A DNA stretch of 64,000 nt from an uncultured virus (IMG/VR IMGVR_UViG_3300029305_001437) (lineage: Duplodnaviria > Heunggongvirae > Uroviricota > Caudoviricetes), in the IMG/VR virus record IMGVR_UViG_3300029305_001437; one strand, given 5' to 3'. A program made the position numbers and the translations under genes. Positions 1-64,000 of the stretch are shown in pieces. A model generated the notes under the pieces. The model made no database searches. It was not told where the DNA came from and was given only the letters and a program-made list of their open reading frames with translations. Numbering within the stretch: position 1 is the stretch's first letter; each line of letters begins with the position of its first letter.

Positions 1-52
1 CGGCATCGGCGCCACGGTCTCGTTTGGCCTGTGCCCCCGCTTCTCTATCTAA
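1..52 (+). CDS. 3' end of the DGR target gene (partial; C-type-lectin-fold receptor-binding protein inferred), containing VR and IMH
   Basis: Frame starting at 2 reads GIGATVSFGLCPRFSI*. Bases 1-40 match TR 1048-1087 except at 8 TR adenines. Confidence 0.9.
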   Translation, partial: GIGATVSFGLCPRFSI

Positions 53-78
53 AAGGCGTCAGCCGCAATCCGTCAAAA

Positions 79-103
79 TCTGCCCCGCATTAGTCGGGGC
101 AGA
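79..103 (+). promoter_or_regulatory. DGR hairpin/cruciform downstream of IMH
   Basis: TCTGCCCCG-cattagt-CGGGGCAGA, a perfect 9-bp stem 27 nt after the target stop codon. Confidence 0.8.
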
Positions 104-129
104 AATAACCTACGAAAGGGTTTTCGCAA

Positions 130-924
130 ATGTCAGTACATCGCAGCGACCGAAAAGTAGCGTTTATGGAGTTCGTCCGCCAGATGGCAATGGTTCATCG
201 GCACACTCACGAGCGGCTCCGGTCGCTTCCGTCACGGTATAAGCGGTACATCGTACCGAAGATCAGCCAACCACTCAACGGAGCTTATGTATCGGTGATC
301 CTCGCCAATGAACAGAACGCAAAGACGAGCTTGGGATCTCGGCAACGAGCGGCACTCTTTGAACGGAGTGTGCAGCAGTTGCGGGAGGTTCAGGAGCCGC
401 TGGTTGCGTACTGGAATTTGTGCGATGTAACCGAGTCCGGTAGCTCTGCTTGGGCGGAGATGTTCAACCGTGAATTTGCCTTGATATACGGCGTAGCGAA
501 AACGAAAGGAAAACCGCCAATGTTTTTCAGTATGCCCAGGAGAAAGATCGAAAAGCTGGCCTTCTTGAAAAAGATGTGCCTGCTTCATAAGTTCACATAC
601 CAGAAGCTCGGTCACGCTCCGGAGTATACACGGGACGGCATTGGCGAACCTATCTCGAAGTTCATCAACAACGCCCTGTTCAATGTATTCGATGCGAACA
701 ATATCGTGCCGACTACAAGGATAGAGGCGGACAGGCGGGAGAAGCGTCTGCAGGCGGCGATTGACTCACTCAACGCAATGCAGACCCCTCTCCTTGCCCT
801 GTGGAACATTATGGATTACAGCGAGTCCATAATGGATGAATGGGCAGGTCTTCTTGATGAAGAACTGCGGTTGCTGGAAGGCTTGAAAAAGGCCGACCGG
901 GAACGGTACAAGAACCTGCGATGA
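130..924 (+). CDS. avd: DGR accessory protein, Avd-like four-helix bundle, tandem duplicated
   Basis: Lies between VR and TR; basic and helical; MSV..R start and DRERYK end; ungapped internal repeat at a 130-aa offset. Confidence 0.8.
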   Translation: MSVHRSDRKVAFMEFVRQMAMVHRHTHERLRSLPSRYKRYIVPKISQPLNGAYVSVILANEQNAKTSLGSRQRAALFERSVQQLREVQEPLVAYWNLCDVTESGSSAWAEMFNREFALIYGVAKTKGKPPMFFSMPRRKIEKLAFLKKMCLLHKFTYQKLGHAPEYTRDGIGEPISKFINNALFNVFDANNIVPTTRIEADRREKRLQAAIDSLNAMQTPLLALWNIMDYSESIMDEWAGLLDEELRLLEGLKKADRERYKNLR

Positions 925-957
925 AAGGAGAACACGGGTGGTATTCTATCATTGGCT

Positions 958-1095
958 TTCTGCGAACAACTTCTGGTTGCGTGGTGCCTCGGTCACTAAC
1001 TCGACGAACTTTGGCAATGTGAACAACAACGGCAATGTGAACAACAACGGCAACAACGCCACGAACTCGAATGGCCTGTGCCCCCGACTCTCGTA
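958..1095 (+). repeat. DGR template repeat (TR) with IMH*
   Basis: AAC-rich; conceptual translation SANNFWLRGASVTNSTNFGNVNNNGNVNNNGNNATNSNGLCPRLS. The 5' boundary is approximate because most of VR is outside the window. Confidence 0.93.
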
Positions 1096-1366
1096 ATTAA
1101 AGTAACCAGGTATGAGGGTGAAAATAATCGAATTATGAGAAGGAGAATACAACCCTCCGGGAGGCTCCCCGGTAAATAAATGGCAGTCCTGCTTTAAGGA
1201 CAGCACACCACGCCCGGTGTCACAATTTGGTCGGGAGGACGCTTCTTGCATGGCAGCAGAATGTCCGCCTTCTGCTGTTTCATTCCCGATACCATTTGCC
1301 CGATAGAAAACGACGGAAACTCCGAAGGACGGTCGATTACCGTTGGGGGAACGATAACAGATCGGG
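1096..1366 (+). ncRNA. Putative DGR RNA 3' spacer region
   Basis: Non-coding gap between TR and RT containing stems such as GGCAGCAGAA...TTCTGCTGTT (1252-1279); position is analogous to the BPP-1 spacer. Confidence 0.55.
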
Positions 1367-2608
1367 ATGTGCGTAGGCGAACTTTATCTTATGAGTAATC
1401 AAGAACGCATCCAAGCCCGGATTGCCCGGGATAAGGCTCGAAAGGCCGAAAAGAGAAAAGGTGTCATAGAAAAGCACGGCACCTACGAAAATGTCTTTAC
1501 GCTCCAAAATCTCCACAGGTCATTGCAGAAACGCAGAAAGAATGTGGAGTGGAAAGGCAGCGTCCAGGCGTACCTTGCCCACGCCATCGTGAAAATGAAA
1601 CGGGCAAAAGATGACCTGCTCCGTGGAGATATGAATATCAAGAACACGATCAGGAGAATGACGATCTACGAAAGAGGTAAACGCCGTGAGATCCACGCAA
1701 TCCTGATTGACAGTCGTGTCATTCAGGGCGTTCTCTGCGATGCCTCGATCACGCCGCTGACCCAGCCGTCGCTGATCTATGATAACCCTGCAAGCACCAA
1801 GCATAAGGGTATCAGCCACGCCCGAAACCGGGTGCTGAAGATGATCCGTGACCAGATCAAGGAAAGCGGACCGAACTCGTATGTTCTGCTGACCGACTAT
1901 TCCGGGTTCTTTGATAGCATCCTCCACGCAGTTTGCAGAGAAAAGCTCCGCAAGGCAGGAATGGACGAACGCCTCCGGAACTTGACGCTGGATTGCATCA
2001 AGATGTATCTGGCTCAGGACATCTCGTTTGTCGATGACCCTGCAGAAAGGGAGCGGCTGCTGCGAGAGCTTGCAGAAGACCGTTCCTGTGGTGCAACTCT
2101 TGGCAGTCAGATCTCGCAGGATATGGCACTGGTAGTACCGAACGACATTGACCACGCTGTCAAAGATAAGCTCGGTATGAAACGCTATATGCGGTATATG
2201 GATGACAGCCAGACAAGCAGTGGCAGCAAAGAAACCCTGCGGCTCGTCTACGATGTCATCAAATCGCAGAGCGAAGAAACTGGGTTGAAACTGAACGAGA
2301 AGAAGACTCGGATCGTTAAGTTTACCCGTGGCTTCGTATTCCTGAAGATCCGCTACATCGTCACGGAGACTGGCAAGGTTATCCGCAAGATGGTGAAATC
2401 CGGAATTGTCCGGATGCGGCGAAAGCTCAAGAAATTCGTTGAGCTCGTCCGAAAAGGGAAGATGTTGTTGGACGATGCCTTCAATTCGTTCAACTCGTGG
2501 AGAGGCAATGCCAAAAAGTTTGCCAATTCATACAGAGCAAGGAAGGCTATGCTTGTTCTGTATAATCGGTTATTCAAACGATACAGAACAGGAGGTATAG
2601 CAGCGTGA
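1367..2608 (+). CDS. DGR reverse transcriptase (start may be ATG 1391)
   Basis: ~410 aa with LGSQISQ and YMRYMDD motifs, a basic C-terminus and no maturase or endonuclease extension. Confidence 0.96.
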   Translation: MCVGELYLMSNQERIQARIARDKARKAEKRKGVIEKHGTYENVFTLQNLHRSLQKRRKNVEWKGSVQAYLAHAIVKMKRAKDDLLRGDMNIKNTIRRMTIYERGKRREIHAILIDSRVIQGVLCDASITPLTQPSLIYDNPASTKHKGISHARNRVLKMIRDQIKESGPNSYVLLTDYSGFFDSILHAVCREKLRKAGMDERLRNLTLDCIKMYLAQDISFVDDPAERERLLRELAEDRSCGATLGSQISQDMALVVPNDIDHAVKDKLGMKRYMRYMDDSQTSSGSKETLRLVYDVIKSQSEETGLKLNEKKTRIVKFTRGFVFLKIRYIVTETGKVIRKMVKSGIVRMRRKLKKFVELVRKGKMLLDDAFNSFNSWRGNAKKFANSYRARKAMLVLYNRLFKRYRTGGIAA

Positions 2609-3093
2609 ATTACTACAAGATCATCGAAAACGGTGTCGTCATCGACGCCAACTGCGTGTTCCTGAAATGGCAGAAGAAGAACAACATCCTGATCGGCTGT
2701 GATGCTTCGGAAGCCAACTTCATCCAGTCTTCGGACCAGGAGAAGGTGTGGAAGGTAGACTGGCTGATCCCGGCTGAGGCTGGGGCAGGCGAGTATCCCA
2801 CCGCAACCGCAGTAGAAATTACGAAGGAAGAATACGACGAGCTCCGGGCACAGCTTGATGCCGGACAGGAGCCTGTTGAACCTGAACCCGTCGTTCCTGA
2901 GGAGCCGTCCGAACCGGAGGATACCGGTGAGCAGGCCGGCGAACAGGTGATGAGCGTCGAGGAGATGCGTCGCAGGATCGTCGTTTTGGAAACAGCTCTT
3001 GAGGAGCAGAAACAGATCAACGGTGAGCAGATGGAGCGGAATGACTTCCTCGAAGGCTGCTTGCTTGAGATGTCGGAGATCGTCTATGGTTAG
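2605..3093 (+). CDS. Hypothetical phage protein (acidic; tail-associated position)
   Basis: GGAGG RBS, GTG start overlapping the RT stop. Confidence 0.75.
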   Translation: MNYYKIIENGVVIDANCVFLKWQKKNNILIGCDASEANFIQSSDQEKVWKVDWLIPAEAGAGEYPTATAVEITKEEYDELRAQLDAGQEPVEPEPVVPEEPSEPEDTGEQAGEQVMSVEEMRRRIVVLETALEEQKQINGEQMERNDFLEGCLLEMSEIVYG

Positions 3094-3136
3094 GCGTATA
3101 ATTTTCCGGATCTTATTTGGAAAGGAGGGTACGGTA

Positions 3137-3268
3137 ATGATGGCTATGCTTTGGGCTCAGAAGATTATCCTTGGCAAGAAGACCTTTGCAGAAGTTCCCC
3201 GTCTGCTGAAGGAGCAGGTTCTTGAGATCCTGCAGGAAAGCGGTCTGGAAGAACTCGGTCAGGAATAA
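3137..3268 (+). CDS. Small CD1375-like phage protein (alternative start 3086)
   Basis: AAAGGAGG RBS; MLWAQKIILGKKTFAEVPRLLKEQV pattern. Confidence 0.65.
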   Translation: MMAMLWAQKIILGKKTFAEVPRLLKEQVLEILQESGLEELGQE

Positions 3269-3292
3269 TCCAACGGAAGGAGTACAAGGGGT

Positions 3293-3514
3293 GTGAACGA
3301 CATCGAACTCATAGACCGCCTCTGTACGGTCGCAGCTACGCAGGCTCAAATCATCAAAGAGCAGGCACTATTCATCGAACAGCAGCTTGCTGTTGATGAG
3401 GAGATCAAGAAGAATTTTGCAGATCAGCGTAAAACTGTCGATTTGGAGCTCGACCTCTTGGAGGCCGAGCTCCATCCTTTTCGCACTGACGCTTCTGCGG
3501 AAAGGAGAGTCTAA
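3293..3514 (+). CDS. Hypothetical coiled-coil protein
   Basis: RBS present; within operon. Confidence 0.65.
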   Translation: MNDIELIDRLCTVAATQAQIIKEQALFIEQQLAVDEEIKKNFADQRKTVDLELDLLEAELHPFRTDASAERRV

Positions 3515-3925
3515 ATGGACGAAGTTATAAAAATCGCCCTTGCGGGAATGTTGTCCGGTGGCGTATTCGTTGCCATCATCGAAGCTGTCAAGGAAAGCAT
3601 TGCTTTTAGACGGAGACGAAAGGCAGAGAAGGAAGATCGGGCGGAAGCCAAGGCTGACGCTGCCGAGGAGCAGAAGCAGAAGGAGACTGAGGAGCGACTG
3701 CAGAAGCTGGAAGACAAGCTGAACGCAGTTGCCGAAGGCGTCAAACTGATGCTCCTGGACCGGATCATCTACCTCGGACAAGGATATATCGACAAGGGCG
3801 AGATCACCTACGACGAGCGGCATCGGTTTCACCAGATGCACGACTGTTACCACGACGGACTAAACGGGAACGGTGATGCGAAACTCATCGTTGAAGCGGT
3901 CGATGAACTGACCCCGAAAAGATAA
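3515..3925 (+). CDS. Holin-like membrane protein
   Basis: N-terminal TM helix, coiled coil and C-terminal YH.GLNGNG motif; upstream of the endolysin. Confidence 0.6.
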   Translation: MDEVIKIALAGMLSGGVFVAIIEAVKESIAFRRRRKAEKEDRAEAKADAAEEQKQKETEERLQKLEDKLNAVAEGVKLMLLDRIIYLGQGYIDKGEITYDERHRFHQMHDCYHDGLNGNGDAKLIVEAVDELTPKR

Positions 3926-3937
3926 GGAGGACCTTGT

Positions 3938-4273
3938 ATGAAACCGCATTATAGAAGACGCACCGAACCGAAAAAGAAGAACATCTTCGAGCGGATCGGT
4001 GTGATGAACCTGGCATTGCTGTTTGTCGCTGTGTCCCTCATCGTATTCACCGTCGTGATGGTGGATCTGTTCAAGACCTACGGCACCATTCCTGATACGC
4101 TCTGCCTGAGCGTGTTTGGCGTGTTGGGGGGAGAGTGTGGTGCTCTTGCTTGGATTAAGAACACCAAGGAAAAGAACCGTGATCGGAAGGTAGAACTGGA
4201 AGATCGCAAGTATTACGAGGAAAAGGAGAGAGCCGAGATGAGCGACGGCTCCCCTGAAGACTATGCTCAGTAA
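3938..4273 (+). CDS. Two-TM membrane protein, possible holin
   Basis: Two hydrophobic segments and a charged tail; directly before the endolysin. Confidence 0.6.
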   Translation: MKPHYRRRTEPKKKNIFERIGVMNLALLFVAVSLIVFTVVMVDLFKTYGTIPDTLCLSVFGVLGGECGALAWIKNTKEKNRDRKVELEDRKYYEEKERAEMSDGSPEDYAQ

Positions 4274-4287
4274 GGAGGTAATCAGTT

Positions 4288-6084
4288 ATGACCAATATTC
4301 AACTCGCCAAAAGGCTGATTGATATTGCGAAGAACTACAAAACTCTGTATGTGTTGGGGTGCTTCGGTGCACCGCTGAACGCAGCAAATAAGAAGCGGTA
4401 CTCCAACAACTACGCATACAACAAGAAGGCAGCAAGAACCGCCAAGATCAATGCCGCCAGCGACGACACTTTCGGCTTCGACTGTGTCTGCCTGATTAAG
4501 GGTGTCCTGTGGGGATGGGACGGCGACAAGGGAGAGACCTACGGCGGTGCCGGTTACGCCATCAACGGCGTTCCGGACATTGGTGCCGACGCAATGATTA
4601 AGAAATGCTCCGATGTGACCACCGACTTTACCGACATCGAAATCGGCGAAGCGGTGTGGATGTCCGGGCATATCGGCGTCTATGTCGGCGACGGCCTTGC
4701 TGTCGAATGTACCCCGAAGTGGGCTGATGGTGTTCAGCTCACCGCCTGCAACCGGTCCGTCAGCGGCTACAACCGCCGGGACTGGACGAAGCACGGCAAG
4801 TTGCCCTACATCACCTACGAAAAGGCTGCCGAGGCACCGAAACCTACGGCTCCCGCACCGGCTTTGACGGTAATGACTGCCGCAGAGACCGAGAAGGCGA
4901 TGTACAAGTACCTGACCGAGGAGCTTGGCTTGAATTGTGCCGCCGCCTGCGGTGTGCTGGCTAACATCAACGCCGAGTCTGCGTTCGAGTCCACCAACCT
5001 GCAGCAGACCTATGAGAAGTCTCTGGGCTTCACAGATGCCACCTATACCGCAGCGGTAGACAATGGCACCTATGACAACTTCGTCAGGGATGCCGCCGGC
5101 TACGGTTTGGCACAGTGGACATACTGGAGCCGCAAGCAGAAGCTGTTGGATTACGCCAAGAGCAAGGGCAAGTCCATCGGCGATGCAGAGATGCAGTTCC
5201 AGTTCTTCGGGCAGGAGATCAAGGGATACTCCGCTGTATGGAATACCCTGAGATCTGTGCCGAACACCGCAGAGGGTGCGTATAAAGCGGCCTACGATGT
5301 CTGCTACCACTACGAAGCTCCTGCAAATAAGGCTGTCCGGGCTGAGGAGCGTGGCAAGAGTGCCAAGAAATACTTTGCCAACTACGGCGGAGGATCTGCA
5401 CCTGCTACTCCCACGACTCCGCCTGCAACCACCGATTTCGCTGTGGGCGACAAGGTCTATGTCACCGGCAAGATCTACGCCTACGGCAACGGCACTGGAA
5501 ATTCCCTGACCAAGGAAAATTCGGTGATGTACATCTGCGAGTTCGTTGACTCCAAGAGATTTACACACTACATCGGCGTGTCCGCTGTGAAGGGCGGTCG
5601 CAGACAGGGTTGGGCAAAGCCCGACATCCTGTCCAAGACCAGTTCCGCAACTCAGCCTGCACCGAAGCCCTCCACGGGCACCACGCAGGGCTACATTGAG
5701 TACCCTGTGCAGATCGGCGATACGCTGACCAAGATCGCAGCGAAGTACAAGACGACCATCGCTAAGATCGTTGCCGCCAACGGCATCAAGGATGCCAACA
5801 AGATCTATGTCAATCAGATCTTGAAGATCCCCACCGAGGGTGTTACCGAAAATGTGACGACCGCAAAGCCTGCGACATTCGCTGTGGGCGATGCGGTCGT
5901 TGTTAATGGTACGATCACCGCCTACGGCAGCGGTGGGGGCAAGAAGCTCACCAAGAAGGGTGTCCGGATGTATGTCTGCGACATCGAGAACTCCAAAGTT
6001 TACCCGAACTACATCGGCGTATCTGCCGTAAAGGGCAGTGCCCGTCAGGGCTGGGCGAACCCGGAGATCCTGACGAAACAGTAA
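4288..6084 (+). CDS. Multidomain endolysin: NlpC/P60-like peptidase, phage tail lysozyme-type domain, two SH3-like repeats and LysM
   Basis: FDCVCLIKG...GHIGVY; NINAES...GYGLAQWT; duplicated FAVGD...YIGVSAVKG..RQGWA; YPVQIGDTLTKIA...NGIKDANKIYVNQILKIP. Confidence 0.9.
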   Translation: MTNIQLAKRLIDIAKNYKTLYVLGCFGAPLNAANKKRYSNNYAYNKKAARTAKINAASDDTFGFDCVCLIKGVLWGWDGDKGETYGGAGYAINGVPDIGADAMIKKCSDVTTDFTDIEIGEAVWMSGHIGVYVGDGLAVECTPKWADGVQLTACNRSVSGYNRRDWTKHGKLPYITYEKAAEAPKPTAPAPALTVMTAAETEKAMYKYLTEELGLNCAAACGVLANINAESAFESTNLQQTYEKSLGFTDATYTAAVDNGTYDNFVRDAAGYGLAQWTYWSRKQKLLDYAKSKGKSIGDAEMQFQFFGQEIKGYSAVWNTLRSVPNTAEGAYKAAYDVCYHYEAPANKAVRAEERGKSAKKYFANYGGGSAPATPTTPPATTDFAVGDKVYVTGKIYAYGNGTGNSLTKENSVMYICEFVDSKRFTHYIGVSAVKGGRRQGWAKPDILSKTSSATQPAPKPSTGTTQGYIEYPVQIGDTLTKIAAKYKTTIAKIVAANGIKDANKIYVNQILKIPTEGVTENVTTAKPATFAVGDAVVVNGTITAYGSGGGKKLTKKGVRMYVCDIENSKVYPNYIGVSAVKGSARQGWANPEILTKQ

Positions 6085-6096
6085 GGGGTGATCTGT

Positions 6097-6591
6097 ATGG
6101 GCAGAAAAATCCTTGCTTGGATCGTCGTGTTCCTGCTTCTGCTCCCGTTCCTGATCCTGATCTTGTCCGGATGTTCTGCACCCAGACAAGCTGTTCCGGA
6201 AACGGTGCCGCAGACGACCGCTCCGGTGGAAACGGAGACTGAGGGTATCGGAGATATAGAAACCGTATACAGCGAATACGCCGTGATCGACATCGCCGTA
6301 GGCGAGGACGGGGCGTATTGCTTAATGGCGGAGATCTCTGTGGATATGCTTGATGGGGAGCCCATCGGGGTCGTGATATGCGACCCCACGCTCCTGGCGT
6401 TCCAAGTATCCTCTAAGCACGACAACGGCGTCTTCCTGTTCGATATGAATGACGGCTTTGAAGCTATTGACGAACTGAAAGACATCAGGGATGCGTTGGT
6501 TGACCAAGGCAATGCTGAGCTTGCCGAAAGAGTACAGAATGTAATTGACCGCTTCGATCGTGCAGGACCGTATTGCGGAGAAAGCACCTGA
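6097..6591 (+). CDS. Putative lipoprotein
   Basis: Signal peptide ending in an LSGC lipobox. Confidence 0.65.
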   Translation: MGRKILAWIVVFLLLLPFLILILSGCSAPRQAVPETVPQTTAPVETETEGIGDIETVYSEYAVIDIAVGEDGAYCLMAEISVDMLDGEPIGVVICDPTLLAFQVSSKHDNGVFLFDMNDGFEAIDELKDIRDALVDQGNAELAERVQNVIDRFDRAGPYCGEST

Positions 6592-6605
6592 CGGGGTGAT
6601 AGATA

Positions 6606-6773
6606 ATGCTTGAGGCTCTTTTGAACCTGCTGCCATACGCCATCGGCTTGGCAGTGGCCGGCTTCTGGATCTATTGCCTTGCAACGGAAGACCGTAGCGA
6701 AACAGTCTGCCAGCCTGAAGACTGTGAATATTGTCCGTTCCCGTGTGAAGGCTGCACCGGGAAAAATAAATAA
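6606..6773 (+). CDS. Small TM protein with Cys-rich tail (not in the ORF track)
   Basis: GGGGTG RBS; MLEALLNLLPYAIGLAVAGFWIYCLATEDRSETVCQPEDCEYCPFPCEGCTGKNK. Confidence 0.6.
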   Translation: MLEALLNLLPYAIGLAVAGFWIYCLATEDRSETVCQPEDCEYCPFPCEGCTGKNK

Positions 6774-6794
6774 CCAGAAACGAGGTAATTGATT

Positions 6795-7298
6795 ATGACT
6801 GCAATGGAAATTGTTGAGATCATCATCGTCCTTCTCTGCGTCATCGCATACGGCTTTATGCTGTACTTCAAGGTGAAGGGCAATGTCGTCGGGGCTGTCA
6901 GTGAACTGATCGCCCTTGCCGAAAAGACCGGGCTCCCCGGCAGTGAGAAGATGGCACAGGTCGTCGATGCTCTGTATGCCAAAGTCCCGGCTTGGCTCCG
7001 GAAGATTTTTACGAAAGAACGACTGCAAGACATCGCACAGTGGATTTTTGACTGGATGCGGAAATATGCCGATACCTATGTCGAGATGGCAAAGGATGAT
7101 ACGACTGATGCAGAACTGAAAGAAACTGCCGTCGAAGTAGGTACGGAAGCAATCGCAGATCTTGTTACACAGCTGATGAACGCAGGACTCCAGGAACTCC
7201 ACGATCTTGCGGTTGAGAAGGGCGTATTCACCGATGGTCTCAAGACCAAGAAGGATTATGCTCAGGCCATCATCAAGGCCGTCCTGAACAAAGCGTAA
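6795..7298 (+). CDS. Holin-like membrane protein
   Basis: N-terminal TM helix followed by LIALAE...GSEKMAQV motif; last gene of the lysis cassette. Confidence 0.6.
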   Translation: MTAMEIVEIIIVLLCVIAYGFMLYFKVKGNVVGAVSELIALAEKTGLPGSEKMAQVVDALYAKVPAWLRKIFTKERLQDIAQWIFDWMRKYADTYVEMAKDDTTDAELKETAVEVGTEAIADLVTQLMNAGLQELHDLAVEKGVFTDGLKTKKDYAQAIIKAVLNKA

Positions 7299-7384
7299 AC
7301 GGGCTTCAACCTCCGGCCCGATACGCCCGTCATTCAGGGCGGTGCCCCCTCACTGCCTGATAACTGAATGACGGTATATAGCAG

Positions 7385-7421
7385 TACCCCCACTCCGGAT
7401 TGCCGGGGTGGGGGTATTTTT
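7385..7421 (+). terminator. Intrinsic terminator ending the late operon
   Basis: TACCCCCACTCCGG-attg-CCGGGGTGGGGGTA-TTTTT. Confidence 0.85.
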
Positions 7422-7454
7422 GCGTTTATGGGAAAATACCACTTAGGATCAAAG

Positions 7455-7545
7455 GGCAGCCAAGGGGAACGGAGGTTAGCACAATTTGGACACTCATTAC
7501 CTCCGGGACAAAAACCCGCCAAAAGGCTGCCAAATGCCTCCTACG
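7455..7545 (+). repeat. Dispersed intergenic element, family B copy 1
   Basis: ACCTCCGGGACAAAAACCCGCCAAAAGGCTGCCAAATGCCTC; A-tracts phased about 11 bp apart. Confidence 0.6.
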
Positions 7546-7660
7546 GGGGTTTGAAATCAGGAAGGCGGAGCCTCCAAAAAGTAAAGAAGATAAGATACCA
7601 CATACGCACGGAAAATCAATTCACAAAATAGACAAAAAATGAAGTTCGTTTTTTACATAT

Positions 7661-7742
7661 CAGTCTCTCGGGCACTTTAGACCTTTGCCATATACAATCA
7701 CCTCTGAATGGAAAACCCCGGTAAACCCCGCCAAATGGCCCG
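7661..7742 (+). repeat. Dispersed intergenic element, family B copy 2
   Basis: AGTCTCTCGGGC...AAACCCCGCCAAATG shared with 28299-28380. Confidence 0.7.
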
Positions 7743-7805
7743 TATGTAATTTGTCCTTGTAAATGATTATTTTGAAAAATAATTTGAAAAATCCGAAAAT
7801 AATAC

Positions 7806-7833
7806 TTGACTTAGGAGGTAGGTGTTGTAAGAT
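7806..7833 (+). promoter_or_regulatory. Early-type promoter P1
   Basis: TTGACT-taggaggtaggtgttg(16)-TAAGAT with upstream A-tracts. Confidence 0.85.
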
Positions 7834-7848
7834 TAAGGTACAAATAAA

Positions 7849-7862
7849 TTACCAATCGGTAA
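7849..7862. promoter_or_regulatory. Putative repressor operator
   Basis: TTACCAATCGGTAA, identical to 45355-45368. Confidence 0.75.
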
Positions 7863-7897
7863 CAGCCGAAAGGTACAACGGTAAAGGAGTAACCGAA

Positions 7898-10800
7898 ATG
7901 GACGAACAGATGATCCAGGCGAAATTCCAGAAGGCTCAGGCCGATAGCATCCGCTACGGCATTTGCTACATCCTCAGCAACGGCAAAGACCTGCAGACGG
8001 CAGTGACCGAGCAGCTCAAGGAAGACCTGAAAGAGAAGGGCTACTGGGTGGCCTTGATCTTCCAGAATGGCTACAAGGTAGACTTGTAAGGAGGATCCGG
8101 AATGAGACGAAAGAACGGACGGACCGCAAAGGTCCTGAACCAGTCCTGGCACGGAATTGCCCGTTGGGTAGTCCAGCACTATCTGGACGATTGCCTGATC
8201 TGTGAAACGGTTCGTAACAGCCGACAGGCTGCAAGAAAGGTAGCCCAGAACTACATCGCAACCGGGATGATCCCGCTGAACTAAGGAGGAACAGAAATGA
8301 TTGATCTTCGTAAGTACGAAAGTCTGATCCGGGAGCTGGTCGAAAAGGAAAGCGAAAAAGACCGGAATTGGAAATGGTCGATCAAGTACCTCGGAAAGTC
8401 GGTTGTCAGGATCGGCTGGGGCTACCTGAACTACATCGGCGAGAAGGATACCTTCAAGCTGGAGATGCAGAATGAGGAACCTGGTTCCGGAGTTGGTGAC
8501 TGGCTTTGGGCGAAATCCCCCAACGGCGAATATGAGTGCTACTTGGTAGTCGAAGGCAAGCCGAACCCCCGGATCGGTGCTGAGATGAATATCGAGAACG
8601 CAATCCGTGATGCGATTTGGGAGATCTCCTACATCGCACACAGCAGATATTGATAGGAGGAAACGACAATGAAACTGTACCTGGTTCAGGAGAAGCTCCC
8701 CGACGGAGAAATGTTCGCCAAGATGAAACCCGCAACCGAAATCATCAACGACTTCGGCTTCCGGGATTGTACCGACGCCGAATACGAGGTCTACGATGTG
8801 AGCGAGTTCGGCAAGATCGTCAAGCTGGAGCACTGGCCGGCAATCTCGGCCCCGTTCAACTACCATCGGTTCGTCAATCCCGAAAGCGGCGAGATCGTAT
8901 TTGAGGGTTACAGCCCGGAGCATTAAGGAGGACGATATGACAGAGATCAGTATTGAACGATATGCCCAAAAGGTGCAGGAAGCGGCAAAGAAGTACCCCG
9001 GAGCTAAGATCACCAGCGTTGGCTTTGGAGCCGTAGATCGTCAGTGGGTGTATTTCCTGTTTATGAAGAAGGGCGAGGTTGAAATCAAAGTGACGATACC
9101 CGCCGAGGAGGAATGAGGATGAACGCAATGAAAAATGTGCGGCCCGAACAGGTGAAGCACTTGATCGTCAAGAGCATCGAGGAGTTCCAGAAGGATGTAA
9201 GATCCGCAGTTCACAAGAGTGCGTACCCCTTCGTTACCTGCGGCAAGGTTGAGTTCTTCGATGACATTGGCTACCGCAGCAAGTATGAAACAATGCTAAG
9301 ACTGTCCGAATACTACGGTGTGGAAGTCGTGGCTGTTGAACCGGAGGACGAAGTCGAGGCGAAGAATATCTTGATTGAGTTCACCGATAAAGAAGTAAAA
9401 TCCGAAACCTGAATTATAGGAGGACAAAGAAATGGTAGGCAAGATGATGTTCGTAGCTGTAAGCAAACCCGTTGTTTCCAGAAGAAAGCCCGAGGCTCCC
9501 GAGGTCGACGCAGACCAGGTGGTCTTGCAGATGGTGAACTCTGCGACCCGCAAGCGTATCAATGAGCAGAAGAAGCAGGAGCTGATCCACCGGATCGAGG
9601 AGCTCCAGCGTCGTGAAGCGGCTGTGCTTCGCCGTGAACAGGTCGTAGGCCGCAAGGAAGCTAAGCAGAGAGCTTGGGACAGACGGGTCAACCTCATTGT
9701 TGACAGTCTGCTTGTCCTGTTCTCCACGATCGGTATGGTCGTGACTGTCATGTTCCTATTGGGACTGTGAGGTTGATATGAGTAAGACGGTAGACGGTGT
9801 TCGGTACTTCGTTTGCAAGAAGTGCGGACAGCCTAAGCAGGAAGGTATCGCTCACTGGAAGAAGAAAAGTCAGAAAGATAAGAATGTCTGCCTCGACTGC
9901 ATCAAGCGGCGGAAGATTATGGAGCAGACCCGTGAGGAGATGGGGCTGAGCATCGGCTCCTTCTTCGGCAGATACAGAATGTGAGGTGCTATATGGCAGT
10001 GAATGTAAAGAAACTGGCAGAGTGCGTGTATGACATTACATCGGTCGCCTGCCACGCTCTGTTCGCAGATCCGGACAGAAAAGAGCAGGACATCGACTCC
10101 AGAGCATTGTTCGACGACATCTATGGATGGGCTCAGGAGTTCGAGAGGGAGAACCCGGACCCGGTTGATTATATGCTGGAGATCGAGATCTTCGCATACA
10201 AGAAACTGCGTGAGAATGGCTATATGCCAGAAGGGGGTGACGACGATGATGGTTGCGTTTAAGATCCTGATGTTCATCTGTGCGATCCTGTCCTTCTTTG
10301 GCAGTATGGGCGAGAAAGACACGGCAAAGCAGAAGATGCAGCTTGCTATCTTCGCATCTTCCGGTGTTTTGTTCCTTTTAGCCGAAGCGGTCACGAAATT
10401 CATTCATTGAGAGGTGATACAGAGTGGAAAGACGGAGAAGGAAAAGGTGCAGATTTCCCGCTGGTGTTACCATCAAACCGGATGGGGTGAACAGTCTTGC
10501 CCCTTGTGTGTACGAAACCAAGGAGATCCATCGCAATGTAACGGTAGAAGTCTGCCAGTGCAAAGTGTGTGGACATATTGAATTATTTTGGACGCCGCAA
10601 GAAGACAGCGAACACGAGATCATCGCTGAGCTTCAACCGGTGCCCGAAGACGAATAGGAGGTGAAATAGAATGGACCATATCGAACAGAGAGTGCAGACC
10701 CTGGTGGCGTTCATCCGGAACGCCTGCCGCATTTGCGGCCTGAACATCACGATCTTCGACGGCAAGATCGGCTTCGTCGATCAGGAAGCAAAGAAGATTG

Positions 10801-12856
10801 TGGCAGCCTGGGCACCGGAGTACACGGTGGACGACATCCCCGAGAAGAAAGAGGAGGTAGCGGAATGAGTGACCTGCCTCGTTCTCTGCGGGAACTGAGT
10901 GAGTTCCTGATGCCGCAAAACGCAGAGCTTGTCCGGTTGGCGGCAGACAGCATCGAGAGCCTTGAAGCTCAGAACGACCGCCTGAAAGGGGCGTTGCAGG
11001 AGTGGATCGACGGAAAGTGTATTTCACAGAAGTACCTGACTATGATCGGCGATCTACAACAAAGCCTTGCTAAGGCTAAACACGAGCGGGCTTTGGCAGT
11101 CGACGACGCTGCGGTCGCAAACAATATTCTTAAACTGGTGTATGACCACCTAAGGTCGTGTCCTGGAATGACTGGAGGCGAAGACTGAATGTTGGATACA
11201 TCGAATAGAGCTGACTACAAGAGAGGCGGCTACCTTTTCGTAGAGTGCCTCTGTTGTGGAGAGCGTTTCAACGCAGGTCGTGGAGGCAACGGTGCTGGTG
11301 TTAGGTACTGTGCGGCTCTCAAGAACGACTGGTGGGCAAGGCACACCGGGCAGAAAAGCCCTGAGGTTGTCCATGTATGCGACGACGATGTTAAGCTCTG
11401 CAGTAAATTGAACCCGGAGGAGATCAGGAATGAGTAAGATTACCCAAGAACAGTATTTGCAGATCAAGGAAGCAAGATCCATCCAGGAGAGGGCTCAGTT
11501 GTTGGAAGAATACGCAGGCATCGAAACCCGGCCATACACGGGATGCCAGTATTTTTGCGGCGGTAATTTCGTTGGCGACGACAGCGAGTACACCTTGGAT
11601 GAAGTCCTGAAAAATGCGTTTGTGGAGGTGGAAGAATGAGCTTCGGAGTACCGAAATACGAGATCCCGAAGAATGTAAGGTGGGAGCCACCGGCACCCAA
11701 GAAGGTGGCGATCACTACATCCGATTACCGCCCCTGCAGCGTGGATGGCATCAAGGCAATCTTCCACCGGTGGGCTGAAAAGTCCTGGGTCGTTCCGCCC
11801 TCACCGTTGGTAGGCGGTCATTCCGGAGGCACCGTTCGTGGCGTGTTCGCCATCATTGAGATGGAGGACGGCACGGTTCGTGAGGTAGAGCCTACGCAGA
11901 TCAAGTTCGACACGACAGACCGGCGATTTGAAACGCTGAGGCGGCATTGTCTTGGCCAGTTTGAGGATGAGTGATATGGGAAAGTATTACTCGTCCGATA
12001 TTACCTGGTGCAGTTGCGGCTGCGCCAATAAGGACTGCTCCTGCAATATCTGCCACCTTGACCGTTTAAGGGGGCGTGGCTATTACAGCCAAGCTGATTA
12101 CAGCAGTAAGTGCCCGAACTACAAACCGAAAGGAACGAAGAAAAGCGATGTTACACAGTAACCAGAAGTTTTGTATATCCTGTGAGGAGGAACACCTCAA
12201 AGAAGTCGTGCAGCTGATACTCGGAATGGAGGGTAGCGGCAAAAAGTGCAGACCGCTTGCTTACCAGATAGTCGGTGATCGGTTTGTGGTAGGCTATTAC
12301 TACGACGAACCGAAACCGGGCTGGACCAAGTTTATGTTCGGTGAAAAAACTGGCATTGAGCTGATCCTGGCTGCGATCAAACAGTTCACCCACGACAACC
12401 CGTCCCACGAGTATAATGGGGGAGACGGATCGTTCTATCCTGGCTATCTCGTAGAAACTGTAAAAGAAAGCCTTGCAGATGTGTCGGAAGGCATTAAGAA
12501 CCCTTGGTACGGCATCTTCTCTGTCAGGGCGTACAACTGCTACTACTCGAAGTAGGTGCCCTATGACGAGAAAAAAGTTCATCAAGAGATATATGGCATA
12601 CGGGATGCCAAGAAATGCCGCTAAGTGGCTTGCAAGAGAGGCAGTCAAAGCGATGGGTTCGTATGGCAGTTTTGCGGAAGCGGATTGCTGCAGGCTATCA
12701 AATGGGCTGACTATCCGGAATGTGCTGATAGACAGATCTTCTATTCAGCCCAAGCAAGAAACTGAGTGGAAAAGAACCGATTTATCAAGGTGGTGCGACT
12801 CACAGAGGACACTTGCACCAGCTTATGAGACCAAGTTGAAGATGTGCAGCCCTTGA
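7898..12856 (+). other. Operon of about 19 short hypothetical ORFs (7898-8089, 8102-8284, 8297-8653, 8669-8926, 8937-9116, 9113-9412, 9432-9770, 9778-9984, 9993-10262, 10246-10410, 10424-10657, 10671-10868, 10865-11188, 11189-11437, 11430-11639, 11636-11974, 11976-12161, 12148-12555, 12563-12856)
   Basis: Abutting or overlapping ORFs, nearly all preceded by a GGAGG-like RBS. Confidence 0.8.
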
Positions 12857-12865
12857 GCGTCAGTT

Positions 12866-12930
12866 AGGAGCCAACACAGCGAACCCGGACATACACTCCA
12901 TCATTAGGCTCCGCTCTATCAGCTCCATTC
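12866..12930 (+). repeat. Dispersed intergenic element, family A (divergent copy)
   Basis: AGGAGCCAA...GACATAC..CATCATT..ATCAGCTCCATT matches the copies at 19717 and 63705. Confidence 0.6.
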
Positions 12931-12950
12931 TGTTTGTAGGAGGTGGAAAC

Positions 12951-13472
12951 TTGAGTAAATATACCTTGTACCGGATATATTACGGCGACGACATCGTCTA
13001 CATAGGTAGGACGAAGCAACCGTTGCAGAACCGTATCCGTGGGCATCTGTTCGCAAAGCCGATGCACAGAACCATTGCTATCAGTCAGGTGTCGAAGATC
13101 GAATACGCAGAGTTCCAGACCGAAGCGGATATGAACCTGTACGAGATCTACTTCATACTGAAGGTGAAACCTCCGTTAAATGTCGATGATAAGACACGGG
13201 ACGAGCTGACGGTCAGCCTTCCGGATGTGGAGTGGAAACGGTGGAGGACGCACCTTTGGGAGAAATGGAAGGATGAGATCCTGCACCGGGAAACCGAGTA
13301 CGATAAGATGAAGCGAAGGTATCACGAGATACCGGAAGCCAAGAGCGTTCTGCGGTCGATGTATGAAATGGGAGAAATCGACGAGAGCGAACTACGGCGA
13401 GGTCTTAGGGAGCTCGACAAGGAACGCAACATCCTGTACGACAAGATGCGTGGCAATCCACAGCTTTGGTAA
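12951..13472 (+). CDS. GIY-YIG nuclease-domain protein
   Basis: TLYRIYYGDDIVYIGRT...R..GH...E...I...P.LN. Confidence 0.75.
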   Translation: MSKYTLYRIYYGDDIVYIGRTKQPLQNRIRGHLFAKPMHRTIAISQVSKIEYAEFQTEADMNLYEIYFILKVKPPLNVDDKTRDELTVSLPDVEWKRWRTHLWEKWKDEILHRETEYDKMKRRYHEIPEAKSVLRSMYEMGEIDESELRRGLRELDKERNILYDKMRGNPQLW

Positions 13473-13478
13473 GATGAA

Positions 13479-13518
13479 GAAGACGGAGACCGAGGGAACT
13501 CGATCTCCGTCTTTTGTT
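13479..13518. terminator. Hairpin terminator between convergent genes
   Basis: AAGACGGAGA.CGAG...CTCG.TCTCCGTCTTTT. Confidence 0.7.
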
Positions 13519-13521
13519 GCT

Positions 13522-14535
13522 TCAGGGGTTGAGCGTATGGTAAAGGGCATCAGATGCCTTCTCATTGGAGCACATGAACTGGATGTTCAGGCCACTGGGG
13601 GAGGAAATGTGGATGTTGCCGTATTTCATCACCGGGTACTGCCGATTGTTTGCATAACGGCGATCAGGAGAGCCGTCGTTGTTTGCGTATGCCCAGACCT
13701 GCTTCACCAGCTCGGAGTCCCGGGGGACGGGGCCGGTCTCCAAGAAGCCGATGGCAGTGATGTCGATCTTTGCTTCGTTGTAGTCGATGGCACCGAGCTT
13801 TCCCTTGTTGAATACGAGGATCCGATCGGGCATTATGGCGAAGCGGCAGTTTTGTAAGGTGAATACAACAGGCTTGATATTTGTCCGGAGATACCAAGGC
13901 AGCTTGCCTCCGGACTTGACCTTGACGGTCGAAACGGAGTGCTCGATGCCGGCGTTCGTCCGGGTATCCTGGGCCTTGGCGTTTGCGGTGATCTCCTGCA
14001 AGGACTGACTGGATGCAACGGCTCTCCAGGCGGCGGATAGCTTGTTCCATTTCGCTTGCTCTACATCGTCGAACTCGTGCTCAATGTAGTTGCGGCTCAG
14101 GATGAACAAGGCAGCACAGGCAGCGACGCAGATGTAGAAGAAGACCATACCGACTTGAGAGCTTAGGGCAGTCAGGATCACGGCAGCAATGCGGACGATG
14201 TTGGCGAACTTGATCTGCTTGAACAGCTCCTCGTAGGCTCCGGAACGCAGCTTGTCGATGTCAGCGGATTTGACCTGCTCGACATCGGTGTATCCTGCGT
14301 AGGGATCTACCGGCTCTACCTGTGCAGCAGTCCTGGAGGATCCTCTGTGTGGACCGTGTTCGTCTACATAGCTGATGCCGGTGCCGGGTAGGGACACCGT
14401 CTGGCGGGTGCGACCATCTGCTGTCTTGGTGATGGTGTAACCTTTGACGCCCCAGCTGTAACCGATACCCTTCGTACTCAGGTTTACCCTGAAACCTCCA
14501 CCGAGCCGTATGCTTTTCCTGTATCTAAAGCCCAT
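13522..14535 (-). CDS. DUF4236-domain membrane protein (moron)
   Basis: MGFRYRKSIRLGGGFRVNLS...LPGTGISY N-terminus, two TM segments, GGAGG RBS. Confidence 0.85.
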   Translation of the reverse strand: MGFRYRKSIRLGGGFRVNLSTKGIGYSWGVKGYTITKTADGRTRQTVSLPGTGISYVDEHGPHRGSSRTAAQVEPVDPYAGYTDVEQVKSADIDKLRSGAYEELFKQIKFANIVRIAAVILTALSSQVGMVFFYICVAACAALFILSRNYIEHEFDDVEQAKWNKLSAAWRAVASSQSLQEITANAKAQDTRTNAGIEHSVSTVKVKSGGKLPWYLRTNIKPVVFTLQNCRFAIMPDRILVFNKGKLGAIDYNEAKIDITAIGFLETGPVPRDSELVKQVWAYANNDGSPDRRYANNRQYPVMKYGNIHISSPSGLNIQFMCSNEKASDALYHTLNP

Positions 14536-14624
14536 AAGTATACCTCCGTATGGCTGGAATTGATAAGATTTATTGTACCAAGGCAGATTTTGGGTGTCAA
14601 CGAACATCTGGGTAACAGAAATTA

Positions 14625-14700
14625 CCGAATACAGCGTTTTCTGCGGATCTCAGCAATACTTACCTCATTCGGACATCGGCAATCAGCTCCAAACTGTTCG
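14625..14700 (+). repeat. Dispersed intergenic element, family A
   Basis: CCGAATACAGCG...AGCAATACTTACCTCATTCGG...CGGCAATCAGCTCC. Confidence 0.75.
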
Positions 14701-14815
14701 CTTACAGGACACATCTTGTCTGCAAGAAGGGCACGGATTTTGAAGTCGATCAGGTGCGTTTGGTAAACGGAAACGAGGACGGAGAAAAATATTTTCGGAA
14801 ATCACGAAATTACTA

Positions 14816-14843
14816 TTGACACCGGAGGTAGGTATGTTAAAGT
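14816..14843 (+). promoter_or_regulatory. Early-type promoter P2
   Basis: TTGACA-ccggaggtaggtatgt(16)-TAAAGT. Confidence 0.75.
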
Positions 14844-14888
14844 ATAGTTAAGGAAGAAATTCCAGACCAGTATTAGGAGGAACCCGCA

Positions 14889-17800
14889 ATGAAAGAAACG
14901 ATGATTACCCCTGATGGATTGAAGCTGACCGCCAAATATCGTGCGGTCTATCAGAACCGCAATATGAAAGCCGAAGGTCGCTGTATGTGCGTCAGCAACC
15001 CGAAGAAGCAGGGTCAGGGCTTGGCAGCGTCACAGCTGTTCGACACACCGGAGGAGGCAAAGGCTGAACTGGTGAAGCTGATCCGGAAATACAACAAGGG
15101 TGCCCGGATCGAGACCACCGCTTGCGGTATGATCGGCATTGATCTCGTTATCAACGAGGAAGATGCAAAGTATATGGAGATCGTCTACTGGGAGATCGAG
15201 AAGCAGTGGCGTAGCAACTGGGAAGTCGTGGACAGCCCGGAACACCCCGCTAAATCCGAATAAACCAGCGGCACGAGGCGTAAATGAAAAAGACCTAAAT
15301 CTACATACCCCGAATAAAAGTGGCTCCCAGGGGCGGCAAACGCCCTTGGGTTGCCAATCGGTAAACAGAAAGGAAGCAGCGGTAATGACGAAGAAGCAGA
15401 TGGAAGCCTTGAAACCCGGCGACATCGTAGTCGAAAAGGCGACAGGCGACCAGTTTAAGTTCGTGAACCTGGCAGAAGTGAAAGATGTAAAGTTCCTGCC
15501 GGGACGAGTAGATTTCACCAACCCGAGAAAAGAGCTCGCCGTCGAACTGATCCCTGGGTTTGAGTATTCCAGAAAGATGTATCCAGGCGGAAAGTATTTC
15601 TACTTCAAGCATACACAGATGGCGGTGAAGGAGGAGCAATGAACAAGTACGAGAAGATCTACAATGAAGCTGCCAGAAACGGCGGAAATCCAAAGTGGAT
15701 GAACACCTGCATCAGGCCGCTTGCGGCTGACCTTGAAGAACTGACCGGACTGAAAGCGGAAGTGAGTGGTCCTTACGGCCTCCGGGCAGAGTGTGTTATC
15801 TACCTGAACAAGGATGGCGGAGAAGGCAATCGGAAGTACCTGGTCCTGACACCGGACTTCTATCACAAGGATAACCATATTGAAATCCAGTTTTTCTACG
15901 ATACGGGCGAAACGGATGAGAGATACCCGGCGAACTCCTTGGGCGATTACAACGGATTCAACAATGTGTCGGCAAGGCTTCCGGATACCCTTGAAGAAAT
16001 TGCGGCACTGCTACGAACCTACTAAGGAGGCGAAGATATGAGACTGAAAGTTAATGACACCAACGAGTTCAACCTGACACTGGATCTGAATGTCGACTAT
16101 GAGAATGAGCGTATCACCGCAGTTGTTCACTTCTGGAATAAGCTGCAACACCAGACAACGACCTGGGAGTACGCAGCAAACGAGTTCGATCAGGCATTGG
16201 CGACATACCGCCAGCTCGAAAAGACCTACTTTGGTGGCAAATAGGAGGTAAGGCTATGTACAAAATTTGGTTCCGTTACATCAAGGGCGGCAAGGTCGTA
16301 TCCGAAGGCCAGTCGTACAATAGCTACGAAAGAAAGTGCGATGCGACTCGGGTTGCGAAGAAGCAGTTCACCGATCTTTCGGAAGAAACTACCTGCGAGT
16401 GGGTGGTTGCCCGTGAGTACCCTTGGGAAGATAAGGAGGTTTAGAAATGCAAGAATGGGCATACGAGAAAGCGAAGATGGCTGTCGAAGATAATGAGTGC
16501 AATGTAGAGGAGATCTACCACGGCATTGCTTTCCTCTACCACACAGACATTATCAGCCACGAACAGTATAAGAACCTGATGAAGCTGTTCGATGAGAAGC
16601 ACTACGGGTACATGGTGGGGGCGAGCTACGAATGAAAAGTCTGAAGAAGCGGTTGATCCAGAAAGCCGAGGAGCTCGACTGGAATGTAACGGTTGAGAAA
16701 AAGGAATGGACATTCCAACAGCACTCGCCAGCCGGTGAGGATTTCTTCTTCTATATCACCGTGGAGAACCCGAAGGATCTGTGGCGTGAAGTGCGTAGAT
16801 ATGCAAACGACTTCGACCCCGATGAACACATCGAGATGTGGGTTGAAGCCAAGCATAACGGCAGAGAAGGCATCCCCAGTATCCGTGAGCTTGTCGAAGA
16901 CGCAGACGAAATCGACAAGATGCTGGATGCACTGGCAGATGCTCTGTACGAGGTAACCGAGGAGGGAAAAGAATGAGCAACGAGTTCAAGAACACCTGCG
17001 TGAAATCCACGCAGATCTATTCGCCGCAGGCGTTCGTGGAAGCGGTGACGGGATATTGTTACTGCTTCAATCACGAGGATACGATAAAGGAGATCGAGCA
17101 GAAGCTGGAACGGCACTGCTCCCAGACCCTTTGGAACTACCCGATCACGGAGATCGAGCACATTGTTGAGAACGGGCTTAGCGTGGTGCTGGTGGATGTA
17201 ACCGGTATGTACGGCGGTAGCGAGATGGTTCGGATGTACCGGTGGTTCGAGGTGCCCGAAGGTTTTGAGGAGGGCGGAGAATGATCGTTGGTACTAAAGT
17301 CTGCCCCGAATGTCGCTACTATGTAAGCGTGAATGTCCAGTTCAACAAAGACGGCCAACCGTTTTGGGTTTGTCCGCACTGCGGCAAGGTCAACAAGGAG
17401 CATAACTGGTATGAGTATGTCAGCCACAAGGAGGCTATCGAGATCATCGAGCACCGTGGCCGGCGTGGCTTGTTTGTAGAGAACACCGGTTCCAAGTTCG
17501 TCGGCATCGATAATTCGACCGGTGATGCCTGGACTGAGGAGTTCGCAAGCATTACAGAGTGCTTGCGATGGTTGGCCGGGGAACATAAGGCAGCCATCGA
17601 GCAGAACCGGCGGAAAGATGGATATGTTACCGGCGGCGGTCCTGCTGAGGATGTTGAGCTCTGCCTGCACCGGTGCCTTAGCTGCGGCCATACCTGGTAC
17701 GAGGACTGCAATGCGGAGAAGAACCCGGGCTGGTGCCCCGGATGCGGCAAGGAATTGAAAAGAAAGGCAGCGTGGTACGGAAATGACAAAGGATGAATTG

Positions 17801-19709
17801 AGAGAATGTTTCCACCAAGGGTTTACGCTTGAATGGGCGTTACCGCCTACGCAGGGGCAGGAGTGCCTGATCTACAAGGCGGAGCAGTTTAGAACGGACG
17901 ATACGATCATCTACATCCCGGATATGACCCTGAACAACATCACGGTGTTCTCGGTGCCGGTAGATGAAGATGTTGACTACACCCTGAACCGTTGCTATAC
18001 CGGTGCCGATTTTGTTGAGCTCTGTGAGGGCGACGAAGCTCTTGCCTACCGGTTGTTCTGTTACTGCGACTGGCAGCATCCCAGTTCTGCGTTCCCCGAA
18101 GTCGATTATGACGACGAGGAGGACAAGGCGTGGGTGAAGCAAGCCTACGAGACTGCAAAGAAAGAAGGTAGAGTGTATGTTAAAGCTCAGTGACCTGATC
18201 CAGCTTGAAAAGAAGGTGGACATCGACATCGGCAAGGCTCATTGGCAGGATACCGATGTGGAATTAGGTAGGATCCGCACCGTAGTTGAGATGGACGGGC
18301 GGTATTACCTCCGGGAGCTCACCGATGGAGAGATCACAGCGTTCTTTGAGGTTGCGGTAGACTGGAAGATCAACGCACAGAAGACGCAGTTTGCTTTCAC
18401 CCCTGATGATCGCCACATTTACTACTTCTGCACAGGCCAGAAGATCCGGTACTCAGTCCGGTGCCTGGATTACGACCAGGTAAAGACCGGCGACACCTGT
18501 ACATACAACGGAATGACCGCTGAGTTCGTTCACGATGGCAAGATCAGGCTCAACGGCAAGGATATTCCGGTCCAGACTGACCCGAATTACACTTACAGCC
18601 TGCTGAAAAAGAAGATCAAAGCCATCGGCGGAGCCCGGGGGCTGTTTATCTTCCTTGACCAGATTGCAGAAGAAGCAACAACAGGTACGCTGCCGCTGTT
18701 CGAGGCGGTTTGGAAGAAAATTGCCGATCAATACGGCGTATAAGACTGGAGGTACAGTATGGCAAAGGAAATTCCGTTTGAAGGAGAAGCTGTTACCCGT
18801 TTTCGGGTGTACCCGACAGCAATGGACAACATCCTGTTCACATTCTGCGTCCTTGGCGAGAAGGAAAAGAGATGGTGGGAGAAGACTTTTGTTCCCGCCT
18901 GCCATAATGTGAAGCATTACTGGGAACTGGTGTCCAAGGGCAAGACCCTGTGCGTCATCGACAAGGCCACGGGGAACACACATCACATCGACAGCGAGAA
19001 TTTGATGCAGGGCATCCGGATGTGGATCGAAAGTGGTGAGGGGACGATCACAAATGGCTCAATCGACATCCGCTATGATGAAACCAGAGCCGATCACATC
19101 GTACAGTATGCGATTTTCGGGAGGGTTAAGTATGAGTTGGGTTAGATTACCTTGCTCCACCAAGGAAAACGACATCGGGAAGAAGAACTGCGACTGGGTC
19201 ATTGAGCAGGCGAGAGAGGTAAAGGCTCTGCTGTCCTATAATTCCGCACCTATGATCGCTGCGAACCGGGTTAGAGCCCTGTCTGCGATTGAAACAGCTA
19301 TGAGTTCCCTGCGGGATCTACAGGCGTACATCGAAAGCGTGTAGGAGGTAGCGTTTATGAAAGAATTTACCGTTAAGGTTGTCGCTCAGATGACCGGCTA
19401 TGCCCACATTGAAGCAGCAAGCGAAGATGAGGCTATCCGGAAGGCGAAGGAACTGTACGAGAACCGGGAAATGGACTGGTATGAAGAAAAACTCGCATCC
19501 TGTGAGGTGGAGGATTGAAAACAATGGTGAAGAAGGTTAAGGACTTCTTGTTGATGGTGCTGGCTACCCTGATAGCCCTGCCGTTCTTGATTATTGGATT
19601 TGTACGATGGCTCGTTCTTCCGTCGCCTGACGATTGCAAGGGCTGCCCGAAGGCAGGAGAAAACTGCGGCGACTGCAAGAGTCACCCAAGGAATTTTCCG
19701 GACTGGTAA
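14889..19709 (+). other. Operon of about 15 short hypothetical ORFs (14889-15263, 15385-15642, 15639-16025, 16038-16244, 16256-16444, 16447-16635, 16632-16976, 16973-17284, 17281-17796, 17783-18193, 18177-18743, 18759-19145, 19132-19344, 19357-19518, 19524-19709)
   Basis: Tightly packed ORFs with RBS. Confidence 0.8.
15265..15364 (+). repeat. Family B-like element followed by operator variant TTGCCAATCGGTAA (15351-15364)
   Basis: GGCACGAGG is shared with the 26670 copy; ends GCGGCAAACGCCC. Confidence 0.5.
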
Positions 19710-19716
19710 TGTCCGT

Positions 19717-19790
19717 AGGAGCCAAAACTGCGGATGCTGACATACCTACACTCATCCGGAACCCGGCAAATTGCTCCATCAGGCAATTCG
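19717..19790 (+). repeat. Dispersed intergenic element, family A
   Basis: CTGCGGAT...CATACCTACACTCATCCGGAACCCGGCAAATTGCTCCAT. Confidence 0.7.
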
Positions 19791-19853
19791 GGTTCCGTTT
19801 GTCAGCGAATACGAATACTTTTGAAAATATTTTGAAAAAATCCGTAATTCTTA

Positions 19854-19881
19854 TTGACTTAGGCGGTAGGTAAGTTAAGAT
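19854..19881 (+). promoter_or_regulatory. Early-type promoter P3
   Basis: TTGACT-taggcggtaggtaagt(16)-TAAGAT. Confidence 0.85.
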
Positions 19882-20963
19882 AAGTATGTAGATAAACCAC
19901 CCCGAATAACAAGGAGGAAACGAAATGGAACTGAAGCTCGTTGAAGCATTTGAGGTAGACGACAGAAAGGTTGACCGTTACGAGATCGGCGATTATGAAG
20001 TGATTGCCCGGACATATAGCTGGGGTTGTCGAGTAGAAGTTAGCACCGTGAACAGAGAAAGATATTTGCCTGACATCTACTGCAGAACCGACGGAGGTGA
20101 AATCGTCGGATTTAAGGTGCAGACCACATCCTACGGTACACTTCCGGTCGACGAGGTAAAGAAGGTCGTCGATGGACTGAACGAGGCAATCGAGGTTGTC
20201 GAGATCCTGACCAAGACCTTCGTTGGGAAGTAAGACTGGAGGTGTACAAGATGACCCTGAGTGGAATGAAGGCGATCCGGTACTTCTCTTGGATGAATGA
20301 TTTCCTCGATTTCACGGTGATCGTTCCAGAGAAGCAGGCGGACGAGGCAGCCGAGCTGATTAAGAAGGCTCTCGATATGTACTGGGACGATGAATACGAA
20401 ACCTACGGCGACGCAGTATACGGCGAACTCAACGGTGCTGGTATCCCGTTCTTTATGATCGGGCAGCCGTGGAACGATAAGAGCGATTGCCCGGACACGA
20501 GCGTAATGGACTACGAGAAGTGGCTGGATGAATTTGACGAGGGTGATGTCATCACCTTGCACAGCTGATAGGAGGAACTGAAATGAAAGCAATCCTGTAT
20601 GTGGATGACGGATACGGTGATTTCTACGAGATTGGCCAGTACCCGAATATGATCGCCGCTGAAAAGGCGATGTACCAGTCCTACGACGGCGGAAAGCACG
20701 AAGACCACCGGATTAAGTGGGATGGTAGGCTGTACCATTACCCGTCTTACAAGCTCTGCTTGTCCCCTTGCCGCAGATGCGGAGAAGAAGCCAGAGTCAA
20801 CGAAATGCAGCTGACCCACGACTGCCACGGGATCCCGTACCGGAGTGTATGCCCGAAGTGCTACGACCAAGTTCGGCGGATCGGATACGACGGTGTTAGG
20901 TACGGTGTTGGAGACGAGAACCTCGACTACGATTACTGATCGTAGTTTTTTGATAGCCAGGAG

Positions 20964-20977
20964 TTACCGATTGGTAA
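20964..20977. promoter_or_regulatory. Putative repressor operator
   Basis: TTACCGATTGGTAA, exact reverse complement of 7849-7862, intergenic. Confidence 0.7.
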
Positions 20978-22896
20978 ACCGTAAGAATACAACGGAAACG
21001 AAAGGAAGGATCTGTATGGTTGAAAAGATCATCGAAAACTGGAGCAAGGCACAAAAGTCCGGTGCTTGGCTCCCTTGCCCTCGCTGCGGACTGCTGACAA
21101 TGAAGGAGGATCTTGACGACAACCCCGTCAGTCGCAGATGTGATGTTTATATCTGCGAGGAGTGCGGAACCCAGGAGGCGATCGAAGATATGCCTTATAG
21201 CGGCTGCCCCGAGGGCGAACTGAAAAAGCTTCCGTTCGAGGCGTGGTTCCTGAGTCGTAACATCTACCGCCAGTCCGGTATCGTCCGGAAAGGCAAAGGA
21301 TTTGAAGTGACCGCAACGCAGAATATCTTCCTGCGGGTGCAGGACATCGACGACATTATGGTCGGTGCATTGGAGGGCGGCATCAACTACTGGGCTGACT
21401 CCGCCGATGTGATCGAGGAGAAGCGAGTGGCCGATTGGGGTCACGAGCAGATTGCCCGGGGCGGTGTCCTGATGATCCACGACTTTGAAGATGATGTAAC
21501 CCACGAGTTGACCTTGGATAAATTCCTGACCGGTTTCAAACTTTGGGTGGAGCAGGGTCTTGACCACTACAACGCAGTCTGTGGTAAGACGGTGGACTGT
21601 TGCAAAATCGACGCAACCTGTGCTGACAATATCATTCAGCTCGCTCTGTTTGGGGAGGTAGTATATGGGTGAGTTGAAGGTACTGACCGTGCGTCAGCTT
21701 GCAGAGCATATCGCCAGCCAGATCAATCTGGAGGATGTGATGAAGACCGAGTTCCCGGCCTGCGACTTCGGCCTTATCGACACGGATGGCGAGACGGTAT
21801 TCGATCAGGAGGAGCTTGAGTTCCTGCACTCTGGCGTTTGTGGATGGTACGGCATCAAGAATGTCGATACCGGGTTTGACAGCTATGTGCTGGTACTGAT
21901 CGCTGATTATTACGGGGGCAGCTGTGCTGAACTGACCCAGATCTACGACGGCATTAGCTTGAAAGATGCCGAGAATGAGATCTGCCGCATAATCCTTAAC
22001 AGCTTAAAGCATCAGGAAGAAGCGGATGAGACGACGCTGATGGTGGTCGAATTTGGTGGAGGTAGTAAGTGATGGGATACATCGGAGGCGGAATGTACCA
22101 CGCAGAGCCTTGCCCGTTATGCGGCGAAACACTCTGGAACGGACGATGCGAAAACCCGGACTGCCACTACCATTGGCATCCGAAGGACGACGAGGAGGAA
22201 GATGATGAAAGTAACCCCGGAAAGCTACATCGAACCGATGATGACGATTGATGATGACAGCATATATGGTTTCTGCAATTCATTGAGTGCCATATATTAT
22301 CCGTTGAGAGTTGCGGGAATGGAGACGGCTGCTCGTCATTGCCTCCGGGCACAAGGCGTGATTACCCGGTTATACGAGGAAAATAAGGAGCTGAAACGCA
22401 AGCTCGATCAACTCAAGGAAAGCGAGGGAGAACCCAATGAAATTTGAAGTTAGCATCCATTACGAAGGCGTAGTCAAGGTGACTGTTGACGCAGAAAACG
22501 AATACAAGGCTCGAAAAGCCGCTGAGAAGAAGTTTGACGAGGTCTCTGCGGTTGAATTGGAAGCAAATCTCGAAAGCGTATCTGTGTGCGATGTCTCCGA
22601 AACTGAAGATGAGGAGGAAGAATAAGATGCAAGTTGCAACCGGTCATTATGTGAATGTTTTCGATGTGATGGGAGCTGATGTGCTCCTTATCCTGAACGA
22701 GCCGAACGGTGCACCGCTGCCCGAGGAGGTCGGGATGCTTGAAGCGGTGATGGCGGGGGCTATCAGGGGTCATGTAGGTGCCAACGGGCAGCAGATGGTA
22801 GCCATCCTCAATGAGGCGGTTGAGCATACCAAGTGCGAATGTATCGCCTATGGCTTCCAGATCATCGTTCGTTATTTGCCCCGCATCAGTGCGGCA

Positions 22897-22977
22897 GAAT
22901 ACAGCAATTTTCAGGATGAATAGCAATACCTACATCATTTGAAACCCGGCAAACAGTAGGAAACTGTTCGCCGACAG
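22897..22977 (+). repeat. Dispersed intergenic element, family A
   Basis: GAATACAGC...AGCAATACCTACATCATTTGAAACCCGGCAAA...AAACTGTTCGC. Confidence 0.75.
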
Positions 22978-24441
22978 AACAATATGTACGCAAGGAGGAT
23001 GCGTTAAGTGAAGGCAGAATTTCTCAGCATAGCTGATAAACGACGAATTGTACTGCTGTCAGCCAGTATCAAGGCGAAGCGGAAGCAGTACGACGAGCAG
23101 GAGTGGCACTTGGTCAGCGACCAGGTTCAGATCACCGTTAAGGATTTCGGCAGCCTCGGTATCGAAGTGAACGGAATGTACCAGAGCGGTAACTTGAGTG
23201 TCGATTTCTATGAGCAGATCAACGGCAACTGGAAGGTTTGCTGGAGGTTTATTCACAACTCCGGAAGCCGTGAGACCCTCGAAAGTGCCATTGAGCACAA
23301 CATCGACCTCCTGCTTTGCAAGAAGCACAAGGATGAGCTGAACCAGAAGCGTAGAAAGTACCGAAAGGGAAGGCCTATCAAGACCCTCGACGAGCTTGCC
23401 AATGAGGAGTTCGTATACCTGAACGACAAGATCACGCACTGGGGTTGGTTTATGAGCTGGCAGCTCAAGATGGCTCTGGATATGATCGCCCGTGGTGCAA
23501 TTTGCTACGCAATCCGGAAGGAGGACGACGAGGATGAATGAACCGAAGGTATACTTGGATGGCAACAAACTGATTTCGGAGACTTTGCACAACCGCCTCG
23601 TTTTTGAGGTGGTCGATGAGCCTCCCCTTGGTTTTGAGGTATGGAATATTGGGCCGAATGTGATACCCGGCTATCTCCCGTTCTGCAGACTCGCCAGAAA
23701 ACAGCCGTTTCCGGGCGGCAGAAACATCGAAGTCGATACGCTGAAGGCTATGAAATTCGATGGGGCCGAAAAAATCCTTAGAGCTGCCAGTTCTGGGAAA
23801 ACGGTGGAACAGATGGAGCAGTTCATCGAAAAGAACAGAACATCCAAGAGCGGAGATGTTCAGCACCGGATACGAATTTACGCCGATGCGATCCCGCTGA
23901 TGAAAAAGCTCGGCATAAGGAAGTGAGATAAGATGAAAGAAATTGATGATATGCCCCAGAACAGCTGTCCTTACACCGGAACAACATTTGCTTTCGAGTG
24001 TCCTTATTGCCACCACGGTGTATGTTCTGAAACATCGCCCTGCGGCGGCCCCACAGAAATTCATTGCTACGACGAGATGACAGACTTCACGGAGGAGCAT
24101 TTCGAGGCGGTTAATCGGAGAATGAAGATCCGGAAACTGGCAGCAGCCATCGAGGAGTATACCGAAAGCCTGTCTGTCAGGGATATTCACAGGGCGGACT
24201 TCGCAGATAAATTCGCTGCGTTCCTGCTCGATAAGGGAGTGGTTTGATATGGATGTCCGATACAGCGTTTATCGTGTGAAAGACGATGCACCGATCGTTA
24301 TATTCGGGACGATACCGCAGTGTGCGAAAGCACTCGGCCTCACAATCGACTCGTTTTACAGTCAGGCATCGAAACAGCGGAGCGGAAAGTATTCCGCAGG
24401 GAGCAAGCGGAAGTACCGCATAGTAAGAGAGGAGGCCGACG

Positions 24442-26358
24442 ATGAAACAGCTTAGTTATCTCGAAGAAATCATCGTCGATAACTTTGCCGGCGGTGGTGG
24501 TGCTTCGACCGGAATTGAACTGGCATCAGGTAGACCCGTGACAATAGCCATCAACCACGACCCGGATGCAATATTGATGCACCGGACAAATCACCCGTAC
24601 ACGATGCACCTGCAGTCATCCGTTTGGGAGGTCGACCCGATAGAGGTATGTGCAGGAAGACCTGTTGGCCTCGCTTGGTTCAGTCCTGACTGTAAGCATT
24701 TCTCCAAGGCCCGGGGTGATATTCCGGTAAACAAGGAAATCCGTGCCTTGGCGTGGGTAACTGTCCGCTGGGCACTTGATGTAAAGCCCCGAGTGATAAT
24801 GCTCGAAAATGTTGAGGAGTTCCAGACCTGGGGACCGCTGATAAAGGTCATCATCAAGGGTGAAGAAAAGTGGATACCGGATCCCGACCGGGCTGGTGAA
24901 ACATTTGAGGCGTTCGTGGGGGCGTTGTCCACAGGCGTCCCCGCCGACCATCCTGCCTTGGATGAAGTGTGCGAATACCTGAAAATCAAAAGGGACGGCC
25001 CGGAGATCCAACGGATCATCGACGGCCTCGGGTATGATGTAGAGTTCAAGGAATTGGTCGCTGCTGACTACGGTGCTCCCACTACCCGTAAACGGTTTGT
25101 ACTGGTTGCCCGATGCGACGGAAAGCCTATTGCTTGGCCTGAGCGTACACACGCACCTCGCAACAGCGAAGAAGTTAAATCCGGAAAGCTCCCCGCCTGG
25201 GTTCCTGCAGCAGACATCATCGACTGGAGCCTGCCTGGGTATTCGATTTTTGAAAGCAAAGAGGAGATCAAGCGGAAATACGGTGCAAAGGCACAACGAC
25301 CGCTGGCACCAAACACGCTTCGTCGTGTTATCAAGGGTGTGGACAAGTTCACGATCAAGAGCGGCGATCCGTTCCTGATTGAGTGTAACCACAGCGGTGG
25401 CGGACACATAAGAAGCATAAAGGACCCTGTCAACACTGTAACTGGTAAGTTCACCTGTGGTGTGGTCGATCCCGTAATCGCCCCGTTCACATTCAGCAAT
25501 ACGGGTGGAAGTGTAGGCTCCCCTGCGTCCGAACCTATTGGCACAGTACGAACCTGCGGAGGGCAGATCCTTGCAGCGGCTCAGCTTATGAGCATTGGGC
25601 AAACCGGAGGTGGCGATCGTATTCGTGACATCCGGGATCCTGTACCGACAACGGTATCTAAGCAAGAAACTTGCCTTGTATCCGCCCATCTGTCGGAGTT
25701 CCGAAACGCATCCATTGGCAGAGATATGAGAGAACCTGCCGGCACTGTTACCAGTCACGACCACGAAGGAGTTGTTTCTGCCCATATCCAGAAGTTCTAC
25801 GGCGGAGTTATCGGGGAGGATGCGAGAGAGCCGCTGCCGACGGTGACATCGGTTGACCACAACGCACTCTGCTCGGCTCATATCGTTAAGTTCAAAGGGC
25901 AGGAGCTGGGGCAGCATCCGTTGGATGCGCTGAATACGATAACCGCACAAGGGCTTGAATATGCGGATTGCAGAGCGGTTCTTGCAAAGCTGGACGGTGC
26001 GACAGACCTCGGACACTGGGATGAGATCCGAAAGCTCCTGAATGAGCATTGCGGATACAACCTGGCAGAAGATGAAATCATCCTGCTGATTATCCGTGGT
26101 GTCGCTCACTACATTCACGACATAACCCTTCGTATGCTGACACCTCGGGAGCTTTACAACGCAATGGGCTTCCCGCCTGATTACGCCATTGAGTTTGATT
26201 TCCTCGGGAATGTATATCCCAAGAATAAACAGGTGGCCCGTTGCGGAAACGCCGTGTGTCCGCCATTGGCAGAGGCAATGACGAAGGCGAACTTCCCTGA
26301 GTGGTTTGAAATCAAGATCGTAACGATGGCACAGCTCGACGCAGTCGTGACAGCATAG
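24442..26358 (+). CDS. DNA (cytosine-5) methyltransferase, phage type
   Basis: Motif I DNFAGGGG, catalytic SPDC, ENV, R.R and C-terminal GNAV. Confidence 0.93.
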   Translation: MKQLSYLEEIIVDNFAGGGGASTGIELASGRPVTIAINHDPDAILMHRTNHPYTMHLQSSVWEVDPIEVCAGRPVGLAWFSPDCKHFSKARGDIPVNKEIRALAWVTVRWALDVKPRVIMLENVEEFQTWGPLIKVIIKGEEKWIPDPDRAGETFEAFVGALSTGVPADHPALDEVCEYLKIKRDGPEIQRIIDGLGYDVEFKELVAADYGAPTTRKRFVLVARCDGKPIAWPERTHAPRNSEEVKSGKLPAWVPAADIIDWSLPGYSIFESKEEIKRKYGAKAQRPLAPNTLRRVIKGVDKFTIKSGDPFLIECNHSGGGHIRSIKDPVNTVTGKFTCGVVDPVIAPFTFSNTGGSVGSPASEPIGTVRTCGGQILAAAQLMSIGQTGGGDRIRDIRDPVPTTVSKQETCLVSAHLSEFRNASIGRDMREPAGTVTSHDHEGVVSAHIQKFYGGVIGEDAREPLPTVTSVDHNALCSAHIVKFKGQELGQHPLDALNTITAQGLEYADCRAVLAKLDGATDLGHWDEIRKLLNEHCGYNLAEDEIILLIIRGVAHYIHDITLRMLTPRELYNAMGFPPDYAIEFDFLGNVYPKNKQVARCGNAVCPPLAEAMTKANFPEWFEIKIVTMAQLDAVVTA

Positions 26359-26366
26359 GAGGTTCT

Positions 26367-26666
26367 ATGAAAAACAGAATTACAGTCCGCCGGGGGATGC
26401 TTGCAGACCTCCGGGCATACCTGGTAAACAGCGGTTGGAAGCTGGAGGAGCCTAAAGGGGAGTACGAAGTGCTCCGGGCGAGGAAACAAGGCTACCCCAG
26501 ACCGCTTTTAGTTCACGCCCGTGACTTCGACAAGAACGGAGGCTGCGGATACAGCATTGACGAGCGTGATATGAAGGTCTACAACGGTTGGATCCGGAAC
26601 AGAAAGAAGCGTGGGCTCGATCCTCACTGGGCAACAGAGCAGGAGAGGGCATCGGGAAACGAATAG
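26367..26666 (+). CDS. Hypothetical protein
   Basis: RBS present; follows the methyltransferase. Confidence 0.7.
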   Translation: MKNRITVRRGMLADLRAYLVNSGWKLEEPKGEYEVLRARKQGYPRPLLVHARDFDKNGGCGYSIDERDMKVYNGWIRNRKKRGLDPHWATEQERASGNE

Positions 26667-26669
26667 CAA

Positions 26670-26755
26670 GCTCAGGCACGAGGGATAGTTACCATTTGGT
26701 ACATCTTAACCCCCAGGACGGAAAATCGCTTAAAAGGCCGCCAAACGGCTCACAG
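26670..26755 (+). repeat. Dispersed intergenic element, family B
   Basis: ATTTGG.ACA...ACCCCCAGGACGGAAAATCGCTTAAAAGGCCGCCAAACGGCTCAC, colinear with the 7455 copy. Confidence 0.65.
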
Positions 26756-26766
26756 GAGGTACAGAT

Positions 26767-27258
26767 ATGAGTGAAGCACAGATCAAAAGAGGAGATATTT
26801 TCTACATACAGAAGTCGGCATCGGTTTGCGGAAGCGAACAGATCGCCGGCAGACCCGGTATCATCGTTTCCAACGATATTGGTAACAGTACGAGTGAAAC
26901 GGTGGAGGTAGTCTACCTGACGACCCGGCATAAGACGACACTGCCGACCCATGTACCGATCAGCAGTTCTGCGAGGGATAGCACAGCCCTGTGTGAGCAG
27001 ATCACGACCGTATCCATCGAAAGGATCGGCGATTACTGCGGCAGGGTAACGGATGAGGAACTGCGGATGATCGACGAAGCCCTTATGGTGTCGCTCAACC
27101 TCGCAGATAAGGAATGTCGAGAAAATGAGAAAAATCTGCGGGGGGGGGGTACTCCTGAAAGAGATAAAGAGCTTGCGGTTGCCCTCGCTGAGCGGGATGT
27201 TTACAAGAGCCTGTACGAGCAGCTGCTTGCTCGTGTAATGCAGGGAGTATCAGTATGA
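26767..27258 (+). CDS. PemK/MazF-like protein with C-terminal coiled coil
   Basis: KRGDIFY...GSEQIAGRPGIIVSND.GN...ALCEQITTVS.ERI. Confidence 0.85.
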   Translation: MSEAQIKRGDIFYIQKSASVCGSEQIAGRPGIIVSNDIGNSTSETVEVVYLTTRHKTTLPTHVPISSSARDSTALCEQITTVSIERIGDYCGRVTDEELRMIDEALMVSLNLADKECRENEKNLRGGGTPERDKELAVALAERDVYKSLYEQLLARVMQGVSV

Positions 27259-27635
27259 GTGAACAGTATTCGCTTTACTCCAGGTTCGACATCGAAAAGC
27301 ACAAAGCAACCTATGTCAATTACCTTGAGATCATCATCGGAGCGGACGGAACAGCCGCCTATGCGGTGCCGTCGCATCAGGAGTTCTTGATAAAGGTCGC
27401 TTGTGCGAAGAATGGGTGGACCCGGGATCAGCTGAAAGCAGCTTGTCCCCGGGAATACTGGTGGGACTTTATGGAATGGCTCACAATCATTACGGGAGCG
27501 ATGGCGGTGTGGAATGAACATTTCGTATGCCATAAGCCTACCGTAAAGCAGATTGGTATGCTCCGGAAGCTGAAGATGGCTGGGATCTATAAGGGTGCAA
27601 TTCCGAATATTTCTGAAATGGATGGTGAAAAGTAA
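27255..27635 (+). CDS. Hypothetical protein
   Basis: Overlaps the stop of the MazF-like gene; RBS present. Confidence 0.7.
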   Translation: MSEQYSLYSRFDIEKHKATYVNYLEIIIGADGTAAYAVPSHQEFLIKVACAKNGWTRDQLKAACPREYWWDFMEWLTIITGAMAVWNEHFVCHKPTVKQIGMLRKLKMAGIYKGAIPNISEMDGEK

Positions 27636-27661
27636 TCGAATGAGCATTTTTGCGAAAAGTA

Positions 27662-27690
27662 TTGATTTTGTCTCCGGTTCGGTGTATGAT
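27662..27690 (+). promoter_or_regulatory. SigmaA-type promoter of a single-gene cassette
   Basis: TTGATT-17-TATGAT. Confidence 0.6.
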
Positions 27691-27720
27691 ACAGAAAAAG
27701 AACCGAACGGAGGTGGTAAG

Positions 27721-28218
27721 ATGACATCGAAGGAACTGCTCACGGCAGCATTTAAGGCTACGAACACTGCACAGGGCGATGGTGCCAAGAAGATTGGCTG
27801 GACAAAGCAGCAGCTCAGCAGCAAGCTGGTCAGAAATTCGCTTAGAGCTGATGAGTTCCTGGCTATCCTGGACGCAATCGGAGTTGACATTGAGTTCAAG
27901 GTGCGGGAAACCGGCCAGCCTGTGACTGCACGGATCCCTGGAGCTGGTCGCCGGGTACGGCGAATGGTCGACAAGGTGATCTACGATACAGCTGCAGCCG
28001 ATGCACTGGCTAACAACTTCTACGCTGATGGCGTAAATGAATATGTTGATGGCAGAGCGATGGAGCTTTACATCGACAAGGAAGGCCGGTACTTCTTTGC
28101 GGAGTATTCCGAATGGGAAGGCACCAAGGATCGGATCACGCCTGTTACCGCAAATGCCGCAGCCACCTTCATTGAGAAGTATGGCACGGAGATCCACAAA
28201 GAACCGAAAGCTGAATAA
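27721..28218 (+). CDS. HTH-domain protein (moron-like)
   Basis: N-terminal AKKIGWTKQQLSSKL HTH-like segment; has its own promoter and terminator. Confidence 0.65.
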   Translation: MTSKELLTAAFKATNTAQGDGAKKIGWTKQQLSSKLVRNSLRADEFLAILDAIGVDIEFKVRETGQPVTARIPGAGRRVRRMVDKVIYDTAAADALANNFYADGVNEYVDGRAMELYIDKEGRYFFAEYSEWEGTKDRITPVTANAAATFIEKYGTEIHKEPKAE

Positions 28219-28226
28219 CGACAGAG

Positions 28227-28257
28227 ATCCCCACCGGAAACCCCGGTGGGGATTTTT
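28227..28257 (+). terminator. Intrinsic terminator
   Basis: ATCCCCACCGG-aaacc-CCGGTGGGGAT-TTTT. Confidence 0.85.
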
Positions 28258-28298
28258 ATGCAATTAAGACAAAAACAGACCCTTGTATTTTACATTTA

Positions 28299-28382
28299 AG
28301 TCTCTCGGGCGTTTTAGAACATCCTGATATACATATACCTTCGAGCGGATCTTTCCGCCAAACCCCGCCAAATGCCTCACAG
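28299..28382 (+). repeat. Dispersed intergenic element, family B
   Basis: AGTCTCTCGGGCGTTTTAGA...AAACCCCGCCAAATGCCTCAC. Confidence 0.7.
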
Positions 28383-28424
28383 TGAACCTGTCAACGAAAA
28401 CGAATAAAACGAAAAAAATTTCCG

Positions 28425-28499
28425 AAAATCCGAAAATAATACTTGACTTAGGCGGTAGGTGTTGTAAGATTAAGGTACAAATAAATTACCAACCGGTAA
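28425..28499 (+). promoter_or_regulatory. Early-type promoter P4 plus operator; near-identical copy of 7788-7862
   Basis: 73 of 75 bases identical; TTGACT 28443, TAAGAT 28465, TTACCAACCGGTAA 28486-28499. Confidence 0.9.
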
Positions 28500-28575
28500 G
28501 CGGTTTGGAACAGCTGGTAAGGATGGCAGCCGGGGCAATAGTCCCGGAAGGCCACCTGCCAGATGAAAAGGAGTA

Positions 28576-31500
28576 ATGGTTATGGCAAGTCAGTACGATA
28601 AGATCAAGACCCCCAAGGAACTGCTTGTGCAGGTTTCAATGCACGGCTTTAGTCTCAAGACCGAAGATGTTTGCAGAGCACAGGACATTTTCGGCAGAGC
28701 GCCCATCGAAGATCTGGTTGCCCTCGCAAATGACAATGGCCGGGTGAACGATAAGGACGAACCCGATCCTGAGGGTACTTGGACCAGTGGCCGCAAGGGA
28801 TACCAGCAGGTGTTCTACCAGGTTCTGTTCCACATCTGGAACTGGGAGGACGCTACCCGATTCTACAACCAGCACACCAACCCGGAGCCTAAGAAGATGA
28901 AGAAGTCCGTTGCGGAACTGGAAGCAGAGCTGGCCGAAGCCCGTACCGAAGCAGAGGAGAACAAGGAAGATTGCCAAATCTGGAGAGAGCGTTACGAATC
29001 CGAAAGAGCTGCACACACCGAGGTCCGGAAGGAAGCAGACTTCTACCAGAAGGGTTACGAGGCAGCACATCAGGAGATCATCGCCCTGAAAGCTAAGTTG
29101 TACGACATGATGGTTGCCAAGGAGGGAAAGTAAATGGAAATTCAAAAGGCCGTTGCAATGAGATTGCCTGACGGCTCCTGCATCTGCATTGCCAGCTACG
29201 ACAGTAGCTACATAGACGGGAACGAACAGAACCAGAAATGGATGTCTGTTGATATTTCTCGGGTACACCCGAACAAGAAAGAGGAGTTACTTGTAAGTGT
29301 CGATTTCGATGACACGAAGGGTCTCCGGACGCTTGTTTTTGATGACACCCAGGCTGACCCGATCTTCACAAAGGAGGATAAATTGTAATGAAATTAGCAA
29401 AGGATGGAGTAGAGCTCACCGCAAGGGAAAGCCAGATGTTTGGCGAGGCTCTCGAAACAGTAAAGAACCGACTGGAGATGGCAGGCGTCGATTACAACGA
29501 CAAACTCGTTGAGTCGGTCCGGTACTGCTTGTACGGAGCCCTCTACACGGGTGGCATCCCCGGAATGATGCGATACGCATTAGAGACCCCGATCAAACCG
29601 AAAGGAGCAAGAGTATGAGCAGTTACCCGATCGCCGATCACCGATACCGGGAACAGCAGGAGTTCCTGAACCACTTGGCAGTCAAGCACGGCTTTGCAAC
29701 CTACCGGCCCACCTACCACGCAGCACCCCGGGACAAAAATACTGTTTTGCTCTATACACTGGATGATGAAAAGCATAACAGACATGTTGACAGCCAGCCT
29801 GTAACATACAGCCGCAGCGAGGCGGCACATCGTATGGAATACGGAGGTTTTGTAATCGCAGATGATTGCATATACCGAGATCCTTTCTTCTCGTTCGAGA
29901 ATACTGATGCAAACGGTATGTTTGACACGCAGTTTGTCAACTTCGGAAAGATTGATCTGCGTGGAACCGAATGGCGGGATCGCCTGGAGGGGGCGGTTAT
30001 GCTTGCCCTCACCCGTAAGAAACAGAACCAGCACCTTGCGTCGACCGGCGGTGTGTGGGAGCCTCGTGAGGCTGACAGCACCTACAACGATTACAACCGG
30101 GAGATCATCAAGTTCTTCCGGATGCGATACGGCAAGGCGTACCTCGGCAGTATCAATTTCTACGACGAGAAACGAAAGCAAGTAGCCAAAGGTGAAGCCA
30201 GCGTATACGAGGAGTATACAGGACAGACCGTATACAACTTTAGCTGTTGCTTCGTGGTGCCGACAGCCGACGAAGAACTGCAGATGCTGATCCGTGACTG
30301 GAACGGACCTGGGCAGTTGAGTAAAGGCGTCGATGATGTCAAGAAGATCACAGACAGGGTTGACAAGATCGGTGGCCACCACCTGATCTGGTATTAAGGA
30401 GGTGCGAAATGCCTTACAAAGTAACGATCAACACCGATGCCTATGTTTGTCAGAAATGCTCTAAGAAAGATTGGGAACCCGGGACGATGAACGACTATAT
30501 GCTGACCATCAATGGTTGGCATACAACCGAACGCTCTTTGAGAGAAGTGTGGTGGCGAGTGATGATGTTCCGGGGCATCGATTGGATTTCTGACGAGTGG
30601 GACGAGCAGAAACAGGGCTTGTCCGATCGCTATGAAATGTGGCGAAATAAGAAATGCAACTGGGTGCACTTCCTTGATAGGCTGTGTGGCATTGAGCGTA
30701 TGCACAGACCCAGCGGGTATGGATTTATGCAAGGGTACTTCGATGACAGAAAGTGTATCGAAGAACTCAAAAGGAAAGGCACTGTAACCATCCCGTTCTC
30801 AGCCTTGTATGATAGTCGGCAGTATTACAGAGGACAGAATGGCTGTTATATGCGAATAGAGAAAATCTGAGGGAGGGATCTTGATGAAGTTTGAAGTAGA
30901 AGTGGCCATCAAAGTTACGCTTGGCGTTGAAGCTGCCACAAGAGACGAGGCTATCGAAAAAGCTGGAGCGATTGCTTGGACTTACGACCCTGACGAGATG
31001 AGCATCAAGGTTGTCCGTGAGGAAAGGGAATGGGGACCGGGCGTTATACAGGAAACCACACAGGAGGTTACAGAATGAGGATCTGGAAATGGCTGAAAGA
31101 AAGATGGCGGTGGTACATCCTCGGGCGATACCATTGCGACCGTTGCCCCTACGCCTGGGAAGAAAGGTATTACGAAGGTGACTGCGATTGCGGTTGCGTT
31201 ATCCGTGGCGACATTCGGGATACCTGCAGGCTAATTCCTCCGTTCCGAGGAATTATCGGATGGTTCAAGAGGAACGCCGCTGCCTATTCCGCAGAGCACG
31301 AGTACGACGGCCTCGAAGATTGGATCGATAAGGATATGGCAGGGGAGAAGGCGATCAAAGAAGCTGTGCGAAAAGGGTTAGGCACTCGCCAAATCTGCTA
31401 TCAGGACACAGGCGGCTATTGGAAGCCTGTTGGTGATTTCTACACAGACAGCATTTGCCACACCATCCGTGATGAGTACGATAAGGTTGCCCATCCTATC

Positions 31501-32557
31501 GTTCATCAGCCTTTGATGCAGAGATGGAAGGAACTGCTGAAGGACACTTGGGAGAGATCGCCGTTTTTTAAGATCGTCCCGTATTTTTACCAAAGAAAGA
31601 AACGGAGGTATAAGTAATGGAGCAAGGCAATATCCGGACTGTGCGGTTTATTGGAGAGCAGAGTGCTGAGGATCTGTACAGGTGCGAAGAAACCGGGCGT
31701 GTGTATGTTCGTCAGCGGTGCGACGACAAGTTCGTCCGGTGGCTTACATCAATCAAGTGGAGAGGCGGATACGAAGCTGACTGCTGCCTAAAAGAAGGGC
31801 TGATCCTCCGTATCGTTGACAAGAATAAACAGGTGTTATTCGAGGAAACGATTGTCAAAGTTGGCGGTTGCCCCGATACAGTAGCTTACAAAGCCGCTCC
31901 GTTCTCCGATGAGGCAATTAAAAATGCCGCAAAGGATATTGCGGCGAGATACAAACTGAGATCTTACAATGAATGGAAGACTCGTTTGATGAGATCTGCA
32001 CGGGAACATAAGTTCACCGGGTATTCCGACAACTGGTGCTATGCCGAAGTTAAATACCGCAAGGTTAGAACATTGTTCCCGGTCGAGTATCTCGGCGTAA
32101 CTGCTTATTGCACAGAGCAAGAAGCTACACATAAAGTAAGTGGACAGAAATGGACTTGCGTAGAGATCCGGGATGAAAAGAAAGAAATAGTCCTTGAGAT
32201 CTGCGGATACATTTTGGAGGAGGAAGTATGATTAAGTTTACACACCTTGGCGTTGAGTATGAAATGACCGAGCAACAGATCGAGGCAGCGTTCCGCTACC
32301 AGACGAGACAGTATATGAAGGAGGATGCCAAGAGTCAGATCGACCAGTTCATCTACGGAGATGATCCCGCCAACCTGAGCCAGATTGACCGTGAAATGCA
32401 AGAGGAGTATTTCAAGGGACAATACGGTATGGATCCTGCCGAAGTATACGAGCTGATCGACAAGATCCTTGATCGCTACGATAAGGTGGAGAGCTGTGAT
32501 GTCGACGAAAATACGACTTGGCAGAACGCAATCCGTGAGGTACTGACCGAGGAATGA
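28576..32557 (+). other. Operon of hypothetical ORFs (28576-29133, 29134-29388, 29388-29618, 29615-30397, 30409-30870, 30881-31078, 31075-31617, 31617-32231, 32228-32557)
   Basis: Abutting ORFs with RBS. Confidence 0.8.
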
Positions 32558-32606
32558 TGCGGTTTTATTGACACCGAAAAATCTTTCGTTTTTTCCGTAT
32601 TTCCTA

Positions 32607-32634
32607 TTGACTTAGGTGGTAGGTATTGTATCGT
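32607..32634 (+). promoter_or_regulatory. Early-type promoter P5
   Basis: TTGACT-taggtggtaggtattg(16)-TATCGT. Confidence 0.75.
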
Positions 32635-32672
32635 AAAGTTACGGAAACCACATAGAAAGTGAGCTGAAATGT

Positions 32673-34873
32673 ATGAACATCGAACAGTTTATGGAGTATT
32701 TGCACCAGAATTTCACGATCGACCGGGCGACGAGTAGCTTGATCCGAAACATCCTCGATTATGCCCGGACTTTCGTTGCGGAGGACCAGCAATACGAGTT
32801 CTTATGCAAGACCCTGGATGGAACGATCGGCCTGTCTGACCGAGAAATCCGGATGATCTGTTTGTAAGGGGGGCTGAATATGGAAAGACAGTGGAGACTG
32901 GATGATGACCTGATAACGAAGGACAACCTGCTTGACGGCATCACCTTCGACGATGTGATCCTGGCACTGCACACGGAACGGGTGATCGACCCCGCTTCTG
33001 CTGAACGGGTTCTCAAAGAAACCTTGGAGATCCGCCTGCAGGATATGAGGCACCTTTTCCAGAACAACATCGACCTGATAATCGCCAAAGCGAAAGAGGG
33101 TCGAGCAGAGTACGAAGGCCAGGGAGGTGAATGATCGTGCTGAAACCCGGCATTTACCACGCCAGCAATGACGAGAGCATCTGGAACGCATACGATGTAA
33201 AGATGGAGGTCAAGGAAACCGATAAGTCGTACATCTTCGAGCTGGTCAGTTTGGAGAGCCACTATGCGGCTGACCACATCAAGATGCTTTTCAAGAAGTC
33301 CAACCGCTTCGTTCTCCGGAAGGATCAGGGCGGTCACGCAATGCGGGTATGGGACGATACGCACTTCACGATCTACCCGTTCCAGGCCGGCATCCCGTAC
33401 TATTTCAAGATGGAGCCTGAAACAGACCGGTTCAAAAAGCTCTGCGATGATTTCAGCAAACGGAGACCCGTCGGAAAGCCTACCGGCAGATGTTTTTGGT
33501 TCACCACGGAGTTCACGAGCGGATCTCAGTCGCTCAACGACCTGCTCCGAAAGTATTTGATCGACCGTGGCTTCCAGTATTTGAATACCCTGAACGGTGA
33601 TGTATGGTTTCTGTTCCAGGGTGAATGGAGAATGTGCGAGTTCAAGTGTGATGGCAACAAAGTTGATGTCTATATGCTTGAGTTCGATCTCGGTTAGGAG
33701 GCAATATGAAAATTGCGTACAGACACAGCAGTACACCCGAAGCGGTGAAGATCCACGACACAGAAAAGTCACTGAAAGGCTGCGAAGGCTTTATCCGGTC
33801 GCTGGGTGGAGATCCCAAACAGGAAGACTGGGATAAGCGAGAGCTTGAGCGATTCCTAAGTGATGTAGCGAAGGGTGTTATCCTTGATTACTGGATTGTA
33901 GAAGGTGTGTACAGACCTGACTTGTCCCACCTGTGGAAGGAGTGCGAGGATGAAACATCCGTGTCTTGAATGTGGGCTCCGGTACAGTAGCTACTGTATG
34001 GGGTGCGAGAATAAGCCCTTCGGCATCGGACAGATACCGATCATAGAGCCTGCTCCCCGGAAGAATAAACGCAAAGATGCAAATAAGAATGGTCAAACTT
34101 GCACTTTTGCTGAGAAAGATTGTAAGTATAGTTAGAATAAAGAGGTAATGAAATGGCAAGAGGTCGTCAACAAAGATGGGTCTGTATGGACTGCAAGGGT
34201 GAGTTTTCGGTTCAAGGAAATACTCCCCGGCTTTGCTGTTCCTGCGGATCTGGCAATATTGGCAGAGCACCCAGCTATGAGCTTGCCGTTAATTTTGCGG
34301 AGAAACGAAAAGAACTGGGTGCCATCTGCCTGGAGCTGAACCCGGCCTACGAAAAGGCTATGGGATTGAAAGAGCAGTACGACAAGGTGATGGCGTACTG
34401 GAAGCAGCAGAGGAGTCGTGGATACATCACGGCAGAAGAATACGATGTCCTGGCATCCTGTTTTGTCGGATACAAGTCGAAAGATCGGCAGTAACACCCG
34501 AATACAGCGATTTCCACGGATCGTAGCAATACCTATATCATTCGGTAAATTTCCAGCGGCATAGGAGCTGGATTTTTATAGCAGACCAGTTACCAAACGG
34601 ATATGCTGGCAGAACACAACGGAAAGGTGGAAGCGATTGAACTATTACGAGATCTATTTGAGAGAAACCGGGAAGCTGGTGGCCAAGGGCACCGCACGGG
34701 AGTGCAGAAAGCAGCTTGGATGCTCCAGCCTTGACAGTTTCTATGCACTCGTCAACCGATCCATCCGAGGGATCAACAAGAAGTACCACGCAATTAAGAA
34801 AAAAGGTGGGGAAACGGACTACCCGGTACTGGGAGCCAATGACCCGATCCACAAACTCAAGGGAGGAACCTGA
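32673..34873 (+). other. Short hypothetical ORFs (32673-32867, 32880-33134, 33131-33697, 33706-33969, 34153-34494, 34637-34873)
   Basis: Operon-like packing. Confidence 0.7.
34498..34560 (+). repeat. Dispersed intergenic element, family A
   Basis: CCGAATACAGCGATTTCCACGGATCGTAGCAATACCTATATCATTCGG. Confidence 0.75.
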
Positions 34874-34874
34874 A

Positions 34875-35348
34875 ATGATTATGTACGATAAGATCAACCC
34901 CGAGCTCGAAGTGATGTTGGACGAAAATGCGTTCGTGCCCAACCGTGCCCACGCACCCGACGCTGGTATGGACATTTTTTCGCCTGTTGATGTGGACATC
35001 CCGGCCCACGGAAGTGCCGAGGTCAGCACCGGCGTTCACATCAACCTGCCTGTCATCGAAATCGGTGGCGTGTTTATGTATACTGCCGGCCTGCTGAAAA
35101 GCAAGAGCGGACTGAATTTCAAGAACGACATCACAGGCGAGGGCGTCGTGGATGTGGACTACACCGGCAGCATCCGGATCAAGCTGTACAACAACGGCGA
35201 TAAGGACTACCACATCAACCGGGGTGATAAGATCACCCAGCTCCTCATTGTACCTGTCCTGACACCTAACCCGAAGGTAGTAGACCAGTTCACAGGCGTC
35301 AATCCGAACGGTCGTGGAGACGGCGGCTTCGGAAGCACCGGTCGATAA
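34875..35348 (+). CDS. dut: Trimeric dUTPase
   Basis: AGMD, KSG, GVVDVDYTG, KITQL and RGDGGFGSTG motifs. Confidence 0.95.
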   Translation: MIMYDKINPELEVMLDENAFVPNRAHAPDAGMDIFSPVDVDIPAHGSAEVSTGVHINLPVIEIGGVFMYTAGLLKSKSGLNFKNDITGEGVVDVDYTGSIRIKLYNNGDKDYHINRGDKITQLLIVPVLTPNPKVVDQFTGVNPNGRGDGGFGSTGR

Positions 35349-35359
35349 GGAGGAGCGAT

Positions 35360-38300
35360 ATGCCGAGACACAGCTATACCTATCCTGAGCGGATGATAAA
35401 GACCGATGAAGGCAAGGCTGTGTATGCCATCTGGAGGCGTGTACGGCACAATGCCTGCGATGCGTTCCAGGCGTACCCGGACTTCTTTGAATGGGCTGTC
35501 GGGAGCGGGTATGTGCTTGGTGCTCGGCTCCGCAGACTCGATGAAACCATAGAATATCGCCCGGACAACTGTTCGTTCTTGCCGAGCTTCGAGGGAAGAA
35601 AGCCACTGACACTCGATGAGCGGGTCCGGGCGAATGAGTGGAACAAGACGGTGAACAAGATCCGCAGAGCATACGGAATGAAGCCGTTTGAAACCTTTAC
35701 CGATGAGGAGGTCAGACAAGTTGGCTAAGCAAAGATTTAGGAATACCGATATTCCTTATGCACAGCGGATGCTGATGCAGAAATGCCAGACTATCGCAGA
35801 ACATCGTGATGACGCTGCCAAGGTTGCCCTGCAAGTCGCCTGTGTCGCCCTGAACGACACAGAAGGCTTGGGCTATCAGCGGTTGTCCAAGTTCGCAAAA
35901 CGGCTGCAGGAGCTGTTGCACGAATACTACGCAGATCCTGAAGTGGGAGAGGCTCACCTGCATCAGCGACTGGAGCAGTTGGGCTTCAAGATCGTCAATG
36001 GGCGGATGTTTGCGGTCGAGGATGCCGAGGGAAACATCGTCCCCACAAAGATGCTCGGCAAGGATCCCGGCAATGTGTAGCAAGTGTCTGTGCCAGTTCT
36101 GTGCGTACAACTGCGAGTTGCATCCGATGTATACGACCCCGAGGGAGGTTGACCACTGCTGCTTCACCTGCGATGAGTGCAGGCACTACGACGGAGACAC
36201 CCAGAAGCGGAGCCAATGGAGGACAGAATGTCCGAAATATCGGGAGGCAGCCAAACGAGCTGAACACCGTGCGAATATAGCAAGATCGAAGCTGACGGTG
36301 GTAGGAGGTAAGAAATGAGCGTAAAAAAGGAAGCAAAAAGCTGTTATAATTGCCGCTATTTCGCAAAGCTGGAGAAGCCCTACGAAAGATCCGACGGTGC
36401 CGTGATCTATGGATACTGCTTCGTGAAAGGCGATAAAGACTATTCCCCGAATATGGGAAAGGGGCTTGCGGTGTTCATTGACGGCGGCTGCTGCGATGAA
36501 CACAAAGGCCCGAAGAAAGAAAAGGAGGATGGTTCTTATGACCCCGTTAGAAGCATGGAGCGTTATCTCACGGAACTTGGCAAAACTGTATAGCCTGTGC
36601 CGAACACCTCACTGCAAAGGCTATGTCCCGACGGATACTGAAGCTGAGGTAATCGCATTTAAGGCATTACAGGAAATGCAGGAGCGGCAGTACCCGAAAC
36701 CGTTGACGGTGGATCAGTTGAAAGAAATGGTTGACGAACCTGTATGGGTGCAGCCTCCTGAAATGCCCGAGCATGGTAGATGGGGCATTGTCGAAAGTGC
36801 CGGCGAATATGACGGCGACAAGGTGCTTTGGCTCCATAACGACTATACCTGCCACTACCTTGGAAAGTCCTGGGTGGCATACAAACATAAACCGAAGGAG
36901 GTCAACGATGTTTGAGGTTATTCACGAACCCACCGGAAAGATATTCACGGTGTACGAAGTTCACGGGGATATGTTCCTGATATACGGAATGGTAGAAAGT
37001 GATGATGCTCTTTGCTGGAGATCTGTCCCTATGGAGGACTGCGTACCGATCGGAGGTGAGCGAGGATGCACAACGAGGGCTCGGTGATCCAACTGTCGCC
37101 CCGGCAGGCGGCGTTGGCACTGATCTACACCTTGCTCGATGAGAACCTGACACCGGAACAGCGTGAGCGGATCCGGATCGGCTGGAACGAATATGCAAGG
37201 AGGCACAACAATGCCAGAAAATGAAAAGATCCTGTGCTCGGACAGTAGTTGCCGGTTTAATGTCGGCGGCGGATATTACGGTGTTTGCCATCACCCGGCT
37301 CAGCTTGCACCGCACTACACCGGCGGCATTGACCGCCTGTACAGAAGCTCCTGCAAGGCACGGGAGCCCAGAAGCTCCAAGGTAGTGGTTATGGGTGGGA
37401 TGCGAGGCGGTGGAAAGACTGCTATGATCGAAGCCATCGAGAAGGCGTTTAAGGAGGCGGAGTATGATCGAACTAAGACTGACTGAAGAACAGGCGAACA
37501 TCGTTTCGTCTGCTTGCGAGTTTTACGCAAGGATCCTGATGGGACAGTTTCAAGAAATCCCAAGGATTTGCCCCGGCACTCAACTGCTTTGCAACCACAA
37601 GGAGATACAGGATGCGTGGCTGAACCTGCGTAGCTATATCTACCACGATTTGGGTGGACCTGGTCATAGTTACGGGATCGGAAAATTTCCGCAGGCAGAT
37701 AAGGCATACGATGTCCATCAGGTTATCCGATATACTATGGGCGGAAAGGAACCGTTTAGTTATTACCAGCTCCCGAAGTGCAGAAAGGTGGCAGATACCA
37801 ATGATTGAAAAGACTGGCGACCTGATAGAACGGGACTGGCTGCTCGGAGAAATCGAACATGACCTGAAATGCTTTGAGATCGACGGCAAGAAACCGGGAA
37901 TATTGCTGGCCAACCTTTCGCAGATCGTAAAGATGATCGTGTCAGCTCCGAAGGTGCCGGCTATTCGCATCCCGTGCGTAGAAGGTGACGCTGTTTGGAT
38001 GATCCGGAGCTACCACGGCATCAAGCATCCTCAACAAGGAGTTGTGTCCGAACTGATGGTTACTCGGGATCTACGCCTTATGATTACCGTCAAGCACATC
38101 GGCAGAGGAGAATGGGGCAAAGAGATCTTCCGTACATACCAGGAAGCAGATGATGCAATCCGAAAACAGAACACAATTTTCAGGGAGGACTGAACATGAG
38201 ATGGAAACAAGGTGACCGCTTTTCCTACATCCGTATGTGCGGAGGGTGGGGAAACGGAACGGTTCTTGAAGTTAAAGAAGATAGAATTGTTGGGAGACTT

Positions 38301-38863
38301 GATTGTCAAAAAGAGGGAGAAACCTACCAATTCCACGCTTCTGACCCGTATTTCGTCAAAGGGGAAATGAAGAATCCAACCAACCGCTTTTGAGAGGGAA
38401 GGAGGGCGAAAGCGAATGTTAGAAAAATGCCCGTTCCGAAAAGGCGATATTCTCAGGAATGATTGGGCCGGGGACGAAAGCCCGATCAAATACACGATGT
38501 TTGTCGGGTGCGGTACGATCAAACAGGGGCGGTTCACAACCAAATCCTATGACTGCATCGCCTACAATGGTGCGAAAGTCCAGCATTTGCGACACGACCA
38601 CCGCCTTGTAAAGGTTGGCCATATCGACGAGTTCGATGCGTTTATGAGTGTACTGAAAAAACTGAAAGGATGGGACGGGAATGAAAGTCAAGACGAAAAG
38701 GCCGGCGGGTAAAGCCAAGCGTGTTTACCGCCGCAAATGCGGTGTATGCGGGTTCGTCCACGAGCAGTCCAAGATGATCCGAACGGATCTGTCGCCGAAT
38801 GGTTGGATCTGTCGGCATTGCTGGCAAGAAAACAACGATCCTGAATGGGAGGAAGAAGTATGA
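35360..38863 (+). other. Run of short hypothetical ORFs, many Cys-rich (35360-35728, 35721-36080, 36074-36318, 36315-36593, 36538-36915, 36908-37087, 37211-37486, 37464-37808, 37802-38193, 38196-38393, 38416-38712, 38681-38863)
   Basis: Overlapping start and stop codons with RBS. Confidence 0.7.
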
Positions 38864-39546
38864 AATCTGTTTTGATTAGCATCCAGCCGTACTGGGTGTT
38901 TTTAATCATCGCAAAAGCGATGGGTTGGAAGGTTGACAAAGAAAAGACAATCGAGGTCAGGAAGAACCTGCCCAAGGATGCGAACTGGGATAAGACTGTC
39001 AAAATATATTGCAGCAAAGACAAGCGGTCCTTTTCACTGATACCGAAAGAGTATCAGCCTGCAATGAGGGAGCTCCTTGGCAAAGTCGTTGGCGAATTTG
39101 TATGCCCCCTTATTGACAGATATGAGTTCGACTGGTGTGACCATCCTGAGCTCGGGATCTCCGGAGATGGAGGGGATAATTGGTATTGCATCGACGATGA
39201 TGATCTGAAAAAGACCTGCATCCCTGAGATCGACTTTTACGCATACGGCAGCAGAGAGGATCTGTACGGGTGGCACATTGCTGATTTGAAGATCTACGAC
39301 GACCCGAAACCGTTGTGGATGTTTATGAAGTGCGGTGCCCCGTCAGAAAAGGAACTCGACGAGGAGCTTTGCAGCTACTGTGAGCAAACGGAATGGGGAG
39401 AAAGAAGATCCTACGGAACTCCGACCGGCCCCGTTATGTGCGAGGGAGCTTTCTGTGGTCAGGCATACGATCTGTATCTGGACGAACATTTTACCCTCAA
39501 GAGACCGCCCCAGAGCTGGTGCTATGTGGAGGAAGTGAAATTATGA
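38860..39546 (+). CDS. ASCH/PUA-like domain protein
   Basis: KSVLISIQP...KTIEVRK...GKVVGEF...YGWHI...RPPQSWCYV. Confidence 0.75.
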   Translation: MKSVLISIQPYWVFLIIAKAMGWKVDKEKTIEVRKNLPKDANWDKTVKIYCSKDKRSFSLIPKEYQPAMRELLGKVVGEFVCPLIDRYEFDWCDHPELGISGDGGDNWYCIDDDDLKKTCIPEIDFYAYGSREDLYGWHIADLKIYDDPKPLWMFMKCGAPSEKELDEELCSYCEQTEWGERRSYGTPTGPVMCEGAFCGQAYDLYLDEHFTLKRPPQSWCYVEEVKL

Positions 39547-40633
39547 CATATACAGAAAAGACTGCGGTTGACGCCAAGGAAGAACTGCCACGGCTTTTTG
39601 GAGAGTTCGCTGATGGGACATACAGCAGTAATGGAACAATCATTGATGGCACCAGGGTTGATGATGTCGTGGATCACCTTGTTTCCAACGGAGTAAGGAT
39701 ACCGGTGCTATGTAAAGAATGTGTCTACCGGTTTGAGCGGACGAACTGCCGAGGTCGAGGCCCTGATTTCTTCTGTGCTGACGGAAAGAAACGAAAGGGG
39801 TGTTTGCGATGATTGACAGAAAGAGATGCTGCTGTAACTGTGGCAACTGTGAGCGGATCGACAAGGGAACATACAAAGAAAACCGATGTACCATCGACGG
39901 GCGGTACATCGGATACATCGAAACTTTTGAGAGATGGTGCAAGCATTGGTGCAAAGACCACACATTTGATGAGATGGAGGCTCCGAAATGAAAGCGTGGA
40001 TCGTAAGAGAAAAGGATGAATTTAGTGCCGCCGTCGTTTTTGCGGAAACGAGAGGTCAGGCAAAGTATCTGGCGAGGCTCACAGATGCCTGCGAAGATGT
40101 TCCGTACACCAGGATCGAGGCAATTCGCATCCCGTCGGTGGACAAGTATTACAAAGAGGGTATGACTTGGCTTGACTGGCGAGACCAGAAAGACCGGCTG
40201 ATTATGGTCAAGGAGTGCGGATTTACCTGCGACCACGACTCGTTCTACGCCGGCCTGGAAGACTGCCACGAATGTCAGTCGAGAGAGTATTGCGATATGT
40301 ACCAATGTCGATTTGGAGAAGATAAGGAGGATCTCGATGGAGAAGACAGCGTGGCTGATCGTGAGCACCGGGCAGGAACCGGTTCCCGTCCCTGCTGATG
40401 GCAAACTTGTAATTGACGCTGCGTCAGTCCTGCTTGCAAGGGTAGGCGACCCTGTATTTGTGGCAGGAGGCCGGTACAGAGCCGGCAGGATCGAATACTG
40501 GATTAACGCAGGGAAATTCAGGCTTTCGGATGCCGGCAAGATCGGCGACACCATTTTCTTCAATGTAGAAGATGCCGAAAGGCGGATTGCAGAGTGGAAG
40601 GAGCGTAACTATGACCCCACATACGACAAATGA
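39543..40633 (+). other. Short hypothetical ORFs (39543-39812, 39800-39991, 39988-40398, 40337-40633)
   Basis: Operon-like packing. Confidence 0.65.
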
Positions 40634-40874
40634 ACCTCGTAATGAACCTTGCGACGATTGCTTGCGTTGGAGCGAGTGCAACGGAGTCGATAAAGATTAC
40701 TGCCCGATGACCGCAGAGGAGGGCGAGAAGAATGAATAACACGCTCACCTACTTCTGGAAGAAGATCGGCAAGCTCAAGATCCGGTTTCAGGGCAATCAG
40801 GCAGCGACCCTCAGGTTTACTCCGTCAAAGGAAGCCATCCAAGAAGGTCTTGCAAGGGCTCAGGGATGCCACAA

Positions 40875-40950
40875 AGGGCGGGGGAACGGTAAAGACAACA
40901 CCTAACCCACCTCGGGCGGAAAAACCCGCCCTACAAGCGGCAAATTGATT
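40875..40950 (+). repeat. Dispersed intergenic element, family B
   Basis: GGGGAACGG...ACCTCGGGCGGAAAAACCCGCC...GCGGCAAAT, shared with the 7455 copy. Confidence 0.6.
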
Positions 40951-41047
40951 TCACGGCATTTTCAGGCTTCACTTCTTAGACCAGATGCGATATACTAAAG
41001 GCGGCTGTTCTTAAAAAAGCAGTCGCCTTTGCCATAGGAGGATCGAA

Positions 41048-41464
41048 ATGGAGAAAAACTACGACGCAGAGTACAGGCGGTTGTCCCAGAAGGGGCAGGG
41101 GTTTATGAGGACTGGAAACCTGCACCTGTACTCTGCAACTCTGAAACAGATGTCAAACATCCTGCTGGAGGAGAACAAAAGGATCGACGAGATCAAGGTG
41201 CTGATGCTGGCGTTCTATATTGACCTCAGCGGTATCGGTGTAGGGCCGTACATAGACACGATCTTCGCCGAAAAGATGCGGAAAGCTCTGGTAGATACGC
41301 AGATGGATCTGTACCAGTTCAGGGAACTGTATCTGGATACGATCAGGGCTGATGTGACCCCGAGGCACACGATGAAAGTCAGCGATACCCTGTATCTGTT
41401 GGAAAAGCTCCTGACCGGCAGAGGGGATGTTGTCGCAGAGATCCTCAGCAAGATTGACCTGTGA
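41048..41464 (+). CDS. Hypothetical helical protein
   Basis: AGGAGG RBS. Confidence 0.7.
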   Translation: MEKNYDAEYRRLSQKGQGFMRTGNLHLYSATLKQMSNILLEENKRIDEIKVLMLAFYIDLSGIGVGPYIDTIFAEKMRKALVDTQMDLYQFRELYLDTIRADVTPRHTMKVSDTLYLLEKLLTGRGDVVAEILSKIDL

Positions 41465-41606
41465 TGTAGAATAGAATGTGCGGGAACAAAAGCGTGGCTA
41501 AGCCACTGATGCTCGCACGGGAGCCGTAACAGCTCCGCAACCGTGATCGTTTTGATTTTGAAGTTATTACCTCCGGTGTATGAGTATCGACATAAACCGA
41601 AGGAGA

Positions 41607-41861
41607 ATGACTATGAACAGAAATCTGAATAATGCAATCTTTGAGCTTGGCAAGGCGGATGCCCTGATGCACTCCATAGAGAGCCTGTACCTGGACTTCG
41701 AGTTCCTTCCGGAAGAAAAGGAGAAAGCGGAAAGGGGAGCCTATGTGTTTTACGCATTGTGGGATGCGGTGAAGAAAGCGGCAGACAGCATTGAAGAATA
41801 CTGCGGGGACTGCCGTGTCGTTGATGTCCTTGAGGCCGTAGAGAAGCTGCGGAACAAATGA
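41607..41861 (+). CDS. Hypothetical protein
   Basis: AAGGAG RBS; start could be 41607 or 41613. Confidence 0.65.
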   Translation: MTMNRNLNNAIFELGKADALMHSIESLYLDFEFLPEEKEKAERGAYVFYALWDAVKKAADSIEEYCGDCRVVDVLEAVEKLRNK

Positions 41862-41891
41862 ACCTTGAAAATCAAAGAGTGACTACGAACT

Positions 41892-41926
41892 ATGCCGGGG
41901 ATCTGTATGGGATCCTCGGCATTTTT
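41892..41926 (+). terminator. Intrinsic terminator
   Basis: ATGCCGGGGATC...GATCCTCGGCAT-TTTT. Confidence 0.8.
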
Positions 41927-41937
41927 GATATATGGGC

Positions 41938-41966
41938 TTGAAAATCCGGAGGTGAAGCGGTATAAT
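41938..41966 (+). promoter_or_regulatory. Near-consensus sigmaA promoter firing into a non-coding region
   Basis: TTGAAA-17-TATAAT. Confidence 0.7.
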
Positions 41967-42234
41967 CACGGAAAAAGCCGAGTGTATGGATTGCATAAAG
42001 GATGAATATCCTATAAGCCGTACACTTTGGTGATGCGATGTATATAGGTTAAAGGATGTCCAAAACCGGGCAAAGTGGAGGAAAACCCCTTGAAAACAGG
42101 CACTTTTCGCTTTCGGCTCCCAGTTCAAGGACGACCGAAAATGTCAGTTTTGCGAAATCTTTAATACCCTCATTACCCGATGTGTATAAAACCGGCTGAA
42201 AAGTGTATACAAATTCAGGTGAATATCGACGAAT

Positions 42235-42277
42235 AAACGCCCAGGACTATGCAAAGCCCTGGGCGTCTGTTATTTTT
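42235..42277. terminator. Hairpin at the integrase 3' end, possibly bidirectional
   Basis: ACGCCCAGG...CCTGGGCGT followed by TTATTTTTT. Confidence 0.65.
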
Positions 42278-43991
42278 TGTAGGTGAATGAGTGCCTAATG
42301 CCGTTTTTGAATACGATCGCCGTGATCTTGCCGTCCGTAGCCTCGATGCTTTCGATGACGCTCTTGATGAAGCTCCTGGGGATGCTGGGATCTATTTGGC
42401 GGATGTATTTCTCATAGTCGACATAGGTGTCCTCCAACAGCTTGGAGACCATAATGAAATAGCTTGCCTTTTCGATGAACTCGTCGTCGGCAAGTGGGCC
42501 GTAGTTGTCCTCGTCCTCTTTGAACTCGCTCAGTTTCTGGTCGATCTCGTCGATGGCAGATAAGATCCGTTGCCGCTCGACGATGTAGTCCTTCTCGGCA
42601 AGGTTGCCTTCGCCGTACAGATAGAGCGACTTGAGCCGGTTCATCGCTACCTCGTGCTTCCGCTTCCGGGATAGCAGAGCATCCCGTTCGTTGACCGACT
42701 CGGATGTCTTGCTGAAGACGCCTGCAGGTCGATACTCCAGACCTGACACGCCGGTGAGCAGGAGGTCGTGCATTTGCTGCAGACCATCAGGGCAGATAGC
42801 TTCGACTTCGGAGAAGATCTCGCCACGGAGCAGCTTCTTCTCCAGACCCACAAGACCAGTCCGCTTTGTAACGGAGTCTTTGGCACGAATGATGTTCGCA
42901 ATGTAGTTGAACACGAATGGACCGACGACGATGTCGGAGATATACTTGTTTCGGCAGTCGATGTTACTGCTCCGTCGCCTGTTACAGCCGTAGATCGAAG
43001 GCCGCCAACCGTCTGCCCGGACACGGTCGAGCGTAGCACTCATATTGGAGCCGCAGCTTCCGCACCGGACGATGCCGGCGAAAATGTGGGTATTCTTCCG
43101 GACATAGCTTGTACCCTCGGCAACGCCACCACGCCTGTTCCGTTTCAGCAGGAACTGGATGCGGTCGAAAAGGACATCGTCAATGATGGGAGGATGGTGA
43201 TCCTCGTAGGTGATCCACTCGGACGCATCCCTGGCCTTGTACCCGCCGTCGCCTTGCTGTGTAACATTGTACCGGTAGTGCCCGATGTAAAATGGGTTCT
43301 TCAGGACTTTGCTGACAGAAGTGGGAGTCCAAGGCTTTCCGGAGCGGGTGAAGATCTCGTGCTCGTTCATGTACCGGGCAACATAGAGAAGGGACTGCTC
43401 CCGCTCGTATAGCTCGTAGATCCTGCGGACCACCTTAGCCTCGACGGAATCTGGCTCGAACACCTTGGTCAGCTTGTCGTATTTGTATCCGTATGGGATG
43501 CGTCCACCGTTCCATTGACCGTTCTCTGCACGGGACAGCATAACGGAGGTGACACGCTCACCGGTCATCTTCCGCTCCAGCTCCGCAAAAACGAGGATGA
43601 TCTTCTGCATTGCCTCGCCGATCGCTGTGCTGGTGTCCAGCTGCTCGTTCTTTGAAACGAAGGTAACGCCGAGACGCTTGAGCTCCTCGTACATACCGGC
43701 AAAGTCGAGAAGGTTTCTGCTGATGCGGTCGATCTTCCAGACCAGCAGGTGTGAGAACTCACCGGAACGCAATCGCTCCATCATCTCCTGATAGTCCGGG
43801 CGATCGGTGTTCTTTGCAGAGTAGCCTGCGTCCTCGAATACGAAATAGTCCTGGATACCAAGAACCATCTGTGCGTAGGCGATCAGCTCCCGCTTCTGTA
43901 CCTGAAGGGAGTCTTTGTCCACCTGCCAGTGGGTTGAAACACGAATGTAAATGGCAACCTTGAGTGCCCGTAATTTCTCAAGTACGCTCAA
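42270..43991 (-). CDS. Large serine recombinase (integrase)
   Basis: YIRVST...DAGYSA...RP...KIDRISRN resolvase domain, recombinase domain, CGSCG zinc ribbon and coiled coil; TTG start 8 nt after AAGGAGG. Confidence 0.95.
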   Translation of the reverse strand: MSVLEKLRALKVAIYIRVSTHWQVDKDSLQVQKRELIAYAQMVLGIQDYFVFEDAGYSAKNTDRPDYQEMMERLRSGEFSHLLVWKIDRISRNLLDFAGMYEELKRLGVTFVSKNEQLDTSTAIGEAMQKIILVFAELERKMTGERVTSVMLSRAENGQWNGGRIPYGYKYDKLTKVFEPDSVEAKVVRRIYELYEREQSLLYVARYMNEHEIFTRSGKPWTPTSVSKVLKNPFYIGHYRYNVTQQGDGGYKARDASEWITYEDHHPPIIDDVLFDRIQFLLKRNRRGGVAEGTSYVRKNTHIFAGIVRCGSCGSNMSATLDRVRADGWRPSIYGCNRRRSSNIDCRNKYISDIVVGPFVFNYIANIIRAKDSVTKRTGLVGLEKKLLRGEIFSEVEAICPDGLQQMHDLLLTGVSGLEYRPAGVFSKTSESVNERDALLSRKRKHEVAMNRLKSLYLYGEGNLAEKDYIVERQRILSAIDEIDQKLSEFKEDEDNYGPLADDEFIEKASYFIMVSKLLEDTYVDYEKYIRQIDPSIPRSFIKSVIESIEATDGKITAIVFKNGIRHSFTYKK

Positions 43992-44016
43992 TGGTAGTGC
44001 CTCCTTGCTTTTGATA

Positions 44017-44104
44017 GGATATTCCACGGAAATTCCACCGGACAATCCGTGGATTTTCCTGCCTTAACCGTAACCGTAACCTAACCGTAACCGTAATCAT
44101 ACCG
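44017..44104. repeat. Putative replication origin: four GGA-N3-TCC iterons plus TAACCG tandem repeats
   Basis: GGATATTCC, GGAAATTCC, GGACAATCC and GGATTTTCC at 11/12/11-bp spacing, then about six TAACC(G) units. Confidence 0.65.
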
Positions 44105-44147
44105 CACCATAAAGAAAAGGGGCATCGCAGAGGCGATACCCCTGATT

Positions 44148-44654
44148 TTACTTTTGAAGGAATGGTAAGTCGCCGTCAATGAAGGAGAAGTACAGATGCG
44201 AGTCGGCGAACTTTCCACAGGTGAAATCCTTCTGTCTGGCTTTACTATCAGTTGTGGATACGACCACGAGATGCTGCTCTGTACTAAGGCCACGATCCAG
44301 CCTGATAGAGAACAGCCCTTCATCTGCGAACTGCAGACAGCCGGCACGAGCCATAAGGTCGATGAGGCGGAAAGCCTGACCTTCTGTGCGGTAGTAGTAT
44401 TCCTCTGCCATCCCGTTCAATGCCTCCCAGCCGAAGTTGCGGAGGTAATCGGAGCAGCGGGTGACACGGGCGAGGAATTGTTCCTCGGGCTCACCGGTAA
44501 TGGCGGGATCTTGCTCTACGATGGCAACTCGACCGGATGGCGATACACAGATGCAGCCGACGGTGTCGTTCTCGTTGGGGCCGACTTGAATGTCCTCTCC
44601 AATGGGGAACAGGGGGTAGTATGCTTTGTTGCCTTCGTACAGCATTTGGATCAC
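44148..44654 (-). CDS. Hypothetical protein co-transcribed with the repressor (possibly a degenerate PD-(D/E)XK fold)
   Basis: AAGGA(G) RBS; overlaps the repressor stop codon. Confidence 0.7.
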   Translation of the reverse strand: MIQMLYEGNKAYYPLFPIGEDIQVGPNENDTVGCICVSPSGRVAIVEQDPAITGEPEEQFLARVTRCSDYLRNFGWEALNGMAEEYYYRTEGQAFRLIDLMARAGCLQFADEGLFSIRLDRGLSTEQHLVVVSTTDSKARQKDFTCGKFADSHLYFSFIDGDLPFLQK

Positions 44655-44977
44655 TCCTTGGATTTGTATTTATTCAGAACGGCCTGAACCACCTTGCGGT
44701 CGTCCTCGGTCGCTAAGTAGTAGAGTTGGGATACCTCACGGATCTCCTGAGGCAATGTTTCATAGCGGTCGTCATTGATGCCGAGGATCCAGTCGATAGA
44801 AACCCCGAAGAACTCAGCCAGCTTGACTACATAGGGCAGATCGGGAGATCTGTTTCCGGAAAGATACCGAGAGAGGGTAGCGGAGGTGATGTTCATTTTG
44901 TCCGCCAGTGCCTTGATGCCATAGCCTCGGCTGTCCATAAGAGCCTTGAGCCGTTCCTGAAATGCTGAATAATCCAT
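44651..44977 (-). CDS. CI-like XRE HTH repressor
   Basis: LADKMNITSATLSRYLSGNRSP...LAEFFGVSIDWILG; divergent from the Cro-like gene. Confidence 0.9.
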   Translation of the reverse strand: MDYSAFQERLKALMDSRGYGIKALADKMNITSATLSRYLSGNRSPDLPYVVKLAEFFGVSIDWILGINDDRYETLPQEIREVSQLYYLATEDDRKVVQAVLNKYKSKE

Positions 44978-45017
44978 AGTCTGTACTCCTTTACCGTTGT
45001 TATATGGTTTAGATACC

Positions 45018-45105
45018 ATTGTATAAGTTTTTTGCCACTTTTGCAACAAAAATTACCGAAATCGGTAAAAAACTTATTGACATTTACCGACTGGTAAGTT
45101 AAGAT
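45018..45105. promoter_or_regulatory. Lysis-lysogeny switch: divergent promoters and operators
   Basis: Minus-strand TTGCAA-17-TACAAT (45046-45018); plus-strand TTGACA-17-TAAGAT (45077-45105); palindromes at 45053-45068 and 45084-45097. Confidence 0.85.
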
Positions 45106-45141
45106 ATACACGATGGTAATACCAACCACGAAACGAAAGGG

Positions 45142-45375
45142 GTGAACTCAATGAAACCACGCGAAATCAAAGGAGCCCGAGCAAGGCTTGGATATACGCA
45201 GCAGTTTATGGCGGACCAGCTTGAAATGAATTACCACTCGTACCGGAAGAAAGAGAGTGGCGAAGTTAGGTTCACCGAAGACGAGAAGATCGCAGTCGCT
45301 CGTATCCTGGAATTGACACCGGGGCAGATGAACGATTTTCTTTTTGATGGCAAATTACCAATCGGTAACGCATAG
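45142..45375 (+). CDS. Cro-like HTH regulator
   Basis: ARARLGYTQQFMADQLEMNYHSYRKKESGE. Confidence 0.88.
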   Translation: MNSMKPREIKGARARLGYTQQFMADQLEMNYHSYRKKESGEVRFTEDEKIAVARILELTPGQMNDFLFDGKLPIGNA

Positions 45376-45470
45376 TAACCGCTGTGGTAACTGCCAGTTG
45401 TTTTGCGGATAGGTTGCCAATCGGTTGCTTGTCGCTTTGACTATGGTAATTGTAAACCAATCAGGAGGAA

Positions 45471-45971
45471 ATGAAAATGGGACGAGATGCTAAGAAAGCG
45501 GCAGGTAATCCGTGGTACGAAGCCAGAATTAACGCTGCAAAATATGACGACAGGCTAAGCAGCCGAGAAGGAGCCGCTGAGCGGCTGGGGATGTCCGCTT
45601 CGTCTGTGGCGGACGCAGAACTTGGGTTGACCAAGTTTATGCCGGTGGATAAGGCGGTGCTTATGGCAGATGCCTATAACGCACCGCACCTGCTGAACCA
45701 CTACTGCCTGAACGAGTGCCCGATCGGGTGCCGCAGGCCGTTATCGGATGAGGACCTCGACATTGATCGAGTGACCGTTCGGTTATTGAAGAACCTGAAG
45801 GTCAGCCAGCTGAACGATATTAAGGACAAGCTCCTTGACATTGCAGAAGATGGCGTAATCAGCGACGAGGAGAAGCCTGATCTCAAGGAAGTAATGGAGT
45901 ACCTGAACGAATTGGCAAGGGCACTGAGCGAACTGCAAACTGTAAGTCAAAAGGTGCTGAATGGAGGTTAA
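45471..45971 (+). CDS. Phage regulatory HTH protein (CII-like position)
   Basis: SREGAAERLGMSASSVADAELG HTH; YC..ECPIG; DIAEDGVIS.EE. Confidence 0.7.
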   Translation: MKMGRDAKKAAGNPWYEARINAAKYDDRLSSREGAAERLGMSASSVADAELGLTKFMPVDKAVLMADAYNAPHLLNHYCLNECPIGCRRPLSDEDLDIDRVTVRLLKNLKVSQLNDIKDKLLDIAEDGVISDEEKPDLKEVMEYLNELARALSELQTVSQKVLNGG

Positions 45972-46123
45972 GACGGTGAGCAAACGGTCCGAACTCGCAG
46001 AGATCTTGAAAAGCGAATATGGGATCGGTTCTGTGGCAGAGCTTGAGAAAGCCATAGAGCGAATGGGAGCTGTCGACATTTCTCCGTTCTGTGCTGATAT
46101 AACACCGAAAAGGAGAAAGCGTA

Positions 46124-46819
46124 ATGAACAGAAAATCCATTCGTAGAGCACGGACCGCACGGATTATGAGGATGGCACTGCTGCTGACAGCGGTGGTCCT
46201 GATCTTCCTGATGTTCCCCGCAACGGCGGGATCTACCGGAGGAGAAACGACAATCCCCGAAGCCACCGAAGTACCGTTCAAGCAGACCGAACCGGTTGAC
46301 ACAGACAGCGGGCTTGTACCTCTTGTCCACAAGATTACATACGACCAGGTGCAGACGGAAGACATCGAACCGGAGGTGACAGACCCCGTAGTTGTCGAGT
46401 ATGAGAAGCTCTACACCGAAGCGGATGTAATTGCCTTGGCAAAGATGGCCTGGGGCGAAGCACTCGTCACCAAGTCAGACACCGAGATGGCGGCGACAAT
46501 GTGGTGTGTACTGAACCGCTTCGATTGTAACGACCCGTACTACCGGAACTGCAAGACCATAGAAGCAATCGTCAAGCAGAGCGGAGCTTTCGCCGGCTAC
46601 TCCTCCAGAAATCCGGAGGATGAGCATTTGATTTGGCTTGCCAGAGATGTACTGGATAGATGGAACGCAGAACAGCACGGAGAAACAGATGTAGGCCGTG
46701 TCCTGCCTGCCGACTACCTGTTCTTCCACGGGGACGGCAAGCACAACCATTTCCGGAAGGAATACAAGCACGACGGGCATTACTGGGACTGGAGCCTGGA
46801 AAGCCCGTATGAAACCTGA
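46124..46819 (+). CDS. Cell-wall hydrolase, SleB/Hydrolase_2-like
   Basis: N-terminal TM; LAKMAWGEA...WCVLNR...Q.GAF...YLFFHGDGKHNHF. Confidence 0.8.
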   Translation: MNRKSIRRARTARIMRMALLLTAVVLIFLMFPATAGSTGGETTIPEATEVPFKQTEPVDTDSGLVPLVHKITYDQVQTEDIEPEVTDPVVVEYEKLYTEADVIALAKMAWGEALVTKSDTEMAATMWCVLNRFDCNDPYYRNCKTIEAIVKQSGAFAGYSSRNPEDEHLIWLARDVLDRWNAEQHGETDVGRVLPADYLFFHGDGKHNHFRKEYKHDGHYWDWSLESPYET

Positions 46820-46831
46820 GGAGGAGCGTAT

Positions 46832-47291
46832 ATGACAGAAAAGATCGTTGAAGCCATCTATGCGGCAGAGGAACAACTGGGAAGAAAGATCCCGGAAGGC
46901 GTCTGGCTGGAGGTGTTGGGTCATTCCTACCGGAAGCTCGACTACATCAGGAAGCCGATCGAGTATCTGCCGATCCTGTTCCAGAACGAGCTGACCGATT
47001 ACTACGCTCGTCTTGAGATCAACCTGAAAGGAGCAGCCAACTATGTGCAGCGAATGTTTGCAGACGCCCTGTCACCCCAGGTGTCCTAATGCACCTGATC
47101 CGAAGCCTGTGGAGACTTGCCACAAGTGCGGAGAAGGGATTTTGCCCGGTGATGAGTACGCAAAGATCGACGGTGTTTGTTACTGCGAGAGCTGTATCGA
47201 CGATATGCCGTACAGCGTTTTGATCCCGCTTTTGGGCGGAGATTGGTGCAAAGCCAGTGAGGAGGACTACGAAGATGGATGCGACGACTAA
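46832..47291 (+). other. Two short ORFs (46832-47089; Cys-rich 47043-47291)
   Basis: RBS and operon context. Confidence 0.65.
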
Positions 47292-47904
47292 GGTGCTGGT
47301 TGCACCTGAGCTCCCGGAATTGACATTCGATGATGCAAGCCATATCTACCGGTTGGATGGGGCAGACATCCCGAGTGTGTCCCGGATAATGGAGCCGCTG
47401 AAAGATGCGAATTACGCAGGCATCAGCGAACGGACTCTGCAAAGGGCAGCCAATAAAGGCACATCTGTCCACAACACGATCGAGAATTTTATCAAGTTTG
47501 GCATCGAGGATGTATGCCCGGAGCATCAGGCGTACTTCGATGCGTTTATGGCTTGGTGGACGGAAGTTCAGCCGGTGGTGATCGGCTCCGAAATCCGGAT
47601 TTACCATAAGCTCCTGCGGTACGGCGGAACCATTGACCTGCTGTGTTACATCGAAGACAAGCTCACCCTGATCGACTTTAAGACGACCTATTCGGTAAGC
47701 GATATGACCTGCGGTGTTCAGCTCGAAGCCTATGCCAAGGCACTGGAGAGCCACGGCATCAAGGTCGACCAGAAGATGATCCTGCTCCTGAAGCGGGACG
47801 GAAAGCACAAGCCGATTTTCTACCCGGCGAATGATAGCCTGCGGTGGAGAGTGTTCGGCTCTTTGAAGGTAGTGTATGACTATACCAAGTCTTACCATAA
47901 ATGA
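47275..47904 (+). CDS. PD-(D/E)XK exonuclease-like protein
   Basis: PSVS.I...GTSVH...E...YGGTIDL...IDFKT...QLEAY. Confidence 0.85.
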   Translation: MDATTKVLVAPELPELTFDDASHIYRLDGADIPSVSRIMEPLKDANYAGISERTLQRAANKGTSVHNTIENFIKFGIEDVCPEHQAYFDAFMAWWTEVQPVVIGSEIRIYHKLLRYGGTIDLLCYIEDKLTLIDFKTTYSVSDMTCGVQLEAYAKALESHGIKVDQKMILLLKRDGKHKPIFYPANDSLRWRVFGSLKVVYDYTKSYHK

Positions 47905-47926
47905 TTTTCAGAAAGGATGTGTCAGT

Positions 47927-48637
47927 ATGAACGAAGCAATCGCTACCAAAGGTAGCAACGCCCTTGTCCTTGACACCGCTGAGCGGTCTCTCGGCGAGGA
48001 GGTCAGTCTGGTAGAACAGAACGCAGCCGGCGTCGTTGTGCACGACAGTGCGAGTTACGAGCAGGCCGCTGAGATCACCAGAACCATCAAGCAGATGCAC
48101 AAGAGGGTGACAGATTATTGGGAGCCCCTGCGTGTGTCCGCAAAGAAAACCTACGACGATGTTCTTGGTAAGAAGAAGCGGATGATCGAGCCGCTGGAGA
48201 AAGCCGAGAAGATCCTGAAGGGAAAGATGGGTGCCTTCGTCGCCCAACAGGAAGCAGAGCGTAGAGCGAAGGAAGAAGCCGCTCGTAAGGCAGCCCAGGA
48301 CGAAGCCAACCGCAGACTGGAGGAAGCTGCAGCACTCGAAAAGGCAGGCGATGCCATCGGTGCAGAGATGGCTATGGCAGAAGCTGAAGTCTATGACGAT
48401 GCTGCTGCCGGCATCACCGTATCCGGTAAAGCTCCCAAGGTCGAAGGCGTGTCTACCGCAAAGGCGTGGGAGATCACGAATATCGACCCTGCGAAAGTAC
48501 CCGTAGAGATCGCCGGTGTGGTGATCCGCCCCGTGGATGAGAAGGCAGTCGCTCGACTCATTAAGATGTCGAAAGGACAGATCAAGATCCCTGGTGTCGA
48601 GTACAAGGAAACCGTATCCGTAAGCATCCGGGCTTAA
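47927..48637 (+). CDS. Coiled-coil phage protein of the recombination module
   Basis: Ala/Glu-rich helix with C-terminal IPGVEY; lies between the nuclease and Bet. Confidence 0.7.
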   Translation: MNEAIATKGSNALVLDTAERSLGEEVSLVEQNAAGVVVHDSASYEQAAEITRTIKQMHKRVTDYWEPLRVSAKKTYDDVLGKKKRMIEPLEKAEKILKGKMGAFVAQQEAERRAKEEAARKAAQDEANRRLEEAAALEKAGDAIGAEMAMAEAEVYDDAAAGITVSGKAPKVEGVSTAKAWEITNIDPAKVPVEIAGVVIRPVDEKAVARLIKMSKGQIKIPGVEYKETVSVSIRA

Positions 48638-48660
48638 CCCGGAAACATAGGAGGTAACAA

Positions 48661-49533
48661 ATGAGTCAAGAACTGATGAAGGTCGAGTTTGAGAGCCTGT
48701 CCGGTATTATGGTCAAGCTCGACGCAGCCACAGTCCGCAACACGCTCACCAGAGGCAATGGCGAGGTTACGGATCAGGAAGTGGCGATGTTCCTTCGTAC
48801 CTGTCAGGCAAAGCGTCTGGATCCCTTGGAGAACGGCGAGGTATACCTGATTAAGTACGACAACAAGGCTCCTGCAAACCTGGTCGTCGGTTACTTTGCG
48901 TATATCCGCAGAGCAGACCACTTCCCTGATTACAGAGGCTTTAAGGCAGGCATCACCGTTGTGCGTGGACCCGCAGAGAACCCCCAGGTTATCCAAAAGG
49001 AAGGTGCTTGCCTTTATAAGGCGATCGGCGAACAGCTGATCGGCGGCTGGTGTAGGGTATACCGGGAACGCTCCAATGGCAACATCGAAGAAACCTTTAT
49101 GGAAGTGCCCTTGGAGGAGTACAGCACCGGTATGAGCAACTGGAAGGCGAAGCCTGCAACGATGATCCGGAAGGTTGCAATCAGTCAGGCGTTCCGTGCG
49201 GCATTCCCCAACGAGTACGAGGGTCTTTACACCGTCGATGAAATGCAGGCAGCAGGAGCAATTCCTGACAATGTGGTCGTGGATGGAGAAATTGTCGAAG
49301 TCCCCGACGATCCCGTCATTTCCCAGGAGCAGCGGCAGAACCTGTTCAAGCTGGCGAAAGAGCATATCGGGCAGAACGCCAATGATGTGTTGAAAGCTGT
49401 GCTTGCCGAGTTCGGTCGTGAGTCCACAACCGATATGCCGCTGTCTGTGTACAACAAGGTCCTCGACCGTGTGATGAAGATCGCAGACGACATCCGTGAT
49501 GCCGAAGCTGCAGGCGAAGCCCCCACCGAATGA
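48661..49533 (+). CDS. bet: Single-strand annealing protein, Bet/RecT family
   Basis: TDQEV..F...C....LDP...EVYLIKY...W...PATMIRKVA..QA.R.AFP...GLY..DEM. Confidence 0.9.
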   Translation: MSQELMKVEFESLSGIMVKLDAATVRNTLTRGNGEVTDQEVAMFLRTCQAKRLDPLENGEVYLIKYDNKAPANLVVGYFAYIRRADHFPDYRGFKAGITVVRGPAENPQVIQKEGACLYKAIGEQLIGGWCRVYRERSNGNIEETFMEVPLEEYSTGMSNWKAKPATMIRKVAISQAFRAAFPNEYEGLYTVDEMQAAGAIPDNVVVDGEIVEVPDDPVISQEQRQNLFKLAKEHIGQNANDVLKAVLAEFGRESTTDMPLSVYNKVLDRVMKIADDIRDAEAAGEAPTE

Positions 49534-49583
49534 AGCAATACCAAAGACGGCGGGGGACCGCCAACAGATAGGCAGGTGATGAA

Positions 49584-50414
49584 ATGGCGTGGATAAGCGT
49601 ACACGAGAACATTGTCGGTGCAAAGCTACGGCAGTTCCGGAGTTTGATTGGCTGTTCGCAGTGGGAAGCCGAGGGTATCCTTGTTTCCCTGTGGTTATGG
49701 GGTCTCAACAATGCTGACAAGTACGGCTTGATCCCGTATGCCGACAGATCTGACATCGAGATCGCCCTGTCTGGATCCTCGAAAGGAAGTACGATTGACC
49801 TGCACAAGATCGTCGACTCGCTCGTACTGAGCGGATGGATCGACGAAGCTGATGACGGTATCTACATCCACGACTGGGAAGTCTGGCAGGAGCAGTGGTA
49901 CAAAGCCAAAGAACGCCGTGAAAAAGATACCCAAAGAAAGCGGGAAAATCGGAGCAAAGAGAAAGCACCTGCACTCCCGGTGGCAGAAGACGAGGTGGAA
50001 GCAAAGCCACCCGTCCTGCCTCCTGCGGAGCCTCCTAAGGTGGAAGTTCCGAAGGAACCGCCCCAAGGTCCGCCGGTTAACCCGAAGCGGAAAGCTACGA
50101 ATTACGGTCCGGAGTTCGATGAATTTTGGACCGTATATCCCAGAAAGGTCGGCAAAGGGGATGCTGCCAAGGCGTACCAAGCCCGTCGCAATGACGGCTG
50201 GTCAGCCGAGACCCTGCTGACTGCAGCAAAGAACTATGCACTCCAATGCAACAAGCAGCACACCGCACTGGAGTACATCAAGCACCCCAAGACATTCCTA
50301 AGTGTGAGCACCCCGTTTACGGACTATGTGCCCAAGCGGAAGGTCGCAGATCCTGAGCAGACAGTTCCGGATGGAAAGAACCCGTTTTCTGAATACGGAA
50401 AGGAGGGCTCTTAA
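49584..50414 (+). CDS. Replication initiator (replisome organiser)
   Basis: MAWI...LW.W...IHDW..Q N-domain and FDEFW..YPRKVGK..A...IKHP.TFL C-domain; precedes the DnaC-like gene. Confidence 0.85.
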   Translation: MAWISVHENIVGAKLRQFRSLIGCSQWEAEGILVSLWLWGLNNADKYGLIPYADRSDIEIALSGSSKGSTIDLHKIVDSLVLSGWIDEADDGIYIHDWEVWQEQWYKAKERREKDTQRKRENRSKEKAPALPVAEDEVEAKPPVLPPAEPPKVEVPKEPPQGPPVNPKRKATNYGPEFDEFWTVYPRKVGKGDAAKAYQARRNDGWSAETLLTAAKNYALQCNKQHTALEYIKHPKTFLSVSTPFTDYVPKRKVADPEQTVPDGKNPFSEYGKEGS

Positions 50415-51304
50415 TGGAAGATCTGCAAAGGCCGGCAATCAATGCGTATGAGATGATGCTCCCGATCTGCAGGAACCTGCTCCGGAAACAGATCAGAAAT
50501 GCGGTTGATTACGAGAATGAGGATGGCTTGCTTGTCTGCGGAATTTGTGGAGAAACGAAGCAGACATACCTGACATTGCCCAACCCGACCGAGGACAATA
50601 TGGGCAAGATCCTGACGACCAAAGCCTGCGGTTGCGACAGGAAGGCTGAGCAGGAAGAAGCTGCTCGAAAAAAGGCGATGGAAGACCGTGATAAGATCTC
50701 GAAATTCCGGTCGCTCAGTATGATCGACAGCAAGTTCAACGGAGTTCGGTTCGACCAGCTCGAACGAACAAAGTTCAATGAGAAGAACCTCCGCATCTGC
50801 GAGAGGTATGTAGCGAAATTCCCGGAGATGCTCCAAAAGAACCAAGGCCTTCTGCTTTGGGGAGATGTGGGAACGGGAAAGAGCTTTGCGGCAGCGGCGA
50901 TAGCAAACGCCCTGCTTGAGCAGGTAGTTCCGGTCGTAATGGTATCGTTCGTAGAGATCCTCAAACGGATCGAGTCGAAGGCGATGACCCATGACCAGAT
51001 CGTATCGCTCATAAACACCGCCAACCTCGTCGTGTTTGATGACCTCGGGGCTGAGCGGGACTCAGACTATGCACTGGAAAAGGTATATGCCATCGTCGAT
51101 GCCAGATACCGGAAACAGTTGCCTATGATCGTAACGACGAACCTGCCGATGGAGCAGATGAAGGGCGAGGAGGACATCCGATACCGTCGGATCTACGACC
51201 GCATCTTCGAGAATTGCTACCCGATGCAGTTCACAGGCCCGAGCTGGAGGCGTGTCGAGGCGAACAGACGGTTCTCCGAGATGTCTTCACTCCTGAAAGA
51301 TTGA
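50414..51304 (+). CDS. DnaC/IstB-like AAA+ helicase loader
   Basis: GDVGTGKS Walker A, VFDDLG Walker B, TTN, RIYDRI. Confidence 0.9.
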   Translation: MEDLQRPAINAYEMMLPICRNLLRKQIRNAVDYENEDGLLVCGICGETKQTYLTLPNPTEDNMGKILTTKACGCDRKAEQEEAARKKAMEDRDKISKFRSLSMIDSKFNGVRFDQLERTKFNEKNLRICERYVAKFPEMLQKNQGLLLWGDVGTGKSFAAAAIANALLEQVVPVVMVSFVEILKRIESKAMTHDQIVSLINTANLVVFDDLGAERDSDYALEKVYAIVDARYRKQLPMIVTTNLPMEQMKGEEDIRYRRIYDRIFENCYPMQFTGPSWRRVEANRRFSEMSSLLKD

Positions 51305-51500
51305 GAGGTGGGGAATATGTGCAGTAACGATATGATCCTCCTGAAGATCGGCAATGAGGCAGACCGTGTAACGGTAGCCTCGATCCTGTATAAGAACGGC
51401 TACGAGGTGAAGCCGGTTCGCCGCAAGAAAAACGGCAAGAGCTACGAATACTTCGTCGGGTGCAGACCTGCAACTGACGACCAGCAGGGAGGTGCAACTG

Positions 51501-51935
51501 ATGACAGTTAGGTTCACAATCCCGGGAGAGCCGTATGGTAAGGGCAGACCTCGCTTTAGAAACGCAGGTACGCACCAGCAGCCGTACACGCCGGCAAAGA
51601 CAGCGAACTATGAGAACCTCGTAAAGCTGGCTTATACGGCGGAGGCAAAGAACTACCGGTTCCCTGATGACGCAATGATTGATGTCAGGATCTTTGCTTA
51701 TTATGCAATCCCCAAATCTGCCAGCAAAAAGAAGCGGCAGGCGATGCTGGATAGAAAGATCCGACCGACGAAGAAACCTGACTACGACAACATCGGCAAG
51801 ATCGTCTGCGACTCGCTGAACCAGATCGCATATAAGGACGACTCGCAGATAGTCGACGCAATGGTCAGGAAATTCTATGATGAGATCCCCAGAGTGGTCG
51901 TTACAATCCGTGACATTGCGGAGGAGACGGAATGA
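51501..51935 (+). CDS. rusA: RusA-family Holliday junction resolvase
   Basis: GKGRPRF...KKPDYDNIGK.V.DSLN.IAYKDDSQIV. Confidence 0.92.
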   Translation: MTVRFTIPGEPYGKGRPRFRNAGTHQQPYTPAKTANYENLVKLAYTAEAKNYRFPDDAMIDVRIFAYYAIPKSASKKKRQAMLDRKIRPTKKPDYDNIGKIVCDSLNQIAYKDDSQIVDAMVRKFYDEIPRVVVTIRDIAEETE

Positions 51936-52171
51936 GTAGGGAGCTTGTCTTTGACGGATATTGGGAGGGCACTGCCGATTACTCCTGCGACCAATGCGGG
52001 AAGACCGTCAAGTTCCGCTTTGATAGCGAAGAAAGTGCCAACAATGCCAAAGGGCACCGGCAAGCACTCCGGACGAAGCGAGGCTGGATCACCACGAAGG
52101 TGGAGGGTCACTGGCACGACTTCTGCGGGGAGCCTTGCAGAAATAAGTACATTCGAGAACAGACTTTTTGA
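51932..52171 (+). CDS. Small Zn-binding hypothetical protein
   Basis: CDQC...GW...DFC...C. Confidence 0.65.
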   Translation: MSRELVFDGYWEGTADYSCDQCGKTVKFRFDSEESANNAKGHRQALRTKRGWITTKVEGHWHDFCGEPCRNKYIREQTF

Positions 52172-52186
52172 AAGGAAGTAACAGCT

Positions 52187-53032
52187 ATGAGCAAGCAAGA
52201 TTTGGTACTGAGCCTGAATGAGGAGACTTTCTCCGCACTGAAGAAAGACTTCGACACAATCCTGAACCGCACCCTGGGCAATATGGAGATGAAGGGTGCA
52301 ACTGATGCAGTTATCACCCTGAAGCTGACCGTCGGCCTGGATGAGCGGTCCTTCTCTGTGGGCGAAGGCATTCAGAAATACAAGAAGCCCACCTTCAAGC
52401 ACGAGATCAACTCCGTGATGCAGATCAAGGACAAGATGACCGGCCAGCTCAGTGGCGAGTATGCTATGGTTTGGGACGAAGATGAAAAGCGGTTCGTCCT
52501 CCGCCACTTCGACGGAAACCAGACCAGCATCTTCGACAGCGACTACGAGACGGTAGATGAGGAGCCTATGGGCCGCTTCACTGACCTGCCTAACGGTGAG
52601 GCAATCGGCCTGCCTGCTCCTGACGATGAGGATGAGGAAGCCGAGGAGATGACCCCGTTCAGTTGGCTGTGCCAGTTCGTCGGTGAGACGCTGATCGTCA
52701 CTGAGGCAATGGGCAACTACACCGTCCGGACCGAGGGCAACAAGGTGGTGCTTTCCTCCGCAACGAGCGAGGAGAACCCCTTCTACTGTCCTGCTGAGAA
52801 ACTGGAGCCCCATGTCGGTCACAAGGTCGTCTGTGTCGGCTACGGCGATGACGAGATCGTGAATGTTTCCATCGAGTGCGAGGATTGCAACACAGTCCTG
52901 TTTGACATCAACGCACCTGAGGCGACCGACGAGGAAGTAACCGATGCTGTTAAGTCCTCCGATGCTGAGGAAGACGCAACTGATGGAAGCTCCGCAGATG
53001 AAGGCTTAGAATACGAAGACCCCGAGGAGTAA
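52187..53032 (+). CDS. Acidic hypothetical protein
   Basis: RBS present; long ORF in operon. Confidence 0.75.
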   Translation: MSKQDLVLSLNEETFSALKKDFDTILNRTLGNMEMKGATDAVITLKLTVGLDERSFSVGEGIQKYKKPTFKHEINSVMQIKDKMTGQLSGEYAMVWDEDEKRFVLRHFDGNQTSIFDSDYETVDEEPMGRFTDLPNGEAIGLPAPDDEDEEAEEMTPFSWLCQFVGETLIVTEAMGNYTVRTEGNKVVLSSATSEENPFYCPAEKLEPHVGHKVVCVGYGDDEIVNVSIECEDCNTVLFDINAPEATDEEVTDAVKSSDAEEDATDGSSADEGLEYEDPEE

Positions 53033-53059
53033 TGCCTCCCCGGGGTGAGGGAGGAAATT

Positions 53060-53749
53060 ATGAAATCACCCATTGATGTGATAAAGGGACGGATCGTCGA
53101 CTTCGATGAGAATGGCAAGCTGACCATCGAGGCGTATTACCCGGACTGGCGGACGATGACCCGCCGGGAGTACAGCGAGTGCAATATCCAGATGATCGAC
53201 GGACGCCCGTTATCCAATAAGCAGCGGCGAACCTGTTACAAGCTGCTTCGGGAGATTTCGGCTTACACGGGTATGGGACTGGATCCCACGAAGGAATGGA
53301 CGAAGATCAAGTTCCTTGCTGAGGATCTGGAAGAAACAGCGGATAAGATATTCTCCCTATCCGACGCCCCGATGTCCCTGGTATGTGCCTACCAGCGGTT
53401 CCTGGTACGGTTCATTCTTGACTGGGACATCCCGTGTAGCTTCTCCCTGTTAGACTTTGTGGATGATACCAACGATTACATCTATGCCTGCCTTGAACAT
53501 AAGAAGTGTTGCATCTGCGGACAGCACTGCGACCTGCACCATGTAGACCGAGTAGGTATGGGCGGCGATCGTGAAGAAATGGTACACGAGGGTATGGAAG
53601 TTCTCCCGCTTTGCCGTGGACACCACACAGAGCTCCACAACACCGGCGACCGAGAGTTCTACGCCCAGTACCATCTCGTCAAAGGCATCATCCTCGATAA
53701 GTACCTCTGTAAAATTTATGGCTTGAAATCGAGCAAGGAGGAAATGTAA
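53060..53749 (+). CDS. Putative HNHc nuclease
   Basis: CCICG...DLHHVDRVGMG...LPLCRGHHTELH. Confidence 0.8.
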   Translation: MKSPIDVIKGRIVDFDENGKLTIEAYYPDWRTMTRREYSECNIQMIDGRPLSNKQRRTCYKLLREISAYTGMGLDPTKEWTKIKFLAEDLEETADKIFSLSDAPMSLVCAYQRFLVRFILDWDIPCSFSLLDFVDDTNDYIYACLEHKKCCICGQHCDLHHVDRVGMGGDREEMVHEGMEVLPLCRGHHTELHNTGDREFYAQYHLVKGIILDKYLCKIYGLKSSKEEM

Positions 53750-54184
53750 ATGCTCAACCACATTACGATTATGGGCCGCCTGACAAAGGACCCTGAGCTA
53801 CGCAGAACCGGAACCGGTGTTGCTGTGACCAGCTTTACGGTGGCGGTAGACCGGGACTTCGGAACCGGTGATGACGGCAAGAAAGAAGCGGACTTCATCG
53901 ACTGCGTTGCGTGGCGGCAGACCGGTGAGTTCGTGAGCAAGTATTTCAAGAAAGGCTCCGTGGCAGTTGTGTCTGGACGGCTCCAGATCCGGGGCTGGAC
54001 TGACAAGGAAGGCAACAAGCGGAGAGCTGCCGAGGTCGTGGCAGAAAATGTCTACTTCGGCGACAACAAGAAGAACGACGGTAACGATAACGCAGGCGGG
54101 TACAATGCACCGGGAAGTTACGGCTCACAGCCGGCCAGCGACTTCGGCACCATCGACGAAGACGATGCACAGCTCCCGTTTTGA
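53750..54184 (+). CDS. ssb: Single-stranded DNA-binding protein
   Basis: MLN...MGRLTKDPELR...DFIDCVAW...acidic tail ending LPF. Confidence 0.97.
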   Translation: MLNHITIMGRLTKDPELRRTGTGVAVTSFTVAVDRDFGTGDDGKKEADFIDCVAWRQTGEFVSKYFKKGSVAVVSGRLQIRGWTDKEGNKRRAAEVVAENVYFGDNKKNDGNDNAGGYNAPGSYGSQPASDFGTIDEDDAQLPF

Positions 54185-54196
54185 TCGGAGGTAGCA

Positions 54197-54982
54197 ATGG
54201 AGAAGACGAAAATCGAGTGGGCTGACTCCTCGTGGAACCCGGTAACGGGCTGCTACCACACCTGCCCCTATTGCTACGCAAGAGGAACCTCGAACCGGTT
54301 CAAGGGTTGCGATGCGTCCCCGGACGGCACCGCTCCCGATAAGATCGTGGCATTGACCGAGCGACTGCCCGTAACTGATAGCCACGGCAAAACAAGAAAT
54401 GCCGCATATCCCTATGGCTTCACCCCGACCCTGCACGAGTACCGCCTGAACGACCCTGCAACCAAAGGCTTCGGCAAGACGATCTTCGTCTGCTCGATGG
54501 CAGATCTGTTCGGCAACTGGGTGCCTGACGAATGGATCCTGAAGGTGTTTGAAGCCTGCAAAGCGGCACCCGGCCACAGATACCTGTTCCTGACAAAGAA
54601 CCCCGAGCGATACCTGAAACTCGCTATGAAGGGGCTGCTTCCCAAGGGCGACGAATACTGGTACGGAACCACCGTAACAGATCCCAGTGTTGAGGCGTTT
54701 TGGGCAGACGGATACAACACATTCATCAGTATGGAACCGATCCTGCAGCCGTTTGGAAAAGCGGAAACAGACTACGCAGGGAAGGTCACGGCAGATTACA
54801 TCGACTGGATCATTCTCGGAGCTGAGACCGGGAACCGCAAGGACAAGGTCGTTCCGGAGAGATCCTGGGTCGAAGATGTTGTCCGGGAGTTCCAGGAACG
54901 AGGAAAGCCGGTCTTTATGAAAGATAGTATGATCCCCATTTGGGGAGAGGAAATCCTCACGCAGACACCGTGGGATGATTGA
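54197..54982 (+). CDS. DUF5131 / Gp37-Gp68 family radical-SAM-like protein
   Basis: TKIEW.D.SWNPVTGC...C.YCYA...IFVCSMADLF...LTKNP. Confidence 0.88.
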   Translation: MEKTKIEWADSSWNPVTGCYHTCPYCYARGTSNRFKGCDASPDGTAPDKIVALTERLPVTDSHGKTRNAAYPYGFTPTLHEYRLNDPATKGFGKTIFVCSMADLFGNWVPDEWILKVFEACKAAPGHRYLFLTKNPERYLKLAMKGLLPKGDEYWYGTTVTDPSVEAFWADGYNTFISMEPILQPFGKAETDYAGKVTADYIDWIILGAETGNRKDKVVPERSWVEDVVREFQERGKPVFMKDSMIPIWGEEILTQTPWDD

Positions 54983-54993
54983 AGGAGAGCAGT

Positions 54994-56163
54994 ATGACTA
55001 AGGATGTAAAGATCTTCGCCAAGACAATCGAAGACGAAGCCCGTGAGCAGATTGAAAGGCTTGCAGACCATCCGGTAAGTGATGGAAGCAAGATCCGGGT
55101 AATGCCTGATGTTCACGCTGGTGCAGGTTGCACCATTGGAACGACGATGACCATAACCGATAGGATCTGCCCGAACCTTGTAGGTGTAGACATCGGCTGC
55201 GGTATGCTGGCTGTGAGTCTGGGAGTAAAGAACATTGACTTTGCCAAGCTCGACAGCGTCATCCGATGGAATGTTCCTTCCGGCTTCAACATCCACCCGA
55301 CGGCGAAGGCGTTCTTCAATCTCGACGACTTGAAATGTCCGACTGCTGATAAAGTTCGGGCGATCCGGAGCCTTGGCACCTTGGGTGGAGGCAACCACTT
55401 CATAGAGGTGAACAGAGGCCGGGACGGATACCTCTGGCTCGTCATCCACTCCGGAAGCCGGCATCTCGGCCTGGAGGTAGCGGGATAATACCAGGATCTT
55501 GCGTGGAAGACGATGTCTCAGCCGGGACAGGAGGAGATGGCCGAGCTGATCGCACGGTACAAGGCAGAAGGCAGGCAGAAAGAAATCGCAGATGCCCTGG
55601 CTGCCCTGAAAGCCAAGAAACAGGACTGCGGACCCAAGGATCTGGCGTACCTGACCGGCGATGCAATGGCTGACTATCTGCACGATATGGGCATTGTCCA
55701 GCGATTTGCAGACAAGAACCGGATGACAATCGCCGAAGCCATCCTGAAAGGGCTTGGCCTTGGCTGGGGACGGTTTTTCACCACGACCCACAACTACATC
55801 GATTTGGAGGAAAAGATCCTGCGGAAGGGTGCTGTGGCATCCTACCGGGGTGAACAGCTCCTGATCCCGATGAATATGCGGGACGGCTCCCTTCTGTGTG
55901 AGGGCAAGGGCAATCCGGACTGGAACTGCTCGGCTCCCCACGGTGCAGGACGGCTGATGTCTCGGGCGAAGGCGAGGGACACGCTCACAATGGGCGAGTA
56001 CAAGGCGGCAATGGAGAAGGTTTATACCACCTGCGTCAGCTACGATACCATCGACGAGGCACCGGCGGCCTACAAGAAAATGAGCGAGATCATCGAGTGC
56101 ATTGAACCGACCTGCAAGATCGTAGATGTACTCAAGCCGGTATACAATTTCAAGGCATCCTAA
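54994..56163 (+). pseudogene. rtcB: RtcB-family RNA ligase interrupted by an in-frame TAA at 55486-55488
   Basis: MPDVHAG, VGVDIGCG, GTLGGGNHFIE and HSGSR precede the stop; HNY, RKGA, SAPHGAGR and DEAP.AYK follow it in the same frame. Confidence 0.88.
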
Positions 56164-56174
56164 GGAGGTCCATT

Positions 56175-56549
56175 ATGGGTAAGAACAAGAAAGGCAAGGG
56201 CGTATCAATCCCGAAAGGTAGAAATGGCTACCGTGAACGGGAGAAGACGAAGATCGACATCTTCCGGACGGCGGAGAAGGATACGCAGATCCAGTATATG
56301 ACGGATACTCTTGTCCTGACTCTGAATGACCCTGCTATAATGGGCAAGGATGTGTTCGGCAAGAAGCGGCTCCTGAAGATCATCGAAGCCTGGGGCAAAA
56401 AGTACGACGAGTTTCACGCAGTTTTTGAAAACAACGATGAGACCGACTACTACCAGATGAAGCTGGATAAATGCCTGAGGCAGATCTTCGGTGATGATAT
56501 GGAGAATTTTGGAGCGAGATACCCTTGGATTAAGGACCAGACATTCTAA
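56175..56549 (+). CDS. Hypothetical protein
   Basis: AAGGAGG RBS. Confidence 0.7.
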   Translation: MGKNKKGKGVSIPKGRNGYREREKTKIDIFRTAEKDTQIQYMTDTLVLTLNDPAIMGKDVFGKKRLLKIIEAWGKKYDEFHAVFENNDETDYYQMKLDKCLRQIFGDDMENFGARYPWIKDQTF

Positions 56550-56586
56550 TGCGGTGATGTAGAAAGCGAGGTGAAGGGCACCCATA

Positions 56587-57081
56587 ATGGAAACGGAAAA
56601 GTTGTTTGATGCTGACTCGGTCAAGGAATGGCTCGAAGACTATGTCCTGGCAGAGGAAGACATCGACGGTGAAATTGAGCGGCTCGAATACTTTGTATCC
56701 AAGATGACCAGCCTCGGCTCTCAGAATATGGATGGGATGCCCAGAGCCACAAACGCTTCCACAGACCGAATGGCCGAGATGCTTGCCCGGAAGGAGGAGC
56801 TTGAAGGATCTATCCGGGAGTCAGTCCGGAAGCAGGCAGAGGTCAGAAAGAAAATCGAGGCGGTTGTCCGGAAACTCCGGAAGGTAGAGCGAAGATCCGT
56901 GATCCGGTTGAAATACCTCGACCGTACTGAATGGGACGATGTGCTCGAAGTGATGTACGGCAAGAGGGATGACTTCGACGATAGGTACGATACATACCGT
57001 CGGGCGATGTACCGGCATCACGAGGACGCTCTTGCAGAAATGGCCAGGGTGATGAACCTAATGGCAACGCAGGAAGTTTGA
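56587..57081 (+). CDS. Late transcriptional activator, ArpU/RinA/DUF1492-like
   Basis: K.WL..Y...I..EIERLE...ERRSVIRLKYLD..EW...YR.H..AL; at the end of the replication operon. Confidence 0.7.
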   Translation: METEKLFDADSVKEWLEDYVLAEEDIDGEIERLEYFVSKMTSLGSQNMDGMPRATNASTDRMAEMLARKEELEGSIRESVRKQAEVRKKIEAVVRKLRKVERRSVIRLKYLDRTEWDDVLEVMYGKRDDFDDRYDTYRRAMYRHHEDALAEMARVMNLMATQEV

Positions 57082-57086
57082 AATAC

Positions 57087-57170
57087 CCGAATACAGCGGT
57101 TTCCAGACCAAGAAGCAATACCCTCTATCATCCGGATAATTTCTATCCGATCTATCAGCCAATTTTGTAG
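57087..57170 (+). repeat. Dispersed intergenic element, family A
   Basis: CCGAATACAGCGGTTTCCAG...GAAGCAATACCCTCTATCATCCGG...GCCAATTTTG. Confidence 0.75.
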
Positions 57171-57187
57171 GCGAAATCTTGTAAGAA

Positions 57188-57226
57188 AAGGAGCAGGCGA
57201 GGAGAAATACCTGGCCTGCTCTTTTG
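57188..57226. terminator. Hairpin terminator
   Basis: GAGCAGGC.AGG...CCTGGCCTGCTC-TTTT. Confidence 0.7.
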
Positions 57227-57281
57227 TAATCTCCGCCACCGTTGACTACGAAAAATATTTAGAAAAATCCTGAAAAAACTA

Positions 57282-57309
57282 TTGACTTAGGTGGTAGGTA
57301 AGTTAAGAT
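57282..57309 (+). promoter_or_regulatory. Early-type promoter P6
   Basis: TTGACT-taggtggtaggtaagt(16)-TAAGAT. Confidence 0.85.
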
Positions 57310-57387
57310 AAGATTGTAAAAACAAACAAAATTCGGTGAAAAACAGCCAGTTTTGCACCTGAAATGTTCGGAAAAAGGAGAACCGAA

Positions 57388-59678
57388 ATGAAAGTCAAGA
57401 TCTTAGAAACCATCGACTACACCCTGAGCCGAAAAGGCCACCGGGTATATACGATCGTAGATGAAAACGGTCGGCCTATAAGCAAGTCCGGGTGCTGGAA
57501 GTCCAAGGCTACTTGCCGCAAGCATATCGAAGAACTCGGCCACGAGTTTACCGGAGTCGTAACGAAGCACCAGAACTACTCGCACTGGGCATCCTTCGTC
57601 CCGGTTCAGTAAGGAGGCGGCGAAGATGATGGTGAAAGCAAAGGATCTCCAGCAAGGAGATGTGATCCGGATCGACCACTGGAGCAACCTGTGGAAGCGG
57701 GTGGCACCGACGACAGCGACAGTCCTGGCAGTAAGTGAGTTCGGTAGCAACCGAAGTATCCTCGCCAAGGTTCGGGACGGCATGAACGAATTTGTTTCCG
57801 ACATCTTCGCAGACGCAGAAAAAGAATACGAGAAGATCGCTTGAAAGGAGCACTGAAAATGGCTGATAAGAAAATCGAAGTGACCTTGACCTGCAACCTG
57901 ATTGCAGAAGGCCAGTATTACCTGAACGGAACCCGGCTCCACTTTGACGAGCCCTGGGCGGTGTATGTGGTAAACGGCGACCTGTATATGCCTTACTTCC
58001 GCATTTACATCAACGGCGAATTTAGAGGTGTCGCAAGATACGAGCGTGAAGCGTTCGATTTCCTCCTGAAGGCGACGAACAGCTTGGCAACAAGAGTGTA
58101 AGGGTAGGCGGAAGATATGTTCGATAAGAAGACCTCAGGCAGCATGAAGTATTCGGATCTGCCGCCGAAGTACCAGCATCAGGCGAGGTGCTGGGCGGTA
58201 GATGCCTGGAATGAGCTGTACTCGGAACAGGGCTTGCCACTGATCGACGGAGCGGCCCCAGAAGTAGAACAGCTCCTGGCCGATTGGGAGTTTGAGATCG
58301 TAAGCGGCAGTTACGAACCCGGTGTTAGATACGAAAGATTGGAGCGGATTTGATGAAGAAGTTAGTAGATCAGGACTGGAGAGAGGCGAGTGTAGCCTGC
58401 TCCGTATTGTCCGTTCTTAAATCGGAGGGGATGGAGCCTGTTGTGAAAGCGATACAGGATAAGCTCCCCGCCACCGCCGAAGCCTTGCTGATGGAGATCG
58501 AAGCAGATCACGCAGCGACAATGCAGGAGTACACGGCGGCAGAAAATCGTTACATTGATATGGCCATCGAGGAGTGCTGGAAGCGAGTCGAGCGGCTGTA
58601 CGAAGAACAGAAAGGATGAACTGTATGAAATTTTTGACAGACAGGCAAGAGATTGCGAAGGCAATGAACTTCGGAAAGTATCCGGTGCTCTACATCGACC
58701 GTGATAATAAGAAGTACGATTCGCCTGAACACCCGAGCGACTTTTGTATCGGCAGTAAGTGCCGGCTCGATTGGGAGCACAAGAATCCACGATACGCAGA
58801 TATGACTGCCCGATGCGAGCTGTATTACAGCAACGGCAGGTATCACCTGAGCCAGGGAGCCGGTTGCCTGCACGCTGATTTCGGCAGACACGATGTCCTT
58901 GAGATGGTCGAGTGGGCACGGGTGCCCCTGGTACGCTGCGGCCAGACTGTCATCGTAGTCGAAGATTTCACCAAGCAGAAGCTTTGCAAGGTTCGGGTGA
59001 TGAAGATCGCTGACCACAAGGATTTGAACTGTTCGACCGTGACATCTTTGGAAGACATTGAGGAGGAAAAATATGAACCCTGAGAGAATTGCCGCCATCG
59101 AAGCGGCTTGGGAGAAGATCAAGGTATTCTGCAAGAAATACGAAGGAGCCTGCGTGGATGACATCCAGGTGCGGTTCCAGTCCGACGGATACCATTGGGT
59201 AGAGTTCGGAGTAACACCGATGGGTGTACCGTATATCAATTTTGCCGGCCACAATTATGGATCACGGTCGGTTTCCTCTGACTGGATCGGGCATCCCAGA
59301 CAGAAGGAGTATAGGATGGACGCCCGGTACAACTATATGGAGAAGGTCATCAAAAGTTGGCCTGGGATCAAAAAGGCAATCGAGAGGAAAGTCGAGGAAG
59401 AAAATCGGCTGTTCAACTTTGAACCTTGAGGGGTGGATGAAATGTTCAAGTTCGTTAAACCATTCCTGGTCGAAGTGGAGGAAGTGGTAAGAAAGAAAGT
59501 CGTGGTATATGCAGAGGTGGAGGAAGATGCCGCTGCCCTTGCTGTGAAAATGATAAAGCAAGGGGTTGTTGCGGTCACTGATGAGCCTGCATCGTATACC
59601 TGCAGATCCGTCGTAGACTTTACGCCTGAAAACGCATCCAGGTGGTATCCCCGTTACGGGATGGAGGTGAGCAGATGA
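57388..59678 (+). other. Operon of short hypothetical ORFs (57388-57612, 57626-57844, 57859-58101, 58117-58353, 58350-58619, 58625-59083, 59073-59429, 59433-59678)
   Basis: Abutting ORFs with RBS. Confidence 0.75.
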
Positions 59679-60523
59679 AGATCCTGTCTTGCGGTGCTGG
59701 TATGCAGTCCACCGCTCTGGCCCTGATGAGCTGTGAAAATGCCTTGGCTGCCCGGAAAGGGTGGGAGATCCCGCATCCGGAAGTCCCGATCTACGATATT
59801 GTCATCTTCTGCGATCTCGGCTTGGAGCCGTCGTGGGTGATGCGGCAATGGTTGTTCATTGAGAGAGCCTGCGACTCGGCAGGCATCCGCCACGAGATGC
59901 TTGACACAGATCTGTACGGTCATATTATGGAGAACTTCGGCGAACGCCGAACCGTCAGTGTACCGTGGTGGACTCTGGGTGATGATGGAAAGAAATCTAA
60001 GATGCCCAGGAACTGCACAATCGACTTTAAGGTTGAGATGATCTCCAAATACATCCGATGGGAAGTCCTCGGCTACAAGAAAGGACAGCGTCTCAAAGAC
60101 CACGATAAGAAAGCCCACGAGATGCACATGGGCTTTTCCAAGGAGGAAGAACGGCGGTGTAAGGAGAGCCCGAACCCGATGTTTATCAACAAGTTCCCGC
60201 TCTGCGTTATGGGCTGGACCCGAGCTGAGTCGTATGCGTACTGTCTGGATGTGTGGGGCCTTGACACCAAGGCTTCCGCCTGCTCGTTCTGCCCGTTCCA
60301 CCAGAATTACTTCTACAAGTACCTGAAGGAAAACCACCCGGAAGAATATGCCGCTCTCGTCGAGGTGGACGAGCTCCTGCGGGACAAAAACCCGAAGCCA
60401 CCGATGGACTCGGATCTGTTCATTTCCCGGAGCCGCAAGCGGCTGGAGGATCTCACAGACGAGGACTGCAATGATGCGGTATGCTTTGAATACTGCGGCA
60501 AGCAGATCTGGAATGGATTTTAG
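59675..60523 (+). CDS. PAPS-reductase-like / adenine nucleotide alpha-hydrolase family protein
   Basis: PP-loop-like LSCGAGMQST, IFCDLG.E, R.CT.DFK and SAC.FCPFH. Confidence 0.7.
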   Translation: MKILSCGAGMQSTALALMSCENALAARKGWEIPHPEVPIYDIVIFCDLGLEPSWVMRQWLFIERACDSAGIRHEMLDTDLYGHIMENFGERRTVSVPWWTLGDDGKKSKMPRNCTIDFKVEMISKYIRWEVLGYKKGQRLKDHDKKAHEMHMGFSKEEERRCKESPNPMFINKFPLCVMGWTRAESYAYCLDVWGLDTKASACSFCPFHQNYFYKYLKENHPEEYAALVEVDELLRDKNPKPPMDSDLFISRSRKRLEDLTDEDCNDAVCFEYCGKQIWNGF

Positions 60524-60526
60524 GAG

Positions 60527-62846
60527 GTGAAAGCAATGGAAAAGAATTGCCCTTGCAGGATGTGCCTGAACGCAACGGTAGACGGTGATCTCCGCCACGA
60601 CAACGATCTGTCCTACATAGGGATCGGAGATTGCAACCCCGGGCTCAGGCTTATGTTCAAAACTGGAGATGGCAGGCCGACAGAGATCCTCGTTGAGAGA
60701 TGGGATAAAAAGAACGGGTGGCAGACCGTTGGTGTGTATCGACCGGCGTATTGCCCCAACTGTGGCAGGCTCTTGGTCGAGAACCTGAAGAACGGAGGAC
60801 GGAGGTACGGAAATGGCCAGTAAGAAAACAGCCAAGATGAGCAACTGCAAGTGTCCCAAGTGCGGGGCGAAGCTGGTGGTTACAGAGTTTACTGAATACT
60901 GCCGGCGGTGCGGGTACAGCAAACACCGGGAGCCCAGCAACCTGACAAAGCGACTATATGGATTTTAGGAGGCAGCGGCGATGAATAGATTGACTCAACG
61001 CATAGGTGTCAATGGTGAGGCGATCCTCATTAGCGATATGGAGGAAAAGTTCACTGCTGAGGAGCTGATCGACATCTTGCTTGCTCGGTTGGCAGAGTAT
61101 GAAGATACCGGATACAGTCCGAATGGTGTTATCGCTCTTGCCGAGAAGGTGAAGAAAGGCACGATCGAAGACAAGCCATCCGCCACCGCAAAGACGGATG
61201 GGAGCCAGGATGAACTGGCACCGTGTCCTTTCTGCGGCAGGGAGCCTTATATGCAGATCAGACCTACCGCACGAAAGACCAAGATTTATTCCGTGAAGTG
61301 TCAATGTGGTGCAATGCACCGCTTTGTTGACAGGCGATACAAAGCGGTAGACCAATGGAATGGGAGGGTGTGAAATGAAGGTTAGTCGTTCCACTGAATT
61401 GGGTAGCTATTTTTCTTTTCCGGAAAACATAAAGTCGGAGTCCGATGGCCTGCGAGAAAGAATAACACAACAGATTGCGGTGAAGATGGTGGATAATTAT
61501 GAGTCCGCCGTCGTTGAGGAAATCGCTATGAGTGCGAGAGCAGAGGGCATTACTGACTGCGCTGTGCTGAACAAGCAGGCGATCATTGATGCGTTGAAAA
61601 AAGCGGTTCCTACAAAACCGAACAATTCCGAAACGAGAGCACCTCTGTGCCCGTTCTGCAATCGGTTCATTGACAGAAATGAGCATAAGCACGGAAATAT
61701 CGATATTCCGCACTGTAAATGGTGCGGACAGGCTTTGAACTGGGAGGGGTGAAGATGGAGCACAGAAGGGATCCTCGCATTGATGAGGACGAGACCATAT
61801 TCGACGATAACGGGACGGAGATTTCGCCCCTGGATGATGACTATGAATATTGGAAGTCCGTGCAGGAGAGCCTGAATGATCTGTTGTCCGACGACTACTG
61901 TAAATACGATCACGATTAGGAGGAAAGGAAATGAAATTGAAATGTCTGCACTGCCAGAATGAATTTGATGGCACAATCGAAAAGGACGACCTCGGGTGGC
62001 ATAGTTCCTGCCCAAAGTGCGGAGGTAGCTTCGATGTAGATGTTCCCGAAGGGAAGATCGTAGTTGCCTTTACAGATCCGCTTGACGGAGAAGACGAGCC
62101 CTATAAGTCGTTCGATCAAGCGGTTCCCACTTGGAACATCCACGGGTACTACGCTTTCGATAGCGTGGAGGAGTTCCTGCAGAAGTGGAAGGAGTTTGTC
62201 GATGAGCCCTACGGTATGTGGTACTGGGTGATCGACGAAGGCAAGGTGATATGCAGTGGTGCCGTTGACCCGTATGACATCGAGATATTCCAGGAACACT
62301 GGGGACTGAAAGAGGAGGAAGACTGATGAAAAAATGGAAGTCCGGAATAAATAGGCACGAGCTGTTCTTGCAGGGCGTTTCTGTTTGCGTATTGCACTTT
62401 GGACCTGACTGCGGCTACTACTGTGAGGCACAGATCGGGAACGGCATCCGTAACGAGAGCTTCGGTTTCTGCACGGAGTACGAAGCGAAGATCAGTGCCG
62501 AGGCTTGGTATGCAGCACAGATGAGAGCCTGTTATCGGTTTTACAGGCGGTGTGCAACGGAATGTCTGGACAGACTGAGGGACTTGGGGGTATCGGAGAA
62601 GGTATGAAGAAGTATGTTTGCACAGCAGGCTTCGCTCTGGAGCAGTTCGACGATGACGGGTTCACTACTGAAAAGTGGATGACAGTCGAAGAAGGCGATA
62701 TATGGACTGAAGATGACACCGCCTTCCGCATGGTTGGAGGCGACGACACAGTCAGACTGGTACGGAAGAAAGAGAACTCCGAAGGCTGGATGGAGATCAC
62801 GAAGGAGACCCTGGCCACACACTTTGCCCTGGTCGAAAATACTTAG
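60527..62846 (+). other. Short Zn-finger-rich ORFs (60527-60823; 60981-61373 with Lar-like LAPCPFCG; 61375-61752; 61755-61919; 61931-62326; 62326-62607; 62604-62846)
   Basis: Operon packing and CxxC pairs. Confidence 0.7.
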
Positions 62847-62865
62847 CCGGCGACCGCCTTTCTTA

Positions 62866-62893
62866 TTGACTTTTCACGGTACTGTGATATAAT
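62866..62893 (+). promoter_or_regulatory. SigmaA promoter with extended -10
   Basis: TTGACT-16-TATAAT, with TG one base upstream of the -10. Confidence 0.8.
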
Positions 62894-62915
62894 AAAAGAA
62901 AAGGTGGTAGCACAG

Positions 62916-63170
62916 ATGCCGACAATTTCTCGATTTTATGGACTTATCATTCGCATGAACCTCCGCAGCCGGGAACATAATCCCCCTCATATCCACGCAG
63001 AATACGGGGAATATGAAGCCTTAATCGACCTGCGGGATTTATCGGTGGTCCGGGGCAAACTCCCAAATCGTGCCTTGGAAATGACCCTTGAGTGGACTTC
63101 CCAAAATCAGCAAAAACTGCTTGAAATGTGGGAAACCTCCCAAATCACAAAACTGCCCCCGCTCGTCTGA
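62916..63170 (+). CDS. DUF4160-domain protein (putative toxin)
   Basis: MPTISRFYGLII.M...EHNPPHIHAEYG...GKLP...W...LLEMW. Confidence 0.88.
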   Translation: MPTISRFYGLIIRMNLRSREHNPPHIHAEYGEYEALIDLRDLSVVRGKLPNRALEMTLEWTSQNQQKLLEMWETSQITKLPPLV

Positions 63171-63195
63171 GCGGGGCATCCGACAGGAGGAGCTT

Positions 63196-63651
63196 ATGGA
63201 AAACTTTGTCGAATATCCGATCAGGACGCTGACCTTGGTTAAGGACTACGAGGTGATCGCCCACTTCAAGAATGGCGATGTGAAGCGGTATGATTTCCGG
63301 AAGATCATCGACCAGCTGGAACCGCTGAGGATCTTGGCGGAAGACTACGAGCTGTTCCAGAAAATCCATCTGTCTGCCGGCGGATACAGCATCATCTGGA
63401 ACGACGACCTTGACCTCGAAGCTGAGGAGCTGTGGTACGAAGGTGAAGATGTTGACTCCCCGTTCCGGGATCTTATGGCTTTCCGTGATGCGGAAGAAAC
63501 CTGGGGCTTGAAACCGAGTGCCCTCCGGAAGGCTGTTCAGTACAAGCGGTTCACAGTCGGCGAAGATGTGATGCACTTCGGTAAGCAGTGGGTGATAACC
63601 AAGAAGGCTATGGTACGGGAATACGGCCCCGAACCCAGGCAAGCTGAATAA
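63196..63651 (+). CDS. DUF2442-domain plus C-terminal HTH protein (putative antitoxin)
   Basis: F.NG..K.YD...LF...GGY.I.WNDDLDL..EELW; A...WGL..S.LRKA...FGKQWVIT. Confidence 0.85.
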   Translation: MENFVEYPIRTLTLVKDYEVIAHFKNGDVKRYDFRKIIDQLEPLRILAEDYELFQKIHLSAGGYSIIWNDDLDLEAEELWYEGEDVDSPFRDLMAFRDAEETWGLKPSALRKAVQYKRFTVGEDVMHFGKQWVITKKAMVREYGPEPRQAE

Positions 63652-63654
63652 GAC

Positions 63655-63685
63655 GAGCGGCTCTCGAAAGAGGGCCGCTTTTTTA
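63655..63685 (+). terminator. Intrinsic terminator
   Basis: AGCGGCTCTC-gaaa-GAGGGCCGCT-TTTTT. Confidence 0.85.
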
Positions 63686-63704
63686 TGCCCAAATGTCCGA
63701 CTCA

Positions 63705-63781
63705 AGCCAATACCAGAACCCGAAGCAATACCCTACATCATTCGGCACCCGGCAATCAGCTCCATTTGCCAATTTTGCAGA
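63705..63781 (+). repeat. Dispersed intergenic element, family A
   Basis: GAAGCAATACCCTACATCATTCGGCACCCGGCAATCAGCTCCATTTGCCAATTTTG. Confidence 0.75.
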
Positions 63782-63980
63782 CCTGAAAGACGGTGATTAT
63801 GGTCATTTCCTGTCACTGTCACTAAATGACACGATTTCGCACTGAATTGCATTGAGTTGTCATAAATGCTGGTGTATCGTGTATAACAGCAAAAACCGGA
63901 TGACTGTTGGGGGACAGGAAATCCACAGAGCGTCGCTGAAAAGCGGCGTTTTTTCATTCTCATTTATGGAGGTTCAAGTT

Positions 63981-64000
63981 ATGGCAAAGAGAATTGAGGT
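63981..64000 (+). CDS. Start of the next gene (partial, MAKRIE...)
   Basis: GGAGG RBS before ATG; truncated by the window edge. Confidence 0.6.

Follow-up and report, generated by a model that had tools for sequence, protein, structure and literature searches.

The accessory protein Avd is the least understood essential component of DGRs, and the four-helix bundle from which it is built is a common fold. In the only solved DGR complex, that of BPP-1, Avd is a symmetric pentamer and the stoichiometry is 1:5:1; the N-terminal extension (NTE) of the reverse transcriptase (bRT) touches two of the five Avd protomers, whereas one stem-loop of the spacer touches all five, according to the available portion of that report (10.1101/2023.10.23.563531). 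In the accessible part of a wider survey, Avd proteins have a mean pI of 9.5, avd genes are “of similar length”, and two separate avd genes occur in 1 of 372 DGRs (Wu et al., 2018, PMC5758913). A sister clade of single-domain Avds from gut Clostridia phages (PHROG 3206; P0151-P0196) is homologous to both halves of the protein described here. The cassettes of this clade follow the same order as ours (Avd, TR, RT-2 RNA, RT), their RTs are 34-39% identical to the RT of our locus, and their RNA shares the blocks AGTAACC, AGAAGGAG and GGACGC..CTTGCAT with the spacers of our family. They differ in that their Avd is one bundle of 132-154 aa, their RTs are split from those of our family by a branch with a support of 100, the segment between their RNA blocks is ~43 nt shorter and their RT-2 scores are higher.

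The fused double Avd presented here is a conserved and previously undescribed variant of the known Avd kind, found in a gut phage DGR. As in BPP-1, the gene lies between the target VR and the TR-RT part of the cassette, a structured spacer RNA follows the TR, each half of the protein is a four-helix bundle and its pI is basic. Unlike BPP-1 Avd, which is one bundle of ~128 aa, it is a 264-aa chain of two bundles, and these differ in charge and conservation, in contrast to the homopentamer of BPP-1. No sequence similarity to BPP-1 Avd was detected, either among PDB sequences at E up to 10 or with the Pfam bAvd model. Like the two-gene case reported in the part of Wu et al. (2018) mentioned above, the cassette holds two Avd units, here fused in one frame and conserved in that state.

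The cassette stands at the very start of the window, i.e., bases 1-64000 of a virus record of 68,423 bases, and all its features are on the + strand. It begins with the 3′ end of the target gene (1..52), which is truncated by the contig start and comprises the end of the VR (1-45) and a stop codon (50-52). Then come the double avd gene (130..924), the template repeat (TR, 953..1092), bounded on its 3′ side through the match to the VR and, approximately, on its 5′ side by inference from the related locus L021, a spacer RNA assigned to RT-2 RNA (1088..1354; Rfam RF03077) and an RT of 413 aa (1367..2608), recognized by RVT_1 (E=4.2e-15), PHROG 1423 (E=5.8e-57) and a YxRYMDD motif. This order of VR end, double Avd ORF, TR and RT is kept in 24/24 related loci, an RT homologue lying 3′ of the double Avd in every one of the 24.

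The VR end and the TR form a repeat pair (1-45 and 1048-1092, offset 1047 nt, repeat family D10) of 80% identity. Eight of the nine mismatches fall at TR adenines, and the remaining one is a C>T change at the 3′ boundary, a difference common to L021 (GACTCTC in TR, GCTTCTC in VR); the TR region of the window is also rich in AAC codons. In L021, whose Avd is 83% identical to that of the window, TR and VR, offset by 1050 nt, extend over ~141 nt, and 17 of the 18 mismatches are at TR adenines under plain identity, an unbiased scoring. VR/TR pairs of 74-141 nt were present in all 17 related loci with upstream DNA, with a scoring that favoured A mismatches. The locus therefore shows what defines a DGR, a TR and a VR that differ at TR adenines and an RT adjoining the TR. 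As the double Avd ORF is flanked by the VR end on one side and by the TR and RT on the other, it occupies the Avd slot of the cassette, beside TR and RT. The remainder of the target gene was absent from the contig end (60000-68423), hence the record is a fragment and no permuted circle. With its target gene missing from the record, this element has 45 nt of VR from which its activity is judged.

The double avd gene encodes 264 aa plus a stop, with an N-terminal and a C-terminal Avd-like bundle in one frame. The N half (residues 1-130, 130..519) is the more basic and less conserved bundle; the C half (residues 131-264, 520..924) is the more conserved one and ends with a C-terminal tail common to single-domain Avds, and the two are joined by a linker of residues ~124-137 (499..540). 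The initial annotation had described ORF 130..924 (+) as aligning to itself at an offset of 130 with about 34 identities, and this was borne out. BLASTP of residues 1-130 against residues 131-264 gave 30/102 identities and 54% positives without gaps (E=1e-17), and in an ungapped self-scan over offsets 20-199 the offset of 130 alone came out on top, with 35 identities over 134 aligned positions and a BLOSUM62 sum of +145 against -37 for the runner-up. The strings QEPLVAYWNL..TES..WA and QTPLLALWNI..SES..WA, quoted in that annotation, are both in the alignment, and Met1 aligns with Met131. None of 2000 shuffles of the second half, scanned at offsets 120-140, scored above -14 or had more than 19 identities. 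At the level of the family (121 members), profile-profile comparison of N and C halves gave a probability of 99.5% (E=8e-23). The protein is basic, as is usual for Avd: the pI is 9.71 for the whole chain, 10.13 for the N half (net charge +9) and 9.04 for the C half (net charge +3). With 264 aa and two domains, it departs from the single domain of ~110-150 aa expected of an Avd.

The AF2 model of the whole protein (pLDDT 91.2, pTM 0.87) consists of two four-helix bundles, and the N half modelled alone had a pLDDT of 83.3. Known structures were ranked by the VIA Z-scores of an all-against-all comparison, Foldseek being informative by rank order only. Among 48,161 chains, ranks 1-4 were identical for both halves, in the whole model or alone, and all of the Avd/S23 family, namely 2gsc, 2rld, 4dwl (BPP-1 Avd) and 8ub7_B (the Avd chain of the DGR complex). 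For the N half modelled alone, the Z-scores were 14.5 for 2gsc_A (rmsd 2.4, 108 aligned), 14.2 for 2rld_A, 12.3 for 4dwl_A (rmsd 2.6 Å, 105/109 aligned) and 12.1 for 8ub7_B; for the C half taken from the whole model (residues 137-259), they were 16.4 (rmsd 1.8, 113 aligned), 14.5, 13.5 (rmsd 2.1 Å, 106/109 aligned) and 13.2, respectively. Each half is a four-helix bundle like 4DWL. The best structural matches to both halves, 2GSC and 2RLD, are members of the PF05635 or “S23 ribosomal protein” family and differ from the window protein in being bacterial chromosomal and single-domain. Foldseek probabilities were 1.00 both for 2gsc and for viral BFVD models named “Avd-like protein”, all with E >0.001. 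Unrelated bundles reach Z 10-12 in the very lists that rank the Avd entries, so that the margin of Avd over background is just 1-4 Z units.

Sequence profiles link the halves to Avd more directly. With hhalign, a profile of 24 single-domain Avds was matched by the N half at 99.8% (E=5e-28) and by the C half at 99.9% (E=1e-32). PHROG 3206, “Avd protein of DGR”, was matched weakly by the C half (E=5.6e-4, 20.5 bits) and not by the N half; it was matched by 20 of the 28 single-domain relatives scanned, which provides a strong, though transitive, link to both halves. In Pfam, at E up to 10, neither the whole protein nor either half had a family match except a chance-level one to EH, the gathering scores of PF22296 (bAvd) and PF05635 were not reached by any of the three, and 44 relatives yielded 3 sub-threshold matches, all from single-domain proteins. 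An NCBIfam search gave no bAvd match, and phmmer as well as a 40-member family profile retrieved no Avd entry from PDB sequences at E up to 10. The family assignment of each half, which the initial annotation had left to profile comparison with bAvd-like families, thus comes from hhalign to single-domain Avds and from the fold, and not from the Pfam bAvd model. The tandem two-domain Avd that it had proposed is supported by the bundle fold of the halves, their profile homology to single Avds and the position of the gene in the DGR. Very probably, ORF 130-924 encodes a DGR Avd whose gene arose when a single-domain avd was duplicated in tandem and the copies were fused in frame, each half being an Avd-like bundle.

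The double form is a conserved family of 81 full-length representatives at 50% identity. Homologues are 263-266 aa long in 38 of 46 clusters, and no break in the reading frame occurs in any of 121 proteins or of 36 distinct loci, the latter from independent samples. In a FastTree phylogeny of 192 rows, each of three groups (N halves, C halves, single Avds) made up one side of a branch, and in IQ-TREE (94 rows) the three groups were supported by SH-aLRT values of 94, 87 and 74, respectively. On the RT tree, one branch with a support of 100 splits 36 distinct double-associated RTs from 46 single-associated ones, which answers in the affirmative the earlier question whether double Avds track one RT clade, with one change on that tree. 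To judge from these sequence comparisons, the double Avd arose through a single duplication and in-frame fusion and has been co-inherited strictly with one RT clade. All 12 loci found with one of the single-domain relatives have an RT just downstream, which ties these relatives to bona fide Avds. Fusion and divergence kept across at least 81 clusters and one whole RT clade amount to a ready-made experiment. The family could tell apart the Avd surfaces that bind RNA, those that bind the RT and those that build the ring, and a double Avd could simplify engineered DGR mutagenesis by offering fewer, asymmetric subunits.

In public databases, the double Avd is labelled “hypothetical protein”, and tblastn of the protein against 50,697 GenBank phage records gave no match. 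No description of a fused, tandem or double Avd was found in the literature searched. It had been considered at the outset that tandem Avds might be common and already characterised; they are indeed common in metagenomes, but a description of them as already characterised was not found. In the available part of an earlier inventory, some Clostridia cassettes are listed without accessory gene and show an unexplained gap of ~0.6-0.9 kb at the position of the double Avd (Wu et al., 2018, Table S1, 54/57 “Clostridia” occurrences, PMC5758913). Such gaps, between target and TR, occur in cassettes of “Architecture A1, Lineage 1”, for instance ACTW01000029.1_150706_151770. Considering these gaps together with the Pfam miss and the “hypothetical” label, the share of “Avd-less” DGRs may be overestimated.

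The spacer RNA was also expanded. The segment 1088-1354 scored 66.5 bits in cmscan with RF03077 (E=2.7e-14, model 1-222 of 222), above the gathering score of 40 bits for RT-2 RNA, and carries extra hairpins relative to the consensus, with ~51 nt inserted into the second hairpin. Folded jointly, 10 double-Avd spacers gave a consensus of 61 pairs; compensatory changes back 26 of these pairs and were seen in the extra hairpins too. The single-sequence fold of the window spacer was indistinguishable from shuffles (z = -0.78), so the structural information comes from the comparative fold alone. The segment that separates two conserved blocks had a median length of 91 nt in doubles (n=20) versus 48 nt in singles (n=31), i.e., ~43 nt more, in a count that left out 16 doubles and 15 singles without sequence anchors. 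RT-2 scores were 107-158 bits in 10/10 singles, as opposed to 43-82 bits in five of ten doubles and values below threshold in the other five.

By analogy with BPP-1 Avd, the double Avd would bind the N-terminal extension of the RT as well as the spacer RNA, and would position the template:primer duplex for adenine-mutagenic cDNA synthesis. Because the RT touches two adjacent Avd protomers in BPP-1, the covalent pair may hard-wire this two-protomer RT-binding unit. The two halves are not equivalent. Of the 121 family members, 94 have an N half that is more basic than the C half, the median net charges being +7 (N half), +2 (C half) and +5 (single Avds), and the C half is closer to the window protein in 110 of 120 members (40% identity, versus 30% for the N half). 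The initial annotation had suggested that the halves specialise in RT versus RNA binding. Specialisation is in line with this asymmetry of charge (94/121) and conservation (110/120), on which the proposed division of labour is built: the basic N half may mainly contact RNA, and the conserved C half may mainly serve RT contact and oligomerisation.

As to the assembly, it had been argued that covalently paired bundles cannot fill a ring of five. This stands if all bundles of identical full-length chains share one ring, in which case a homopentamer of equivalent protomers as in BPP-1 is geometrically excluded, and a homopentamer of equivalent single bundles cannot be the assembly; the argument fails if one half alone forms the ring, or if a free C half gives 2+2+1 = 5. 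The reading with the best standing, to which we give a little less than an even chance, is that full-length chains alone assemble into a non-pentameric or two-layer structure, e.g., three chains in a pseudo-sixfold ring, or five chains with a ring of C halves and a second ring or collar of N halves that binds the expanded RNA. The conservation of length and of both halves across the 81 representatives speaks in its favour, as do the unlike charge and conservation of the N and C halves, the ~43 nt of additional spacer (91 vs 48 nt) with its compensated extra hairpins, and the monomer pTM of 0.87, a value suggesting that the two predicted bundles keep a fixed position relative to each other. However, the expansion of the RNA and the doubling of the protein map to one and the same branch and so represent one event and no replicated correlation, and the RNA-length comparison is without the 16 doubles and 15 singles mentioned above. 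Prediction of a three-chain complex (full length, 40-row alignment) gave a median ipSAE of 0.39 against a mark of 0.42, with controls at 0.00, a result that speaks neither for self-association nor against it.

Somewhat unlikely, although well worth considering, is that the gene yields two products: ribosomes would also start at Met131 (ATG 520-522, in frame, with an SD-like GAAAGGA motif upstream at ~504-510) and release a 134-aa C half, so that two full chains and one C half would make a canonical Avd-like ring of five bundles with an inbuilt asymmetry. Met131 aligns with the ancestral start Met, and the 8-mer upstream of it, ACGAAAGG, is the same as that before the annotated start; the strings preceding the ATG are ACGAAAGGGTTTTCGCAA at the gene start and ACGAAAGGAAAACCGCCA at the internal site, with anti-SD duplex energies of -4.5 and -5.6 kcal/mol, respectively. 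Yet the internal site of the window is weak, since its -5.6 kcal/mol is equalled by 51 of 222 positions in the ORF, and another in-frame start-like codon scores -7.0. Across the family, the junction codon is ATG in 17 and GTG in 2 of 21 loci, and in 11 of these 21 (7 of 15 lineages) no other ORF position pairs as strongly with the anti-SD; moreover, the two lineages without a junction start codon (GTT, AAA) also have weak SD-like strings (-5.3 and -2.2 kcal/mol). In the larger set of 36 distinct double loci, an ATG, GTG or TTG lies at most 4 codons from the start of the C domain in 30, of which 16 have dG <= -8, and the junction site outscores every other in-frame start-like codon in 23 of the 36; 6 of the 36 have no start-like codon at the junction. 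When the window protein is aligned with the 81 representatives at 50% identity (82 rows), just 5 rows have a methionine at this column. Against a synonymous-codon null, 0 of 15 lineages did better at p<=0.05 (combined p 0.026). As this null is hardly beaten, the SD-like string is largely a by-product of the Lys/Arg-Glu-Glu residues of the linker. The junction site could also be left over from the fusion.

A broader and more ambitious proposal is that the double Avd and the expanded RT-2 spacer constitute a distinct DGR ribonucleoprotein, in which the symmetric homopentamer gives way to a covalent asymmetric pair, made of a basic half that binds RNA and a conserved half that binds the RT and oligomerises. 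In many members, a C half translated from its own start may close the ring of five bundles as 2+2+1. We put it forward tentatively and consider it unlikely as a whole. If true, the Avd pentamer would not be obligatory for DGR reverse transcription, and the family would offer, in a natural single chain, a means of assigning tasks to individual protomers.

It is improbable that the N half is a decayed passenger, retained in fold but functionally idle, while the C half alone acts as Avd and pentamerises. The C half is nearer to single-domain Avds, it alone is retrieved when phmmer is run with single-domain relatives and when PHROG 3206 is searched, and its stronger conservation in 110/120 members would fit such a situation. 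Nevertheless, if the N half were idle, some lineages should have lost or truncated it, whereas it is full length in all 82 tree rows (the window protein and 81 representatives), holds a confident bundle fold even alone (pLDDT 83), carries invariant or near-invariant residues and is more basic than single Avds (median +7 vs +5). N halves furthermore form a single clade, the branching of which mirrors that of the C halves. That the protein is no Avd is hardly credible. In that case a helical phage protein of a generic type, or a pair of neighbouring genes merged through an error of assembly or frame, would stand beside the DGR by chance, which would agree with the lack of a Pfam match and with a common fold. 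Against this are the frame, intact in 121 proteins and in 36 distinct loci of independent samples, the fixed placement between VR and TR, the Avd/S23-family membership of the top four fold matches of both halves and the strong profile homology to context-verified single Avds.

Lastly, the distribution of the double Avd was surveyed in a sample of the host class. Among 399 scored species genomes (2 others being unscored), it was present in one, the centre genome itself, and one further genome matched the C half only.

The open reading frame at 130..924 (+ strand) encodes 264 residues, and its N half (residues 1-130) aligns without gaps to its C half (131-264), with 30 identities over 102 positions (BLASTP, E=1e-17). 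When all ungapped self-offsets from 20 to 199 were scored, offset 130 stood out with a BLOSUM62 sum of +145 (35 identities), the runner-up offset scoring -37, while 2000 shuffles of the second half reached at most a score of -14 and 19 identities. The tandem duplication described in the initial annotation is thus correct. The gene lies within a diversity-generating retroelement (DGR). Bases 1-45 are repeated at 1048-1092, with eight of the nine mismatches at adenines of the downstream copy; hence, bases 1-52 (+) are the 3′ end of the target gene including the variable repeat (VR), and the AAC-rich template repeat (TR, +) ends at 1092. The ninth mismatch (C>T) lies at the 3′ boundary. An identical boundary difference separates the repeat copies of L021, a related double-Avd locus from an Acutalibacteraceae MAG whose Avd is 83% identical to that of the window, as expected of non-identical IMH and IMH* ends. 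In L021, the TR/VR pair extends over ~141 nt and, by plain identity scoring, 17 of its 18 mismatches fall at TR adenines; the target protein has 1621 aa, with DUF6273 at its C-terminal end. The window covers bases 1-64,000 of an IMG/VR record of 68,423 bases; the remainder of its target gene is off the contig, and was not found at the contig's opposite end. The reverse transcriptase (RT) is encoded at 1367-2608 (+; Pfam RVT_1, E=4e-15; PHROG 1423, E=6e-57). With the VR upstream and the TR and RT downstream, ORF 130..924 occupies the position equivalent to avd in the BPP-1 cassette. Besides, an acidic 162-aa ORF without Pfam match (2605-3093, +) begins 4 bases upstream of the RT stop codon, and an ORF of equal length occupies the equivalent place in L021 (7494-7982); the window ORF might belong to the cassette or just be the phage gene that comes next.

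Neither Pfam nor PDB sequence searches returned a match for the double Avd, and PHROG 3206 ("Avd protein of DGR") matched the C half only (E=5.6e-4). An AlphaFold2 model built from a 40-sequence alignment (pLDDT 91, pTM 0.87) contains two four-helix bundles. When the whole model was compared all-against-all with the structures of 48,161 PDB chains, the result was dominated by residues 137-264. The C half ranked 2gsc (Z 16.4), 2rld (14.5), the BPP-1 Avd 4dwl (13.5; rmsd 2.1 over 106 of 109 residues) and 8ub7 (Avd chain of a DGR ribonucleoprotein; 13.2) first to fourth, and the N half, modelled alone (pLDDT 83), returned the same order (Z 14.5, 14.2, 12.3 and 12.1). With Z values of 10-12 for unrelated bundles in both lists, the margin of the Avd matches is modest, and the identical top four is, for these models, the stronger argument; Foldseek was concordant in rank order, not in E-values. 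An exhaustive phmmer search retrieved 158 representatives at 50% identity. Among the 150 listed, 81 are full length (250-295 aa) and ~30 have a single domain (120-155 aa) matching the C half only. PHROG 3206 was matched by 20 of the 28 single-domain relatives scanned, and an RT lies directly downstream in all 12 loci found with one of them. Against a profile of 24 clean single-domain Avds, hhalign aligned both the N half (99.8%, E=5e-28) and the C half (99.9%, E=1e-32), and the two halves to each other (99.5%, E=8e-23). Judged from the modelled fold, both halves are therefore Avd-like bundles, as initially proposed, which could hardly be said from direct sequence search.

A FastTree phylogeny was computed from the N and C halves of 82 double Avds together with 28 single-domain proteins. 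One clade comprised all N halves, another all C halves and a third 24 singles; the remaining four "singles", which grouped with the N or the C halves, are exactly those without any PHROG match, and the simplest reading is that they are fragments. In an IQ-TREE analysis of a random subset of 35 doubles and 24 singles, each group likewise occupied one side of a branch (SH-aLRT 94, 87 and 74). Hence, a single duplication-fusion accounts for the family, whose origin is, as far as these sequences tell, a single one. A locus search seeded with the RT alignment in place of Avd gave, for the best 80 of at least 520 RT-relative loci, 26 with a double Avd upstream, 48 with a single one, 5 cut by the contig end and 1 with none. 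In the RT tree, 36 distinct sequences with a double Avd and 46 with a single one (82 in all) fell on opposite sides of one branch with a support of 100, FastTree and IQ-TREE being concordant; double Avds thus track one RT clade. This tree is unrooted, and the direction of change rests on the Avd tree and parsimony.

The double Avd is a genuine fusion of two Avd units that arose once and is conserved within one DGR clade; its chief interest is as a natural experiment in dissecting Avd function. The literature searched yielded no account of fused or tandem Avds. In the portion available of Wu et al. (2018; PMC5758913), avd genes are "of similar length", AVD ranges in Table S1 being 345-423 nt throughout 54 Clostridia occurrences, and one cassette has two separate avd genes, whereas the two units of the window are fused. 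In several Lineage 1 Clostridia cassettes coded there as "TG-TR-RT", i.e., without accessory gene, 630-913 nt between the target gene and the TR are left unannotated, and in one of them the VR and TR are offset by 1046 nt vs. 1047 nt in the window. As far as these entries go, such gaps may hold unrecognised double Avds, counted as Avd-less. For one Alistipes cassette, the listed AVD range is 807 nt. Family members are publicly named only "hypothetical protein", their Atlas clusters are viral and without name, and tblastn against 50,697 GenBank phage records gave no match. Six prophage copies have Clostridia MAGs as hosts; in a class-level sample, a double Avd occurred in 1 of 399 scored species genomes, the centre genome itself.

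The halves differ. Median net charges in 121 family members are +7 (N half) and +2 (C half), compared with +5 for single Avds, and the N half is the more basic in 94 of the 121; the window protein has pI values of 10.13 (N) and 9.04 (C). The C half is the better conserved, averaging 40% identity to the window protein vs. 30% for the N half and scoring higher in 110 of 120 members. Of the specialised halves envisaged in the initial annotation, the difference thus stands; specialisation itself is compatible with this asymmetry, which falls short of proof. The TR-RT spacer carries Rfam RF03077 (RT-2 RNA; 1088-1354, +; 66.5 bits, gathering score 40), given in the part consulted of Weinberg et al. 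(2017) as one RT-associated motif. All 10 single-Avd loci tested contained RT-2 (107-158 bits), as did 5 of 10 double-Avd loci at lower scores (43-82 bits); in the window alignment, the second hairpin carries an insert of ~51 nt. Between the conserved blocks AGAAGGAG and GGACGC..CTTGCAT, the median spacing is 91 nt in doubles (n=20) vs. 48 nt in singles (n=31), anchors being missing in 16 doubles and 15 singles. This expansion of ~43 nt carries extra hairpins with compensatory changes; the consensus fold of ten double-Avd spacers, these hairpins included, has 61 pairs, 26 with such changes. In all ten aligned relatives, a long-range duplex is predicted between the TR 3′ end (1073-1086) and the invariant CGGGAGGACGC (~1232-1243), recalling the BPP-1 template:primer duplex. 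Since protein doubling and RNA expansion fall on the same branch, they count as one unreplicated event, and the link between them is suggestive.

Separate translation of the C half from a start at the junction would dissolve the paradox, raised initially, of a covalent dimer tiling a five-membered ring, since 2+2+1 gives five bundles. Met131 aligns to Met1, and the 8-mer ACGAAAGG precedes both ATGs at equal distance. Across 21 related loci, the aligned codon is ATG (17), GTG (2), GTT (1) or AAA (1). The GGAGG-type string before it gives the strongest anti-SD pairing in the ORF in 11 of these loci (7 of 15 lineages), often exceeding that of the annotated start. A start-like codon lies within 4 codons of the C-domain start in 30 of 36 distinct loci (dG <= -8 in 16 of these), and the junction outscores every other in-frame start-like codon in 23 of the 36. 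However, the site in the window pairs weakly (-5.6 kcal/mol, equalled at 51 of 222 positions), a synonymous-codon null is unbeaten in every single lineage (combined p=0.026), and among 82 rows (the window protein and 81 distant representatives) only 5 have Met at the junction column. Separate translation is a live but rather unlikely minority hypothesis.

For the fused protein, a role as RT cofactor, as in BPP-1, would follow by homology and context. According to the part consulted of a preprint on the BPP-1 complex (10.1101/2023.10.23.563531), RT without Avd is inactive, the stoichiometry is 1:5:1, the RT N-terminal extension touches two of the five Avd protomers and the spacer stem-loop contacts all five. 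By analogy, the covalent pair may supply the two-protomer RT site, and the enlarged RNA may be engaged by the basic N half.

Elsewhere in the window, a 67-nt element occurs in six copies (7776-7842, 14786-14852, 19824-19890, 28413-28479, 32577-32643 and 57252-57318), with a conserved core TTGACTTAGGnGGTAGGT followed by a TAAGAT-like hexamer; the copies resemble a recurrent promoter or operator module of a phage. A second dispersed repeat of ~45-60 nt (GAATACAGCG...AGCAATACCTA..CATTCGG) is found at 14616-14711, 22897-22981, 34489-34546, 57081-57135 and 63691-63745. Finally, an endolysin-like gene (4288-6084, +) combines Phage_lysozyme2 and LysM with an internally duplicated C-terminal module, whose copies (5437-5636 and 5878-6077) are spaced by 441 nt.

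Follow-up and report, generated by a model that had tools for sequence, protein, structure and literature searches.

What element is repeated at the junctions between the gene blocks of this phage, and does it work as DNA or as RNA? The window (the whole stretch of DNA analysed here, 64,000 nt of a 68,423-bp record, G000 in the comparisons below) comes from a temperate, Lachnospiraceae-type phage that has a serine integrase and a DGR and carries 129 of its 136 genes (own gene calls) on one strand. At junctions between its gene blocks there are seven copies of an ~80-bp element, hereafter the box, all on the + strand. A sequence-only reading had described seven copies, and nhmmer placed all of them no more than 4–12 nt from the coordinates given there, with a recomputed consensus that agrees with the earlier one; no further copy was found in the remaining 4.4 kb of the record. 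Because the nhmmer scores of 48–63 bits (next match within the window, 6.0 bits) are self-hits, we ran a leave-one-out test, in which profiles built from six copies refound the seventh in seven cases out of seven (22.3–45.3 bits, E values from 5.5e-6 to 3.5e-13), whereas the top non-family match reached 5.2–8.0 bits and the top match in 20 Markov-shuffled windows 8.0–11.3 bits. The sequence-only reading was right to see in the box a genuine cis-acting element, polar and placed at operon junctions, with no match to a catalogued RNA family (Rfam cmscan).

The box is composed of short direct repeats, AGCG/CAGCGG-type words at profile positions ~17, 26 and 66 (in the extracted element, CAGCG-type words are fixed at positions 15, 24 and 64), and has a central conserved core, TAGCAATAC..TCATTCGG. 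Among 38 distinct copies, 18 contain CAGCG at least twice and 19 contain AATAC twice. The mosaic appearance noted earlier was borne out as two variants of the 3' end (CCCGGCAATCAGCTCCA and TTCCAGCGGTTTTAGGAGCC) and at least two of the 5' end, one of them the TAGGAGCC subfamily (copies 1 and 3). Orthologous copies can differ in their 3' variant, and copy 5 is nearer to a non-orthologous copy in the related phage G003 (84% over 64 nt) than to its own positional orthologue.

The copies had been called intergenic or overlapping a stop codon, and five of the seven indeed start near a + strand stop codon, from 33 nt inside the gene to 1 nt past the stop (own gene calls). The usual order of the module is stop codon, box, intrinsic terminator and sigma-A-type promoter, the last being either of the D1 family or the region before terS (Table 1). 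Copies 3, 5 and 6 overlap a hairpin with a U-tract or have one behind them, and so do copies in the relatives G002, G003 and G005; overlap between the box and a terminator arm is not general. Three copies had been placed 140–200 bp before promoters with a 16-bp spacer, which holds when the distance is counted from the start of the element (14621 to 14816, 19711 to 19854 and 57083 to 57282). A D1-like promoter lies no more than 200 nt downstream of 16 of the 38 distinct copies, and in these 16 the core stands 92–181 nt from the predicted −35, with no helical phasing. Three of the six D1 promoters in the window have no box, and no recognisable promoter was found between the box and the next gene for three of the seven window copies (12857, 22891 and 34494).

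Table 1. Boxes and associated features of the window; promoters are predicted from consensus matches.
Feature	Coordinates	Strand	Remarks
Box 1	12857–12937	+	TAGGAGCC 5' subfamily; nhmmer 52 bits; weakest copy (leave-one-out 22.3 bits); the GIY-YIG gene starts (TTG) 14 nt past its end
Box 2	14621–14700	+	nhmmer 63 bits; leave-one-out 45.3 bits; ends 116 nt before the D1 −35 (14816); minus-strand gene 28 stands between it and the upstream + strand gene
Box 3	19711–19788	+	TAGGAGCC subfamily; nhmmer and leave-one-out; starts 1 nt past the stop of gene 19515–19709; 3' part is the left arm of hairpin 19757–19797 (z −3.07), then GUUUGU; D1 −35 at 19854
Box 4	22891–22970	+	nhmmer and leave-one-out; overlaps the last 33 nt of gene 22486–22923; followed by a hairpin without U-tract, then RBS and GTG start of gene 23008–23541
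Box 5	34494–34575	+	nhmmer and leave-one-out; starts at the stop codon of gene 34153–34494; 3' part enters terminator-like hairpin 34545–34579 (z −2.57), then AUUUUUAU; 78-aa gene 34637–34873 next
Box 6	57083–57164	+	nhmmer and leave-one-out; starts 1 nt past the stop of the DUF1492 (LtrB-family) gene; hairpin 57187–57225, then UUUUGU, on its 3' side
Box 7	63693–63774	+	nhmmer and leave-one-out; behind strong terminator 63655–63680; ~100 nt before the conserved promoter-like region ahead of terS (63981)
Predicted D1 promoter	14786–14852	+	A/T-rich upstream stretch, TTGACA, 16-nt spacer, TAAAGT; downstream of box 2
Predicted D1 promoter	19824–19890	+	TTGACT, 16-nt spacer, TAAGAT; downstream of box 3
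Predicted D1 promoter	57252–57318	+	TTGACT, 16-nt spacer, TAAGAT; −35 at 57282; past box 6 and its terminator
Intrinsic terminator-like hairpin with U-tract	57187–57231	+	−30.8 kcal/mol, z −3.79; between box 6 and D1
Late control region before terS	63790–63952	+	TGTCA-type repeats, promoter-like TGTATAAC, conserved GGGGACAGGAAAT; conserved terminator hairpin 63927–63952 just ahead of the terS RBS
DUF1492/LtrB-family late transcriptional activator gene (ltrB)	56587–57081	+	164 aa; Pfam PF07374, 29.2 bits (cut-off 21.5)
GIY-YIG nuclease-domain gene	12951–13472	+	PF01541, 27.6 bits (cut-off 22.6); between boxes 1 and 2
Inserted minus-strand unit	13480–14600	−	DUF4236 gene 13522–14535; own predicted promoter 14600–14572 (TTGACA, 17-nt spacer, TACAAT, with TG); hairpin 13480–13513 with T-rich tails on both strands (two-way terminator)

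Recurrence in relatives, proposed earlier as a check on the motif, was evident: related phages and one prophage (G005) have 2–6 copies per genome, which share one orientation and occupy the same junctions between genes. These junctions are kept across phages with ~50–65% protein identity, and by positional comparison the copies keep their subfamily identity between genomes. Box, terminator and D1 promoter (consensus match) follow ltrB in G000, G002, G003 and G005, and G000, G002 and G005 also have a box ahead of the terS control region; G003 (94% complete) has none there, although an LtrB gene and the same control region are present. Across seven post-ltrB modules, mean pairwise identity is 0.68 in the box core and 0.69 in the promoter block, against 0.37 in the spacer between them and 0.44 in the 40 nt preceding the box; the copies are under purifying selection. 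The family is rare, with matches in a family-wide scan of 151 genomes in G005 itself and in one of the 150 others, the latter weak.

The description of the box as not palindromic was confirmed by RNAalifold, which gave no consensus pairs on 20 copies and with them no terminal inverted repeats of the integron attC or MITE kind; the sole inverted words, CCGAAT and ATTCGG, are internal to the box and had no support in the helix test. Helices drawn by hand were 68.8% paired, compared with 69.6% in shuffles, with covariation of 0.173 versus 0.178, and five of the seven window copies fold no better than shuffles (z −1.74 to +0.68). An Rfam cmscan of the whole window (E ≤ 1) returned nothing at any box and only RT-2 at 1088–1354. 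The earlier suggestion of a structured RNA or small-RNA family is not supported by these results: there are no pairs, covariation is at the level of shuffles and no copy has a promoter of its own. The box is richer in C than in G (451 C versus 321 G over the 20 copies) on a strand that has more G than C overall; the C/G ratio of the copies ranges from 1.0 to 2.3, and the window copies fall between the 81st and 99.96th percentiles of C−G among 84-nt windows.

Two natural insertions separate a box from one or the other of its neighbours. The GIY-YIG gene, whose orthologues in G003, G001 and G005 are 61–62% identical, is flanked by boxes in G000, G003 and G005, and the box that it severs from the promoter module scores 22 bits in G000 (the weakest there) and has all but vanished in G003 (8.5) and G001 (11.9). 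The minus-strand unit is present in G000 and G005 and absent from G003; box 2 keeps a top score despite the inserted gene and its two-way terminator upstream (G000 and G005). Because no clear terminator was seen in G005 between the GIY-YIG gene and the inserted gene, the argument that box 2 is not transcribed rests on G000. The box severed from its promoter side decays, whereas the one severed from its upstream gene does not.

The gene that ends just before box 6 offers a candidate for the protein. Its product falls into the LtrB (DUF1492) class of late activators and into phrog_36 (transcriptional regulator; PHROGs), and the gene follows the replication genes. Relatives in G002, G003 and G005 are 33–49% identical, and a homologue in a Faecalibacterium phage is annotated as a sigma factor or regulator; an AlphaFold model has a pLDDT of 89, and fold searches were uninformative. 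The copy at the 3' end of ltrB is the most constant box, and in G005 the last 33 nt of the gene lie inside it. Among 13 IMG/VR loci found by LtrB alignment, nine have a box whose first base lies within ~15 nt of where the LtrB match ends, two of the nine being records also analysed otherwise; five box-bearing records were found via LtrB itself.

Activators of the Ltr superfamily (RinA, ArpU, LtrA, LtrB/DUF1492 and LtrC) bind a block of at least two direct repeats directly behind the ltr gene or at its 3' end; this single block, located before terS, is followed by the ltr terminator and the late promoter, and in fusions with unrelated DNA on its downstream side it proved necessary and sufficient for specificity (Quiles-Puchalt et al., 2013; PMC3753634). 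The Phi13 ltr gene has four repeats at its 3' end, at −107 to −42 from the start site, and the repeats of TP901-1 Alt, as cited in the same report, lie at −76 to −32 (PMC13123087). The boxes resemble such blocks in consisting of imperfect direct repeats, two or more as in the published definition (PMC3753634), over ~60–80 bp at or just past the 3' end of an activator gene, here one with the DUF1492 domain of the LtrB class, with the terminator of that gene and a promoter coming next, and in being portable relative to the downstream DNA.

We tentatively favour, judging from sequence comparisons, a reading that was absent from the sequence-only account: the box may be DNA to which LtrB or a regulator like it binds, a portable block tying several operons into one regulon. 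The ~80-bp element would be a cis-acting DNA 'junction box' at which a transcription regulator of the phage docks; most probably this is the DUF1492 (LtrB-family) late activator, which has a copy of the box at the end of its own gene. Through occupied boxes, a single regulator would jointly control the operon behind ltrB, the terS late region and several accessory operons, presumably by activation. We count in favour of LtrB the position of the box, the literature, the module layout, the repeats, the lack of an RNA fold, purifying selection, positional orthology, the two insertions and the downstream promoters. Against it stand the long, unphased distance to the promoter, the D1 promoters without boxes and boxes without promoters, and G003, which lacks a box before terS despite having LtrB. 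Unlike the single Ltr block before terS, the boxes are dispersed in seven copies, most of them ahead of accessory operons; ltrB with its adjacent box lies 6.9 kb from terS; and the promoters downstream look strong by consensus. Measured to the predicted D1 −35, the boxes are also farther away than the Ltr-type spacing, in which the repeats lie no more than ~110 bp from the transcription start (−107 to −32 for the Ltr and Alt repeats; PMC13123087). An unrecognised promoter may lie nearer the box, LtrB could instead use the TGTCA-type repeats before terS, and the link between box and LtrB may stem simply from the shared ancestry of syntenic phages.

If LtrB does bind the boxes, a late-gene switch of a known kind would extend from one site to many, and a large temperate gut phage would run its accessory cassettes (a methyltransferase, a MazF-like gene and a dUTPase alongside dozens of unknown small genes) from the switch that also serves packaging and lysis, which would give a direct way to predict the expression timing of such 'dark' genes. 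The box–terminator–promoter module would then be a portable regulatory part for uncultivated Lachnospiraceae phages, while a box working as RNA on neighbouring terminators would be an undescribed antitermination signal; in both cases, the box marks a small phage lineage cleanly and in a way that can be tested.

We consider it unlikely that the box works at the RNA level, as part of the 3' untranslated region of the operon before it, where a phage or host factor would bind the unstructured RNA with its repeats and alter the outcome at the adjacent terminator; this takes together nut-like processive antitermination, local antitermination, Rho loading and cleavage with stabilisation. The antitermination or RNA-processing site suggested earlier survives in this form, with the two insertions arguing against it. 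Its case includes the starts at stop codons, the U-tract hairpins, the unstructured, C-rich copies on a G-rich strand and a contig from an RNA library that spans copy 4, although the strand and ends of that contig are not readable and it may derive from DNA. Some antitermination is expected in this phage, since a conserved terminator precedes terS in its late operon. Every copy is co-oriented with transcription, which cannot tell a DNA from an RNA function because nearly all genes share one strand. On the other side are the absence of covariation and of a conserved boxB-like hairpin, the restricted occurrence of terminator-arm overlap, the decay of boxes severed from the promoter rather than from the upstream gene, and copies 2 and 7, which are among the best conserved yet lie behind strong terminators (13480–13513 and 63655–63680). 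A Rho utilisation (rut) site is ~80 nt of unstructured RNA, rich in C and poor in G, that comes after a stop codon; if defined by composition alone, such a site would account neither for these two copies nor for a sequence conserved among phages this divergent. The lambda nut sites, each composed of boxA and boxB, are processive antitermination signals present at two sites. The boxes are like them in being polar, co-oriented, placed after a gene and before a terminator and present more than once per genome, with a terminator-guarded late operon, but they have no conserved hairpin or recognisable boxA-like word, and there are seven of them, two behind strong terminators; we identified neither an N-like nor a Q-like protein in the phage.

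Another regulator, of phage or host, could use the box as a DNA site, a global operator at variable distance from its promoters; this is likewise a doubtful proposition. The DNA-level evidence is identical to that for LtrB, the long unphased promoter distance fits action at a distance better than a classical Ltr activator, and G003 has no box before terS although LtrB is present. A 78-aa protein family that comes directly after boxes at five places (in G000, G001, G003 and G005) also counts in its favour, but it had no match in the five other box-bearing records, which are fragments (51–83% complete). Near the boxes, Pfam, PHROGs and NCBIfam gave cI, cro and a YmfL-like protein and, beyond these and LtrB, no conserved dedicated regulator; the constancy of the copy at the ltrB 3' end also speaks against another regulator. 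IncP plasmids have global operators with many sites, those of KorB; each is a 13-bp palindrome, and the protein that binds it belongs to the ParB family. One sequence upstream of many operon promoters, at variable distance and in coordinate control of a mobile genome, would be common to both, but the boxes, at 80 bp, are blocks of repeats and not palindromes, and we saw no ParB-like gene.

A more far-reaching reading, which we think quite improbable, is that the boxes would form a multi-site polar signal new in Clostridia phages, unstructured, repeat-bearing and placed just before inter-operon terminators, at which a loaded phage factor (possibly LtrB) would let RNA polymerase read through into the next cassette, so that during one stage of infection transcription would pass in relay through all of the ~100-kb genome, the accessory cassettes among it. 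If this were true, Ltr proteins at large would have to be looked at anew as factors that bypass terminators.

A recombination boundary, with short homology serving cassette exchange between related phages, or a selfish dispersed repeat or small mobile-element remnant, possibly tied to the GIY-YIG gene, has a slim chance of being correct. The mosaic flanks keep this earlier suggestion in play, as do the different 3' variants of orthologous copies, the affinity of copy 5 to a non-orthologous copy, the boxes flanking the GIY-YIG gene in three genomes, the high mosaicism of the accessory region and a variant contig that diverges from the window 13 nt past copy 4. It fares badly against the conserved junctions and subfamily identities, the lack of terminal inverted repeats, the rarity of the family and the purifying selection, with a core as conserved as the promoter beside a randomised spacer; none of the eight joints listed among the contigs falls at a box. 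Lambdoid and dairy phages have boundary or linker sequences between modules. The boxes are likewise short conserved stretches at gene-block junctions of mosaic genomes, but differ in their internal repeats, strict polarity, fixed terminator and promoter partners and promoter-level conservation. That the box encodes a small RNA or a short peptide can practically be dismissed: short ORFs overlap copies 2 (14560–14766) and 7 (63693–63845) and U-tract hairpins follow some copies, but the copies lack a preceding promoter, a conserved fold and an Rfam match, and the reading frames differ between copies, are shifted by 1-nt indels and are each interrupted by a stop in some copy.

The seven copies of the family A box, an ∼80-bp repeat, lie where the sequence-only reading had placed them: an nhmmer profile matched them at 48–63 bits, with the next match in the window at 6.0 bits, and all seven are on the plus strand, as had been claimed. 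Because those scores are self-hits, each copy was left out in turn and sought with a profile of the other six. The left-out copy was refound at 22.3–45.3 bits, against 5.2–8.0 bits for the best non-family matches and 8.0–11.3 bits for the best matches in 20 shuffled windows. No further copies were found in the remainder of the source record (68,423 bp, rated 63% complete in IMG/VR), whose initial 64 kb make up the window.

The predicted presence in related phages was borne out by boxes in IMG/VR contigs, metagenome-assembled genomes (MAGs) and metagenome loci. A strict pattern retrieved four IMG/VR contigs, two of them near-duplicates of one another, and scans of the full records gave 1, 2, 3 and 2 copies; the LtrB protein of the phage (a DUF1492 protein) led to five more IMG/VR records with 2–4 copies each. 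The box is also present in two MAGs, labelled Candidatus Avilachnospira and Clostridiales. With a covariance model restricted to sequence, six copies were found on two contigs of the Avilachnospira-type MAG, syntenic with the window, and one weak match among 150 other genomes of its family. Five of 24 metagenome loci were true members. A loosened pattern gave at least 120 loci in genome contigs; among the matches listed, L114 and L125 (80–84 bits) belong to the family, and the other 118 score no more than 13.8 bits and fall mostly within one conserved chromosomal coding gene. Two loci found with a second viral pattern (L150 and L157) were chance matches. In every record scanned, all copies share one strand. 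The alignment comprised 38 distinct copies. Neither the box nor a 20-kb stretch of the window had a match in a GenBank collection of named phages, and a full-text literature search returned no account of such a dispersed element. The family is confined to a narrow lineage; the element is real, selected and lineage-specific and, as a dispersed family, undescribed.

By PHROGs and Pfam annotation, the phage is temperate (see the table). The ∼34 kb between its lysis and integrase genes are taken up by small genes, most of which have no known function. Codon-usage gene calls place 129 of 136 genes on the plus strand, and no tRNAs were found in the window.

Features of the phage (G000, window coordinates) and of box-bearing relatives (G001, G002, G003 and the prophage G005)
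Feature	Genome	Position	Strand	Basis or remark
Family A box, copies 1–7	G000	12857, 14621, 19711, 22891, 34494, 57083, 63693	+	nhmmer profile
DGR reverse transcriptase	G000	1367–2608		PHROGs/Pfam
Endolysin	G000	4288–6084		PHROGs/Pfam
Large serine integrase	G000	42270–44045	−	PHROGs/Pfam
cI-like and cro-like genes	G000			PHROGs/Pfam
Early block: RecT, DnaD-like, DnaC-like, RusA, SSB, RtcB	G000	47–56 kb		PHROGs/Pfam
Terminase genes	G000	from 63981		PHROGs/Pfam
D1 promoter family, 67-nt copies	G000	7776, 14786, 19824, 28413, 32577, 57252		consensus match; heading small-gene blocks
terS control region	G000	63790–63952
terS control region	G002	about 12100–12340
terS control region	G003	75162–75359	−
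terS control region	G005 C67	about 50230–50400	−
∼78-aa protein family	G000	34637–34873	+	after box 5
∼78-aa protein family	G003	17–250, 903–1061
∼78-aa protein family	G001	4482–4715, 5344–5526
∼78-aa protein family	G005 C2	20090–20314
∼78-aa protein family	G005 C67	1876–2013

The context of the copies defines a recurrent module of stop codon, box, terminator and promoter. Five of the seven window copies start near a plus-strand stop codon, from 33 nt inside the gene to 1 nt past the stop. A hairpin with a U-tract lies 3′ of, or overlaps, copies 3, 5 and 6 (z of −3.07, −2.57 and −3.79), and such hairpins likewise accompany copies in G002, G003 and G005. The predicted promoters, consensus matches of the sigma-A-type D1 family, read TTGACT, a 16-nt spacer holding TAGGnGGTAGGT, and TAAGAT; their −35 elements lie 116, 66 and 118 nt beyond the ends of copies 2, 3 and 6. 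Copy 7 stands 5′ of a conserved promoter-like region ahead of the terminase gene terS. Overall, a D1-like promoter lies no more than 200 nt downstream of 16 of the 38 distinct copies.

The copies hold orthologous positions in phages with only ∼50–65% protein identity. The junctions that recur are those 3′ of the DUF1492 and GIY-YIG genes, those 5′ of terS and of the dUTPase block, and the one at copy 3. In seven modules following the LtrB gene, mean pairwise identity was 0.68 for the box core and 0.69 for the D1 block, so the box is under roughly the same constraint as the promoter; the spacer between box and D1 reached 0.37 and the 40 nt upstream of the box 0.44. The information profile shows that conservation resides in primary sequence over ∼75 nt, centred on TAGCAATAC..TCATTCGG. 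CAGCG-type direct-repeat words occupy three fixed positions, the word being present two or more times in 18/38 copies, and AATAC occurs twice in 19/38. Both ends exist in alternative versions, the 5′ version being usually kept between positional orthologues.

The idea of a structured RNA failed the covariation test that had been proposed for it: two hand-drawn helices gave 0.173 versus 0.178 in shuffles, with pairing at 68.8% versus 69.6%, so that neither CCGAAT/ATTCGG nor GCGAUUU/GGAUCGU rose above shuffles. RNAalifold predicted zero pairs from 20 distinct copies. Five of the seven window copies folded singly no better than shuffles, and the two better folders owe this to hairpins 3′ of the conserved part. 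Rfam gave no match at any box at E ≤ 1, in agreement with the earlier statement that the copies match no recognised feature type. The box is not a structured RNA. Other motif readings, judged by eye, also fell away. An antisense promoter was considered, as the reverse strand of the box and the D1 spacer have GTAGGTATTG in common, but the −10 element varies among copies and the 10-mer match is near chance. The 3′ variant contains GTTTTAG, as a solitary CRISPR-like repeat might, but neither an array nor a hairpin accompanies it. The likeness to the cI operator half-site TTACCGA extends over only 4–8 nt in two copies. None of the sigma-54, CcpA, CodY, LexA, Fur and IHF words fitted the box.

A lead to function comes from the gene at 56587–57081, which ends at copy 6 and matches Pfam DUF1492 above the cut-off. 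According to PMC3753634, proteins with DUF1492 make up one class, LtrB, of the regulators of late transcription in Gram-positive phages; an Ltr-binding block is followed by the ltr terminator and then the late promoter, and the block alone confers specificity when joined to unrelated downstream DNA. PMC13123087 describes four repeats (−107 to −42) where the ltr gene of Phi13 has its 3′ end, a layout that copy 6 and its orthologues match. Of 13 IMG/VR loci found by LtrB alignment, nine have a box starting where the LtrB match ends, and in G005 and G002 the last codons of ltrB are inside the box. The LtrB structure model, a confident one (pLDDT 89), gave nothing at E ≤ 0.001 in Foldseek, with ECF sigma factors among the weak rows (E 0.45–3.4); matches in a wide fold search (VIA) were dominated by an N-terminal helical hairpin, and a profile search of PDB yielded nothing significant. 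These searches added nothing beyond the Pfam assignment.

Judged from sequence, we tentatively favour, at somewhat less than even odds, a reading in which the box would be a portable block of the Ltr kind that binds a regulator and has multiplied to occupy seven junctions. Several findings speak against it. The box core lies 92–181 nt from the −35 element, beyond the published distances, with no helical phasing between box and promoter; three of the six D1 promoters (−35 at 7806, 28443 and 32607) have no box, unlike those with −35 at 14816, 19854 and 57282, and no recognisable promoter precedes the next gene at three of the seven window copies. Further, G003 has LtrB yet lacks a box before terS. 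Box and LtrB could be associated through synteny alone, and the true site of LtrB could be the TGTCA-type repeats before terS. That the box plays the same DNA role for a protein other than LtrB is rather unlikely.

Two natural insertions bear on whether the box acts as DNA or as RNA. In G003, box, terminator and D1 directly follow the GIY-YIG gene; that gene and the box are separated in G000 and G005 by a DUF4236 gene on the minus strand. The G000 insert has its own promoter, close to consensus (TTGACA, 17-nt spacer, TACAAT, with TG), and its two-way hairpin has tails rich in T on either strand. The box beyond the insert (copy 2) is still among the best conserved (63 bits; 45 bits when left out). 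The box across the GIY-YIG gene has been severed from the promoter module; it scores lowest of the G000 copies (22 bits) and is barely detectable in G003 and G001 (8.5 and 11.9 bits). Copy 7 likewise lies behind a strong terminator. These facts fit a DNA site working with the downstream promoter better than a 3′-UTR signal; they are few, and the G005 insertion lacks a clear terminator. An RNA signal acting on the adjoining terminator is rather unlikely. Among the contigs of four read runs, which carry no starts, ends or strands, one from an RNA library covers copy 4; uncovered parts are no evidence either way. A recombination boundary or selfish repeat is more doubtful again, given copies held at orthologous junctions. 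A gene for a product is very improbable: frames and stops vary among the aligned copies (read by eye), so the box is not a peptide gene.

The inserted unit (13480–14600, minus strand) is self-contained and present in G000 and the G005 prophage but not in G003. The GIY-YIG nuclease-domain gene (12951–13472, plus strand) has boxes on both sides in G000. It is likewise flanked in G003, G001 and G005, with a degenerate box on the upstream side.

Four phages share a conserved control region before terS, which holds TGTCA-type repeats, a promoter-like TGTATAAC and an GGGGACAGGAAAT word; when G000 was scanned strictly for clusters of [AC]TGTCA, none was found. A terminator hairpin lies immediately 5′ of the terS RBS, and its stem varies from phage to phage with pairing kept (GCGTCGC/GCGGCGT versus GCACCGCC/GGCGGTGC). 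With a terminator in this position, the late operon apparently requires terminator bypass.

Members of a ∼78-aa protein family (N-terminus NYYEIY..G.ARECR) are encoded 45–130 nt downstream of a box at five places; the window gene was missed by the gene caller, which favoured an over-long dUTPase ORF. The family has no Pfam match, and an Atlas search returned hypothetical viral clusters only. As a universal partner of the box the protein was rejected, being found in none of five other box-bearing records.

The cI–cro intergenic region (44978–45150) contains the operator-like palindromes TTACCGAAATCGGTAA and TTACCGACTGGTAA. The cro-side promoter (45079–45108, TTGACATTTACCGACTGGTAAGTTAAGAT) shares its −35 and −10 with D1, and its spacer has the palindromic TTACCGACTGGTAA in place of TAGGnGGTAGGT; a different regulator may act at the D1 spacer. 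Two D1 promoters, with ∼146 nt upstream of each, are spanned by a 233-nt repeat (7630–7862 and 28267–28499, 76% identical), which there takes the place of the box. An RT-2 RNA (Rfam RF03077; 1088–1354, plus strand; 66.5 bits versus a gathering score of 40) lies immediately 5′ of the DGR-type reverse transcriptase gene. The RtcB RNA ligase is split in the window into two ORFs (54994–55488 and 55513–56163; Pfam RtcB positions 1–84 and 206–425), both matched by a single ORF in G002 (4298–5470).
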